Origin: Octopus sinensis
Taxonomy: Eukaryota
Direction: 5' to 3'
Assembly (NCBI RefSeq): GCF_006345805.1
Contig: NC_043009.1
Coordinates: forward strand, 16,678,001-16,742,000
Length of the DNA stretch: 64,000 bases
Part shown: positions 1-64,000 of the stretch, piece by piece
Layout of the letters: each line of letters starts with the position of its first letter
Position numbering within the stretch: position 1 is the first letter of the stretch
Position numbers and translations under genes: made by a program
The notes under the pieces: model-generated
What the model was told of the DNA's origin: nothing
Seen by the model: the letters and a program-made list of their open reading frames with translations, nothing else
The model's database searches: none

Positions 1-557
1 AAATTTCCTGCTCAATAAGATACTGGCTTATTGAAGGTAATAATTGCAGTATGATCAGGTACCGATTCCAGAGGAGTTCAATGAAGTGAGGAAAAGTGAA
101 ACAACAAAACACTTGCAGTGAATCTGAATCAAGAGTCATTGAGGATATAGTTTAATACCTTAAGTTTTCAATCATTTTGCCTTCATGTATGGGTCGTAAG
201 GGTCCTAATTTTCAAATAAGTGTATAAAGAGGGTTTCCTCACATAAATATTTAGGAAGTAGGAAGGTATAATGTTCAGGCATTTTTCAGAAACATTAATT
301 GAATTGGGATAGGAAATGAAATTTAATAACGAATTCAGTTGCTAAAGAGTTTAGAGACAAACTACAGTAGTTGCCACAACAATTAGATACTCTTGCTGCC
401 ATTAACCAATTTACCAAGAATGGGAGTAACAACTATTTTCATAGGCAACCAGAGGTAAGCAAACTAATGCAACAGTACCATAAATGCTCAGAGTCGCAGA
501 ACAAATGACTACATAGTCTTGTTTGAACTTGTGACAATGACTGACTTTCATATTTAT

Positions 558-770
558 CCCTTTAGCATTTAAACCGGCCATGTCCAGCCAAATTATTCTA
601 CATCTTTTATGTTCAAAGATCTGGCCTCTTCCATCTGCCCTGTAATATAATTCTAAAAATAAACAACCACACCATCAAAATCTTGAAGCAACAAGATAAT
701 GCTTGATTAGTTCAAAACAATATGAATAAATAAGTATTAGATTTGACAGAATAATCTAAATACTAAAGGG
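558..770. mobile_element. piggyBac-type MITE, copy 1
   Basis: Terminal inverted repeats CCCTTTAGCATTTAAA...TCTAAATACTAAAGGG. Right flank is TTAA, left flank TTAT (degenerate). Internal sequence matches 2992-3211 and, inverted, 47775-48320. Confidence 0.7.
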
Positions 771-812
771 TTAAAGAAATAAATATAAAACAGAATGATT
801 CCGTTTCCTCAC

Positions 813-974
813 CTGGTCTTTTGTCCAAGACTCTTTACCAGCAGTTAGTACCAACTCTTCACAGCTATCACACACCTGCCAATACTGTTGTATATTCCAC
901 ACATTACTATAGTCTTTGTAATGCAATATATGACGACTGTCTTTATACAGTTGGCTAATGATACCATGAAGAAG
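813..974 (-). CDS. Candidate internal coding exon of an unidentified host gene (LLHGIISQLYKDSRHILHYKDYSNVWNIQQYWQVCDSCEELVLTAGKESWTKDQ)
   Basis: Minus strand has a pyrimidine tract ending TTTTTCAG at 975-976 and donor CAG|GTGAGG at 812. 162 nt = 54 codons, open only in phase 0. No family recognised. Confidence 0.6.
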
Positions 975-1834
975 CTGAAAAATAAAAACAATAAATTTTA
1001 AGAAAATAGAAGAGACGATGATGATAATTATCCAGACTGCCAACACATGATGAGGAATGAAAGAGCTTCTCTCTCGAGTTGATCAAAACGAAGCTAAATT
1101 CTCTCAAATCCCACTCTAATGTATTAAAAATTGCACACTGTGCAATATAGTCCTATAGTTAGAAAATAACGAGATGGTCATAGCTGGAATGCTTTTGGTT
1201 ATTAGTCTACTCAATCAGGGTTGACTCGGAGCTAAACAACAGCATGGGCAACTCACTTTGGTTTATAGAGAGTTCTTTATGTTCTGGTTGCCAACACATA
1301 AATGTTTTCTTCTAACAAGAACAAATAAAAGGAGGGAACCAGAAGTAATACAAAACATTTGTGGAACAGATATCAACTGACGACAGAATCATTGTTAATA
1401 ACTACATCCAGAGTTTCGAAACAGTTGTATCTCACAATCATAAAAAAATAAATCTGGTGATTCTACACCAGCATTCAGGTTCCGCCAGCAGAATATGAGG
1501 CATTTATTTGCAAGTGAGAGATAACCTTCTCAGTCAATTAGAGAGAAAGAAATTTGGTGAAAAAGTGTCTTTTCATGAATGTCAGGCGTAGATGATTGCA
1601 GTAATATGGACACATATTGTGAATCAATGATAAACACTAGGTGAACAAGAGGCATGCTGGAGATGAAAGATAATAGAAGAGACAATAAGGGAAATAGCAA
1701 GTAGGGTAATAATGATAATGAATCTGGAATGTCAGACTGACAACAATACAAATTACACATGATGGAGAATGAAAAAGCCTCTCTGTGAGAGTAGAAAAAA
1801 GTTACACCACACATGGATATGTGGGGATTTTGAA

Positions 1835-2015
1835 ATGCAACTGGTATTACTTGTCTTGAAACCCTCCACACTCTTCACATTTCCCAAGCCAAATCCTGGT
1901 ATTTTCTCCAGTTCGTTGACTGCTACATTCCTGCCTGTAGATATAGCCATATCTATGATGATGCATTCTTTTTTGCCCTTTGTCAAGCACAATAATACCT
2001 GGTCACCTTACACGT
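1835..2015 (-). pseudogene. Relic of the restriction-like endonuclease domain of an R2/R4/NeSL-type non-LTR retrotransposon
   Basis: Joining frames across two frameshifts gives R*PGIIVLDK/KKECIIIDMAISTGRNVAVNELEK/KYQDLAWEM*RVWRVSRQVIPV, matching the RPD..IID..K..KY.DL..E...W...VIPV pattern of RLE domains. Confidence 0.7.
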
Positions 2016-2908
2016 CTGGAGGACTTTTTTTCAAATCTTACAAGAAATCAGAAAAATACATGAGTATATCTGTAACTATTTCATACACATTCAGCGTCTT
2101 TGAAATCTAAGACCAGTTGCCGCCAGGCTACTGAATCAGCACGCTTGCAGCATTGTTCTTAAGGTGCCAAATACACTTTACTAAAGAAGCAGGTGCAGAA
2201 GTATTTCGCACCTGTAGTGCTGTTAAAAGTAAAGTATTTACATATTTGCCATCAAATATCAGTGCAGTGCTTCATGATTTGAAAGTTTATTGGTAAATGA
2301 AATGTTATATTGGTATGTCCCGTATTATGATGTATTCCATCATCTGCACGACTGACCCGTACGGTGTACCTCGCCGACTGACACTGCTTGCTGTGTCTGT
2401 CCACCAATTATTGGTAGTGGAACAGCCCACTTAGGGGTGTCTGCCACAACACCTACTCCCTTTGGGGTTTTTTCTTCTTTCACAGTATTATATTTTTTTT
2501 GTTTCATTTCTTTTTCTTCTACACACTGAATTTTTTTTCTCTTCAGAATGCCGCAGATAATACCAGTCTACATTGTTTACTGGTAGCGCTACTAACACAT
2601 AGCAACCTGACTAAAATCCTTCACACGGATTTAAATTATTTTTCACTGTGTGTAGTTCAGTTCCATGTTAGAGTTCCAGTTTTATCTTTTCACTGTGTGT
2701 ATATTATTTTTACTGTGTGTAGTTGCAAACTACAGTATACATGTGATCACAAAAACACAAATTTCACAACTTGCAAAGTAAACACAGCGACAGTATTTGT
2801 CACATTGCCTCATGAAGAGCACAGCTAACTCTCAATCTACATGCAACCATGTGCTGCCATCTGTTGGCATGCTACAGATCTAGTCCAGGAACTTTTTGAT
2901 ATCACCTC

Positions 2909-2909
<1 letters not shown>

Positions 2910-2941
<32 letters not shown>
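2910..2941. repeat. (TA)n microsatellite
   Basis: Seen directly. Confidence 0.95.
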
Positions 2942-2944
<3 letters not shown>

Positions 2945-3377
2945 TAATCCCTCACCATGTCGCAGTTCACCTATCATGGTTTATTCTTAAACCCTTTAGT
3001 GTTTAAACCGGCCATATCTGGCCCAGATATTCCACATGTTTTATATTCAAACTGGCGATATCTAGCCCCTCACACCTAACCTATACTGAAACTCTAAAAA
3101 TAAACAATCACGTCATTGAAACCTCAAAGCTATGAGATAATGTATGATTAATTCAAAACAATTTGAGTGAAAAAGTATTACATTTAACAGAGTAATCTGA
3201 ACACTAAAGGGTTAAACTTATGTCGATTCTTCTGTGATGTTTTACATTTATAATAAAATATATACAAATCATAAAAGTAATAAAAAAAATATACAGTACA
3301 GTAGTTTCTACTTCATGGATTTTCACCTATCACAGGGGTTTTGGAACATAACACCTGTGATAGTCAAGGGATTACTG
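2942..3377. mobile_element. Tc1/mariner (pogo/Tigger-like) MITE interrupted by a piggyBac-type MITE
   Basis: TIRs CAGTAATCCCT...AGGGATTACTG with a TA context at the left end. CAGT termini are typical of pogo/Tigger elements. Confidence 0.65.
2992..3211. mobile_element. piggyBac-type MITE, copy 2
   Basis: TIRs CCCTTTAGTGTTTAAA...TCTGAACACTAAAGGG flanked by TTAA(A) and TTAA. Homologous to 558-770. Confidence 0.75.
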
Positions 3378-3387
3378 TGTATATATA

Positions 3388-6300
3388 ATCATTGTTTAAC
3401 ATCCACCTCCCATGCTGGCATGGGTTGGACGGTTTGACTGAGGACTGGCAAGCCAGGAGGCTGCACCAGGCTCCAATCTGATCTGGCAATCTGATCTACA
3501 ATCTGATCAGGCTCCAATCTGATCAACAGCTGGATGCCCTTCCTAATGCCAACCCCTCTGAGAGTGTAGTGAGTGCTTTTTACGTGCCACTGGCATGAGA
3601 GCCAGTCAGGCAGCACTGGCATCAACCATGCTCAAATGAAGCTTTTTACGTGCCACTGGTACGTACGATGCCAGTCAGGCAGCACTGGCATCAACCATGC
3701 TCAAATGAAGCTTTTTACGTGCCACTGGTACGTACGATGCCAGTCAGGCAGCACTGGCATCAACCATGCTCAAATGAAGCTTTTTACGTGCCACTGGTAC
3801 GTACGATGCCAGTCAGGCAGCACTGGCATCAACCATGCTCAAATGAAGCTTTTTACGTGCCACTGGTACGTACGATGCCAGTCAGGCAGCACTGGCATCA
3901 ACCATGCTCAAATGAAGCTTTTTACGTGCCACTGGTACGTACGATGCCAGTCAGGCAGCACTGGCATCAACAATGCTCAAATGAAGCTTTTTACGTGCCA
4001 CTGGTACGTACGATGCCAGTCAGGCAGCACTGGCATCAACCATGCTCAAATGAAGCTTTTTACGTGCCACTGGTACGTACGATGCCAGTCAGGCAGCACT
4101 GGCATCAACCATGCTCAAATGAAGCTTTTTACGTGCCACTGGTACGTACGATGCCAGTCAGGCAGCACTGGCATCAACAATGCTGAAATGAAGCTTTTTA
4201 CGTGCCACTGGTACGTACGATGCCAGTCAGGCAGCACTGGCATCAACCATGCTCAAATGAAGCTTTTTACGTGCCACTGGTACGTACGATGCCAGTCAGG
4301 CAGCACTGGCATCAACCATGCTCAAATAGAACCTTTTTACGTGCCACTGGTACGTACGATGCCAGTCAGGCAGCACTGGCATCAACAATGCTCAAATGAA
4401 GCTTTTTACGTGCCACTGGTACGTACGATGCCAGTCAGGCAGCACTGGCATCAACCATGCTCAAATGAAGCTTTTTACGTGCCACTGGTACGTACGATGC
4501 CAGTCAGGCAGCACTGGCATCAACCATGCTCAAATGAAGCTTTTTACGTGCCACTGGTACGTACGATGCCAGTCAGGCAGCACTGGCATCAACCATGCTC
4601 AAATGAAGCTTTTTACGTGCCACTGGTACGTACGATGCCAGTCAGGCAGCACTGGCATCAACCATGCTCAAATGAAGCTTTTTACGCGCCACTGGTACGT
4701 ACGATGCCAGTCAGGCAGCACTGGCATCAACAATGCTCAAATGAAGCTTTTTACGTGCCACTGGTACGTACGATGCCAGTCAGGCAGCACTGGCATCAAC
4801 CATGCTCAAATGAAGCTTTTTACGTGCCACTGGTACGTACGATGCCAGTCAGGCAGCACTGGCATCAACCATGCTCAAATAGAACCTTTTTACGTGCCAC
4901 TGGTACGTACGATGCCAGTCAGGCAGCACTGGCATCAACAATGCTCAAATGAAGCTTTTTACGTGCCACTGGTACGTACGATGCCAGTCAGGCAGCACTG
5001 GCATCAACCATGCTCAAATGAAGCTTTTTACGTGCCACTGGTACGTACGATGCCAGTCAGGCAGCACTGGCATCAACCATGCTCAAATGAAGCTTTTTAC
5101 GTGCCACTGGTACGTACGATGCCAGTCAGGCAGCACTGGCATCAACCATGCTCAAATGAAGCTTTTTACGTGCCACTGGTACGTACGATGCCAGTCAGGC
5201 AGCACTGGCATCAACAATGCTCAAATGAAGCTTTTTACTTGCCACTGGTACGTACGATGCCAGTCAGGCAGCACTGGCATCAACAATGCTCAAATGAAGC
5301 TTTTTACGTGCCACTGGTACGTACGATGCCAGTCAGGCAGCACTGGCATCAACCATGCTCAAATGAAGCTTTTTACGTGCCACTGGTACGTACGATGCCA
5401 GTCAGGCAGCACTGGCATCAACAATGCTCAAATGAAGCTTTTTACGTGCCACTGGTACGTACGATGCCAGTCAGGCAGCACTGGCATCAACCATGCTCAA
5501 ATGAAGCTTTTTACGTGCCACTGGTACGTACGATGCCAGTCAGGCAGCACTGGCATCAACCATGCTCAAATGAAGCTTTTTACGTGCCACTGGTACGTAC
5601 GATGCCAGTCAGGCAGCACTGGCATCAACCATGCTCAAATGAAGCTTTTTACGTGCCACTGGTACGTACGATGCCAGTCAGGCAGCACTGGCATCAACAA
5701 TGCTCAAATGAAGCTTTTTACGTGCCACTGGTACGTACGATGCCAGTCAGGCAGCACTGGCATCAACCATGCTCAAATGAAGCTTTTTACGTGCCACTGG
5801 TACGTACGATGCCAGTCAGGCAGCACTGGCATCAACCATGCTCAAATGAAGCTTTTTACGTGCCACTGGTACGTACGATGCCAGTCAGGCAGCACTGGCA
5901 TCAACAATGCTCAAATGAAGCTTTTTACGTGCCACTGGTACGTACGATGCCAGTCAGGCAGCACTGGCATCAACCATGCTCAAATGAAGCTTTTTACGTG
6001 CCACTGGTACGTACGATGCCAGTCAGGCAGCACTGGCATCAACCATGCTCAAATGAAGCTTTTTACGTGCCACTGGTACGTACGATGCCAGTCAGGCAGC
6101 ACTGGCATCAACAATGCTCAAATGAAGCTTTTTACGTGCCACTGGTACGTACGATGCCAGTCAGGCAGCACTGGCATCAACCATGCTCAAATGAAGCTTT
6201 TTACGTGCCACTGGTACGTACGATGCCAGTCAGGCAGCACTGGCATCAACAATGCTCAAATGAAGCTTTTTACGTGCCACTGGTACGTACGATGCCAGTC

Positions 6301-9300
6301 AGGCAGCACTGGCATCAACCATGCTCAAATGAAGCTTTTTACGTGCCACTGGTACGTACGATGCCAGTCAGGCAGCACTGGCATCAACCATGCTCAAATG
6401 AAGCTTTTTACGTGCCACTGGTACGTACGATGCCAGTCAGGCAGCACTGGCATCAACCATGCTCAAATGAAGCTTTTTACGTGCCACTGGTACGTACGAT
6501 GCCAGTCAGGCAGCACTGGCATCAACAATGCTCAAATGAAGCTTTTTACGTGCCACTGGTACGTACGATGCCAGTCAGGCAGCACTGGCATCAACCATGC
6601 TCAAATGAAGCTTTTTACGTGCCACTGGTACGTACGATGCCAGTCAGGCAGCACTGGCATCAACCATGCTCAAATGAAGCTTTTTACGTGCCACTGGTAC
6701 GTACGATGCCAGTCAGGCAGCACTGGCATCAACCATGCTCAAATGAAGCTTTTTACGTGCCACTGGTACGTACGATGCCAGTCAGGCAGCACTGGCATCA
6801 ACCATGCTCAAATGAAGCTTTTTACGTGCCACTGGTACGTACGATGCCAGTCAGGCAGCACTGGCATCAACAATGCTCAAATGAAGCTTTTTACGTGCCA
6901 CTGGTACGTACGATGCCAGTCAGGCAGCACTGGCATCAACCATGCTCAAATGAAGCTTTTTACGTGCCACTGGTACGTACGATGCCAGTCAGGCAGCACT
7001 GGCATCAACCATGCTCAAATGAAGCTTTTTACGTGCCACTGGTACGTACGATGCCAGTCAGGCAGCACTGGCATCAACAATGCTCAAATGAAGCTTTTTA
7101 CGTGCCACTGGTACGTACGATGCCAGTCAGGCAGCACTGGCATCAACCATGCTCAAATGAAGCTTTTTACGTGCCACTGGTACGTACGATGCCAGTCAGG
7201 CAGCACTGGCATCAACCATGCTCAAATGAAGCTTTTTACGTGCCACTGGTACGTACGATGCCAGTCAGGCAGCACTGGCATCAACCATGCTCAAATGAAG
7301 CTTTTTACGTGCCACTGGTACGTACGATGCCAGTCAGGCAGCACTGGCATCAACCATGCTCAAATGAAGCTTTTTACGTGCCACTGGTACGTACGATGCC
7401 AGTCAGGCAGCACTGGCATCAACAATGCTCAAATGAAGCTTTTTACGTGCCACTGGTACGTACGATGCCAGTCAGGCAGCACTGGCATCAACCATGCTCA
7501 AATGAAGCTTTTTACGTGCCACTGGTACGTACGATGCCAGTCAGGCAGCACTGGCATCAACCATGCTCAAATGAAGCTTTTTACGTGCCACTGGTACGTA
7601 CGATGCCAGTCAGGCAGCACTGGCATCAACATGCTCAAATGAAGCTTTTTACGTGCCACTGGTACGTACGATGCCAGTCAGGCAGCACTGGCATCAACAA
7701 TGCTCAAATGAAGCTTTTTACGTGCCACTGGTACGTACGATGCCAGTCAGGCAGCACTGGCATCAACCATGCTCAAATGAAGCTTTTTACGTGCCACTGG
7801 TACGTACGATGCCAGTCAGGCAGCACTGGCATCAACAATGCTCAAATGAAGCTTTTTACGTGCCACTGGTACGTACGATGCCAGTCAGGCAGCACTGGCA
7901 TCAACAATGCTCAAATGAAGCTTTTTACGTGCCACTGGTACGTACGATGCCAGTCAGGCAGCACTGGCATCAACCATGCTCAAATGAAGCTTTTTACGTG
8001 CCACTGGTACGTACGATGCCAGTCAGGCAGCACTGGCATCAACCATGCTCAAATGAAGCTTTTTACGTGCCACTGGTACGTACGATGCCAGTCAGGCAGC
8101 ACTGGCATCAACCATGCTCAAATGAAGCTTTTTACGTGCCACTGGTACGTACGATGCCAGTCAGGCAGCACTGGCATCAACAATGCTCAAATGAAGCTTT
8201 TTACGTGCCACTGGTACGTACGATGCCAGTCAGGCAGCACTGGCATCAACAATGCTCAAATGAAGCTTTTTACGTGCCACTGGTACGTACGATGCCAGTC
8301 AGGCAGCACTGGCATCAACCATGCTCAAATGAAGCTTTTTACGTGCCACTGGTACGTACGATGCCAGTCAGGCAGCACTGGCATCAACCATGCTCAAATG
8401 AAGCTTTTTACGTGCCACTGGTACGTACGATGCCAGTCAGGCAGCACTGGCATCAACCATGCTCAAATGAAGCTTTTTACGTGCCACTGGTACGTACGAT
8501 GCCAGTCAGGCAGCACTGGCATCAACAATGCTCAAATGAAGCTTTTTACGTGCCACTGGTACGTACGATGCCAGTCAGGCAGCACTGGCATCAACCATGC
8601 TCAAATGAAGCTTTTTACGTGCCACTGGTACGTACGATGCCAGTCAGGCAGCACTGGCATCAACAATGCTCAAATGAAGCTTTTTACGTGCCACTGGTAC
8701 GTACGATGCCAGTCAGGCAGCACTGGCATCAACCATGCTCAAATGAAGCTTTTTACGTGCCACTGGTACGTACGATGCCAGTCAGGCAGCACTGGCATCA
8801 ACCATGCTCAAATGAAGCTTTTTACGTGCCACTGGTACGTACGATGCCAGTCAGGCAGCACTGGCATCAACAATGCTCAAATGAAGCTTTTTACGTGCCA
8901 CTGGTACGTACGATGCCAGTCAGGCAGCACTGGCATCAACATGCTCAAATGAAGCTTTTTACGTGCCACTGGTACGTACGATGCCAGTCAGGCAGCACTG
9001 GCATCAACCATGCTCAAATGAAGCTTTTTACGTGCCACTGGTACGTACGATGCCAGTCAGGCAGCACTGGCATCAACAATGCTCAAATGAAGCTTTTTAC
9101 GTGCCACTGGTACGTACGATGCCAGTCAGGCAGCACTGGCATCAACAATGCTCAAATGAAGCTTTTTACGTGCCACTGGTACGTACGATGCCAGTCAGGC
9201 AGCACTGGCATCAACCATGCTCAAATGAAGCTTTTTACGTGCCACTGGTACGTACGATGCCAGTCAGGCAGCACTGGCATCAACCATGCTCAAATGAAGC

Positions 9301-12300
9301 TTTTTACGTGCCACTGGTACGTACGATGCCAGTCAGGCAGCACTGGCATCAACCATGCTCAAATGAAGCTTTTTACGTGCCACTGGTACGTACGATGCCA
9401 GTCAGGCAGCACTGGCATCAACATGCTCAAATGAAGCTTTTTACGTGCCACTGGTACGTACGATGCCAGTCAGGCAGCACTGGCATCAACAATGCTCAAA
9501 TGAAGCTTTTTACGTGCCACTGGTACGTACGATGCCAGTCAGGCAGCACTGGCATCAACCATGCTCAAATGAAGCTTTTTACGTGCCACTGGTACGTACG
9601 ATGCCAGTCAGGCAGCACTGGCATCAACCATGCTCAAATGAAGCTTTTTACGTGCCACTGGTACGTACGATGCCAGTCAGGCAGCACTGGCATCAACCAT
9701 GCTCAAATGAAGCTTTTTACGTGCCACTGGTACGTACGATGCCAGTCAGGCAGCACTGGCATCAACCATGCTCAAATGAAGCTTTTTACGTGCCACTGGT
9801 ACGTACGATGCCAGTCAGGCAGCACTGGCATCAACAATGCTCAAATGAAGCTTTTTACGTGCCACTGGTACGTACGATGCCAGTCAGGCAGCACTGGCAT
9901 CAACAATGCTCAAATGAAGCTTTTTACGTGCCACTGGTACGTACGATGCCAGTCAGGCAGCACTGGCATCAACAATGCTCAAATGAAGCTTTTTACGTGC
10001 CACTGGTACGTACGATGCCAGTCAGGCAGCACTGGCATCAACCATGCTCAAATGAAGCTTTTTACGTGCCACTGGTACGTACGATGCCAGTCAGGCAGCA
10101 CTGGCATCAACCATGCTCAAATGAAGCTTTTTACGTGCCACTGGTACGTACGATGCCAGTCAGGCAGCACTGGCATCAACCATGCTCAAATGAAGCTTTT
10201 TACGTGCCACTGGTACGTACGATGCCAGTCAGGCAGCACTGGCATCAACCATGCTCAAATGAAGCTTTTTACGTGCCACTGGTACGTACGATGCCAGTCA
10301 GGCAGCACTGGCATCAACAATGCTCAAATGAAGCTTTTTACGTGCCACTGGTACGTACGATGCCAGTCAGGCAGCACTGGCATCAACAATGCTCAAATGA
10401 AGCTTTTTACGTGCCACTGGTACGTACGATGCCAGTCAGGCAGCACTGGCATCAACATGCTCAAATGAAGCTTTTTACGTGCCACTGGTACGTACGATGC
10501 CAGTCAGGCAGCACTGGCATCAACCATGCTCAAATGAAGCTTTTTACGTGCCACTGGTACGTACGATGCCAGTCAGGCAGCACTGGCATCAACCATGCTC
10601 AAATGAAGCTTTTTACGTGCCACTGGTACGTACGATGCCAGTCAGGCAGCACTGGCATCAACAATGCTCAAATGAAGCTTTTTACGTGCCACTGGTACGT
10701 ACGATGCCAGTCAGGCAGCACTGGCATCAACCATGCTCAAATGAAGCTTTTTACGTGCCACTGGTACGTACGATGCCAGTCAGGCAGCACTGGCATCAAC
10801 AATGCTCAAATGAAGCTTTTTACGTGCCACTGGTACGTACGATGCCAGTCAGGCAGCACTGGCATCAACAATGCTCAAATGAAGCTTTTTACGTGCCACT
10901 GGTACGTACGATGCCAGTCAGGCAGCACTGGCATCAACCATGCTCAAATGAAGCTTTTTACGTGCCACTGGTACGTACGATGCCAGTCAGGCAGCACTGG
11001 CATCAACCATGCTCAAATGAAGCTTTTTACGTGCCACTGGTACGTACGATGCCAGTCAGGCAGCACTGGCATCAACATGCTCAAATGAAGCTTTTTACGT
11101 GCCACTGGTACGTACGATGCCAGTCAGGCAGCACTGGCATCAACAATGCTCAAATGAAGCTTTTTACGTGCCACTGGTACGTACGATGCCAGTCAGGCAG
11201 CACTGGCATCAACAATGCTCAAATGAAGCTTTTTACGTGCCACTGGTACGTACGATGCCAGTCAGGCAGCACTGGCATCAACAATGCTCAAATGAAGCTT
11301 TTTACGTGCCACTGGTACGTACGATGCCAGTCAGGCAGCACTGGCATCAACCATGCTCAAATGAAGCTTTTTACGTGCCACTGGTACGTACGATGCCAGT
11401 CAGGCAGCACTGGCATCAACCATGCTCAAATGAAGCTTTTTACGTGCCACTGGTACGTACGATGCCAGTCAGGCAGCACTGGCATCAACCATGCTCAAAT
11501 GAAGCTTTTTACGTGCCACTGGTACGTACGATGCCAGTCAGGCAGCACTGGCATCAACATGCTCAAATGAAGCTTTTTACGTGCCACTGGTACGTACGAT
11601 GCCAGTCAGGCAGCACTGGCATCAACAATGCTCAAATGAAGCTTTTTACGTGCCACTGGTACGTACGATGCCAGTCAGGCAGCACTGGCATCAACAATGC
11701 TCAAATGAAGCTTTTTACGTGCCACTGGTACGTACGATGCCAGTCAGGCAGCACTGGCATCAACCATGCTCAAATGAAGCTTTTTACGTGCCACTGGTAC
11801 GTACGATGCCAGTCAGGCAGCACTGGCATCAACCATGCTCAAATGAAGCTTTTTACGTGCCACTGGTACGTACGATGCCAGTCAGGCAGCACTGGCATCA
11901 ACATGCTCAAATGAAGCTTTTTACGTGCCACTGGTACGTACGATGCCAGTCAGGCAGCACTGGCATCAACCATGCTCAAATGAAGCTTTTTACGTGCCAC
12001 TGGTACGTACGATGCCAGTCAGGCAGCACTGGCATCAACAATGCTCAAATGAAGCTTTTTACGTGCCACTGGTACGTACGATGCCAGTCAGGCAGCACTG
12101 GCATCAACAATGCTCAAATGAAGCTTTTTACGTGCCACTGGTACGTACGATGCCAGTCAGGCAGCACTGGCATCAACAATGCTCAAATGAAGCTTTTTAC
12201 GTGCCACTGGTACGTACGATGCCAGTCAGGCAGCACTGGCATCAACAATGCTCAAATGAAGCTTTTTACGTGCCACTGGTACGTACGATGCCAGTCAGGC

Positions 12301-15300
12301 AGCACTGGCATCAACAATGCTCAAATGAAGCTTTTTACGTGCCACTGGTACGTACGATGCCAGTCAGGCAGCACTGGCATCAACCATGCTCAAATGAAGC
12401 TTTTTACGTGCCACTGGTACGTACGATGCCAGTCAGGCAGCACTGGCATCAACATGCTCAAATGAAGCTTTTTACGTGCCACTGGTACGTACGATGCCAG
12501 TCAGGCAGCACTGGCATCAACATGCTCAAATGAAGCTTTTTACGTGCCACTGGTACGTACGATGCCAGTCAGGCAGCACTGGCATCAACAATGCTCAAAT
12601 GAAGCTTTTTACGTGCCACTGGTACGTACGATGCCAGTCAGGCAGCACTGGCATCAACCATGCTCAAATGAAGCTTTTTACGTGCCACTGGTACGTACGA
12701 TGCCAGTCAGGCAGCACTGGCATCAACCATGCTCAAATGAAGCTTTTTACGTGCCACTGGTACGTACGATGCCAGTCAGGCAGCACTGGCATCAACATGC
12801 TCAAATGAAGCTTTTTACGTGCCACTGGTACGTACGATGCCAGTCAGGCAGCACTGGCATCAACCATGCTCAAATGAAGCTTTTTACGTGCCACTGGTAC
12901 GTACGATGCCAGTCAGGCAGCACTGGCATCAACCATGCTCAAATGAAGCTTTTTACGTGCCACTGGTACGTACGATGCCAGTCAGGCAGCACTGGCATCA
13001 ACCATGCTCAAATGAAGCTTTTTACGTGCCACTGGTACGTACGATGCCAGTCAGGCAGCACTGGCATCAACAATGCTCAAATGAAGCTTTTTACGTGCCA
13101 CTGGTACGTACGATGCCAGTCAGGCAGCACTGGCATCAACCATGCTCAAATGAAGCTTTTTACGTGCCACTGGTACGTACGATGCCAGTCAGGCAGCACT
13201 GGCATCAACCATGCTCAAATGAAGCTTTTTACGTGCCACTGGTACGTACGATGCCAGTCAGGCAGCACTGGCATCAACCATGCTCAAATGAAGCTTTTTA
13301 CGTGCCACTGGTACGTACGATGCCAGTCAGGCAGCACTGGCATCAACCATGCTCAAATGAAGCTTTTTACGTGCCACTGGTACGTACGATGCCAGTCAGG
13401 CAGCACTGGCATCAACCATGCTCAAATGAAGCTTTTTACGTGCCACTGGTACGTACGATGCCAGTCAGGCAGCACTGGCATCAACCATGCTCAAATGAAG
13501 CTTTTTACGTGCCACTGGTACGTACGATGCCAGTCAGGCAGCACTGGCATCAACCATGCTCAAATGAAGCTTTTTACGTGCCACTGGTACGTACGATGCC
13601 AGTCAGGCAGCACTGGCATCAACCATGCTCAAATGAAGCTTTTTACGTGCCACTGGTACGTACGATGCCAGTCAGGCAGCACTGGCATCAACCATGCTCA
13701 AATGAAGCTTTTTACGTGCCACTGGTACGTACGATGCCAGTCAGGCAGCACTGGCATCAACAATGCTCAAATGAAGCTTTTTACGTGCCACTGGTACGTA
13801 CGATGCCAGTCAGGCAGCACTGGCATCAACAATGCTCAAATGAAGCTTTTTACGTGCCACTGGTACGTACGATGCCAGTCAGGCAGCACTGGCATCAACC
13901 ATGCTCAAATGAAGCTTTTTACGTGCCACTGGTACGTACGATGCCAGTCAGGCAGCACTGGCATCAACCATGCTCAAATGAAGCTTTTTACGTGCCACTG
14001 GTACGTACGATGCCAGTCAGGCAGCACTGGCATCAACCATGCTCAAATGAAGCTTTTTACGTGCCACTGGTACGTACGATGCCAGTCAGGCAGCACTGGC
14101 ATCAACCATGCTCAAATGAAGCTTTTTACGTGCCACTGGTACGTACGATGCCAGTCAGGCAGCACTGGCATCAACCATGCTCAAATGAAGCTTTTTACGT
14201 GCCACTGGTACGTACGATGCCAGTCAGGCAGCACTGGCATCAACAATGCTCAAATGAAGCTTTTTACGTGCCACTGGTACGTACGATGCCAGTCAGGCAG
14301 CACTGGCATCAACCATGCTCAAATGAAGCTTTTTACGTGCCACTGGTACGTACGATGCCAGTCAGGCAGCACTGGCATCAACCATGCTCAAATGAAGCTT
14401 TTTACGTGCCACTGGTACGTACGATGCCAGTCAGGCAGCACTGGCATCAACCATGCTCAAATGAAGCTTTTTACGTGCCACTGGTACGTACGATGCCAGT
14501 CAGGCAGCACTGGCATCAACCATGCTCAAATGAAGCTTTTTACGTGCCACTGGTACGTACGATGCCAGTCAGGCAGCACTGGCATCAACAATGCTCAAAT
14601 GAAGCTTTTTACGTGCCACTGGTACGTACGATGCCAGTCAGGCAGCACTGGCATCAACCATGCTCAAATGAAGCTTTTTACGTGCCACTGGTACGTACGA
14701 TGCCAGTCAGGCAGCACTGGCATCAACAATGCTCAAATGAAGCTTTTTACGTGCCACTGGTACGTACGATGCCAGTCAGGCAGCACTGGCATCAACAATG
14801 CTCAAATGAAGCTTTTTACGTGCCACTGGTACGTACGATGCCAGTCAGGCAGCACTGGCATCAACCATGCTCAAATGAAGCTTTTTACGTGCCACTGGTA
14901 CGTACGATGCCAGTCAGGCAGCACTGGCATCAACCATGCTCAAATGAAGCTTTTTACGTGCCACTGGTACGTACGATGCCAGTCAGGCAGCACTGGCATC
15001 AACAATGCTCAAATGAAGCTTTTTACGTGCCACTGGTACGTACGATGCCAGTCAGGCAGCACTGGCATCAACCATGCTCAAATGAAGCTTTTTACGTGCC
15101 ACTGGTACGTACGATGCCAGTCAGGCAGCACTGGCATCAACAATGCTCAAATGAAGCTTTTTACGTGCCACTGGTACGTACGATGCCAGTCAGGCAGCAC
15201 TGGCATCAACCATGCTCAAATGAAGCTTTTTACGTGCCACTGGTACGTACGATGCCAGTCAGGCAGCACTGGCATCAACAATGCTCAAATGAAGCTTTTT

Positions 15301-18300
15301 ACGTGCCACTGGTACGTACGATGCCAGTCAGGCAGCACTGGCATCAACAATGCTCAAATGAAGCTTTTTACGTGCCACTGGTACGTACGATGCCAGTCAG
15401 GCAGCACTGGCATCAACCATGCTCAAATGAAGCTTTTTACGTGCCACTGGTACGTACGATGCCAGTCAGGCAGCACTGGCATCAACAATGCTCAAATGAA
15501 GCTTTTTACGTGCCACTGGTACGTACGATGCCAGTCAGGCAGCACTGGCATCAACCATGCTCAAATGAAGCTTTTTACGTGCCACTGGTACGTACGATGC
15601 CAGTCAGGCAGCACTGGCATCAACCATGCTCAAATGAAGCTTTTTACGTGCCACTGGTACGTACGATGCCAGTCAGGCAGCACTGGCATCAACCATGCTC
15701 AAATGAAGCTTTTTACGTGCCACTGGTACGTACGATGCCAGTCAGGCAGCACTGGCATCAACCATGCTCAAATGAAGCTTTTTACGTGCCACTGGTACGT
15801 ACGATGCCAGTCAGGCAGCACTGGCATCAACCATGCTCAAATGAAGCTTTTTACGTGCCACTGGTACGTACGATGCCAGTCAGGCAGCACTGGCATCAAC
15901 ATGCTCAAATGAAGCTTTTTACGTGCCACTGGTACGTACGATGCCAGTCAGGCAGCACTGGCATCAACCATGCTCAAATGAAGCTTTTTACGTGCCACTG
16001 GTACGTACGATGCCAGTCAGGCAGCACTGGCATCAACCATGCTCAAATGAAGCTTTTTACGTGCCACTGGTACGTACGATGCCAGTCAGGCAGCACTGGC
16101 ATCAACCATGCTCAAATGAAGCTTTTTACGTGCCACTGGTACGTACGATGCCAGTCAGGCAGCACTGGCATCAACAATGCTCAAATGAAGCTTTTTACGT
16201 GCCACTGGTACGTACGATGCCAGTCAGGCAGCACTGGCATCAACATGCTCAAATGAAGCTTTTTACGTGCCACTGGTACGTACGATGCCAGTCAGGCAGC
16301 ACTGGCATCAACCATGCTCAAATGAAGCTTTTTACGTGCCACTGGTACGTACGATGCCAGTCAGGCAGCACTGGCATCAACAATGCTCAAATGAAGCTTT
16401 TTACGTGCCACTGGTACGTACGATGCCAGTCAGGCAGCACTGGCATCAACCATGCTCAAATGAAGCTTTTTACGTGCCACTGGTACGTACGATGCCAGTC
16501 AGGCAGCACTGGCATCAACCATGCTCAAATGAAGCTTTTTACGTGCCACTGGTACGTACGATGCCAGTCAGGCAGCACTGGCATCAACAATGCTCAAATG
16601 AAGCTTTTTACGTGCCACTGGTACGTACGATGCCAGTCAGGCAGCACTGGCATCAACATGCTCAAATGAAGCTTTTTACGTGCCACTGGTACGTACGATG
16701 CCAGTCAGGCAGCACTGGCATCAACCATGCTCAAATGAAGCTTTTTACGTGCCACTGGTACGTACGATGCCAGTCAGGCAGCACTGGCATCAACCATGCT
16801 CAAATGAAGCTTTTTACGTGCCACTGGTACGTACGATGCCAGTCAGGCAGCACTGGCATCAACCATGCTCAAATGAAGCTTTTTACGTGCCACTGGTACG
16901 TACGATGCCAGTCAGGCAGCACTGGCATCAACCATGCTCAAATGAAGCTTTTTACGTGCCACTGGTACGTACGATGCCAGTCAGGCAGCACTGGCATCAA
17001 CCATGCTCAAATGAAGCTTTTTACGTGCCACTGGTACGTACGATGCCAGTCAGGCAGCACTGGCATCAACAATGCTCAAATGAAGCTTTTTACGTGCCAC
17101 TGGTACGTACGATGCCAGTCAGGCAGCACTGGCATCAACCATGCTCAAATGAAGCTTTTTACGTGCCACTGGTACGTACGATGCCAGTCAGGCAGCACTG
17201 GCATCAACATGCTCAAATGAAGCTTTTTACGTGCCACTGGTACGTACGATGCCAGTCAGGCAGCACTGGCATCAACCATGCTCAAATGAAGCTTTTTACG
17301 TGCCACTGGTACGTACGATGCCAGTCAGGCAGCACTGGCATCAACCATGCTCAAATGAAGCTTTTTACGTGCCACTGGTACGTACGATGCCAGTCAGGCA
17401 GCACTGGCATCAACCATGCTCAAATGAAGCTTTTTACGTGCCACTGGTACGTACGATGCCAGTCAGGCAGCACTGGCATCAACCATGCTCAAATGAAGCT
17501 TTTTACGTGCCACTGGTACGTACGATGCCAGTCAGGCAGCACTGGCATCAACATGCTCAAATGAAGCTTTTTACGTGCCACTGGTACGTACGATGCCAGT
17601 CAGGCAGCACTGGCATCAACCATGCTCAAATGAAGCTTTTTACGTGCCACTGGTACGTACGATGCCAGTCAGGCAGCACTGGCATCAACCATGCTCAAAT
17701 GAAGCTTTTTACGTGCCACTGGTACGTACGATGCCAGTCAGGCAGCACTGGCATCAACAATGCTCAAATGAAGCTTTTTACGTGCCACTGGTACGTACGA
17801 TGCCAGTCAGGCAGCACTGGCATCAACATGCTCAAATGAAGCTTTTTACGTGCCACTGGTACGTACGATGCCAGTCAGGCAGCACTGGCATCAACCATGC
17901 TCAAATGAAGCTTTTTACGTGCCACTGGTACGTACGATGCCAGTCAGGCAGCACTGGCATCAACCATGCTCAAATGAAGCTTTTTACGTGCCACTGGTAC
18001 GTACGATGCCAGTCAGGCAGCACTGGCATCAACCATGCTCAAATGAAGCTTTTTACGTGCCACTGGTACGTACGATGCCAGTCAGGCAGCACTGGCATCA
18101 ACCATGCTCAAATGAAGCTTTTTACGTGCCACTGGTACGTACGATGCCAGTCAGGCAGCACTGGCATCAACCATGCTCAAATGAAGCTTTTTACGTGCCA
18201 CTGGTACGTACGATGCCAGTCAGGCAGCACTGGCATCAACCATGCTCAAATGAAGCTTTTTACGTGCCACTGGTACGTACGATGCCAGTCAGGCAGCACT

Positions 18301-21300
18301 GGCATCAACCATGCTCAAATGAAGCTTTTTACGTGCCACTGGTACGTACGATGCCAGTCAGGCAGCACTGGCATCAACCATGCTCAAATGAAGCTTTTTA
18401 CGTGCCACTGGTACGTACGATGCCAGTCAGGCAGCACTGGCATCAACCATGCTCAAATGAAGCTTTTTACGTGCCACTGGTACGTACGATGCCAGTCAGG
18501 CAGCACTGGCATCAACCATGCTCAAATGAAGCTTTTTACGTGCCACTGGTACGTACGATGCCAGTCAGGCAGCACTGGCATCAACCATGCTCAAATGAAG
18601 CTTTTTACGTGCCACTGGTACGTACGATGCCAGTCAGGCAGCACTGGCATCAACAATGCTCAAATGAAGCTTTTTACGTGCCACTGGTACGTACGATGCC
18701 AGTCAGGCAGCACTGGCATCAACAATGCTCAAATGAAGCTTTTTACGTGCCACTGGTACGTACGATGCCAGTCAGGCAGCACTGGCATCAACCATGCTCA
18801 AATGAAGCTTTTTACGTGCCACTGGTACGTACGATGCCAGTCAGGCAGCACTGGCATCAACCATGCTCAAATGAAGCTTTTTACGTGCCACTGGTACGTA
18901 CGATGCCAGTCAGGCAGCACTGGCATCAACCATGCTCAAATGAAGCTTTTTACGTGCCACTGGTACGTACGATGCCAGTCAGGCAGCACTGGCATCAACC
19001 ATGCTCAAATGAAGCTTTTTACGTGCCACTGGTACGTACGATGCCAGTCAGGCAGCACTGGCATCAACATGCTCAAATGAAGCTTTTTACGTGCCACTGG
19101 TACGTACGATGCCAGTCAGGCAGCACTGGCATCAACCATGCTCAAATGAAGCTTTTTACGTGCCACTGGTACGTACGATGCCAGTCAGGCAGCACTGGCA
19201 TCAACCATGCTCAAATGAAGCTTTTTACGTGCCACTGGTACGTACGATGCCAGTCAGGCAGCACTGGCATCAACCATGCTCAAATGAAGCTTTTTACGTG
19301 CCACTGGTACGTACGATGCCAGTCAGGCAGCACTGGCATCAACCATGCTCAAATGAAGCTTTTTACGTGCCACTGGTACGTACGATGCCAGTCAGGCAGC
19401 ACTGGCATCAACCATGCTCAAATGAAGCTTTTTACGTGCCACTGGTACGTACGATGCCAGTCAGGCAGCACTGGCATCAACCATGCTCAAATGAAGCTTT
19501 TTACGTGCCACTGGTACGTACGATGCCAGTCAGGCAGCACTGGCATCAACCATGCTCAAATGAAGCTTTTTACGTGCCACTGGTACGTACGATGCCAGTC
19601 AGGCAGCACTGGCATCAACCATGCTCAAATGAAGCTTTTTACGTGCCACTGGTACGTACGATGCCAGTCAGGCAGCACTGGCATCAACCATGCTCAAATG
19701 AAGCTTTTTACGTGCCACTGGTACGTACGATGCCAGTCAGGCAGCACTGGCATCAACCATGCTCAAATGAAGCTTTTTACGTGCCACTGGTACGTACGAT
19801 GCCAGTCAGGCAGCACTGGCATCAACCATGCTCAAATGAAGCTTTTTACGTGCCACTGGTACGTACGATGCCAGTCAGGCAGCACTGGCATCAACCATGC
19901 TCAAATGAAGCTTTTTACGTGCCACTGGTACGTACGATGCCAGTCAGGCAGCACTGGCATCAACCATGCTCAAATGAAGCTTTTTACGTGCCACTGGTAC
20001 GTACGATGCCAGTCAGGCAGCACTGGCATCAACCATGCTCAAATGAAGCTTTTTACGTGCCACTGGTACGTACGATGCCAGTCAGGCAGCACTGGCATCA
20101 ACCATGCTCAAATGAAGCTTTTTACGTGCCACTGGTACGTACGATGCCAGTCAGGCAGCACTGGCATCAACAATGCTCAAATGAAGCTTTTTACGTGCCA
20201 CTGGTACGTACGATGCCAGTCAGGCAGCACTGGCATCAACCATGCTCAAATGAAGCTTTTTACGTGCCACTGGTACGTACGATGCCAGTCAGGCAGCACT
20301 GGCATCAACCATGCTCAAATGAAGCTTTTTACGTGCCACTGGTACGTACGATGCCAGTCAGGCAGCACTGGCATCAACCATGCTCAAATGAAGCTTTTTA
20401 CGTGCCACTGGTACGTACGATGCCAGTCAGGCAGCACTGGCATCAACCATGCTCAAATGAAGCTTTTTACGTGCCACTGGTACGTACGATGCCAGTCAGG
20501 CAGCACTGGCATCAACCATGCTCAAATGAAGCTTTTTACGTGCCACTGGTACGTACGATGCCAGTCAGGCAGCACTGGCATCAACCATGCTCAAATGAAG
20601 CTTTTTACGTGCCACTGGTACGTACGATGCCAGTCAGGCAGCACTGGCATCAACAATGCTCAAATGAAGCTTTTTACGTGCCACTGGTACGTACGATGCC
20701 AGTCAGGCAGCACTGGCATCAACCATGCTCAAATGAAGCTTTTTACGTGCCACTGGTACGTACGATGCCAGTCAGGCAGCACTGGCATCAACAATGCTCA
20801 AATGAAGCTTTTTACGTGCCACTGGTACGTACGATGCCAGTCAGGCAGCACTGGCATCAACAATGCTCAAATGAAGCTTTTTACGTGCCACTGGTACGTA
20901 CGATGCCAGTCAGGCAGCACTGGCATCAACCATGCTCAAATGAAGCTTTTTACGTGCCACTGGTACGTACGATGCCAGTCAGGCAGCACTGGCATCAACA
21001 TGCTCAAATGAAGCTTTTTACGTGCCACTGGTACGTACGATGCCAGTCAGGCAGCACTGGCATCAACCATGCTCAAATGAAGCTTTTTACGTGCCACTGG
21101 TACGTACGATGCCAGTCAGGCAGCACTGGCATCAACCATGCTCAAATGAAGCTTTTTACGTGCCACTGGTACGTACGATGCCAGTCAGGCAGCACTGGCA
21201 TCAACCATGCTCAAATGAAGCTTTTTACGTGCCACTGGTACGTACGATGCCAGTCAGGCAGCACTGGCATCAACCATGCTCAAATGAAGCTTTTTACGTG

Positions 21301-24300
21301 CCACTGGTACGTACGATGCCAGTCAGGCAGCACTGGCATCAACCATGCTCAAATGAAGCTTTTTACGTGCCACTGGTACGTACGATGCCAGTCAGGCAGC
21401 ACTGGCATCAACCATGCTCAAATGAAGCTTTTTACGTGCCACTGGTACGTACGATGCCAGTCAGGCAGCACTGGCATCAACCATGCTCAAATGAAGCTTT
21501 TTACGTGCCACTGGTACGTACGATGCCAGTCAGGCAGCACTGGCATCAACAATGCTCAAATGAAGCTTTTTACGTGCCACTGGTACGTACGATGCCAGTC
21601 AGGCAGCACTGGCATCAACAATGCTCAAATGAAGCTTTTTACGTGCCACTGGTACGTACGATGCCAGTCAGGCAGCACTGGCATCAACCATGCTCAAATG
21701 AAGCTTTTTACGTGCCACTGGTACGTACGATGCCAGTCAGGCAGCACTGGCATCAACCATGCTCAAATGAAGCTTTTTACGTGCCACTGGTACGTACGAT
21801 GCCAGTCAGGCAGCACTGGCATCAACCATGCTCAAATGAAGCTTTTTACGTGCCACTGGTACGTACGATGCCAGTCAGGCAGCACTGGCATCAACCATGC
21901 TCAAATGAAGCTTTTTACGTGCCACTGGTACGTACGATGCCAGTCAGGCAGCACTGGCATCAACAATGCTCAAATGAAGCTTTTTACGTGCCACTGGTAC
22001 GTACGATGCCAGTCAGGCAGCACTGGCATCAACAATGCTCAAATGAAGCTTTTTACGTGCCACTGGTACGTACGATGCCAGTCAGGCAGCACTGGCATCA
22101 ACCATGCTCAAATGAAGCTTTTTACGTGCCACTGGTACGTACGATGCCAGTCAGGCAGCACTGGCATCAACCATGCTCAAATGAAGCTTTTTACGTGCCA
22201 CTGGTACGTACGATGCCAGTCAGGCAGCACTGGCATCAACCATGCTCAAATGAAGCTTTTTACGTGCCACTGGTACGTACGATGCCAGTCAGGCAGCACT
22301 GGCATCAACCATGCTCAAATGAAGCTTTTTACGTGCCACTGGTACGTACGATGCCAGTCAGGCAGCACTGGCATCAACCATGCTCAAATGAAGCTTTTTA
22401 CGTGCCACTGGTACGTACGATGCCAGTCAGGCAGCACTGGCATCAACAATGCTCAAATGAAGCTTTTTACGTGCCACTGGTACGTACGATGCCAGTCAGG
22501 CAGCACTGGCATCAACCATGCTCAAATGAAGCTTTTTACGTGCCACTGGTACGTACGATGCCAGTCAGGCAGCACTGGCATCAACCATGCTCAAATGAAG
22601 CTTTTTACGTGCCACTGGTACGTACGATGCCAGTCAGGCAGCACTGGCATCAACCATGCTCAAATGAAGCTTTTTACGTGCCACTGGTACGTACGATGCC
22701 AGTCAGGCAGCACTGGCATCAACCATGCTCAAATGAAGCTTTTTACGTGCCACTGGTACGTACGATGCCAGTCAGGCAGCACTGGCATCAACCATGCTCA
22801 AATGAAGCTTTTTACGTGCCACTGGTACGTACGATGCCAGTCAGGCAGCACTGGCATCAACATGCTCAAATGAAGCTTTTTACGTGCCACTGGTACGTAC
22901 GATGCCAGTCAGGCAGCACTGGCATCAACCATGCTCAAATGAAGCTTTTTACGTGCCACTGGTACGTACGATGCCAGTCAGGCAGCACTGGCATCAACCA
23001 TGCTCAAATGAAGCTTTTTACGTGCCACTGGTACGTACGATGCCAGTCAGGCAGCACTGGCATCAACCATGCTCAAATGAAGCTTTTTACGTGCCACTGG
23101 TACGTACGATGCCAGTCAGGCAGCACTGGCATCAACAATGCTCAAATGAAGCTTTTTACGTGCCACTGGTACGTACGATGCCAGTCAGGCAGCACTGGCA
23201 TCAACAATGCTCAAATGAAGCTTTTTACGTGCCACTGGTACGTACGATGCCAGTCAGGCAGCACTGGCATCAACCATGCTCAAATGAAGCTTTTTACGTG
23301 CCACTGGTACGTACGATGCCAGTCAGGCAGCACTGGCATCAACCATGCTCAAATGAAGCTTTTTACGTGCCACTGGTACGTACGATGCCAGTCAGGCAGC
23401 ACTGGCATCAACCATGCTCAAATGAAGCTTTTTACGTGCCACTGGTACGTACGATGCCAGTCAGGCAGCACTGGCATCAACCATGCTCAAATGAAGCTTT
23501 TTACGTGCCACTGGTACGTACGATGCCAGTCAGGCAGCACTGGCATCAACCATGCTCAAATGAAGCTTTTTACGTGCCACTGGTACGTACGATGCCAGTC
23601 AGGCAGCACTGGCATCAACCATGCTCAAATGAAGCTTTTTACGTGCCACTGGTACGTACGATGCCAGTCAGGCAGCACTGGCATCAACCATGCTCAAATG
23701 AAGCTTTTTACGTGCCACTGGTACGTACGATGCCAGTCAGGCAGCACTGGCATCAACAATGCTCAAATGAAGCTTTTTACGTGCCACTGGTACGTACGAT
23801 GCCAGTCAGGCAGCACTGGCATCAACCATGCTCAAATGAAGCTTTTTACGTGCCACTGGTACGTACGATGCCAGTCAGGCAGCACTGGCATCAACCATGC
23901 TCAAATGAAGCTTTTTACGTGCCACTGGTACGTACGATGCCAGTCAGGCAGCACTGGCATCAACCATGCTCAAATGAAGCTTTTTACGTGCCACTGGTAC
24001 GTACGATGCCAGTCAGGCAGCACTGGCATCAACATGCTCAAATGAAGCTTTTTACGTGCCACTGGTACGTACGATGCCAGTCAGGCAGCACTGGCATCAA
24101 CCATGCTCAAATGAAGCTTTTTACGTGCCACTGGTACGTACGATGCCAGTCAGGCAGCACTGGCATCAACAATGCTCAAATGAAGCTTTTTACGTGCCAC
24201 TGGTACGTACGATGCCAGTCAGGCAGCACTGGCATCAACAATGCTCAAATGAAGCTTTTTACGTGCCACTGGTACGTACGATGCCAGTCAGGCAGCACTG

Positions 24301-27300
24301 GCATCAACCATGCTCAAATGAAGCTTTTTACGTGCCACTGGTACGTACGATGCCAGTCAGGCAGCACTGGCATCAACAATGCTCAAATGAAGCTTTTTAC
24401 GTGCCACTGGTACGTACGATGCCAGTCAGGCAGCACTGGCATCAACCATGCTCAAATGAAGCTTTTTACGTGCCACTGGTACGTACGATGCCAGTCAGGC
24501 AGCACTGGCATCAACAATGCTCAAATGAAGCTTTTTACGTGCCACTGGTACGTACGATGCCAGTCAGGCAGCACTGGCATCAACAATGCTCAAATGAAGC
24601 TTTTTACGTGCCACTGGTACGTACGATGCCAGTCAGGCAGCACTGGCATCAACCATGCTCAAATGAAGCTTTTTACGTGCCACTGGTACGTACGATGCCA
24701 GTCAGGCAGCACTGGCATCAACCATGCTCAAATGAAGCTTTTTACGTGCCACTGGTACGTACGATGCCAGTCAGGCAGCACTGGCATCAACCATGCTCAA
24801 ATGAAGCTTTTTACGTGCCACTGGTACGTACGATGCCAGTCAGGCAGCACTGGCATCAACAATGCTCAAATGAAGCTTTTTACGTGCCACTGGTACGTAC
24901 GATGCCAGTCAGGCAGCACTGGCATCAACCATGCTCAAATGAAGCTTTTTACGTGCCACTGGTACGTACGATGCCAGTCAGGCAGCACTGGCATCAACAA
25001 TGCTCAAATGAAGCTTTTTACGTGCCACTGGTACGTACGATGCCAGTCAGGCAGCACTGGCATCAACCATGCTCAAATGAAGCTTTTTACGTGCCACTGG
25101 TACGTACGATGCCAGTCAGGCAGCACTGGCATCAACAATGCTCAAATGAAGCTTTTTACGTGCCACTGGTACGTACGATGCCAGTCAGGCAGCACTGGCA
25201 TCAACATGCTCAAATGAAGCTTTTTACGTGCCACTGGTACGTACGATGCCAGTCAGGCAGCACTGGCATCAACCATGCTCAAATGAAGCTTTTTACGTGC
25301 CACTGGTACGTACGATGCCAGTCAGGCAGCACTGGCATCAACAATGCTCAAATGAAGCTTTTTACGTGCCACTGGTACGTACGATGCCAGTCAGGCAGCA
25401 CTGGCATCAACCATGCTCAAATGAAGCTTTTTACGTGCCACTGGTACGTACGATGCCAGTCAGGCAGCACTGGCATCAACAATGCTCAAATGAAGCTTTT
25501 TACGTGCCACTGGTACGTACGATGCCAGTCAGGCAGCACTGGCATCAACCATGCTCAAATGAAGCTTTTTACGTGCCACTGGTACGTACGATGCCAGTCA
25601 GGCAGCACTGGCATCAACCATGCTCAAATGAAGCTTTTTACGTGCCACTGGTACGTACGATGCCAGTCAGGCAGCACTGGCATCAACCATGCTCAAATGA
25701 AGCTTTTTACGTGCCACTGGTACGTACGATGCCAGTCAGGCAGCACTGGCATCAACCATGCTCAAATGAAGCTTTTTACGTGCCACTGGTACGTACGATG
25801 CCAGTCAGGCAGCACTGGCATCAACCATGCTCAAATGAAGCTTTTTACGTGCCACTGGTACGTACGATGCCAGTCAGGCAGCACTGGCATCAACAATGCT
25901 CAAATGAAGCTTTTTACGTGCCACTGGTACGTACGATGCCAGTCAGGCAGCACTGGCATCAACAATGCTCAAATGAAGCTTTTTACGTGCCACTGGTACG
26001 TACGATGCCAGTCAGGCAGCACTGGCATCAACCATGCTCAAATGAAGCTTTTTACGTGCCACTGGTACGTACGATGCCAGTCAGGCAGCACTGGCATCAA
26101 CAATGCTCAAATGAAGCTTTTTACGTGCCACTGGTACGTACGATGCCAGTCAGGCAGCACTGGCATCAACCATGCTCAAATGAAGCTTTTTACGTGCCAC
26201 TGGTACGTACGATGCCAGTCAGGCAGCACTGGCATCAACCATGCTCAAATGAAGCTTTTTACGTGCCACTGGTACGTACGATGCCAGTCAGGCAGCACTG
26301 GCATCAACAATGCTCAAATGAAGCTTTTTACGTGCCACTGGTACGTACGATGCCAGTCAGGCAGCACTGGCATCAACAATGCTCAAATGAAGCTTTTTAC
26401 GTGCCACTGGTACGTACGATGCCAGTCAGGCAGCACTGGCATCAACCATGCTCAAATGAAGCTTTTTACGTGCCACTGGTACGTACGATGCCAGTCAGGC
26501 AGCACTGGCATCAACCATGCTCAAATGAAGCTTTTTACGTGCCACTGGTACGTACGATGCCAGTCAGGCAGCACTGGCATCAACCATGCTCAAATGAAGC
26601 TTTTTACGTGCCACTGGTACGTACGATGCCAGTCAGGCAGCACTGGCATCAACCATGCTCAAATGAAGCTTTTTACGTGCCACTGGTACGTACGATGCCA
26701 GTCAGGCAGCACTGGCATCAACCATGCTCAAATGAAGCTTTTTACGTGCCACTGGTACGTACGATGCCAGTCAGGCAGCACTGGCATCAACAATGCTCAA
26801 ATGAAGCTTTTTACGTGCCACTGGTACGTACGATGCCAGTCAGGCAGCACTGGCATCAACCATGCTCAAATGAAGCTTTTTACGTGCCACTGGTACGTAC
26901 GATGCCAGTCAGGCAGCACTGGCATCAACCATGCTCAAATGAAGCTTTTTACGTGCCACTGGTACGTACGATGCCAGTCAGGCAGCACTGGCATCAACCA
27001 TGCTCAAATGAAGCTTTTTACGTGCCACTGGTACGTACGATGCCAGTCAGGCAGCACTGGCATCAACCATGCTCAAATGAAGCTTTTTACGTGCCACTGG
27101 TACGTACGATGCCAGTCAGGCAGCACTGGCATCAACCATGCTCAAATGAAGCTTTTTACGTGCCACTGGTACGTACGATGCCAGTCAGGCAGCACTGGCA
27201 TCAACCATGCTCAAATGAAGCTTTTTACGTGCCACTGGTACGTACGATGCCAGTCAGGCAGCACTGGCATCAACAATGCTCAAATGAAGCTTTTTACGTG

Positions 27301-30300
27301 CCACTGGTACGTACGATGCCAGTCAGGCAGCACTGGCATCAACCATGCTCAAATGAAGCTTTTTACGTGCCACTGGTACGTACGATGCCAGTCAGGCAGC
27401 ACTGGCATCAACCATGCTCAAATGAAGCTTTTTACGTGCCACTGGTACGTACGATGCCAGTCAGGCAGCACTGGCATCAACAATGCTCAAATGAAGCTTT
27501 TTACGTGCCACTGGTACGTACGATGCCAGTCAGGCAGCACTGGCATCAACATGCTCAAATGAAGCTTTTTACGTGCCACTGGTACGTACGATGCCAGTCA
27601 GGCAGCACTGGCATCAACCATGCTCAAATGAAGCTTTTTACGTGCCACTGGTACGTACGATGCCAGTCAGGCAGCACTGGCATCAACAATGCTCAAATGA
27701 AGCTTTTTACGTGCCACTGGTACGTACGATGCCAGTCAGGCAGCACTGGCATCAACCATGCTCAAATGAAGCTTTTTACGTGCCACTGGTACGTACGATG
27801 CCAGTCAGGCAGCACTGGCATCAACCATGCTCAAATGAAGCTTTTTACGTGCCACTGGTACGTACGATGCCAGTCAGGCAGCACTGGCATCAACCATGCT
27901 CAAATGAAGCTTTTTACGTGCCACTGGTACGTACGATGCCAGTCAGGCAGCACTGGCATCAACCATGCTCAAATGAAGCTTTTTACGTGCCACTGGTACG
28001 TACGATGCCAGTCAGGCAGCACTGGCATCAACCATGCTCAAATGAAGCTTTTTACGTGCCACTGGTACGTACGATGCCAGTCAGGCAGCACTGGCATCAA
28101 CAATGCTCAAATGAAGCTTTTTACGTGCCACTGGTACGTACGATGCCAGTCAGGCAGCACTGGCATCAACCATGCTCAAATGAAGCTTTTTACGTGCCAC
28201 TGGTACGTACGATGCCAGTCAGGCAGCACTGGCATCAACCATGCTCAAATGAAGCTTTTTACGTGCCACTGGTACGTACGATGCCAGTCAGGCAGCACTG
28301 GCATCAACCATGCTCAAATGAAGCTTTTTACGTGCCACTGGTACGTACGATGCCAGTCAGGCAGCACTGGCATCAACAATGCTCAAATGAAGCTTTTTAC
28401 GTGCCACTGGTACGTACGATGCCAGTCAGGCAGCACTGGCATCAACCATGTTCAAATGAAGCTTTTTACGTGCCACTGGTACGTACGATGCCAGTCAGGC
28501 AGCACTGGCATCAACAATGCTCAAATGAAGCTTTTTACGTGCCACTGGTACGTACGATGCCAGTCAGGCAGCACTGGCATCAACAATGCTCAAATGAAGC
28601 TTTTTACGTGCCACTGGTACGTACGATGCCAGTCAGGCAGCACTGGCATCAACCATGCTCAAATGAAGCTTTTTACGTGCCACTGGTACGTACGATGCCA
28701 GTCAGGCAGCACTGGCATCAACAATGCTCAAATGAAGCTTTTTACGTGCCACTGGTACGTACGATGCCAGTCAGGCAGCACTGGCATCAACCATGCTCAA
28801 ATGAAGCTTTTTACGTGCCACTGGTACGTACGATGCCAGTCAGGCAGCACTGGCATCAACCATGCTCAAATGAAGCTTTTTACGTGCCACTGGTACGTAC
28901 GATGCCAGTCAGGCAGCACTGGCATCAACCATGCTCAAATGGTTTTTTTACGTGCCACTGGTACGTACGATGCCAGTCAGGCAGCACTGGCATCAACGAT
29001 GCTCAAATGAAGCTTTTTACGTGCCACTGGTACGTACGATGCCAGTCAGGCAGCACTGGCATCAACAATGCTCAAATGAAGCTTTTTACGTGCCACTGGT
29101 ACGTACGATGCCAGTCAGGCAGCACTGGCATCAACCATGCTCAAATGAAGCTTTTTACGTGCCACTGGTACGTACGATGCCAGTCAGGCAGCACTGGCAT
29201 CAACCATGCTCAAATGGTGTTTTTTACGTGCCACTGGTACGTACGATGCCAGTCAGGCAGCACTGGCATCAACAATGCTCAAATGAAGCTTTTTACGTGC
29301 CACTGGTACGTACGATGCCAGTCAGACTGCACTGGCATCAACCATGCTCAAATGAAGCTTTTTACGTGCCACTGGTACGTACGATGCCAGTCAGGCAGCA
29401 CTGGCATCAACCATGCTCAAATGAAGCTTTTTACGTGCCACTGGTACGTACGATGCCAGTCAGGCAGCACTGGCATCAACAATGCTCAAATGAAGCTTTT
29501 TACGTGCCACTGGTACGTACGATGCCAGTCAGGCAGCACTGGCATCAACCATGCTCAAATGAAGCTTTTTACGTGCCACTGGTACGTACGATGCCAGTCA
29601 GACTGCACTGGCATCAACCATGCTCAAATGAAGCTTTTTACGTGCCACTGGTACGTACGATGCCAGTCAGGCAGCACTGGCATCAACAATGCTCAAATGA
29701 AGCTTTTACGTGCCACTTGTACGTACGATGCCAGTCAGGCAGCACTGGCATCAACAATGCTCAAATGAAGCTTTTTACGTGCCACTGGTACGTACGATGC
29801 CAGTCAGAGCACTGGCATCAACCATGCTCAAATGAAGCTTTTTACGTGCCACTGGTACGTACGATGCCAGTCAGGCAGCACTGGCATCAACCATGCTCAA
29901 ATGAAGCTTTTTACGTGCCACTGGTACGTACGATGCCAGTCAGGCAGCACTGGCATCAACCATGCTCAAATGGTGGTTTTACGTGCCACTGGTACGTACG
30001 ATGCCAGTCAGGCAGCACTGGCATCAACCATGCTCAAATGAAGCTTTTTACGTGCCACTGGTACGTACGATGCCAGTCAGGCAGCACTGGCATCAACCAT
30101 GCTCAAATGAAGCTTTTTACGTGCCACTGGTACGTACGATGCCAGTCAGGCAGCACTGGCATCAACCATGCTCAAATGAAGCTTTTTACGTGCCACTGGT
30201 ACGTACGATGCCAGTCAGGCAGCACTGGCATCAACCATGCTCAAATGAAGCTTTTACGTGCCACTGGTACGTACGATGCCAGTCAGGCAGCACTGGCATC

Positions 30301-32234
30301 AACCATGCTCAAATGAAGCTTTTTACGTGCCACTGGTACGTACGATGCCAGTCAGGCAGCACTGGCATCAACAATGCTCAAATGAAGCTTTTTACGTGCC
30401 ACTGGTACGTACGATGCCAGTCAGGCAGCACTGGCATCAACAATGCTGAAATGAAGCTTTTTACGTGCCACTGGTACGTACGATGCCAGTCAGGCAGCAC
30501 TGGCATCAACCATGCTCAAATGAAGCTTTTTACGTGCCACTGGTACGTACGATGCCAGTCAGGCAGCACTGGCATCAACAATGCTCAAATGAAGCTTTTT
30601 ACGTGCCACTGGTACGTACGATGCCAGTCAGGCAGCACTGGCATCAACCATGCTCAAATGAAGCTTTTTACGTGCCACTGGTACGTACGATGCCAGTCAG
30701 GCAGCACTGGCATCAACCATGCTCAAATGAAGCTTTTTACGTGCCACTGGTACGTACGATGCCAGTCAGGCAGCACTGGCATCAACCATGTTCAAATGAA
30801 GCTTTTTACGTGCCACTGGTACGTACGATGCCAGTCAGGCAGCACTGGCATCAACAATGCTCAAATGAAGCTTTTTACGTGCCACTGGTACGTACGATGC
30901 CAGTCAGGCAGCACTGGCATCAACCATGCTCAAATGAAGCTTTTTACGTGCCACTGGTACGTACGATGCCAGTCAGGCAGCACTGGCATCAACAATGCTC
31001 AAATGAAGCTTTTTACGTGCCACTGGTACGTACGATGCCAGTCAGGCAGCACTGGCATCAACAATGCTCAAATGAAGCTTTTTACGTGCCACTGGTACGT
31101 ACGATGCCAGTCAGGCAGCACTGGCATCAACCATGCTCAAATGAAGCTTTTTACGTGCCACTGGTACGTACGATGCCAGTCAGGCAGCACTGGCATCAAC
31201 CATGCTCAAATGAAGCTTTTTACGTGCCACTGGTACGTACGATGCCAGTCAGGCAGCACTGGCATCAACAATGCTCAAATGAAGCTTTTTACGTGCCACT
31301 GGTACGTACGATGCCAGTCAGGCAGCACTGGCATCAACCATGCTCAAATGAAGCTTTTTACGTGCCACTGGTACGTACGATGCCAGTCAGGCAGCACTGG
31401 CATCAACCATGCTCAAATGAAGCTTTTTACGTGCCACTGGTACGTACGATGCCAGTCAGGCAGCACTGGCATCAACCATGCTCAAACGGTGTTTTTTACG
31501 TGCCACTGCTACGTACGATGCCAGTCAGGCAGCACTGGCATCAACAATGCTCAAATGAAGCTTTTTACGTGCCACTGGTACGTACGATGCCAGTCAGGCA
31601 GCACTGGCATCAACCATGCTCAAATAGAACCTTTTTACGTGCCACTGGTACGTACGATGCCAGTCAGGCAGCACTGGCATCAACAATGCTCAAATGAAGC
31701 TTTTTACGTGCCACTGGTACGTACGATGCCAGTCAGGCAGCACTGGCATCAACAATGCTCAAATGAAGCTTTTTACGTGCCACTGGTACGTACGATGCCA
31801 GTCAGGCAGCACTGGCATCAACCATGCTCAAATGAAGCTTTTTACGTGCCACTGGTACGTACGATGCCAGTCAGGCAGCACTGGCATCAACCATGCTCAA
31901 ATGGTGTTTTTTACGTGCCACTGGTACGTACGATGCCAGTCAGGCAGCACTGGCATCAACAATGCTCAAATGAAGCTTTTTACGTGCCACTGGTACGTAC
32001 GATGCCAGTCAGACTGCACTGGCATCAACCATGCTCAAATGGTGGTCTTTACGTGCCACTGGTACGTACGATGCCAGTCAGACTGCACTGGCATCGACCA
32101 TGCTCAAAGTGCTTTTTACATACCACCAGCACGGGAGACAGTCAAGCGGCGCTGGCATCGACCACACTCGAATGGTGCTTTCTATGTGCCAGTCAGGTGA
32201 CAATGGCATCGACCACACTCAAATGGTGCTTTTT
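3388..32234 (-). mobile_element. RTE LINE 3' UTR fragment hosting the 69-bp array
   Basis: 3388-3580 aligns by eye with the 3' end of the RT-bearing LINE at 37658-37830 (cat..tttaac..catgctggc.tgggttggac..gctggatgcccttcctaa..ccaac). 32113-32234 aligns with its next two UTR repeat units. Confidence 0.85.
3577..32112. repeat. 69-bp tandem satellite/minisatellite, about 410 units
   Basis: Unit TTTTTACGTGCCACTGGTACGTACGATGCCAGTCAGGCAGCACTGGCATCAAC[C/A]ATGCTCAAATGAAGC. Copy number estimated as length/69. The first unit (3577-3642) is a 66-bp ancestral-type variant. Confidence 0.99.
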
Positions 32235-32235
32235 A

Positions 32236-32373
32236 GTGTCCATCCACCAAATCCACTCACAAGACTGTGAAACACCCAAGGCTACAGTGGAAGACACTTG
32301 CTCAAAGTGCCACACAGTGGGACTGAATCATGTAATTGGTAAGCAAGCGTCTTACCACACAGCCATGCCTGCA
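32236..32373 (-). mobile_element. Partial tRNA-derived SINE
   Basis: Homologous to the head of the SINE at 32551-32990 (ccaaatccactcacaag..gaagacacttg..cagtgggactgaa..cttaccacacagcca). Confidence 0.75.
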
Positions 32374-32550
32374 CCCATGCAAGAAACAGCTAATGATCTA
32401 GTTGCAATACATCTGCAACAGTTTCCTTGGTAATTAATGCACAAATGGGCTTTCTAAGATCTAATTTTCTGGATAAGAGATTACTAGAACATATCATCAT
32501 CATCATCATTTTAACATCCACTATGTCATATTTGCAAGTGTTGGACAGAA

Positions 32551-32780
32551 TTTACTCTTTTACTTGTTTGTCATATTTGAATATGGCCATGCTGGAGCAC
32601 CACCTTTAGCCGAGCAAATTGACCCCAGGACTTATTCTTTGTAAGTCTAGCACTTTTCTATCAGTCTATTTTGCTGAACTGCTAAGTTACGGGGATGTAA
32701 ACACACCATCATTGGCTGTCAAGCGATGTTGGGGGGGGGCAAACACAGACACACAAACATATACATACACTCATTCATAC

Positions 32781-32811
<31 letters not shown>

Positions 32812-32990
32812 CACATATACATATATACAATGGGCTTCTTTCAGTTTCCATCTACCAAATCCACTCACAAGGCTTTGGTTGGCCCGAGGCTATAGTAGAA
32901 GACACTTGACCAAGGTGCCATGCAGTGGGACTGAACCTGGAACCATGTGGTTCGTAAGCAAGCTACTTACCACACAGCCACTCCTACGCC
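32551..32990 (-). mobile_element. Near full-length tRNA-derived SINE with internal AC/AT microsatellite
   Basis: Minus-strand head GGCGTAGGAGTGGCTGTGTGGTAAG (A-box-like) ... GGTTCAGTCCC (B-box-like). Several further copies occur in the window. Confidence 0.85.
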
Positions 32991-33136
32991 TTTGCTGAGA
33001 TGGATTTTCTATAATCAGAAGCCTTTCCTCTTACTAATTCCAACCTGCTTGTTCACAAGATTAGAAATAAATGACACTGCTTACAACTCTCATATGGTGT
33101 CAAGGCAGGAAGACAGTTAAAAGACACACCACAACA

Positions 33137-33292
33137 GACTTCTTTCAATTTTCGTCTACCAAATCCATCCACAATGATTCAGTTGGTCCAAGGCTATAGT
33201 AAAAGACATTTGCCCAAGGTGCCATGCAGTGAACCAAACCCGGAACCATGAGGGTGGGAAGCAAATTTCTTACAACACAGCTATACCTGCAC
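33137..33292 (-). mobile_element. Partial tRNA-derived SINE (same family as 32551-32990)
   Basis: Shares cttctttca.ttt.cgtctaccaaatcca..aggctatagta.aagaca.ttgcccaaggtgccatgcagtg. Confidence 0.75.
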
Positions 33293-33407
33293 CAAATATT
33301 ATAATTTACGTTGTTTGAATTCTTTAAAAATTACCAAAAATTATTTTTAAATGACCAATATCTCAATTTTTAAAAAATCATTTAAAGATTAAAAGACATA
33401 ATTACAT

Positions 33408-33618
33408 ATTTCTTTACTACCCACAAGGGGGCTAAACATAGAGGGGACAAACAAGGACAGACAAACGGATTAAGTTGATTATATCGACCCCAGTGCGTAA
33501 CTGGTACTTACTTAATCGACCCCGAAAGGATGAAAGGCAAAGTCGACCTCGGCGGAATTTGAACTCAGAACGTAGCGGCAGACGAAATACGGCTACGCAT
33601 TTCGCCCGGCGTGCTAAT
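33408..33618 (-). mobile_element. tRNA-derived SINE of a second family (Nin/Deu-like core)
   Basis: Minus strand has B-box GAGTTCAAATTCC followed by GAGGTCGACTTTGCCTTTCATCCTTTCGGGGTCGATTAAGTAAGTACCAG, resembling the Nin/Deu-SINE core. CpG-rich, so probably young. Confidence 0.75.
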
Positions 33619-34456
33619 GTTTATATGTACCTCATAAAAGACATAATTACAGCTTAGTGCTCAATCTTGACTTTGTTTCCTCATGCATAATTTTCAATGA
33701 AGTTTTGCAGAGACACATTGTTGAAGATGTAAATTACAAATATGTTGATAAAATTAAAATAAAGAAAAATTCATACCCTTTTAACCACCCAATAGCTTGC
33801 TCAAAATTATTGTATCTATGGCATTCTCTTAATTGATATTATTATCATTGATGATAAAAAAAATAATAAAGTAGGCAGCTATCTTTTAGCAGACAACAGT
33901 ACAAATTGATTGTAATCAATACAAATCAAAATGATTTGTATTTGTAAGCCATATGTGAAATGGGAAACTTTCTTTTCATGCTTTCCAATTAATGTTGACA
34001 ATAACATCAATCAGGATAATGGCATAGATTTTTACCTTGATTTTTTTTTCTGTTTATTGTTGCTGAGCAATGATTTTGAGCAAGTTATTGAATGCTTAAA
34101 AAAAAAAAAAAAGGTATGGACTTATTCCTCTTTTTGAGTTATAAAAAGTTAATGCAACAAAATTCCACTAACAATTGTAATCTACATCTTCAAAAATGCA
34201 TCTCTACAAATTTCATTAAAAATATGCATTATTAAGGAAGTTATGAAGAAATAATGTTGGGGAGAGGAGGGGATGACACAAAGCTGGAGTTATGCAGACT
34301 AAAAAGTGTTTTGCATTGTGTACTCATCATTGTAAATGATTAACAAAAGAAATCACAAGACCCGCAATGTCCTGTTTCATTATAGCTTCATGTATCAATA
34401 ACAGAAGGCTATTGTAATTGTAAAAAGCATGCATTATACATTTGGAAGTAGAGCTT

Positions 34457-34503
34457 TTTCATTAAATATCAATCCAGTATTGCTGGATTGATATTTAATG
34501 AAA
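34457..34503. repeat. Perfect 21-bp inverted repeat with 5-nt spacer
   Basis: TTTCATTAAATATCAATCCAG-TATTG-CTGGATTGATATTTAATGAAA. Confidence 0.95.
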
Positions 34504-34764
34504 CTCATCATCATAATAGCTTTGAGAGTGACATAAAAATCATAGATCTTTTCCTTTGCCACTTGAATCTATTGATCAATAATTACATATTTCTAAAAAA
34601 AGAAAATTGTTGTCATCCAACTGTATGGCTTGGCTACAAAATCCATTATATTTCCATTTAGTGTTCAGCAACACCCTCAGAGCATATTGTGACACTAACC
34701 TCAAGGACTGCTATTCACAAGAAAAGTTAGCAAAAGTTAGAAAATTGTACGTGGTCATGATGAT

Positions 34765-35265
34765 GATCATCATCATCATTTAACATCTGTTTTCCATGCT
34801 GGCATGGACTAGACAGTTTGACTGGGGACTGGCAAGCCAGGAGGCTGCACCAGGCTCCAATCTGATCTGGCAATGTTTCTACAGCTGGATGCCCTTCCTA
34901 ACGCCAACCACTCTGAGAGTAGTGGATGCTTTTTACATGGGAGCCAGTCAGGCAGCACTGGCAGTGGCCACATTTGGATGGTGCCTTCTATGTGCTCCCA
35001 GCACAGGAGCCAGTCAGGGCAGGGGCTGGCTTTGACCTCATTCAGATGATGTATTTTACATGCCACCAGCATGGGGAGCCAGTCAGATGGCACTGGCAAC
35101 GACCTATGCAATGAATGGTACTTATTGTATGCTACCAGGCAGCACTGGTGTTGGCCATAACTACAATTTCTATTTGATTTGACTGTGATTTTGATTTTTG
35201 ATTTTACTTGGACTCAATAGGTCTCCTCAAGCACGACATGTTGCCTGATGATTCAAAGGTACTTT
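34765..35265 (-). mobile_element. RTE LINE 3' UTR fragment with 3-4 diverged satellite-related units
   Basis: (CAT)n tail, conserved gctggatgcccttcctaacgccaacc motif, then repeated gagccagtcag..gcactggc. Confidence 0.85.
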
Positions 35266-35512
35266 TTATATGTACTTTGCAAAATACATATTTCTAAAAA
35301 TGCAATCAGAGAAAGGAGAGATCATTTGTTAGCCTAATGATTTCAAGTAAAATGTTGAATGAAATAAATTTTGCTGATTACTATGCTGAGAAAAAAAAAC
35401 AAAAAAACTATGGCTATGACATAATTGTTGTTCTTTACCCACATTTATGGCAAACTTGAGTGCTAAGGGTGCTGTTTTATTCTATCTCTGAATGCAGGAG
35501 TCAATGTCTCAC

Positions 35513-35584
35513 CAGATGGTGAAGCAGCTCTGTAGGCATTTCAGCCTCTTCCATTGCAACACAAGAACTACCTGAGGCCACCCA
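35513..35584 (-). CDS. Candidate internal exon (WVASGSSCVAMEEAEMPTELLHHL in phase 0)
   Basis: Pyrimidine-rich acceptor ...TTCTCTCCTTTTATTGCCTGCATCAG and donor CTG|GTGAGA. 72 nt, open in phase 0 and also phase 2. Confidence 0.4.
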
Positions 35585-35848
35585 CTGATGCAGGCAATAA
35601 AAGGAGAGAAAATAGTAATTCAGTGAAGTAGAGTAATAGCCATGACTGAGAGGGAGTGAGGGAAAGTAATAGAAAGAGAGGAAATGGCAAAGAGAGCATC
35701 GTGATTCTTCTATAATAATACTCTTGCATTTTTCTCCGTCACAAAAATGAAATGATAGATGAATAAAGAAGGAAGGGGTGGAAAAAAAATCAAACTGCAT
35801 TTCAACAGTGTGAGTATATGTGTGTGTATTTAAAAGGGAGGTATGTGA

Positions 35849-35886
35849 ATGTGTGTGTGGTGTGTGTGTGTGTGTGTGTGTGTGTG
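35849..35886. repeat. (GT)n microsatellite
   Basis: Seen directly. Confidence 0.95.
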
Positions 35887-36739
35887 CAATGGAAGTGGGA
35901 TGGTGAACATTCAATGCTGAAAAGAAAAATCAAAGTGTTTCAACTCTGTGTGAGTATAAGTGTGTATGTGTGTCTATACAAAGGAAGTATGTGAATGTAT
36001 GCGTGAACCAGTGCTCTTCCAGTAACTATTCATAAACTAACCAGCGTTATTTCAGTAATTAATGATGATCGATGTCACATTTCAAAAGACAACCATTAGA
36101 TAACACTGATAAGTGTATTAATTTGATTTACCATCCATATTTTCTATCTGTTTTGTTAAAAATAATTATTACAATCACACACTCTACATAAACATACAAA
36201 CTCATTAGAGAAAATAATTACTGCCTGAGTGAATCAAGAATATAAAACGACTGCAGTTGAAAGTATATTATAAATACACGTCTTAATTTAACAGTTTATA
36301 CATGTCCTTAATTTATTTATATTGAGAAATTTATGTAATAAATTTTGAATAGGGGAGTTTTTACAATATCAACCCTAAGTCACGGACTGCTTTTTGTGGC
36401 TTTAAATCGTATGAGTTAGGTTGGTTTCAGTAATGGAGAGCACAACTGAAAGGAAATGTTGCTTCGAAAAAGTTGGTATTTACTTGCCAGCTTTATTTAG
36501 TCATGGCCAGCTTTATGTGGCCTTAAGCCATACAAGAAGGGAAGGAAAACTTAAAATTCTTTTAAAGGAAACAAGCAACTAAAGGATATTAGTTGCGGGT
36601 AGATTTTTCACAAAAGATTTGGTAATAAAAGAATTTAACTTAAAACTTGGTTTTGTAACTTATTCATATATAAAATTGCTTAAACTTTTGCTGTTATTTG
36701 GTCAAAACCAGCCCTTAGGCATTCCAACCATGATCATGA

Positions 36740-37050
36740 TCATCATCATCATTTAACATGTTTTCCAAGCTGGTATGGGTTGGACAGTTTGACTGGAGTT
36801 GGTAAAGCCAGGGGGCACTCTAGGTTCCATTGTCTGTTCTGACATGGTTTCTACAACTGGATGCTCTTCTTAATGCCAACCACTCCACAGAATGTACTAG
36901 GTGCTTTTTATGTAACACCAGCATGAGTGCTTTTAATATGGCAACAGCACAAATGCTTTTCATGTGGTACCAGCATTGGTATCAATTCTGCTGTGGCAGA
37001 CTTCTTGAGTACAGCAAGGTGCCAGATATCTCAGTCCTTAGTCATCTCCT
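36740..37050 (-). mobile_element. RTE LINE 3' UTR fragment
   Basis: (CAT)n tail followed by tgggttggacagtttgac..ctggatgctcttcttaatgccaaccactcc. Confidence 0.8.
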
Positions 37051-37054
37051 GATC

Positions 37055-37230
37055 TTAGGCATATTTGGCTACTGTTTCTAGAAGTTTGAGCAACTCTGCA
37101 GAATCTTTCCCAAAGGCTTCTTTAACTAATGTAGTCCAAATATTCAATTCAACAGATTTCAAGAAATATGAAAAATAGGAATCACAATGTTCATCTTTTA
37201 CCAAAAACCTTATCAAAATCAATAAAACAG
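37055..37230 (-). CDS. Candidate (possibly terminal) exon: S-VLLILIRFLVKDEHCDSYFSYFLKSVELNIWTTLVKEAFGKDSAELLKLLETVAKYA*
   Basis: Acceptor TTTCTTTTTGCAG at 37231-37232. Open for ~58 codons in phase 1, which is the phase left by the exon at 37486-37585 (255-bp intron). Confidence 0.5.
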
Positions 37231-37485
37231 CTGCAAAAAGAAATCAAATCTGAATGGCAGATGAAGTTTGCCAAGAGATTACTAAATTATACAACTTAGT
37301 ACCCTACATACTTTGTTACAGGTAGAGAATTGTGATAAACTGGCTGTTGGATAGTATGTGTTTTTTAAACAAATATTGATTAAATACTACCAACAAATTA
37401 ACATCTAGGGTTTCCAACATAAAATGACACTACCAGGTATGATAAAAACTAATTTGAGACATGAATAAAGTGTAATAAATCTTAC

Positions 37486-37585
37486 AAATGTGAAGGTTGT
37501 ACTGAAGTAATGCAGAAGCAGGCGTAACCTTTTTTAACTGATGTAGGTCATTCAAACTGCACAAGTTGACAGAATAACTCTTCCT
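37486..37585 (-). CDS. Candidate internal exon RKSYSVNLCSLNDLHQLKKVTPASALLQYNLHI
   Basis: Acceptor CTTATCTTTCTATAG and donor |GTAAGA. 100 nt, only phase 0 open, ends in phase 1. Confidence 0.5.
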
Positions 37586-37657
37586 CTATAGAAAGATAAG
37601 CAACAGTCTTCATCACACATAATAAATTTGCATCATAACTGATCTCAATTCTCAAAT

Positions 37658-39350
37658 CATCATCATTGTCGTTTAATGTCCACTTCCCATGCTGGCGTGG
37701 GTTGGACAGTTTGACTGAGGACTGGCAAGCCAGGAGGCTGTACTAGGCTCTAATCTGATCTGGCAAGGTTTCTACAGCTGGATGCCCTTCCTAACACCAA
37801 CCAATCCGAGACTGTGGTGGGTAATTTTTACGTGCCACCAGCACGGGACCAGTCAGGCAGCACTGGCATCAACCACACTTAAATGGTGCTTTTTACATGC
37901 CAGTCAGGCGGTACTGTCATCAGCCACAACAATGGCTTCACTTGACTCAACAGGTTCTTTGCATAAGCAGTTTATTGCCCAATGATTGAAAGGTACTCAT
38001 AAACGGGCCAGTTTTGCTGCACTGGCATAGGTCACGGTTATGGTCTCACTTAGTTTGCCAGGTCTCCTCAAGCACAGAATATCTCCAAAGGCCTCAGTTG
38101 CTCATCAATCGCCTCAGTGAGGCCCAACATTCAAAGGTCATGCTTCACCACCTCATCCCAGATCTTCCTGGGTCTACTTCTTCCACAGGTTCCCTCTACT
38201 GCTGAGGTGTGACACTTTTTCACACAGCTGTCCTCATCCATATGCAACACATACCAGTGCTGTCATCTCCCTTGCACACCACATCTGATGCTTCTTATGT
38301 CCAACTTTTTCTCTCAGGGCACTTACATTCTGTCGTGTATGCACACTGACATTACACATCAAGCATAGAATACTAGCTTCATTTCTTGCAAGCTTACGCA
38401 CGTCCATGTTTCACTGCCATGAAGCATGGCTGTTCGCACACGTGTCATACAGTCTACCTTTTACTGTGAGCGAGAGGTCCTTTGTCACCAGCAGAGGTAG
38501 AAGCTCTCAGAACTTTGCTCAGGCTATTCTTATTCTAGCAGCTACACTCTCAGAGCCTCCACCCCATCTACTGACTTGGTCACCTAGGTAACGGAAGCTA
38601 TCAACTACGTCTAGTTTTCCCCCCTGGTATGTGACAGAAGCTGTTTTCTGTACATTTTCAGTGTTTATTGCTCCTGAGCATTTGCTACACACAAAAACTA
38701 TCTTCCCAGTTAGCCTTCCTTTGATACTGCTGCACCTCTTATGTGTCCATCGCTTACACTGGGTACATCTTATGGAGTCTCTACTCATGTCTTTTATACA
38801 GATTGAGCAGGGCCATCTACCTGAAGGGATTTGTGATTTGTCTGCCTACCTACTTACTAAAACTTTGGTTTTTGCTAGGTTCACACTAAAACCATTTGAT
38901 TCTAGACCTTGCTTCCACACCTGAAACTTCTCGTCTAGTTCTGATAGTGACTCATCTATTAGAGCAAGGTCATCAGTATAGAGAAGCTCCCAAGGACATC
39001 CTATCTTGAATTCCTCTATTACTACCTGGAGAACTATAATGAATAAGGGGGCTGAAGACTGATCTTTGATGGACCTCTACCCCTATCCAGAATTCTTCAC
39101 TATACTCATTGCCAACCCTCACCTTATTTACAGCATCCCTGTACATGGCTTGTACAGCTCTTACTAACCACTCATCTATCCCTAATTTCTACATTGACCA
39201 CCAGATAAGGGATCTGGGAACCCTGTCAAAGGCTTTCTCTATGTCAATGAAAGCCAAGTACAGAGGTTTATCTTTGGCTAGGTATTTCTCCTGCAGCTGT
39301 CTTACCAGAAATATACCACAAACCCAAGCTTCATCTTGTCTAAACTAACT
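37658..39350 (-). mobile_element. 5'-truncated RTE-clade LINE: decayed reverse transcriptase, Cys/His finger and 3' UTR
   Basis: Translations include IFLVRQLQEKYLAKDKPLYLAFIDIEKAFDRVPR, SPLLFIIVL, ELLYTDDLAL (YADD-like), VNLAKTKVL, CTQCKRWTHKRCS..CSKC and FRYLG. Contains stops/frameshifts and ends in a (TGA)n tail. Confidence 0.92.
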
Positions 39351-39355
39351 AAATA

Positions 39356-40093
39356 TGCACTGTTATATCTACATCTTCACAGTCACTTTCATCTCAACTG
39401 TGCATTCAAATCATTGTCCTTGGATCAAAAAGGTGGAAGTCAGAGAACACCAAGTCTGGGTGGTACAGTGGGGCCCAATTTGCCAATGATGTGTGAAGTC
39501 ATGCACTGTCTTAGTGAATGAAGATCATTTTTAAATTCTTGATCAGCTTCTTCCACCTAATGGCTTCTCAAAGCTTTTGAAGCTCTCAATGTACCACTTG
39601 CTGTTCACTGTACTGCTATGTTTCAAGTCAAGGAGACAGATGCCTGTCATTCTCAAAAACAGTTAATACGTTTCATCTCATGTCACCAGACTGGAAAGAA
39701 ACAGGTCTTCATTGGCTTCAACTGCCTTGAGTATATCAGAACAGATTTCAACCTTTCTGTCCTTCAAATCAGATGTCAACAGCTGAGGTTCCCATTTTGC
39801 ACACAATTTCTGATACCCAAAGTTTTACACCATCTTCTGTAATATTACCATTCATTGTGACTCATCTGCCTATGTGAATCAATTCATCCCTTGCTGGCAA
39901 TTAGTCAGTGGTCACAGCCAGTGACCTTCCACTGTAGGTTCTGTCTTCAATGTTGGTTTTCCTTTCTTTAAACTTCATCTATCCATGCTCATTGCCCTTG
40001 TTAGTGATGTAGCCTTCTGTGGATGTCAGACAGCCTGCAACCCTCTTTCATCAAGAACTCAAAGATAGCATGCTGCTTCTGCTTGGAATCCAT
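39356..40093 (-). pseudogene. Decayed mariner (DD34D-type) transposase
   Basis: MDSKQKQHAIFEFLMKEGCRLSDIHRRL at the N-terminus; GYQKLCAKWEPQLLT (WVPHEL-like); LFLSSLVT*DET (IVTGDE-like); LYHPDLVFSDFHLF (YSPDLAPSD-like). Multiple disablements. Confidence 0.85.
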
Positions 40094-40138
40094 TATTTGT
40101 CGACAGTGAAGTACAGGAAGAAGAATTACTCTGCCAAT

Positions 40139-40184
40139 TTTTGTATTTGCTAACATAGATCATTCTATGTTAGCAAATACAAAA
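40139..40184. repeat. Perfect 21-bp inverted repeat with 4-nt spacer
   Basis: TTTTGTATTTGCTAACATAGA-TCAT-TCTATGTTAGCAAATACAAAA. Arms are 24 bp in the duplicate at 63150-63201. Confidence 0.95.
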
Positions 40185-40476
40185 TTATGCTACTTTTGAT
40201 ATAATCTTTCATTATAAAACTTTTAAGAATCAGTATTACGTGATTAAATAAATCATTAGTAGTATTAAAAAGGGAAAGAGGATAAGAAAAAAAGCTTTAT
40301 AGTATTTCACTCCAAACCAAAACGTCATTGTTTGGCTATATTACTCCACTATAAAATGTATGTAAAAACATGTGAATTTAGTAAGTATGATAATTGTGCA
40401 AAAAATGGATGAATTAATTGAGAAAAAGTCATGCATTATGAGAATAAAATTATAGTAGTCAATTGACATGACAAAC

Positions 40477-40647
40477 TTGAAAGAAATGGTGCAGAAATGG
40501 ATCCAGCTGAACAGCAAGCAGGACATCTACAGAAAACCTCTACAATGACCACCAGTTTAATTAACCCTTTCAAACTAGTGATTATAGACAATAGATGTTG
40601 TGGTTGCATTTCTAATTTCATACTTTTATCTGATTCTGGGTGATTGG
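40477..40647 (-). other. Possible further exon(s) of the minus-strand gene; boundaries unresolved
   Basis: Strong acceptor TTTTTCTCTTAG at 40648-40649 opens NHPESDKSMKLEMQPQHLLSIITSLKGLIKL. An alternative acceptor at 40527 with donor GTTTGT at 40476 gives VLLAVQLDPFLHHFFQ, phase-compatible with 37585. Confidence 0.25.
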
Positions 40648-41057
40648 CTAAGAGAAAAATATGTTACTCATATAAGACATTGGTCATTTCGCAAGTATAT
40701 GCAAATCAACCAGTCCCACAACTTCAGTAAAATTTCTGTTCGCATTAATATACACAGCAATTAGCATAAATAATCAACGTCGTAATTGTGTTAACATCCA
40801 CTTTTCCATGCTTACATGGATAAGATAGAGTTTGTTCAGATAGATTTTCAACAGTTGGATGCATTTCTTGTCACCAAGTGTCACTTATTTCCAAACAAGG
40901 TAATATTTTCCTATGACATGTTTTCATAGAAGACTAGTAACAAATGGTACCTATTGTAAAACAGCAACAGTGACATAGGTTTAAACTATCATGTGATGCC
41001 CAAACAAGGAGGCATGAACACATATATACATATGCACATAGTATGTATACATCTTTA

Positions 41058-41783
41058 TTATTTAATGTCCATTTTCCTTGCTGGCATGGTTTGGACAGCT
41101 TGACAGAAACTGGCACAGACCGCAAGCAGTACCCGGTTCCATAACCCTGTTTTGGCTTGGTTTCTACAGCCCTTCTAAACCCAACCACTTTGGAGTGTAC
41201 TGGGCGTTTTGTACATGACACTATCACCAATGCTTTTTACATGGCCATCACTAGGCACATCATTTTGAGATTGGCCTTCAGTACTTCATCCCATGTCTTC
41301 TGGGGTCTCCCTCTTCCACATATATATCATCATTGTTTAATGACTACTTTCCTTGCTGGCATGGGTTCAACAGTCTGACAGGAGCTGTCCAGACTCTGCC
41401 TGTTTTGGCATGGTTTCTATGGTTGATACCCTTCCTAATGCCAACTACTTAACAGGGTATGCTGAGTACCTTTTATAAGTCACCAGCATGGTTGCAATTA
41501 CATGCCACCAGCACTAGTGCACCTTATGTGGCACTGGCATGAGTGCATTTTACATGGCACCTGCACGACAAAGACCTCCCAATTGTTAGAGGGAGTGAGG
41601 GCATGGCCATAAAGGACATGCCTGTATGGATGGATGGTCATGATTTTGCTTAGCTTGCAGTGTCTTCTCAAGTACAGCAAGTCGTCACAAGTACCTGTCC
41701 CTCATCATTTCCTGAGTGAGGCCCAACATTTGAAAATCGTTTCTCACCATTTCATCCCACATCTTCCTGGATCTACCCTCACC
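41058..41783 (-). mobile_element. Two tandem decayed RTE 3' fragments (41058-41320, 41328-41783)
   Basis: Each starts with tttaa..tttccttgctggcatgg, carries the cccttc.taa..ccaac motif, and ends in the ORF C-terminal signature catcccatgtcttc/catcccacatcttcctgg. Confidence 0.7.
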
Positions 41784-42240
41784 CGTGTGTGTGTGTGTGT
41801 GTGTGTGTGTGCTAACAATATTCTGCGTTTTCTAAATTTATACTCTTGTAACAATGTAAGAAATGATGGTTAATAATATTTATTATTAGGATTGATTACA
41901 GTTGTGTTGTTTAGATTTAAAAAGATAATTGCTATAAATATATTACATTCATATATATAATTAAGCTGACCTCTGTTAATTTAAACACATGATGCATAAT
42001 TCTGATTTACAGCTGAGCAATATGAAGATCACTGAGCCATGATGGCTTAGGCTATTAATATGTATGATCACTTCAACCACAAAGAGAAAGAGTTTTATGA
42101 ACTTCAACCATTCTAATCAGAGCTATTATCTCTATACATATCATTTTAACATATGCTTCTTGATTTGTTGTTTTATTATTTATATGTATCTATATCTGTA
42201 TGTGTATGTATTATATAATATATATATATATATAATATAT

Positions 42241-42880
42241 CATCATCATCATCATTTATCGTCCATCTTCCATGCATGGGTGGGATTGTTGACAAGAACT
42301 GGTCAGGTAGAAAAACTACCCTAGGCAACTGTGTCTGTTCTGGCAGAGATTTTACGGCTGGATGCCCTTCCTAACACCAACAACTCCACAGAGTGGACAC
42401 AGTGCTTTTTACATGACACTAGCACAGGCAAAGTTAGTTTTGGCATGATTTTAACAGCTGGATGCCCATCCAAATGCCAACTACTTACAGTGTGGACTGG
42501 ATGCCCTTAACACGGCACCAGCACTGGCTGGCAGGGTAATCAAGTAACTAGCAAGACAAGGAGCTATGAGAGGAGAAGGGCATTTGAGGAGGGGAGCTTG
42601 TGTTAGAAGATCAAAAGTTGAAGTGTGACAAAGAGACAGAAGCAGGTGTCTTGCCACAACAGAGGGGGCATTAGAGGAGGAGGTTGATCCAGTATCAGAT
42701 GATGAAAGAATAGAGAGTAACAGAGAAATAGTGAGGCAGAAACAAGTGTTTTGCTATAGAGGAGGTGCATGATTAGAGAGAGAGAGAGAGTGAGAGAGGA
42801 AGAGGGAGAGAGAGGTACAAGAAAGAGGACAGAAACAAGTGTGCTGATGTAAAGGAGATACTTAGTTACCGAGCCAGAAA
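42241..42880 (-). mobile_element. RTE 3' UTR fragment of a subfamily with a GA-rich internal region
   Basis: (CAT)n tail and two gctggatgccc motifs. Reverse-complement match to 44690-45304. Confidence 0.75.
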
Positions 42881-43339
42881 CACTTCCACGTATGCGTAAT
42901 GGCGATGTTCTTAACTGTTATATGGGCATGTAAATATGTTTGCAAAATGTTTTTGTTAAATGTTATTCTGTGTTCTGAATACTTTTATTTTAATAAATGT
43001 TGCTTACTGCAAGTTAGGATGATTCTTTATGACTTCATTGCTTTCAGGTTTAGCTTAAGGTATTTTCGTGCCCGACATCACAAAATGCATCTGAATAAAC
43101 ATTGCCAGACAGCAATAGAGACTCGGACATTGCTAAGAAAATATTTTTCATTTTAACCTCGTATATCGTACACACTAGGGATTTTGACCTTTAAATTTTG
43201 GGGAAAAAAATGCAGATTATACTTGAGGATTTATGGTATGCTACAAAAAGTATGTTTTGCACCTGTATTGGCTACATTTCATTTTGCTTGAACTTCATGG
43301 GTATACGTTTTGCTGAAGAATGTACACCCCAACATAGTT

Positions 43340-45304
43340 GTAACTTCAGAATTATAGAGAGACTTGGAGAAATAACCCATGCTAGAAAAAGATTATGGAA
43401 GCTCAATGACCAGCAAATCAACAGGAATCTAGAGACATTCTACTGGAAGCCTATGATGATAGAGAGGAGGTGGAGGAGGAGGAAGAAACATATAGCTTAG
43501 AAGACAACTGGAAGTTCCTGTGGGACAATTAACTGGGTGCCGCTGGCCAAATCTGTGGCTGGTGCAAAGTCCCAGCTAGGCTGAGAGTGACATGGTGGTG
43601 GAACAAGGAGATGGATAGCACTATAAAAACAAAGAAACAGGCCTGGAAAGATTGGAAAAATGGTGGAAGCAGAGCATTATATCAGGGAGTCAGAAGGGAA
43701 GGTAGCAATCAGATTTACATAGCAAAACGAATAGCAGAAGGTAAGGAGTTTGCCAATGAGGATCAGAAGCATGAAGTGTTCAGGATTGCAAAGCAGTGAA
43801 TCAGAGAGAATAGAGATGTGGTAGGTGAGAAATGCGTGCGAATGGATAATGGTTATACTTGTGCTTAGTGGAGATGCCATTATGAAAGGTTATTAAATGT
43901 GGAGAATGATGAGGAGGAGAGTCTTTAAAATATCAAACCAATTGAGGGACCAGCCATCAGAGTAGATAAGGCAATTAAGGATATGAAGGCAGGGAAAATA
44001 TCAGGCAATGTGGGATACAGCTTAATCACTCGCATAGTTAATCAGGTTATTCAGGAAGGCATCATCCCCAAGAGAGGTGTAGTAGTGGTTATAGTTAGCT
44101 GCTACAAGGGTAAAGGTGATGCCTTAGATAGAAACAACTACAAAGGTATCAAACAGCTAGACCAGGTCATGAAAATTACAAAGTGAGTTATAGCCCAACT
44201 GATTAGGAATAGAATTAAACTAGATGAGATGCAGTTTGGTTTTGTTCCTGGACGAAGTACCACAGATGTCATCTTCCTAGTGAGACAGTTGTAAGAAAAC
44301 TATTGGCCAAAAGTAAACCATTGTACTTAGCCTTCATCAACCTGGAGAAAGCTTTCGACAGGGTTCCCACTCTCTTATCTGGTAGGTTCTAAAGAAGCTA
44401 GGCATAGAAGAGTGGTTTGTCAGAGTTGTACAAGCCATGTACAGTGATGCTGTTCATAAGGTGGGAGTTGGTCTTGAATACAGTGATGAATTTAGCATAC
44501 AAGTTGGAGTTCACTAGGAATCAGTTCTTATTCCACTCATCATAGTTCTCCAGGCCATAGCAAACGAATTCAAAACTGGATGCCCATGGGAACTGCTATA
44601 TGCTGATGGCCTTGTTCTCCTCTACGGCAGCACACTTGTTTCTGCCTTTCATTCTTGATCACTCTCTCTCCTTCTTTTGTTTTTTTACTCCTGACTAGGT
44701 ATATAAGTATCTCCTTTACACCTGTTTCTGTCCTCTTTTTGTATCTCTCTCTCTCCCTCTCTCTTCTTCTCCTCTTTCTCTTCTCTCTCTCTTGCTGGGT
44801 AACCATGTACCTCCTCTATAGCAAGACACCTATTTCTGCCTCTCTATTTTTCTGTCACACTCTAACCTTTCATCATCTGATACCGTATCACCCCATGCAA
44901 TGCTCCCTCTGTTATAACAAAATACCTGTTTCTACCTCTCTGTCACATTGTAACCTTTCATCATCTGTCATAAGTTCCCCTCCTCAAATGCCCCCCCCCC
45001 TCAAGATTCCATGTCTTGCAATTACTTGGTGACCTACCAGTGCTGGTGCCATGTAAAAAGCATCCAGTCCACACTGTAAAGTGGTTGGCATTTGGAAGGG
45101 CATCCAGCTGTAAAAATCATGCCAAAACTAACCTCACCTGTGCTAGTCCTACATAAAAAGCACTGAGACCATTCTGCAGAGAGGTTGATGTTAAGGAAGA
45201 GTATCCAGAAGTAAAATCTCTGCCAAAACTGACACAGTAGTCAGGGGTAGTCTTCTACCTGGCCAGCTCCTGTATGGAAGACAGACATTAAACAGTGATG
45301 ATGA
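43340..45304 (+). mobile_element. Decayed RTE LINE: RT region joined to 3' UTR with internal deletion
   Basis: RKRLWKLND, TWWWNKEMD, CYKGKGDALDRNNYKGIK, LDEMQFGFVPGRSTTD, AFINLEKAFDRVP, CPWELLYADGL, with many stops. 3' end ggaagggcatccagc..attaaacagtgatgatgat. Confidence 0.88.
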
Positions 45305-45310
45305 TATAGG

Positions 45311-45465
45311 ACAGGCTTCTTTCATTTCTGTTGGCCAAATTCACTCACAAAGCTTTCGTTGGCTTAGTGCTAAAGCAGAAGACATTGCCCAAGTTACCAT
45401 GCAGTGGGACTGAATCTGAGACTATGTGAATAGGGAGCAAAATCCTTACCATGCACCACACCTAC
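45311..45465 (-). mobile_element. Partial tRNA-derived SINE
   Basis: Similar to 32830-32990. Confidence 0.7.
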
Positions 45466-45473
45466 ACACACAA

Positions 45474-45800
45474 TGTGGCTGTATGCTAAGAAGCTTGCTT
45501 CTCAACCACATATAGTTGTGGATTCAGTCCCACTGTGTGGGAAACTTGGGTAAGTGTCTTCTAAAACCTTGGGCCAACCAAACCCTTGCGAGAGATTTGG
45601 TAAACAAAAACTGGAAGCCCATCATGTGTATGTGTGTGTGTGAATATGTGTGTCCCCTACCACCAGTTGATAACTGGTGTTGGTGTATTTACATCACTGT
45701 AACTTAGCAGTTCAGCAAAAGTCTGATTAAACTAGGCTTAAAAAAAATATAAGTCCTGGGTTGATTTGTTCAACTTAAACCCTTCAAGACTGCAGCCAAA
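45474..45800 (+). mobile_element. Decayed tRNA-derived SINE, head-to-head with the previous copy
   Basis: tgtggctgtatgctaagaagcttgctt..gattcagtcccactg..aagtgtcttc is the reverse complement of the 32551-32990 family. Confidence 0.7.
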
Positions 45801-46829
45801 TTATTGAAACACGTAAAAGATATCTTAAATCATTTATCAGGAATACACAGCAGATCTGCAACTGATACCTGTTTACAGATGGGTATCCTATCAAAGAGGA
45901 GATATACAGATTCCACCAAAAGAAATGTACACACACTTCAGGAAAGGAAACATCTGTATAAATATTTAACCTGTATAAGTACCTCTATAAATATAAATAC
46001 TTCTTTCGATGTTTTATCAAACCGTGACAACACTGATACAGTTTTTTTCATAATGATTCTATTTTTACCTGAAACCTATTTTCATTCTTTATGAAAAATA
46101 AAATATAACTAAACGAATAAAACACTTCTATATCTACCTATGGATGACCTATTATATGTGCTTTACTGTATGAAAGACTGTGAAAACTAGTCATCAATAA
46201 GAAACAATAACCACACATTTTAGAAACTATTTTCTCTGCTAAAGTTGGGGCTAGATTTGCAGGTCTCATCATACTCTTGTCACCTTTTTGAATCAGTTTT
46301 TAGGGTTGACTACTTTCTTATTACCAACCATTTTAGTCTTCTTTTTTTCCTCATACAGACATACAGCATTCCTCTTCTAAAGCTACAGTAAGAGAGGTGA
46401 TTTAATGAGAACTTCCAGGTGATATCCCTGATCTGTCACTCAGTTTAACATCCTTATCTGGCTCTAGAGTGTTTTTTGCAAGCATTTAGACTAGCAACCC
46501 ATGAGTCATGATTTCTTCTTCACTTTCTTCCAGTTGTAACAGAGATCTGGCAGAGGTCATGGATGTTGCTCTTTCTCCCCTGACTATGAAAAAAGACAAC
46601 AAGAATAGACATTATTAACATAAGCTACACAGCAGGAAAAGAAGCTATCTGGTGAAAATTAGGCAGTAGCATAATTTATATCAAGCATTTTGTGAACAAC
46701 AATGCCAGGGGTTAACATTTCTATGAGCTGATCACAGGTTCATTGCATTTCCAGTGGCAAAAGTGTCTCTCTATAACAAAAGAGTGTATCTGTAATTTGG
46801 GCAGAATAAATACGAATTAATTGCCAATC

Positions 46830-47370
46830 ACTTAAAGTGGAGTGAAGTTGTGGAAGGAGAGCAAGGAAGACATGGGACAAAGCATTGAAGATCAATCTCA
46901 AAGCACTGAGCCTTACAAATGAGATGAGAGAGGATCAAGATAAGTGGCACATTGCTGTATTCAAGAAGACTCACCCACCACAACAGAGCTGAGATCCTAA
47001 AACTAAGGTGCCACAAGAAAAAAACCAAAAAAAACATTGGTATGGGTGCTGGTGTCATGTTTCTGCCCTTCATTCTTGATCACTCTCTCTCTCCTTTTGT
47101 TTTTTACCCCTGACCAGGTATATAAGTATCTCCTTTTCATCAGCACACCTGTTTCTGTCCTCTTTTGTATCCTCTCTCTCCTCTCTCTTCTTCTCCTCTT
47201 TCTCTTCTCTCTCTCTTGCTGGGTAACCATGTACCTCCTCTATAGCAAGACACCTATTTGGACAGTACATTCTGTAAAGTGGTTAGTGTTAGGAAGGGCA
47301 TCCAGCCAGAGAACCAAGCCAAAATAAACTATGAAAGCCAGTGGCCCCTGGCCTTGCTGGTTCCTGTGTG
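46830..47370 (+). mobile_element. RTE LINE fragment (ORF C-terminus plus partial 3' UTR)
   Basis: GRRARKTWDKALKINLKALSLTNEMREDQDKWHIAVFKKT matches the RTE C-terminal RP..TW motif, followed by ttaggaagggcatccagc. Confidence 0.75.
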
Positions 47371-47774
47371 TGTTACTATATTTTTGTCTTGACATAGCAT
47401 GATACTTCTAAACGAGCATCACTGTCATAAAAGTGGTGTCCTTTTGTTTCCACTCTTTGATAAAAGTGTCTGGTCATGGGGGAATATTATGTTGCTTGGA
47501 AACAGGTGAGAGATAGTGAGAGGAAGGGCATCCAGCCATAGAAAATCTGCTACAATGAATCCAGTTCACCTTTGCAAGCATGAAAAATGGAAGCAATAAT
47601 GGTGATGGCTGCTGACTTGTACAACAAGATTCAAAATCCATCATAGGTTTTAGACATGTCTCCAGGTTGGATACACTGACTCCATCCATCTAGCTTGTCT
47701 GTAAAGCAGCGATTACAATGATTCATATCTTACCAAGCAGGGAATGCTTTTCTCTCTCCTCTATTTAACATTAG

Positions 47775-48320
47775 CCTTTTAACATTTAGATCATCATCAT
47801 CATCGTTTAATATCCGTTTTCCGCGCTAGCATGGGTTGGATGGTTTGACCGGGATCTGGGGAGCCAGGGGCTGCACCAGGCTCCAGTCTGATCTGGCAGA
47901 GTTTCTACAGCTGGATGCCCTTCCTAACGCCAACCACTCCGCGAGTGTAGTGGGTGCTTTTTACGTGCCACCTGCACAGGTGCCAGGGGGTCCGGCATCG
48001 GCCACGAACGGTTGGAGCTTTTAACGTGCCACCGGCACGGAAGCCAGCCAAGGTGGCGCTGGCAACGGCCACGTTCGGGTGGTGCTTTTTATGTGCCACC
48101 GGTACAGAAGCCAGTCGGGGACTTTGTCAAATGTTCTGCTTATTTATTCACATTGTTTTGAATTAATCACGCATTACTGCATAGCTTTGAAACTTTGAGG
48201 ATGTGATTTTTTTCTAGAGTGACATTGGAGAATACATGCAAGAGGCAGGATTTGGTCAGTTTGAACATAAAATAGGGTAGAATATCTGGGCTGGATGTGG
48301 CTGGTTTAAATGCTAAAGGG
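47775..48320. mobile_element. piggyBac-type MITE, copy 3 (inverted), split by an RTE 3' insertion
   Basis: Left end cctttt aacatttagat. Resumes at ~48121 as the reverse complement of 558-750 and ends tttaaatgctaaaggg. Confidence 0.7.
47791..48120 (-). mobile_element. Young, CpG-rich RTE 3' UTR fragment
   Basis: (CAT)n tail, intact gctggatgcccttcctaacgccaaccactccg motif and about 2.5 satellite-related units with CpGs retained. Confidence 0.88.
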
Positions 48321-50299
48321 TTTAAAATGATCTGAATTAAAAATCAGCTTTGTGAATCCTGCAATTTGTCACAGGGACTCCACTATGCAAATAAATATTC
48401 ACTGCTATTGTAGCAACAGAGATATTTGTAAGAGACAAGTGTTATCAGTTATAAGATTTAAGGAGTCTCAAACTGAATGTATTTAGATAACATAATTACC
48501 ATTATGAGCAATAAAACAGTTGCTATAGCCACAGGAAATAGGTGTTATGTTAATGGAGAATTGATCCAAGCTGAGAGATAATTTGCTATTTAATGGTAGA
48601 GATCATACTAGAATCCAATACTCAGTTTGTCAGAATTGTTTTTGTAAGCAAGCAGTTACATAGGAAGCTGCAACAGTTGAACTGCAGGGAAGAGAAGAGT
48701 ATATTTTGAATGTGTCTAAGTGGATTGAGGAAACAGAGGCAGGAGGCAGTAAAACTGATGATGAAATTGTGAGTACAACGGTGATAAAGAAGACAATGGT
48801 GATAAGCGTGAGTCATGGATGGAACAATCTTGCTGAGAAATAACACTTCATCTCACAATCAACACCTGCTGATTAGGGTTCAGCAACTATGAGATAGAAA
48901 TGCTGGGAAAACTATGAGCTTGCCACATATACAACTAGTAAATGAGTTCTGTTAACAATTTCGATACCAAACTGCACCTAGTCCTAAGAATACAAAAATT
49001 GATCATTTTAAAAATGTTCATCTTGAAATTTTGTGAGGTCACCAAGTAACTTACAAGTTCCCCCCACCCCCGCTCAACTGAATGTGTGTTGGGGAGGGGG
49101 TAGTATTGAGGTGGGTGGTGGCTTTATGCTAGGTGTTGAACTGTTAAAAAGTATGATAGAGGGACAGGAACAGATGTCTTGCTGAAGAGGAGATACAGGC
49201 TTCCTCAACTAGAAAGAGAAACAGAGATGGTCTACCCTCAAGATAGATGGAGAGAAGAGGGATGAAAAATCAGAAGGTTAGTTAGATAAGGTGATGAGCA
49301 TGTGAAAGAAGAAGGACAGATGATTAGAGATGGGGACAGAATTGGATTCAGTGAACAGGGTTGAGTGGGGTGGCACATGTGTGGAGGTATGGCCAATGGT
49401 GAATATAGTTTCTAGGGGAATAGGAATGAAGAAAAAAAGATTGGGCAAAGAAGTTGGATGTAATAAGGGATAGGGAGATGATATGAAGTGTAGGGGAATA
49501 AATGGCACCTAATGAGTAGTGCCATAATCAATCTTATGAAAATCAACACAATCTTAATAAAGAAAAAAAAAAGGAATGAAAAAATGCATTTATGTATTTG
49601 TTTTGCAAGGTTATTGATGTGAAAATATATGTTGAAACAGATATTTGTATACTTGGGGATGGTCATCTTTTGGCAGTTAGCATTTATTTGATCTTTGCTT
49701 TAGTTATTATTATTATCATTATTTTTATTTGTTTGTCAAAGTTCTTTTGTAACACATTCTGTGACCTCTTCAGCAAATCTCTGTCCCTTGTGTCTCCTCT
49801 TGTCCGGCCTTTTCATTCTGTCTTTCGGTGGTATGAAAGAACATTGACAGGCAAAGACTAAAATAATAAATGACAATAAAGCTGAAGTGAAGATCAATAA
49901 ATAGTGTGAATGTTTAATTGACAAAAGATGACCACCCCCAAGTATAACAATGAATGAAAAAAAAATAGTTTTATCAAGTCTTCCAAATTCTAGGTTATTT
50001 TGAAATTTAAATGAAACATATAAACAGTGTATTTCATTAGAAAAATACCTTCGAAAGAGGAATGAGTTTATCACAAAGCTGAAAGTTCTGCTCGGATGAA
50101 AGATATTTATGATAAAGAATAGGGTAGGGCACCACTAACTATTTCCCATCCATAACCACTCCTCTGAAAATCAACAGAAGTGGACCAACAACAAGTAAGT
50201 CTATACACAGTTGCTCAACTGTTAGAAATAACATTATCCAAATCACACTTGGTTATCTCATAAAAGAATTGGAAAGACAGCACTGGATATACTCATCTT

Positions 50300-50730
50300 C
50301 ACCATCATTTAAACTGTTTTCCATGCTGGCATGAGTTGGACAGTTTGATAGAGGCTGGTGAGGCAGGAGACTACATCAGATTTCACTGTCTGTTTTGACA
50401 AGGTTTTTTTGTTATGGCAGGATGCCCTTCTTAACACCAACCACCATACAGAGTAGACTGAGTGCTTTTTATGTGGAACCAGCAAAAAGCAAGGCCTGTT
50501 TTGGCATGGCCTTTTACAGCTAGATGCTCTTCCAAACACAAACCACTTTACAGTGTGGACTAGATGCACCAGAACTGGTGGAATCACCAAGTAACTTGTA
50601 AAAATCCTTGAGGGAAGAGGCATTGAAGGCAGTGGCCATGTGCCGGGGAAGAGAGGTTAGAGTATGACAGAGAAATAGGAACAAGTGTCTTGCAGTAGAA
50701 GATACATGGTTACCCAGTCAGAGAGAGAGA
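50300..50730 (-). mobile_element. RTE 3' UTR fragment (GA-rich subfamily)
   Basis: catcatttaaac..catgctggcatgagttggacagtttga..ggatgcccttc. Similar to 42241-42880. Confidence 0.75.
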
Positions 50731-51137
50731 GTATTCAAGAACAAGAGAAAGAGCAGGAGAGAAGTGGTGGTGAAGACAGTGGACATGGCTGGAATGCTTT
50801 TACTATTGGTCAACTGAATCAGAACTAACCTGGGGCTAAACAACAATAACCAAAACGAAGCATCAAAACTTCATAACCAGTTGATGAGTGGGTAATTAAG
50901 GGGATATAAGAAAACCAGACTGATTCAGTTGTGTTACCGGGCAGAAAGGTGGGTGTAACGAAATCTTTAACATAAACAAACACTGTCATGTCCAACGGAA
51001 ATTTTGTTGTAAATCGTTGTCACCTTTTCAGAAAAATCACATATTAGCTTATTTATTATCTTTCATCTACTTGTTTCAGTTTCATTTGACATGGCCAGCT
51101 GGGCACTAACCTTGGGTTTATTAAAAAAAAATCACTA

Positions 51138-51237
51138 NNNNNNNNNNNNNNNNNNNNNNNNNNNNNNNNNNNNNNNNNNNNNNNNNNNNNNNNNNNNNNN
51201 NNNNNNNNNNNNNNNNNNNNNNNNNNNNNNNNNNNNN
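51138..51237. other. Assembly gap (100 N)
   Basis: Exactly 100 N, the usual placeholder for a scaffolding join of unknown size. Confidence 0.99.
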
Positions 51238-54200
51238 TTTTACGTGCCACTGGTACGTACGATGCCAGTCAGGCAGCACTGGCATCAACCATGCTCAAAT
51301 GAAGCTTTTTACGTGCACTGGTGGTACGTACGATGCCAGTCAGGCAGCACTGGCATCAACAATGCTCAAATGAAGCTTTTTACGTGCCACTGGTACGTAC
51401 GATGCCAGTCAGGCAGCACTGGCATCAACCATGTTCAAATGAAGCTTTTTACGTGCCACTGGTACGTACGATGCCAGTCAGGCAGCACTGGCATCAACAA
51501 TGCTCAAATGAAGCTTTTTACGTGCCACTGGTACGTACGATGCCAGTCAGGCAGCACTGGCATCAACAATGCTCAAATGAAGCTTTTTACGTGCCACTGG
51601 TACGTACGATGCCAGTCAGGCAGCACTGGCATCAACCATGCTCAAATGAAGCTTTTTACGTGCCACTGGTACGTACGATGCCAGTCAGGCAGCACTGGCA
51701 TCAACAATGCTCAAATGAAGCTTTTTACGTGCCACTGGTACGTACGATGCCAGTCAGGCAGCACTGGCATCAACCATGCTCAAATGAAGCTTTTTACGTG
51801 CCACTGGTACGTACGATGCCAGTCAGGCAGCACTGGCATCAACCATGCTCAAATGAAGCTTTTTACGTGCCACTGGTACGTACGATGCCAGTCAGGCAGC
51901 ACTGGCATCAACCATGCTCAAATGGTGTTTTTTACGTGCCACTGCTACGTACGATGCCAGTCAGGCAGCACTGGCATCAACGATGCTCAAATGAAGCTTT
52001 TTACGTGCCACTGGTACGTACGATGCCAGTCAGGCAGCACTGGCATCAACAATGCTCAAATGAAGCTTTTTACGTGCCACTGGTACGTACGATGCCAGTC
52101 AGGCAGCACTGGCATCAACCATGCTCAAATGAAGCTTTTTACGTGCCACTGGTACGTACGATGCCAGTCAGGCAGCACTGGCATCAACCATGCTCAAATG
52201 GTGTTTTTTACGTGCCACTGGTACGTACGATGCCAGTCAGGCAGCACTGGCATCAACAATGCTCAAATGAAGCTTTTTACGTGCCACTGGTACGTACGAT
52301 GCCAGTCAGGACTGCACTGGCATCAACCATGCTCAAATGAAGCTTTTTACGTGCCACTGGTACGTACGATGCCAGTCAGGCAGCACTGGCATCAACCATG
52401 CTCAAATGAAGCTTTTTACGTGCCACTGGTACGTACGATGCCAGTCAGGCAGCACTGGCATCAACAATGCTCAAATGAAGCTTTTTACGTGCCACTGGTA
52501 CGTACGATGCCAGTCAGGCAGCACTGGCATCAACCATGCTCAAATGAAGCTTTTTACGTGCCACTGGTACGTACGATGCCAGTCAGACTGCACTGGCATC
52601 AACCATGCTCAAATGAAGCTTTTTACGTGCCACTGGTACGTACGATGCCAGTCAGGCAGCACTGGCATCAACAATGCTCAAATGAAGCTTTTTACGTGCC
52701 ACTTGTACGTACGATGCCAGTCAGGCAGCACTGGCATCAACAATGCTCAAATGAAGCTTTTTACGTGCCACTGGTACGTACGATGCCAGTCAGACTGCAC
52801 TGGCATCAACCATGCTCAAATGAAGCTTTTTACGTGCCACTGGTACGTACGATGCCAGTCAGGCAGCACTGGCATCAACCATGCTCAAATGAAGCTTTTT
52901 ACGTGCCACTGGTACGTACGATGCCAGTCAGGCAGCACTGGCATCAACCATGCTCAAATGGTGGTTTTTACGTGCCACTGGTACGTACGATGCCAGTCAG
53001 GCAGCACTGGCATCAACCATGCTCAAATGAAGCTTTTTACGTGCCACTGGTACGTACGATGCCAGTCAGGCAGCACTGGCATCAACCATGCTCAAATGAA
53101 GCTTTTTACGTGCCACTGGTACGTACGATGCCAGTCAGGCAGCACTGGCATCAACCATGCTCAAATGAAGCTTTTTACGTGCCACTGGTACTGGTACGTA
53201 CGATGCCAGTCAGGCAGCACTGGCATCAACCATGCTCAAATGAAGCTGTTTACGTGCCACTGGTACGTACGATGCCAGTCAGGCAGCACTGGCATCAACC
53301 ATGCTCAAATGAAGCTTTTTACGTGCCACTGGTACGTACGATGCCAGTCAGGCAGCACTGGCATCAACAATGCTCAAATGAAGCTTTTTACGTGCCACTG
53401 GTACGTACGATGCCAGTCAGGCAGCACTGGCATCAACAATGCTGAAATGAAGCTTTTTACGTGCCACTGGTACGTACGATGCCAGTCAGGCAGCACTGGC
53501 ATCAACCATGCTCAAATGAAGCTTTTTACGTGCCACTGGTACGTACGATGCCAGTCAGGCAGCACTGGCATCAACATGCTCAAATGAAGCTTTTTACGTG
53601 CCACTGGTACGTACGATGCCAGTCAGGCAGCACTGGCATCAACCATGCTCAAATGAAGCTTTTTACGTGCCACTGGTACGTACGATGCCAGTCAGGCAGC
53701 ACTGGCATCAACCATGCTCAAATGAAGCTTTTTACGTGCCACTGGTACGTACGATGCCAGTCAGCAGCACTGGCATCAACCATGTTCAAATGAAGCTTTT
53801 TACGTGCCACTGGTACGTACGATGCCAGTCAGGCAGCACTGGCATCAACAATGCTCAAATGAAGCTTTTTACGTGCCACTGGTACGTACGATGCCAGTCA
53901 GGCAGCACTGGCATCAACCATGCTCAAATGAAGCTTTTTACGTGCCACTGGTACGTACGATGCCAGTCAGGCAGCACTGGCATCAACAATGCTCAAATGA
54001 AGCTTTTTACGTGCCACTGGTACGTACGATGCCAGTCAGGCAGCACTGGCATCAACAATGCTCAAATGAAGCTTTTTACGTGCCACTGGTACGTACGATG
54101 CCAGTCAGGCAGCACTGGCATCAACCATGCTCAAATGAAGCTTTTTACGTGCCACTGGTACGTACGATGCCAGTCAGGCAGCACTGGCATCAACCATGCT

Positions 54201-55104
54201 CAAATGAAGCTTTTTACGTGCCACTGGTACGTACGATGCCAGTCAGGCAGCACTGGCATCAACAATGCTCAAATGAAGCTTTTTACGTGCCACTGGTACG
54301 TACGATGCCAGTCAGGCAGCACTGGCATCAACCATGCTCAAATGAAGCTTTTTACGTGCCACTGGTACGTACGATGCCAGTCAGGCAGCACTGGCATCAC
54401 CATGCTCAAATGAAGCTTTTTACGTGCCACTGGTACGTACGATGCCAGTCAGGCAGCACTGGCATCAACCATGCTCAAACGGTGTTTTTTACGTGCCACT
54501 GCTACGTACGATGCCAGTCAGGCAGCACTGGCATCAACAATGCTCAAATGAAGCTTTTTACGTGCCACTGGTACGTACGATGCCAGTCAGGCAGCACTGG
54601 CATCAACCATGCTCAAATAGAACCTTTTTACGTGCCACTGGTACGTACGATGCCAGTCAGGCAGCACTGGCATCAACAATGCTCAAATGAAGCTTTTTAC
54701 GTGCCACTGGTACGTACGATGCCAGTCAGGCAGCACTGGCATCAACAATGCTCAAATGAAGCTTTTTACGTGCCACTGGTACGTACGATGCCAGTCAGGC
54801 AGCACTGGCATCAACCATGCTCAAATGAAGCTTTTTACGTGCCACTGGTACGTACGATGCCAGTCAGGCAGCACTGGCATCAACCATGCTCAAATGGTGT
54901 TTTTTACGTGCCACTGGTACGTACGATGCCAGTCAGGCAGCACTGGCATCAACAATGCTCAAATGAAGCTTTTTACGTGCCACTGGTACGTACGATGCCA
55001 GTCAGACTGCACTGGCATCAACCATGCTCAAATGGTGGTCTTTACGTGCCACTGGTACGTACGATGCCAGTCAGACTGCACTGGCATCGACCATGCTCAA
55101 GTGC
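51238..55104. repeat. Second block of the 69-bp satellite (~56 units), a duplicate of the right end of the first array
   Basis: Rare variants (atgttc, ggtgtt, aacgat, cagactgc, cacttgt, gctgaa, aaacggt, atagaacc) occur in the same order as in 28255-32112. Confidence 0.97.
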
Positions 55105-55775
55105 TTTTTACATACCACCAGCACGGGAGACAGTCAAGCGGCGCTGGCATCGACCACACTCGAATGGTGCTTTCTATGTGCCAGTCAGGTGACAATGGCA
55201 TCGACCACACTCAAATGGTGCTTTTTAGTGTCCATCCACCAAATCCACTCACAAGACTGTGAAACACCCAAGGCTACAGTGGAAGACACTTGCTCAAAGT
55301 GCCACACAGTGGGACTGAATCATGTAATTGGTAAGCAAGCGTCTTACCACACAGCCATGCCTGCACCCATGCAAGAAACAGCTAATGATCTAGTTGCAAT
55401 ACATCTGCAACAGTTTCCTTGGTAATTAATGCACAAATGGGCTTTCTAAGATCTAATTTTCTGGATAAGAGATTACTAGAACATATCATCATCATCATCA
55501 TTTTAACATCCACTATGTCATATTTGCAAGTGTTGGACAGAATTTACTCTTTTACTTGTTTGTCATATTTGAATATGGCCATGCTGGAGCACCACCTTTA
55601 GCCGAGCAAATTGACCCCAGGACTTATTCTTTGTAAGTCTAGCACTTTTTCTATCAGTCTATTTTGCTGAACTGCTAAGTTACGGGGATGTAAACACACC
55701 ATCATTGGCTGTCAAGCGATGTTGGGGGGGGGGGCAAACACAGACACACAAACATATACATACACTCATTCATAC

Positions 55776-55808
<33 letters not shown>

Positions 55809-58515
55809 CACATATACATATATACAATGGGCTTCTTTCAGTTTCCATCTACCAAATCCACTCACAAGGCTTTGGTTGGCCCGAGGCTATAGTAGAAGAC
55901 ACTTGACCAAGGTGCCATGCAGTGGGACTGAACCTGGAACCATGTGGTTCGTAAGCAAGCTACTTACCACACAGCCACTCCTACGCCTTTGCTGAGATGG
56001 ATTTTCTATAATCAGAAGCCTTTCCTCTTACTAATTCCAACCTGCTTGTTCACAAGATTAGAAATAAATGACACTGCTTACAACTCTCATATGGTGTCAA
56101 GGCAGGAAGACAGTTAAAAGACACACACACAACAGACTTCTTTCAATTTTCGTCTACCAAATCCATCCACAATGATTCAGTTGGTCCAAGGCTATAGTAA
56201 AAGACATTTGCCCAAGGTGCCATGCAGTGAACCAAACCCGGAACCATGAGGGTGGGAAGCAAATTTCTTACAACACAGCTATACCTGCACCAAATATTAT
56301 AATTTACGTTGTTTGAATTCTTTAAAAATTACCAAAAATTATTTTTAAATGACCAATATCTCAATTTTTAAAAAATCATTTAAAGATTAAAAGACATAAT
56401 TACATATTTCTTTACTACCCACAAGGGGGCTAAACATAGAGGGGACAAACAAGGACAGACAAACGGATTAAGTTGATTATATCGACCCCAGTGCGTAACT
56501 GGTACTTACTTAATCGACCCCGAAAGGATGAAAGGCAAAGTCGACCTCGGCGGAATTTGAACTCAGAACGTAGCGGCAGACGAAATACGGCTACGCATTT
56601 CGCCCGGCGTGCTAATGTTTATATGTACCTCATAAAAGACATAATTACAGCTTAGTGCTCAATCTTGACTTTGTTTCCTCATGCATAATTTTCAATGAAG
56701 TTTTGCAGAGACACATTGTTGAAGATGTAAATTACAAATATGTTGATAAAATTAAAATAAAGAAAAATTCATACCCTTTTAACCACCCAATAGCTTGCTC
56801 AAAATTATTGTATCTATGGCATTCTCTTAATTGATATTATTATCATTGATGATAAAAAAAATAATAAAGTAGGCAGCTATCTTTTAGCAGACAACAGTAC
56901 AAATTGATTGTAATCAATACAAATCAAAATGATTTGTATTTGTAAGCCATATGTGAAATGGGAAACTTTCTTTTCATGCTTTCCAATTAATGTTGACAAT
57001 AACATCAATCAGGATAATGGCATAGATTTTTACCTTGATTTTTTTTTCTGTTTATTGTTGCTGAGCAATGATTTTGAGCAAGTTATTGAATGCTTAAAAA
57101 AAAAAAAAAGGTATGGACTTATTCCTCTTTTTGAGTTATAAAAAGTTAATGCAACAAAATTCCACTAACAATTGTAATCTACATCTTCAAAAATGCATCT
57201 CTACAAAATTTCATTAAAAATATGCATTATTAAGGAAGTTATGAAGAAATAATGTTGGGGAGAGGAGGGGATGACACAAAGCTGGAGTTATGCAGACTAA
57301 AAAGTGTTTTGCATTGTGTACTCATCATTGTAAATGATTAACAAAAGAAAATCACAAGACCCGCAATGTCCTGTTTCATTATAGCTTCATGTATCAATAA
57401 CAGAAGGCTATTGTAATTGTAAAAAGCATGCATTATACATTTGGAAGTAGAGCTTTTTCATTAAATATCAATCCAGTATTGCTGGATTGATATTTAATGA
57501 AACTCATCATCATAATAGCTTTGAGAGTGACATAAAAATCATAGATCTTTTCCTTTGCCACTTGAATCTATTGATCAATAATTACATATTTCTAAAAAAA
57601 GAAAATTGTTGTCATCCAACTGTATGGCTTGGCTACAAAATCCATTATATTTCCATTTAGTGTTCAGCAACACCCTCAGAGCATATTGTGACACTACCTC
57701 AAGGACTGCTATTCACAAGAAAAGTTAGCAAAAGTTAGAAAATTGTACGTGGTCATGATGATGATCATCATCATCATTTAACATCTGTTTTCCATGCTGG
57801 CATGGACTAGACAGTTTGACTGGGGACTGGCAAGCCAGGAGGCTGCACCAGGCTCCAATCTGATCTGGCAATGTTTCTACAGCTGGATGCCCTTCCTAAC
57901 GCCAACCACTCTGAGAGTAGTGGATGCTTTTTACATGGGAGCCAGTCAGGCAGCACTGGCAGTGGCCACATTTGGATGGTGCCTTCTATGTGCTCCCAGC
58001 ACAGGAGCCAGTCAGGGCAGGGGGCTGGCTTTGACCTCATTCAGATGATGTATTTTACATGCCACCAGCATGGGGAGCCAGTCAGATGGCACTGGCAACG
58101 ACCTATGCAATGAATGGTACTTATTGTATGCTACCAGGCAGCACTGGTGTTGGCCATAACTACAATTTCTATTTTGATTTGACTGTGATTTTGATTTTTG
58201 ATTTTACTTGGACTCAATAGGTCTCCTCAAGCACGACATGTTGCCTGATGATTCAAAGGTACTTTTTATATGTACTTTGCAAAATACATATTTCTAAAAA
58301 ATGCAATCAGAGAAAGGAGAGATCATTTGTTAGCCTAATGATGTTCAAGTAAAATGTTGAATGAAATAAATTTTGCTGATTACTATGCTGAGAAAAAAAA
58401 CAAAAAAAACTATGGCTATGACATAATTGTTGTTCTTTACCCACATTTATGGCAAAACTTGAGTGCTAAGGGTGCTGTTTTATTCTATCTCTGAATGCAG
58501 GAGTCAATGTCTCAC

Positions 58516-58587
58516 CAGATGGTGAAGCAGCTCTGTAGGCATTTCAGCCTCTTCCATTGCAACACAAGAACTACCTGAGGCCACCCA
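58516..58587 (-). CDS. Duplicate of candidate exon 35513-35584
   Basis: Same sequence and splice sites. Confidence 0.35.
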
Positions 58588-58852
58588 CTGATGCAGGCAA
58601 TAAAAGGAGAGAAAATAGTAATTCAGTGAAGTAGAGTAATAGCCATGACTGAGAGGGAGTGAGGGAAAGTAATAGAAAGAGAGGAAATGGCAAAGAGAGC
58701 ATCGTGATTCTTCTATAATAATACTCTTGCATTTTTCTCCGTCACAACAAATGAAATGATAGATGAATAAAGAAGGAAGGGGTGGAAAAAAAATCAAACT
58801 GCATTTCAACAGTGTGAGTATATGTGTGTGTATTTAAAAGGGAGGTATGTGA

Positions 58853-58890
<38 letters not shown>

Positions 58891-60064
58891 AATGGAAGTG
58901 GGATGGTGAACATTCAATGCTGAAAAGAAAAATCAAAGTGTTTCAACTCTGTGTGAGTATAAGTGTGTATATGTGTGTCTATACAAAGGAAGTATGTGAA
59001 TGTATGCGTGAACCAGTGCTCTTCCAGTAACTATTCATAAACTAACCAGCGTTATTTCAGTAATTAATGATGATCGATGTCACATTTCAAAAGACAACCA
59101 TTAGATAACACTGATAAGTGTATTAATTTGATTTACCATCCATATTTTCTATCTGTTTTGTTAAAAATAATTATTACAATCACACACTCTACATAAACAT
59201 ACAAACTCATTAGAGAAAATAATTACTGCCTGAGTGAATCAAGAATATAAAACGACTGCAGTTGAAAAGTATATTATAAATACACGTCTTAATTTAACAG
59301 TTTATACATGTCCTTAATTTATTTATATTGAGAAATTTATGTAATAAATTTTGAATAGGGGAGTTTTTACAATATCAACCCTAAGTCACGGACTGCTTTT
59401 TGTGGCTTTAAATCGTATGAGTTTAGGTTGGTTTCAGTAATGGAGAGCACAACTGAAAGGAAATGTTGCTTCGAAAAAGTTGGTATTTACTTGCCAGCTT
59501 TTGTATTTAGTCATGGCCAGCTTTATGTGGCCTTAAGCCATACAAGAAGGGAAGGAAAACTTAAAATTCTTTTAAAGGAAACAAGCAACTAAAGGATATT
59601 AGTTGCGGGTAGATTTTTCACAAAAGATTTGGTAATAAAAGAATTTAACTTAAAACTTGGTTTTGTAACTTATTCATATATAAAATTGCTTAAACTTTTG
59701 CTGTTATTTGGTCAAAACCAGCCCTTAGGCATTCCAACCATGATCATGATCATCATCATCATTTAACATGTTTTCCAAGCTGGTATGGGTTGGACAGTTT
59801 GACTGGAGTTGGTAAAGCCAGGGGGCACTCTAGGTTCCATTGTCTGTTCTGACATGGTTTCTACAACTGGATGCTCTTCTTAATGCCAACCACTCCACAG
59901 AATGTACTAGGTGCTTTTTATGTAACACCAGCATGAGTGCTTTTAATATGGCAACAGCACAAATGCTTTTCATGTGGTACCAGCATTGGTATCAATTCTG
60001 CTGTGGCAGACTTCTTGAGTACAGCAAGGTGCCAGATATCTCAGTCCTTAGTCATCTCCTGATC

Positions 60065-60596
60065 TTAGGCATATTTGGCTACTGTTTCTAGAAGTTTGAG
60101 CAACTCTGCAGAATCTTTCCCAAAGGCTTCTTTAACTAATGTAGTCCAAATATTCAATTCAACAGATTTCAAGAAATATGAAAAATAGGAATCACAATGT
60201 TCATCTTTTACCAAAAACCTTATCAAAATCAATAAAACAGCTGCAAAAAGAAATCAAATCTGAATGGCAGATGAAGTTTGCCAAGAGATTACTAAATTAT
60301 ACAACTTAGTACCCTACATACTTTTGTTACAGGTAGAGAATTGTGATAAACTGGCTGTTGGATAGTATGTGTTTTTTAAACAAATATTGATTAAATACTA
60401 CCAACAAATTAACATCTAGGGTTTCCAACATAAAATGACACTACCAGGTATGATAAAAACTAATTTGAGACATGAATAAAGTGTAATAAATCTTACAAAT
60501 GTGAAGGTTGTACTGAAGTAATGCAGAAGCAGGCGTAACCTTTTTTAACTGATGTAGGTCATTCAAACTGCACAAGTTGACAGAATAACTCTTCCT
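60065..60596 (-). CDS. Duplicates of candidate exons (60497-60596 and 60065-60240)
   Basis: Same sequence and splice sites as 37486-37585 and 37055-37230. Confidence 0.4.
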
Positions 60597-60668
60597 CTAT
60601 AGAAAGATAAGCAACAGTCTTCATCACACATAATAAATTTGCATCATAACTGATCTCAATTCTCAAAT

Positions 60669-62362
60669 CATCATCATTGTCGTTTAATGTCCACTTCCCA
60701 TGCTGGCGTGGGTTGGACAGTTTGACTGAGGACTGGCAAGCCAGGAGGCTGTACTAGGCTCTAATCTGATCTGGCAAGGTTTCTACAGCTGGATGCCCTT
60801 CCTAACACCAACCAATCCGAGACTGTGGTGGGTAATTTTTACGTGCCACCAGCACGGGACCAGTCAGGCAGCACTGGCATCAACCACACTTAAATGGTGC
60901 TTTTTACATGCCAGTCAGGCGGTACTGTCATCAGCCACAACAATGGCTTCACTTGACTCAACAGGTCTTTGCATAAGCAGTTTATTGCCCAATGATTGAA
61001 AGGTACTCATAAACGGGCCAGTTTTGCTGCACTGGCATAGGTCACGGTTATGGTCTCACTTAGTTTGCCAGGTCTCCTCAAGCACAGAATATCTCCAAAG
61101 GCCTCAGTTGCTCATCAATCGCCTCAGTGAGGCCCAACATTCAAAGGTCATGCTTCACCACCTCATCCCAGATCTTCCTGGGTCTACTTCTTCCACAGGT
61201 TCCCTCTACTGCTGAGGTGTGACACTTTTTCACACAGCTGTCCTCATCCATATGCAACACATACCAGTGCTGTCATCTCCCTTGCACACCACATCTGATG
61301 CTTCTTATGTCCAACTTTTTCTCTCAGGGCACTTACATTCTGTCGTGTATGCACACTGACATTACACATCAAGCATAGAATACTAGCTTCATTTCTTGCA
61401 AGCTTACGCACGTCCATGTTTCACTGCCATGAAGCATGGCTGTTCGCACACGTGTCATACAGTCTACCTTTTACTGTGAGCGAGAGGTCCTTTGTCACCA
61501 GCAGAGGTAGAAGCTCTCAGAACTTTGCTCAGGCTATTCTTATTCTAGCAGCTACACTCTCAGAGCCTCCACCCCATCTACTGACTTGGTCACCTAGGTA
61601 ACGGAAGCTATCAACTACGTCTAGTTTTCCCCCCTGGTATGTGACAGAAGCTGTTTTCTGTACATTTTCAGTGTTTATTGCTCCTGAGCATTTGCTACAC
61701 ACAAAAACTATCTTCCCAGTTAGCCTTCCTTTGATACTGCTGCACCTCTTATGTGTCCATCGCTTACACTGGGTACATCTTATGGAGTCTCTACTCATGT
61801 CTTTTATACAGATTGAGCAGGGCCATCTACCTGAAGGGATTTGTGATTTGTCTGCCTACCTACTTACTAAAACTTTGGTTTTTGCTAGGTTCACACTAAA
61901 ACCATTTGATTCTAGACCTTGCTTCCACACCTGAAACTTCTCGTCTAGTTCTGATAGTGACTCATCTATTAGAGCAAGGTCATCAGTATAGAGAAGCTCC
62001 CAAGGACATCCTATCTTGAATTCCTCTATTACTACCTGGAGAACTATAATGAATAAGAGGGGGCTGAAGACTGATCTTTGATGGACCTCTACCCCTATCC
62101 AGAATTCTTCACTATACTCATTGCCAACCCTCACCTTATTTACAGCATCCCTGTACATGGCTTGTACAGCTCTTACTAACCACTCATCTATCCCTAATTT
62201 CTACATTGACCACCAGATAAGGGATCTGGGAACCCTGTCAAAGGCTTTCTCTATGTCAATGAAAGCCAAGTACAGAGGTTTATCTTTGGCTAGGTATTTC
62301 TCCTGCAGCTGTCTTACCAGAAATATACCACAAACCCAAGCTTCATCTTGTCTAAACTAACT
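60669..62362 (-). mobile_element. Duplicate of RTE LINE 37658-39350
   Basis: The ORF track shows RT segment 61856-62158 (ELLYTDDL) and Cys/His finger 61529-61798. Confidence 0.92.
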
Positions 62363-62367
62363 AAATA

Positions 62368-63107
62368 TGCACTGTTATATCTACATCTTCACAGTCACTT
62401 TCATCTCAACTGTGCATTCAAATCATTGTCCTTGGATCAAAAAGGTGGAAGTCAGAGAACACCAAGTCTGGGTGGTACAGTGGGGCCCAATTTGCCAATG
62501 ATGTGTGAAGTCATGCACTGTCTTAGTGAATGAAGATCATTTTTAAATTCTTGATCAGCTTCTTCCACCTAATGGCTTCTCAAAGCTTTTGAAGCTCTCA
62601 ATGTACCACTTGCTGTTCACTGTACTGCTATGTTTCAAGTCAAGGAGACAGATGCCCTGTCATTCTCAAAAACAGTTAATACGTTTCATCTCATGTCACC
62701 AGACTGGAAAGAAACAGGTCTTCATTGGCTTCAACTGCCTTGAGTATATCAGAACAGATTTCAACCTTTCTGTCCTTCAAATCAGATGTCAACAGCTGAG
62801 GTTCCCATTTTGCACACAATTTCTGATACCCAAAGTTTTACACCATCTTCTGTAATATTACCATTCATTGTGACTCATCTGCCTATGTGAATCAATTCAT
62901 CCACTTGCTGGCAATTAGTCAGTGGTCACAGCCAGTGACCTTCCACTGTAGGTTCTGTCTTCAATGTTGGTTTTCCTTTCTTTAAACTTCATCTATCCAT
63001 GCTCATTGCCCTTGTTAGTGATGTAGCCTTCTGTGGATGTCAGACAGCCTGCAACCCTCTTTCATCAAGAACTCAAAGATAGCATGCTGCTTCTGCTTGG
63101 AATCCAT
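62368..63107 (-). pseudogene. Duplicate of the mariner transposase relic
   Basis: Same motifs as 39356-40093. Confidence 0.85.
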
Positions 63108-64000
63108 TATTTGTCGACAGTGAAGTACAGGAAGAAGAATTACTCTGCCAATTTTTGTATTTGCTAACATAGATCATTCTATGTTAGCAAATACAAAAAT
63201 TATGCTACTTTTGATATAATCTTTCATTATAAAACTTTTAAGAATCAGTATTACGTGATTAAATAAATCATTAGTAGTATTAAAAAGGGAAAGAGGATAA
63301 GAAAAAAAGCTTTATAGTATTTCACTCCAAACCAAAACGTCATTGTTTGGCTATATTACTCCACTATAAAATGTATGTAAAAACATGTGAATTTAGTAAG
63401 TATGATAATTGTGCAAAAAATGGATGAATTAATTGAGAAAAAGTCATGCATTATGAGAATAAAATTATAGTAGTCAATTGACATGACAAACTTGAAAGAA
63501 ATGGTGCAGAAATGGATCCAGCTGAACAGCAAGCAGGACATCTACAGAAAACCTCTACAATGACCACCAGTTTAATTAACCCTTTCAAACTAGTGATTAT
63601 AGACAATAGATGTTGTGGTTGCATTTCTAATTTCATACTTTTATCTGATTCTGGGTGATTGGCTAAGAGAAAAATATGTTACTCATATAAAGACATTGGT
63701 CATTTCGCAAGTATATGCAAATCAACCAGTCCCACAACTTCAGTAAAATTTCTGTTCGCATTAATATACACAGCAATTAGCATAAATAATCAACGTCGTA
63801 ATTGTGTTAACATCCACTTTTCCATGCTTACATGGATAAGATAGAGTTTGTTCAGATAGATTTTCAACAGTTGGATGCATTTCTTGTCACCAAGTGTCAC
63901 TTATTTCCAAACAAGGTAATATTTTCCTATGACATGTTTTCATAGAAGACTAGTAACAAATGGTACCTATTGTAAAACAGCAACAGTGACATAGGTTTAA

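Follow-up and report, generated by a model that had tools for sequence, protein, structure and literature searches.

In the genome of Octopus sinensis, we describe an internal 66-bp tandem unit of a LINE 3' UTR that is present in ~400 copies at one old insertion within an intron of a COMMD8-like gene, and that was most probably multiplied in situ, likely by repeated unequal exchange between neighbours, long after the insertion. The array lies in a window of 64,000 nucleotides (contig NC_043009.1, positions 16,678,001 to 16,742,000 of the forward strand), and its features are listed in Table 1 with positions counted from the first letter of the window.

The array and its donor element

TRF reported a period of 69 with 414.2 copies and 98% matches at 3575-32126, that is, a homogeneous head-to-tail array of 414 x 69 bp with a mean distance of 0.9% between its units. 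Across the array, 404 HindIII, 413 SnaBI and 413 BsiWI sites were counted, in agreement with the initial annotation, which had expected about one of each per unit. A private 21-mer of the unit was matched 464 times across the 2.7-Gb assembly, and all 464 matches fall within the window; the same monomer at several loci, which defines a classical satellite family, was not found for this private unit. The LINE 3' end at the left of the array and the two diverged 3'-UTR units at the right had been read as brackets in the correct order, and the alignments confirmed this. In particular, the left bracket (3385-3655) aligns to LINE 3' ends at 37659 (77%), 34769 (73%) and 47796 (71%), and the right-hand units (32114-32230) align to 37825-37928 with 81% over 105 nt (E 3e-20), which also bears out the resemblance claimed for the units at 37825-37930. 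A comparison of 3341-3400 with 32201-32300 gave 6-base chance matches only, with no target-site duplication linking both array edges to one insertion, and the right end is cut by another repeat.

Table 1. Features of the window, with strand and supporting match
Feature	Position	Strand	Evidence
Exon 2 of the COMMD8-like gene	813..974	-	Pfam COMMD8_HN, E 1.5e-8
LINE 3' terminal part with worn (ATG)n tail and private internal duplication of ~29 bp	3388..3577	-	sequence comparison
First unit, 66 bp, with ancestral-type middle GCATGAGA, yet already with the TGAAGC junction	3578..3643	-	
Left edge of the array, ~24 units, 5 with rare variants	3644..5271	.	
Array centre, 334 units, variation confined to the C/A site	5272..28295	.	
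Right edge, 55 units, 17 with rare variants including 6 TGG-type junctions	28296..32113	.	
Two unamplified UTR units: diverged, 66 bp (32114-32179), and short, 51 bp (32180-32230)	32114..32230	-	
Fragment of another dispersed repeat, which terminates the element	32231..32365	.	78% to 32839-32980
Paralogous LINE 3' end, 3-4 diverged units	34765..35120	-	
5'-truncated paralogous LINE: 3' end followed by 2 units and a broken coding region (RT, PHD-like)	37656..39330	-	
Paralogous LINE 3' end of another subfamily, 3 units (62- and 67-bp)	47791..48120	-	
Assembly gap, 100 N	51138..51237	.	
Array end (last 55-56 units) assembled a second time, likely a false duplication	51238..55100	.	
Repeat assembly of the right flank, running on to window coordinate 74208	55093..64000	.	

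The unamplified copies at 34765, 37658 and 47791 do carry the 2-4 units that had been counted; however, they are paralogues of mixed subfamilies instead of the series of ancestors that they had been taken for. The layout of the 5'-truncated copy indicates that the tandem unit belongs to the 3' UTR. A related copy elsewhere, L151 (82% over 1310 nt to this truncated copy), holds a 1061-aa open frame with Exo_endo_phos, RVT_1 (E 4e-32) and a PHD-like finger, and no further same-strand ORF of at least 200 aa was found upstream of it; the Atlas matches for the LINE protein are clusters of RVT_1 and endonuclease, some with PHD. Members of the RTE clade have a single long ORF encoding an APE endonuclease and RT, a 3' tail of short tandem repeats and frequent 5' truncation. 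As the octopus family shares the single long APE and RT ORF, a short-repeat tail, here (ATG)n, and truncated copies, its architecture suggests that it belongs to RTE. In this family, a run of 61-68-bp units is positioned just inside the 3' end, and most of the sampled copies have 0-4 of them.

The location of the array is intronic and interstitial. Exon 1 of the COMMD8-like gene lies beyond the window, at window coordinate 83370-83447, and exon 2 lies to the left of the array, which is thus inside intron 1. A tblastn search of P0001 found four exons, 98-100% identical and in collinear order, at a single locus in the genome, so that both flanks of the array are part of one gene with its order intact. 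The LINE copy is in sense orientation relative to this gene. For the 54-aa exon, a ketoacyl-synthase assignment was set aside, as the Atlas leads were all below 0.9 and the Pfam match and a 98% homologue were preferred.

An old host copy carries a young array, as the head at 3388..3577 differs by 11-18% from 27 of the 29 LINE heads compared, versus 0.9% between the units. The edges of the array are mosaics. All amplified units have GTACGTACGAT, and the first unit (3578-3643) retains GCATGAGA; two rare unit types are common to the left and right edges; and TGG-type junctions, which had been said to linger near the right edge, are indeed found in 6 of the last 46 units versus none of the first 367. 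Traces of a duplicated block were also observed in the right edge. Together, the brackets, the mosaic edges and the locus-confined 21-mer support the proposal that a LINE 3'-UTR unit was amplified in place. We suppose that the private change GTACGTACGAT was the earliest step and passed through a few duplications together with the old TGG junction. The unit with both TGAAGC and GTACGTACGAT then likely arose by exchange out of register with the first unit and may have swept the array, with the edges, exchanging less, retaining older variants. Unequal exchange as the likely mechanism is inferred from these patterns, not directly observed.

Assembly errors and the length of the array

Several features of the locus were absent from the initial annotation, namely the host gene, the gap, the duplicated array end and flank, the smooth centre and the fact that the locus is not unique. 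A near-identical copy beside a gap, with differences that are mainly error-type indels, is the signature of false duplication (PMC9516828), and the copy starting at 51238 has these properties. When 51238-55100 was compared with units 359-413 of the array, the positions of rare variants coincided in 17 of 17 cases and the C/A site agreed in 53 of 55; the flank duplicate is 99.26% identical over 19,144 columns, with 8 mismatches and 104 gap openings, and the differences are mostly homopolymer indels, which become denser nearer the contig end. Thus, 51238-55100 and 19 kb of flank are likely a false duplication across the assembly gap. With homopolymer indels making up almost all of the differences, and with the copy beginning at the gap, a true segmental duplication of 51-74 kb is disfavoured.

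The array centre is also suspect. Rare variants occur in 0 of 334 centre units versus 22 of 79 edge units, 22 centre units lack one base exactly at the C/A site, and singleton variants are zero. As rare variants persist along the whole length of eight other long arrays, the sequence and length of the centre are considered unreliable, and the central 334 units are likely consensus-smoothed. Repeated blocks in the C/A pattern of the centre were no more frequent than in shuffles, although smoothing could conceal them, and no higher-order periodicity above shuffles was found there (strongest autocorrelation -0.2). Re-tiling of the right-edge pattern was rejected as a source of the centre (best score 7.9 versus a shuffled mean of 8.7). 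Rare variants stop abruptly between the edges and the centre, and a single rolling-circle burst could also account for this: a small extrachromosomal circle carrying one unit or a few would have been copied, and its product inserted back into this locus as a uniform centre. We consider this unlikely, since the C/A site of the centre is mixed without a period and its longest shared runs are like those of shuffles, the 22 base-lacking units and the lack of error singletons better match consensus averaging, and in other arrays both block duplications and variants occur from end to end.

In sequencing runs, the summed contig depth of the private motif relative to the single-copy flank, a ratio that is no true copy number, was ~3,960x in X1 (which may be the assembly's own sample), ~157x in X19 (read to 76%) and ~0.9x in X20 (depth <5). 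In X3, whose flank-coverage gaps were left out of the evidence, the motif was found only as a form with a 2-base deletion. These results suggest that the private unit is amplified in a second run and single-copy in a run with a ~99% identical flank. It is highly improbable that the assembler simply over-expanded a short run, even though the assembly is faulty here, with the gap and the 23-kb false duplication, and the centre is smoothed. Two contigs are concordant unit by unit across 55 units, the depth in X1 requires at least ~128 units even with 31 records overlapping each base, and an error-free centre suits piled-up reads, that is, collapse, better than stretching. The artefact reading applies to the exact number 414, not to the array itself. 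The ~400-fold amplification originally proposed agrees with the TRF count; ~400 units is an assembly value of uncertain exact length, as the centre looks consensus-smoothed, and read-word depth suggests hundreds.

Related arrays and the generality of expansion

The suggestion that other copies of the LINE could seed such arrays was borne out by a genome scan, which found at least 21 further arrays of the same repeat family, with 15-272 units each. This catalogue is a lower bound, because in each DNA search 39-40 of 1,390-6,203 candidates were scored. Altogether, arrays of 15-414 units were observed at 22 separate loci, with a unit that is mostly locus-specific and homogenised, and 19 of the 22 adjoin a LINE 3' head in the correct orientation. 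Among the 18 arrays compared, the flanks are different, and the distance between the commonest units is 0.05-0.30, against 0.006-0.19 inside arrays; the nearest neighbour was in the same array for 120 of 132 sampled units (chance ~0.04). The array-bearing heads form a star, intermixed with unamplified copies and spread over several subfamilies. The C26 and C21 arrays contain visible block duplications of some 20-35 units; as a point against growth in place, the two larger C26 arrays are only 5% apart, with nearest neighbours swapped. For two of the nine arrays of at least 50 units, a scaffold end is no more than 250 kb away. The description of the present array as a satellite caught at birth is thus overstated, as its unit is confined to one locus (464/464) and it is the longest found in a continuum, not a singular case.

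One young subfamily has dispersed many runs of ~7-30 units, one with 29 units, at 93% identity between loci, and the length spectrum may therefore partly derive from source elements. For the present array, these dispersed runs would also fit a run that arrived long, having gained its units within a source element or through template slippage at the reverse-transcription step. Such an origin is very unlikely, given a head diverged by 11-18% versus units at 0.9%, a private unit at no other locus, and single-copy depth of the private motif in X20. Growth in place by unequal exchange thus remains the preferred account. Hairpin strength as a predictor of expansion was rejected: DNA folding energy was equal in 22 amplified and 17 unamplified 100-base stretches (-17.2 versus -17.3 kcal/mol, p 0.83), as was the folding z-score (-0.82 versus -0.80, p 0.68), and array length showed no trend either. 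The unit of the 414-unit array itself has a moderate fold (z -2.1).

We regard the array as most likely selfish or neutral, and it may be tolerated because it is spliced out. Its intronic position and the sense orientation of the LINE would be compatible with a selected function, in which the array tunes COMMD8 expression or acts as a chromatin or structural element; this is the least probable reading considered here, since the amplification is apparently absent in the run with a ~99% identical flank, many similar arrays exist elsewhere, and no Rfam family came near its gathering score for the array. Five Rfam matches to Corona_FSE (19-20 bits versus a cut-off of 46) were attributed to chance.

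LINE integration begins at the 3' end, so that even heavily truncated copies carry the unit run, and the LINE copies may provide an estimated 200,000 seeds. We tentatively propose, as a possibility of somewhat less than even standing, that the family acts as a genome-wide satellite-seeding device, in which ~200,000 truncated copies plant 61-68-bp seeds and hundreds to thousands of these have grown independently, with small chromosomes favoured. Single loci would then pass from ~1 to several hundred units (tens of kb) at <1% flank divergence, with several-fold differences between individuals, even within the intron of a single-copy conserved gene. If so, the family would offer a replicated, internally dated natural experiment on satellite birth. 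As the donor is still attached and the same seed has grown many times, predictors of expansion are testable with replicates, and candidates include chromosome size or recombination rate, seed length and age. In addition, such arrays would serve as highly variable markers, and they break long-read assemblies; here, the gap and the 23-kb false duplication inflate the COMMD8 intron from ~59 to 82 kb.

Comparison with known retrotransposon-derived satellites

The octopus arrays join the satellites derived from retrotransposons, a process already described in plants and reptiles, and the features of such satellites or macro-VNTRs, namely a homogeneous array, the donor at its edge and concerted evolution, were all found. 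SVA elements of hominids likewise disperse an internal VNTR whose length varies by locus, introns included, and the octopus family resembles them in this retrotransposon-borne tandem repeat of locus-dependent length; SVA is non-autonomous and its VNTR remains within a few kb. Within octopuses, RTE-2_OV of Octopus vulgaris has a single ORF of ~1100 aa with endonuclease, RT and zinc finger, and its 3' UTR is largely a tandem repeat that blocks PCR and was termed a microsatellite (PMC9115989). Our LINE resembles it by published description, not by sequence alignment, and the available sections of that account contain no repeat-unit description or expansions (PMC9115989).

The squamate SINE-derived satellites (sSats) form arrays of up to ~1000 units at many independent loci (PMC10702118). 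Similarly to the octopus arrays, they arise from part of a dispersed retroelement, with a terminal unit reaching the end of the element, and we count as a further likeness that longer sSat arrays are more uniform and that unit number varies at orthologous loci (PMC10702118). The octopus seed differs in being a ready-made tandem run in the 3' UTR of an autonomous LINE instead of duplicated SINE sequence, and in long octopus arrays the units are mostly private to the locus, whereas for long sSat loci homogeneity between loci is reported (PMC10702118). In plants, tandem repeats in the 3' UTR of Ogre LTR retrotransposons gave rise to PisTR-A and to FabTR satellites of Lathyrus (PMC7004042, PMC9659126), and there too short arrays in a non-coding part of the retrotransposon occasionally expand. 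Unlike Ogre, the octopus element is a non-LTR element of an animal, and the expansions found here are 1-28 kb, scattered and in one case intronic, whereas those of Lathyrus are mainly in the primary constrictions (PMC7004042, PMC9659126).

Further parallels in monomer origin are the satellites homologous to LINE 3' regions, such as the cetacean common satellite (L1), chicken HinfI (CR1) and Drosophila 18HT (HeT-A) (PMC9659126). Usually, the evidence for the birth of a satellite is the homology of the finished satellite to a transposon, and these examples are known as finished families in just this way (PMC9659126); in the octopus, the donor 3' end is still attached and provides a rough insertion clock, and the donor flanks accompany a graded series of 22 arrays.

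Structure and assembly of the array

Tandem repeat analysis (TRF) of 3575-32126 identified 414.2 copies of a 69-bp unit with 98% matches. In self-BLAST comparisons, the left edge (3385-3655) matched the LINE 3' ends at 37659, 34769 and 47796 (71-77%), and the right edge (32113-32217) matched 37825-37928 (81%, E 3e-20). Unit-by-unit comparison revealed that the amplified units carry GTACGTACGAT and that the first unit, of 66 bp, retains GCATGAGA, yet already has the TGAAGC junction; the array terminates in a diverged 66-bp unit, a 51-bp unit and a piece of another repeat, in that order. TGG-type junctions were observed in 6 of the 46 final units versus none of the first 367. The initial annotation had described the array accurately. 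The private 21-mer gave 464 matches in the 2.72-Gb assembly (control, 0), and all 464 (411 + 53) are located in the window. In addition, the head of the array's own LINE copy contains a private short duplication (3467-3525, ~29 extra bases), so this copy has undergone a second local duplication.

Beyond a gap of 100 N (51138-51237), a further 55-56 units are followed by a second copy of the entire right flank, with 32100-51137 and 55093-74208 being 99.26% identical (8 mismatches, 104 gap openings). The differences are mostly homopolymer indels, denser nearing the contig end. Each of the 17 rare-variant positions of units 359-413 has a counterpart of equal rank in the second array, and the polymorphic C/A site matches in 53 of 55 units. 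The two arrays and flanks are best read as two overlapping contigs, a false duplication (a concept described in general terms in PMC9516828), and the right edge is independently validated by this overlap. The duplication, of ~23 kb (51138-64000, continuing through stretches L011-L012 to window coordinate 74208), lengthens COMMD8 intron 1 and doubles each repeat copy of 32.1-51.1 kb. The central sequence is doubtful. It contains no unit with a rare variant among 334, compared with 5 among the 24 units of the left edge and 17 among the 55 of the right edge (p 1e-17). A single base is missing precisely at the C/A site in 22 central units and in none of the 79 edge units (p 0.012). Rare variants occur in every fifth of the length in all eight other arrays of at least 50 units. 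The centre would thus represent consensus averaging across out-of-register reads, which makes 414 units only approximate.

Four of 21 listed sequencing runs, all of them contigs, were aligned over 1681-3780, with single-copy flank depths of 50.6 (X1), 38.3 (X19), 4.84 (X20) and ~59 (X3). Depth on the private motif, summed over contigs at places 3666 (substitution table) and 3734 (gap table), was 125,667 + 74,662 in X1, 109 + 5,915 in X19, 4.5 + 0 in X20, and 62 + 126 in X3, there entirely with a 2-base deletion. The motif/flank ratios of ~3,960 (X1), ~157 (X19) and ~0.9 (X20) are sums of contig depth and do not equal copy numbers. Even with 31 records overlapping every base, X1 requires ~128 units; if three of the X1 sums represent 3, 5 and 7 overlapping records of ~25,000, our guess would be ~490 units per haploid genome. 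X1 may represent the sample used for the assembly; X19 shows 1 difference in 715 flank bases (76% of the run covered), and X20 shows 6 in 749 (whole run covered, at low depth). In our reading, the private unit is about single-copy in X20 and has been amplified in both X1 and X19, where the arrays may differ in size. The window array is real.

The carrier LINE and the host gene

Coordinates of host-gene exons and LINE copies
Feature	Sequence	Position	Strand	Content or evidence
COMMD8 exon 1	window coordinates	83370-83447		homologue mapping
COMMD8 exon 2	window	813-974	minus	COMMD8 domain match and homologue mapping
COMMD8 exons 3, 4		further left than 813-974		homologue mapping
LINE copy	window	37656-39330	minus	(ATG)n tail, two units, broken coding region with RT and PHD-like finger
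LINE copy	L151 (C1)	3836-7021	minus	unbroken single 1061-aa frame: endonuclease, RT (E 4e-32), PHD-like finger
Older subfamily of the same LINE	window	36901-36976		26-bp unit at the same UTR position
Related LINE	window	43533-44620	plus	decayed RT-region fragment

The sole homologue found, one of four candidates and labelled Octopus vulgaris, aligned as four exons with 98-100% identity, and the COMMD8-like gene has one genomic locus. Because exon 1 is positioned right of the array and exon 2 left, the array sits in COMMD8 intron 1, with parts of a single gene on either side in the correct order. This single-copy, four-exon gene extends across ~102 kb of assembly (window, L015, L016 and L012).

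The window LINE copy (RVT_1 E 7e-6, under the cut-off) is 82% identical to the C1 copy across 1,310 nt, and downstream of the C1 frame lies a roughly 1-kb 3' UTR with 62-bp units. As both copies place the units beside the coding region, the tandem unit sits in the LINE 3' UTR, ~170 bp from the 3' end. The architecture fits that of the RTE clade. The unbroken frame may reflect recent activity of the family. Elsewhere (L057:8787-9456), a 96-bp piece of the LINE 3' head is repeated seven times in tandem (97% identity), followed by at least eight 67-bp units, indicating that element parts other than the unit also expand.

Expanded units across the genome

The scan for other LINE copies with expanded units, proposed in the initial annotation, yielded at least 21 further arrays of at least 15 units, 20 from reference-based DNA searches (best 39-40 of 2,060-6,203 candidates scored in each) and one from a blind stretch among those fetched. 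The longest comprise 272 (C21), 168 (C10), 154 (C26), 98 (C17), 88 (C21), 81 (C26), and 71 and 56 (C11) units; shorter ones have 37, 35 and 29, plus ten of 15-21. The LINE 3' head adjoins 19 of 22 arrays in the expected orientation, and of 132 units sampled, 120 had their nearest neighbour within the same array. The first 18 arrays compared have distinct flanks, and their commonest units differ by 0.05-0.30 from one array to another. A tree built from 30 heads placed the copies with arrays in a weakly resolved star, intermixed with unamplified copies and drawn from several subfamilies. Blind sampling of 73 stretches of 10 kb yielded 57 full heads, of which 50 had 0-4 units, five had 5-7 and two had at least 12; this extrapolates to ~210,000 heads, 0.4-12% (95% interval) of them with at least 12 units. 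Runs of ~4-5 units were seen in 40 of 40 scored copies of a young subfamily with 63-bp units, a result favoured by the 4-unit query. Longer runs are dispersed by another subfamily, whose units measure 61 bp.

Of the eight other arrays with at least 50 units, one lies on the ten largest chromosomes (p 0.027), as do five of the 20 arrays of at least 15 units that were placed (p 0.013), against 52% of heads expected there; given a partial search and a small baseline, this is only a hint of under-representation. Of the nine longest arrays, two are situated near scaffold ends (L062:1496-7935, C17, 24-31 kb; L074-L075, C10, 245-256 kb). Two C26 arrays 0.7 Mb apart (2.84 Mb, L052-L053; 3.535 Mb, L055) have different flanks and commonest units only 5% apart, a closeness attributable to inter-array conversion or parallel CpG decay. 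The 132-bp dimer arrays at L058:4279-5639 (98% at period 132) and L077:4443-5446 (95%) represent an early higher-order repeat. Apparently different units form tandem arrays in L095 (C24, 9.990-9.994 Mb; 62 x 59 bp, 96%) and at L106:9081-10000 (at least 13 x 70 bp, GC-rich, 97%).

Growth of the array and known relatives

The head is old, 11-18% from 27 of 29 other heads, and the array is young (0.9%). The UTR seed, the private unit at a single locus, the older edge variants and the block duplications in other arrays are observed. We propose that 3'-first integration would have delivered a seed run, that an initial duplication round may have involved a GTACGTACGAT unit carrying TGG junctions, and that misaligned exchange with the first unit would then have given the present unit, with growth and homogenisation probably driven by conversion or by unequal exchange between sister chromatids or homologues. 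Amplification through a rolling circle, arrival of an already long array, an assembly artefact and selection for a function are each less likely than such in-place exchange. Hairpin strength did not separate amplified from unamplified units.

No description of the octopus unit or its expansions was found in the full texts searched, which exclude most subscription papers and Repbase, or in passages of PMC9068888. Arrays from retroelement parts are documented for squamate SINE-derived satellites (PMC10702118) and Ogre-derived satellites (PMC7004042), and LINE 3'-derived satellites are catalogued in PMC9659126. The octopus LINE resembles RTE-2_OV in its described architecture, and the 3' UTR of RTE-2_OV is reportedly mostly 'microsatellite' (PMC9115989). 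The growth of arrays from retroelement parts is already known, and the present array is valuable chiefly as a replicated series.
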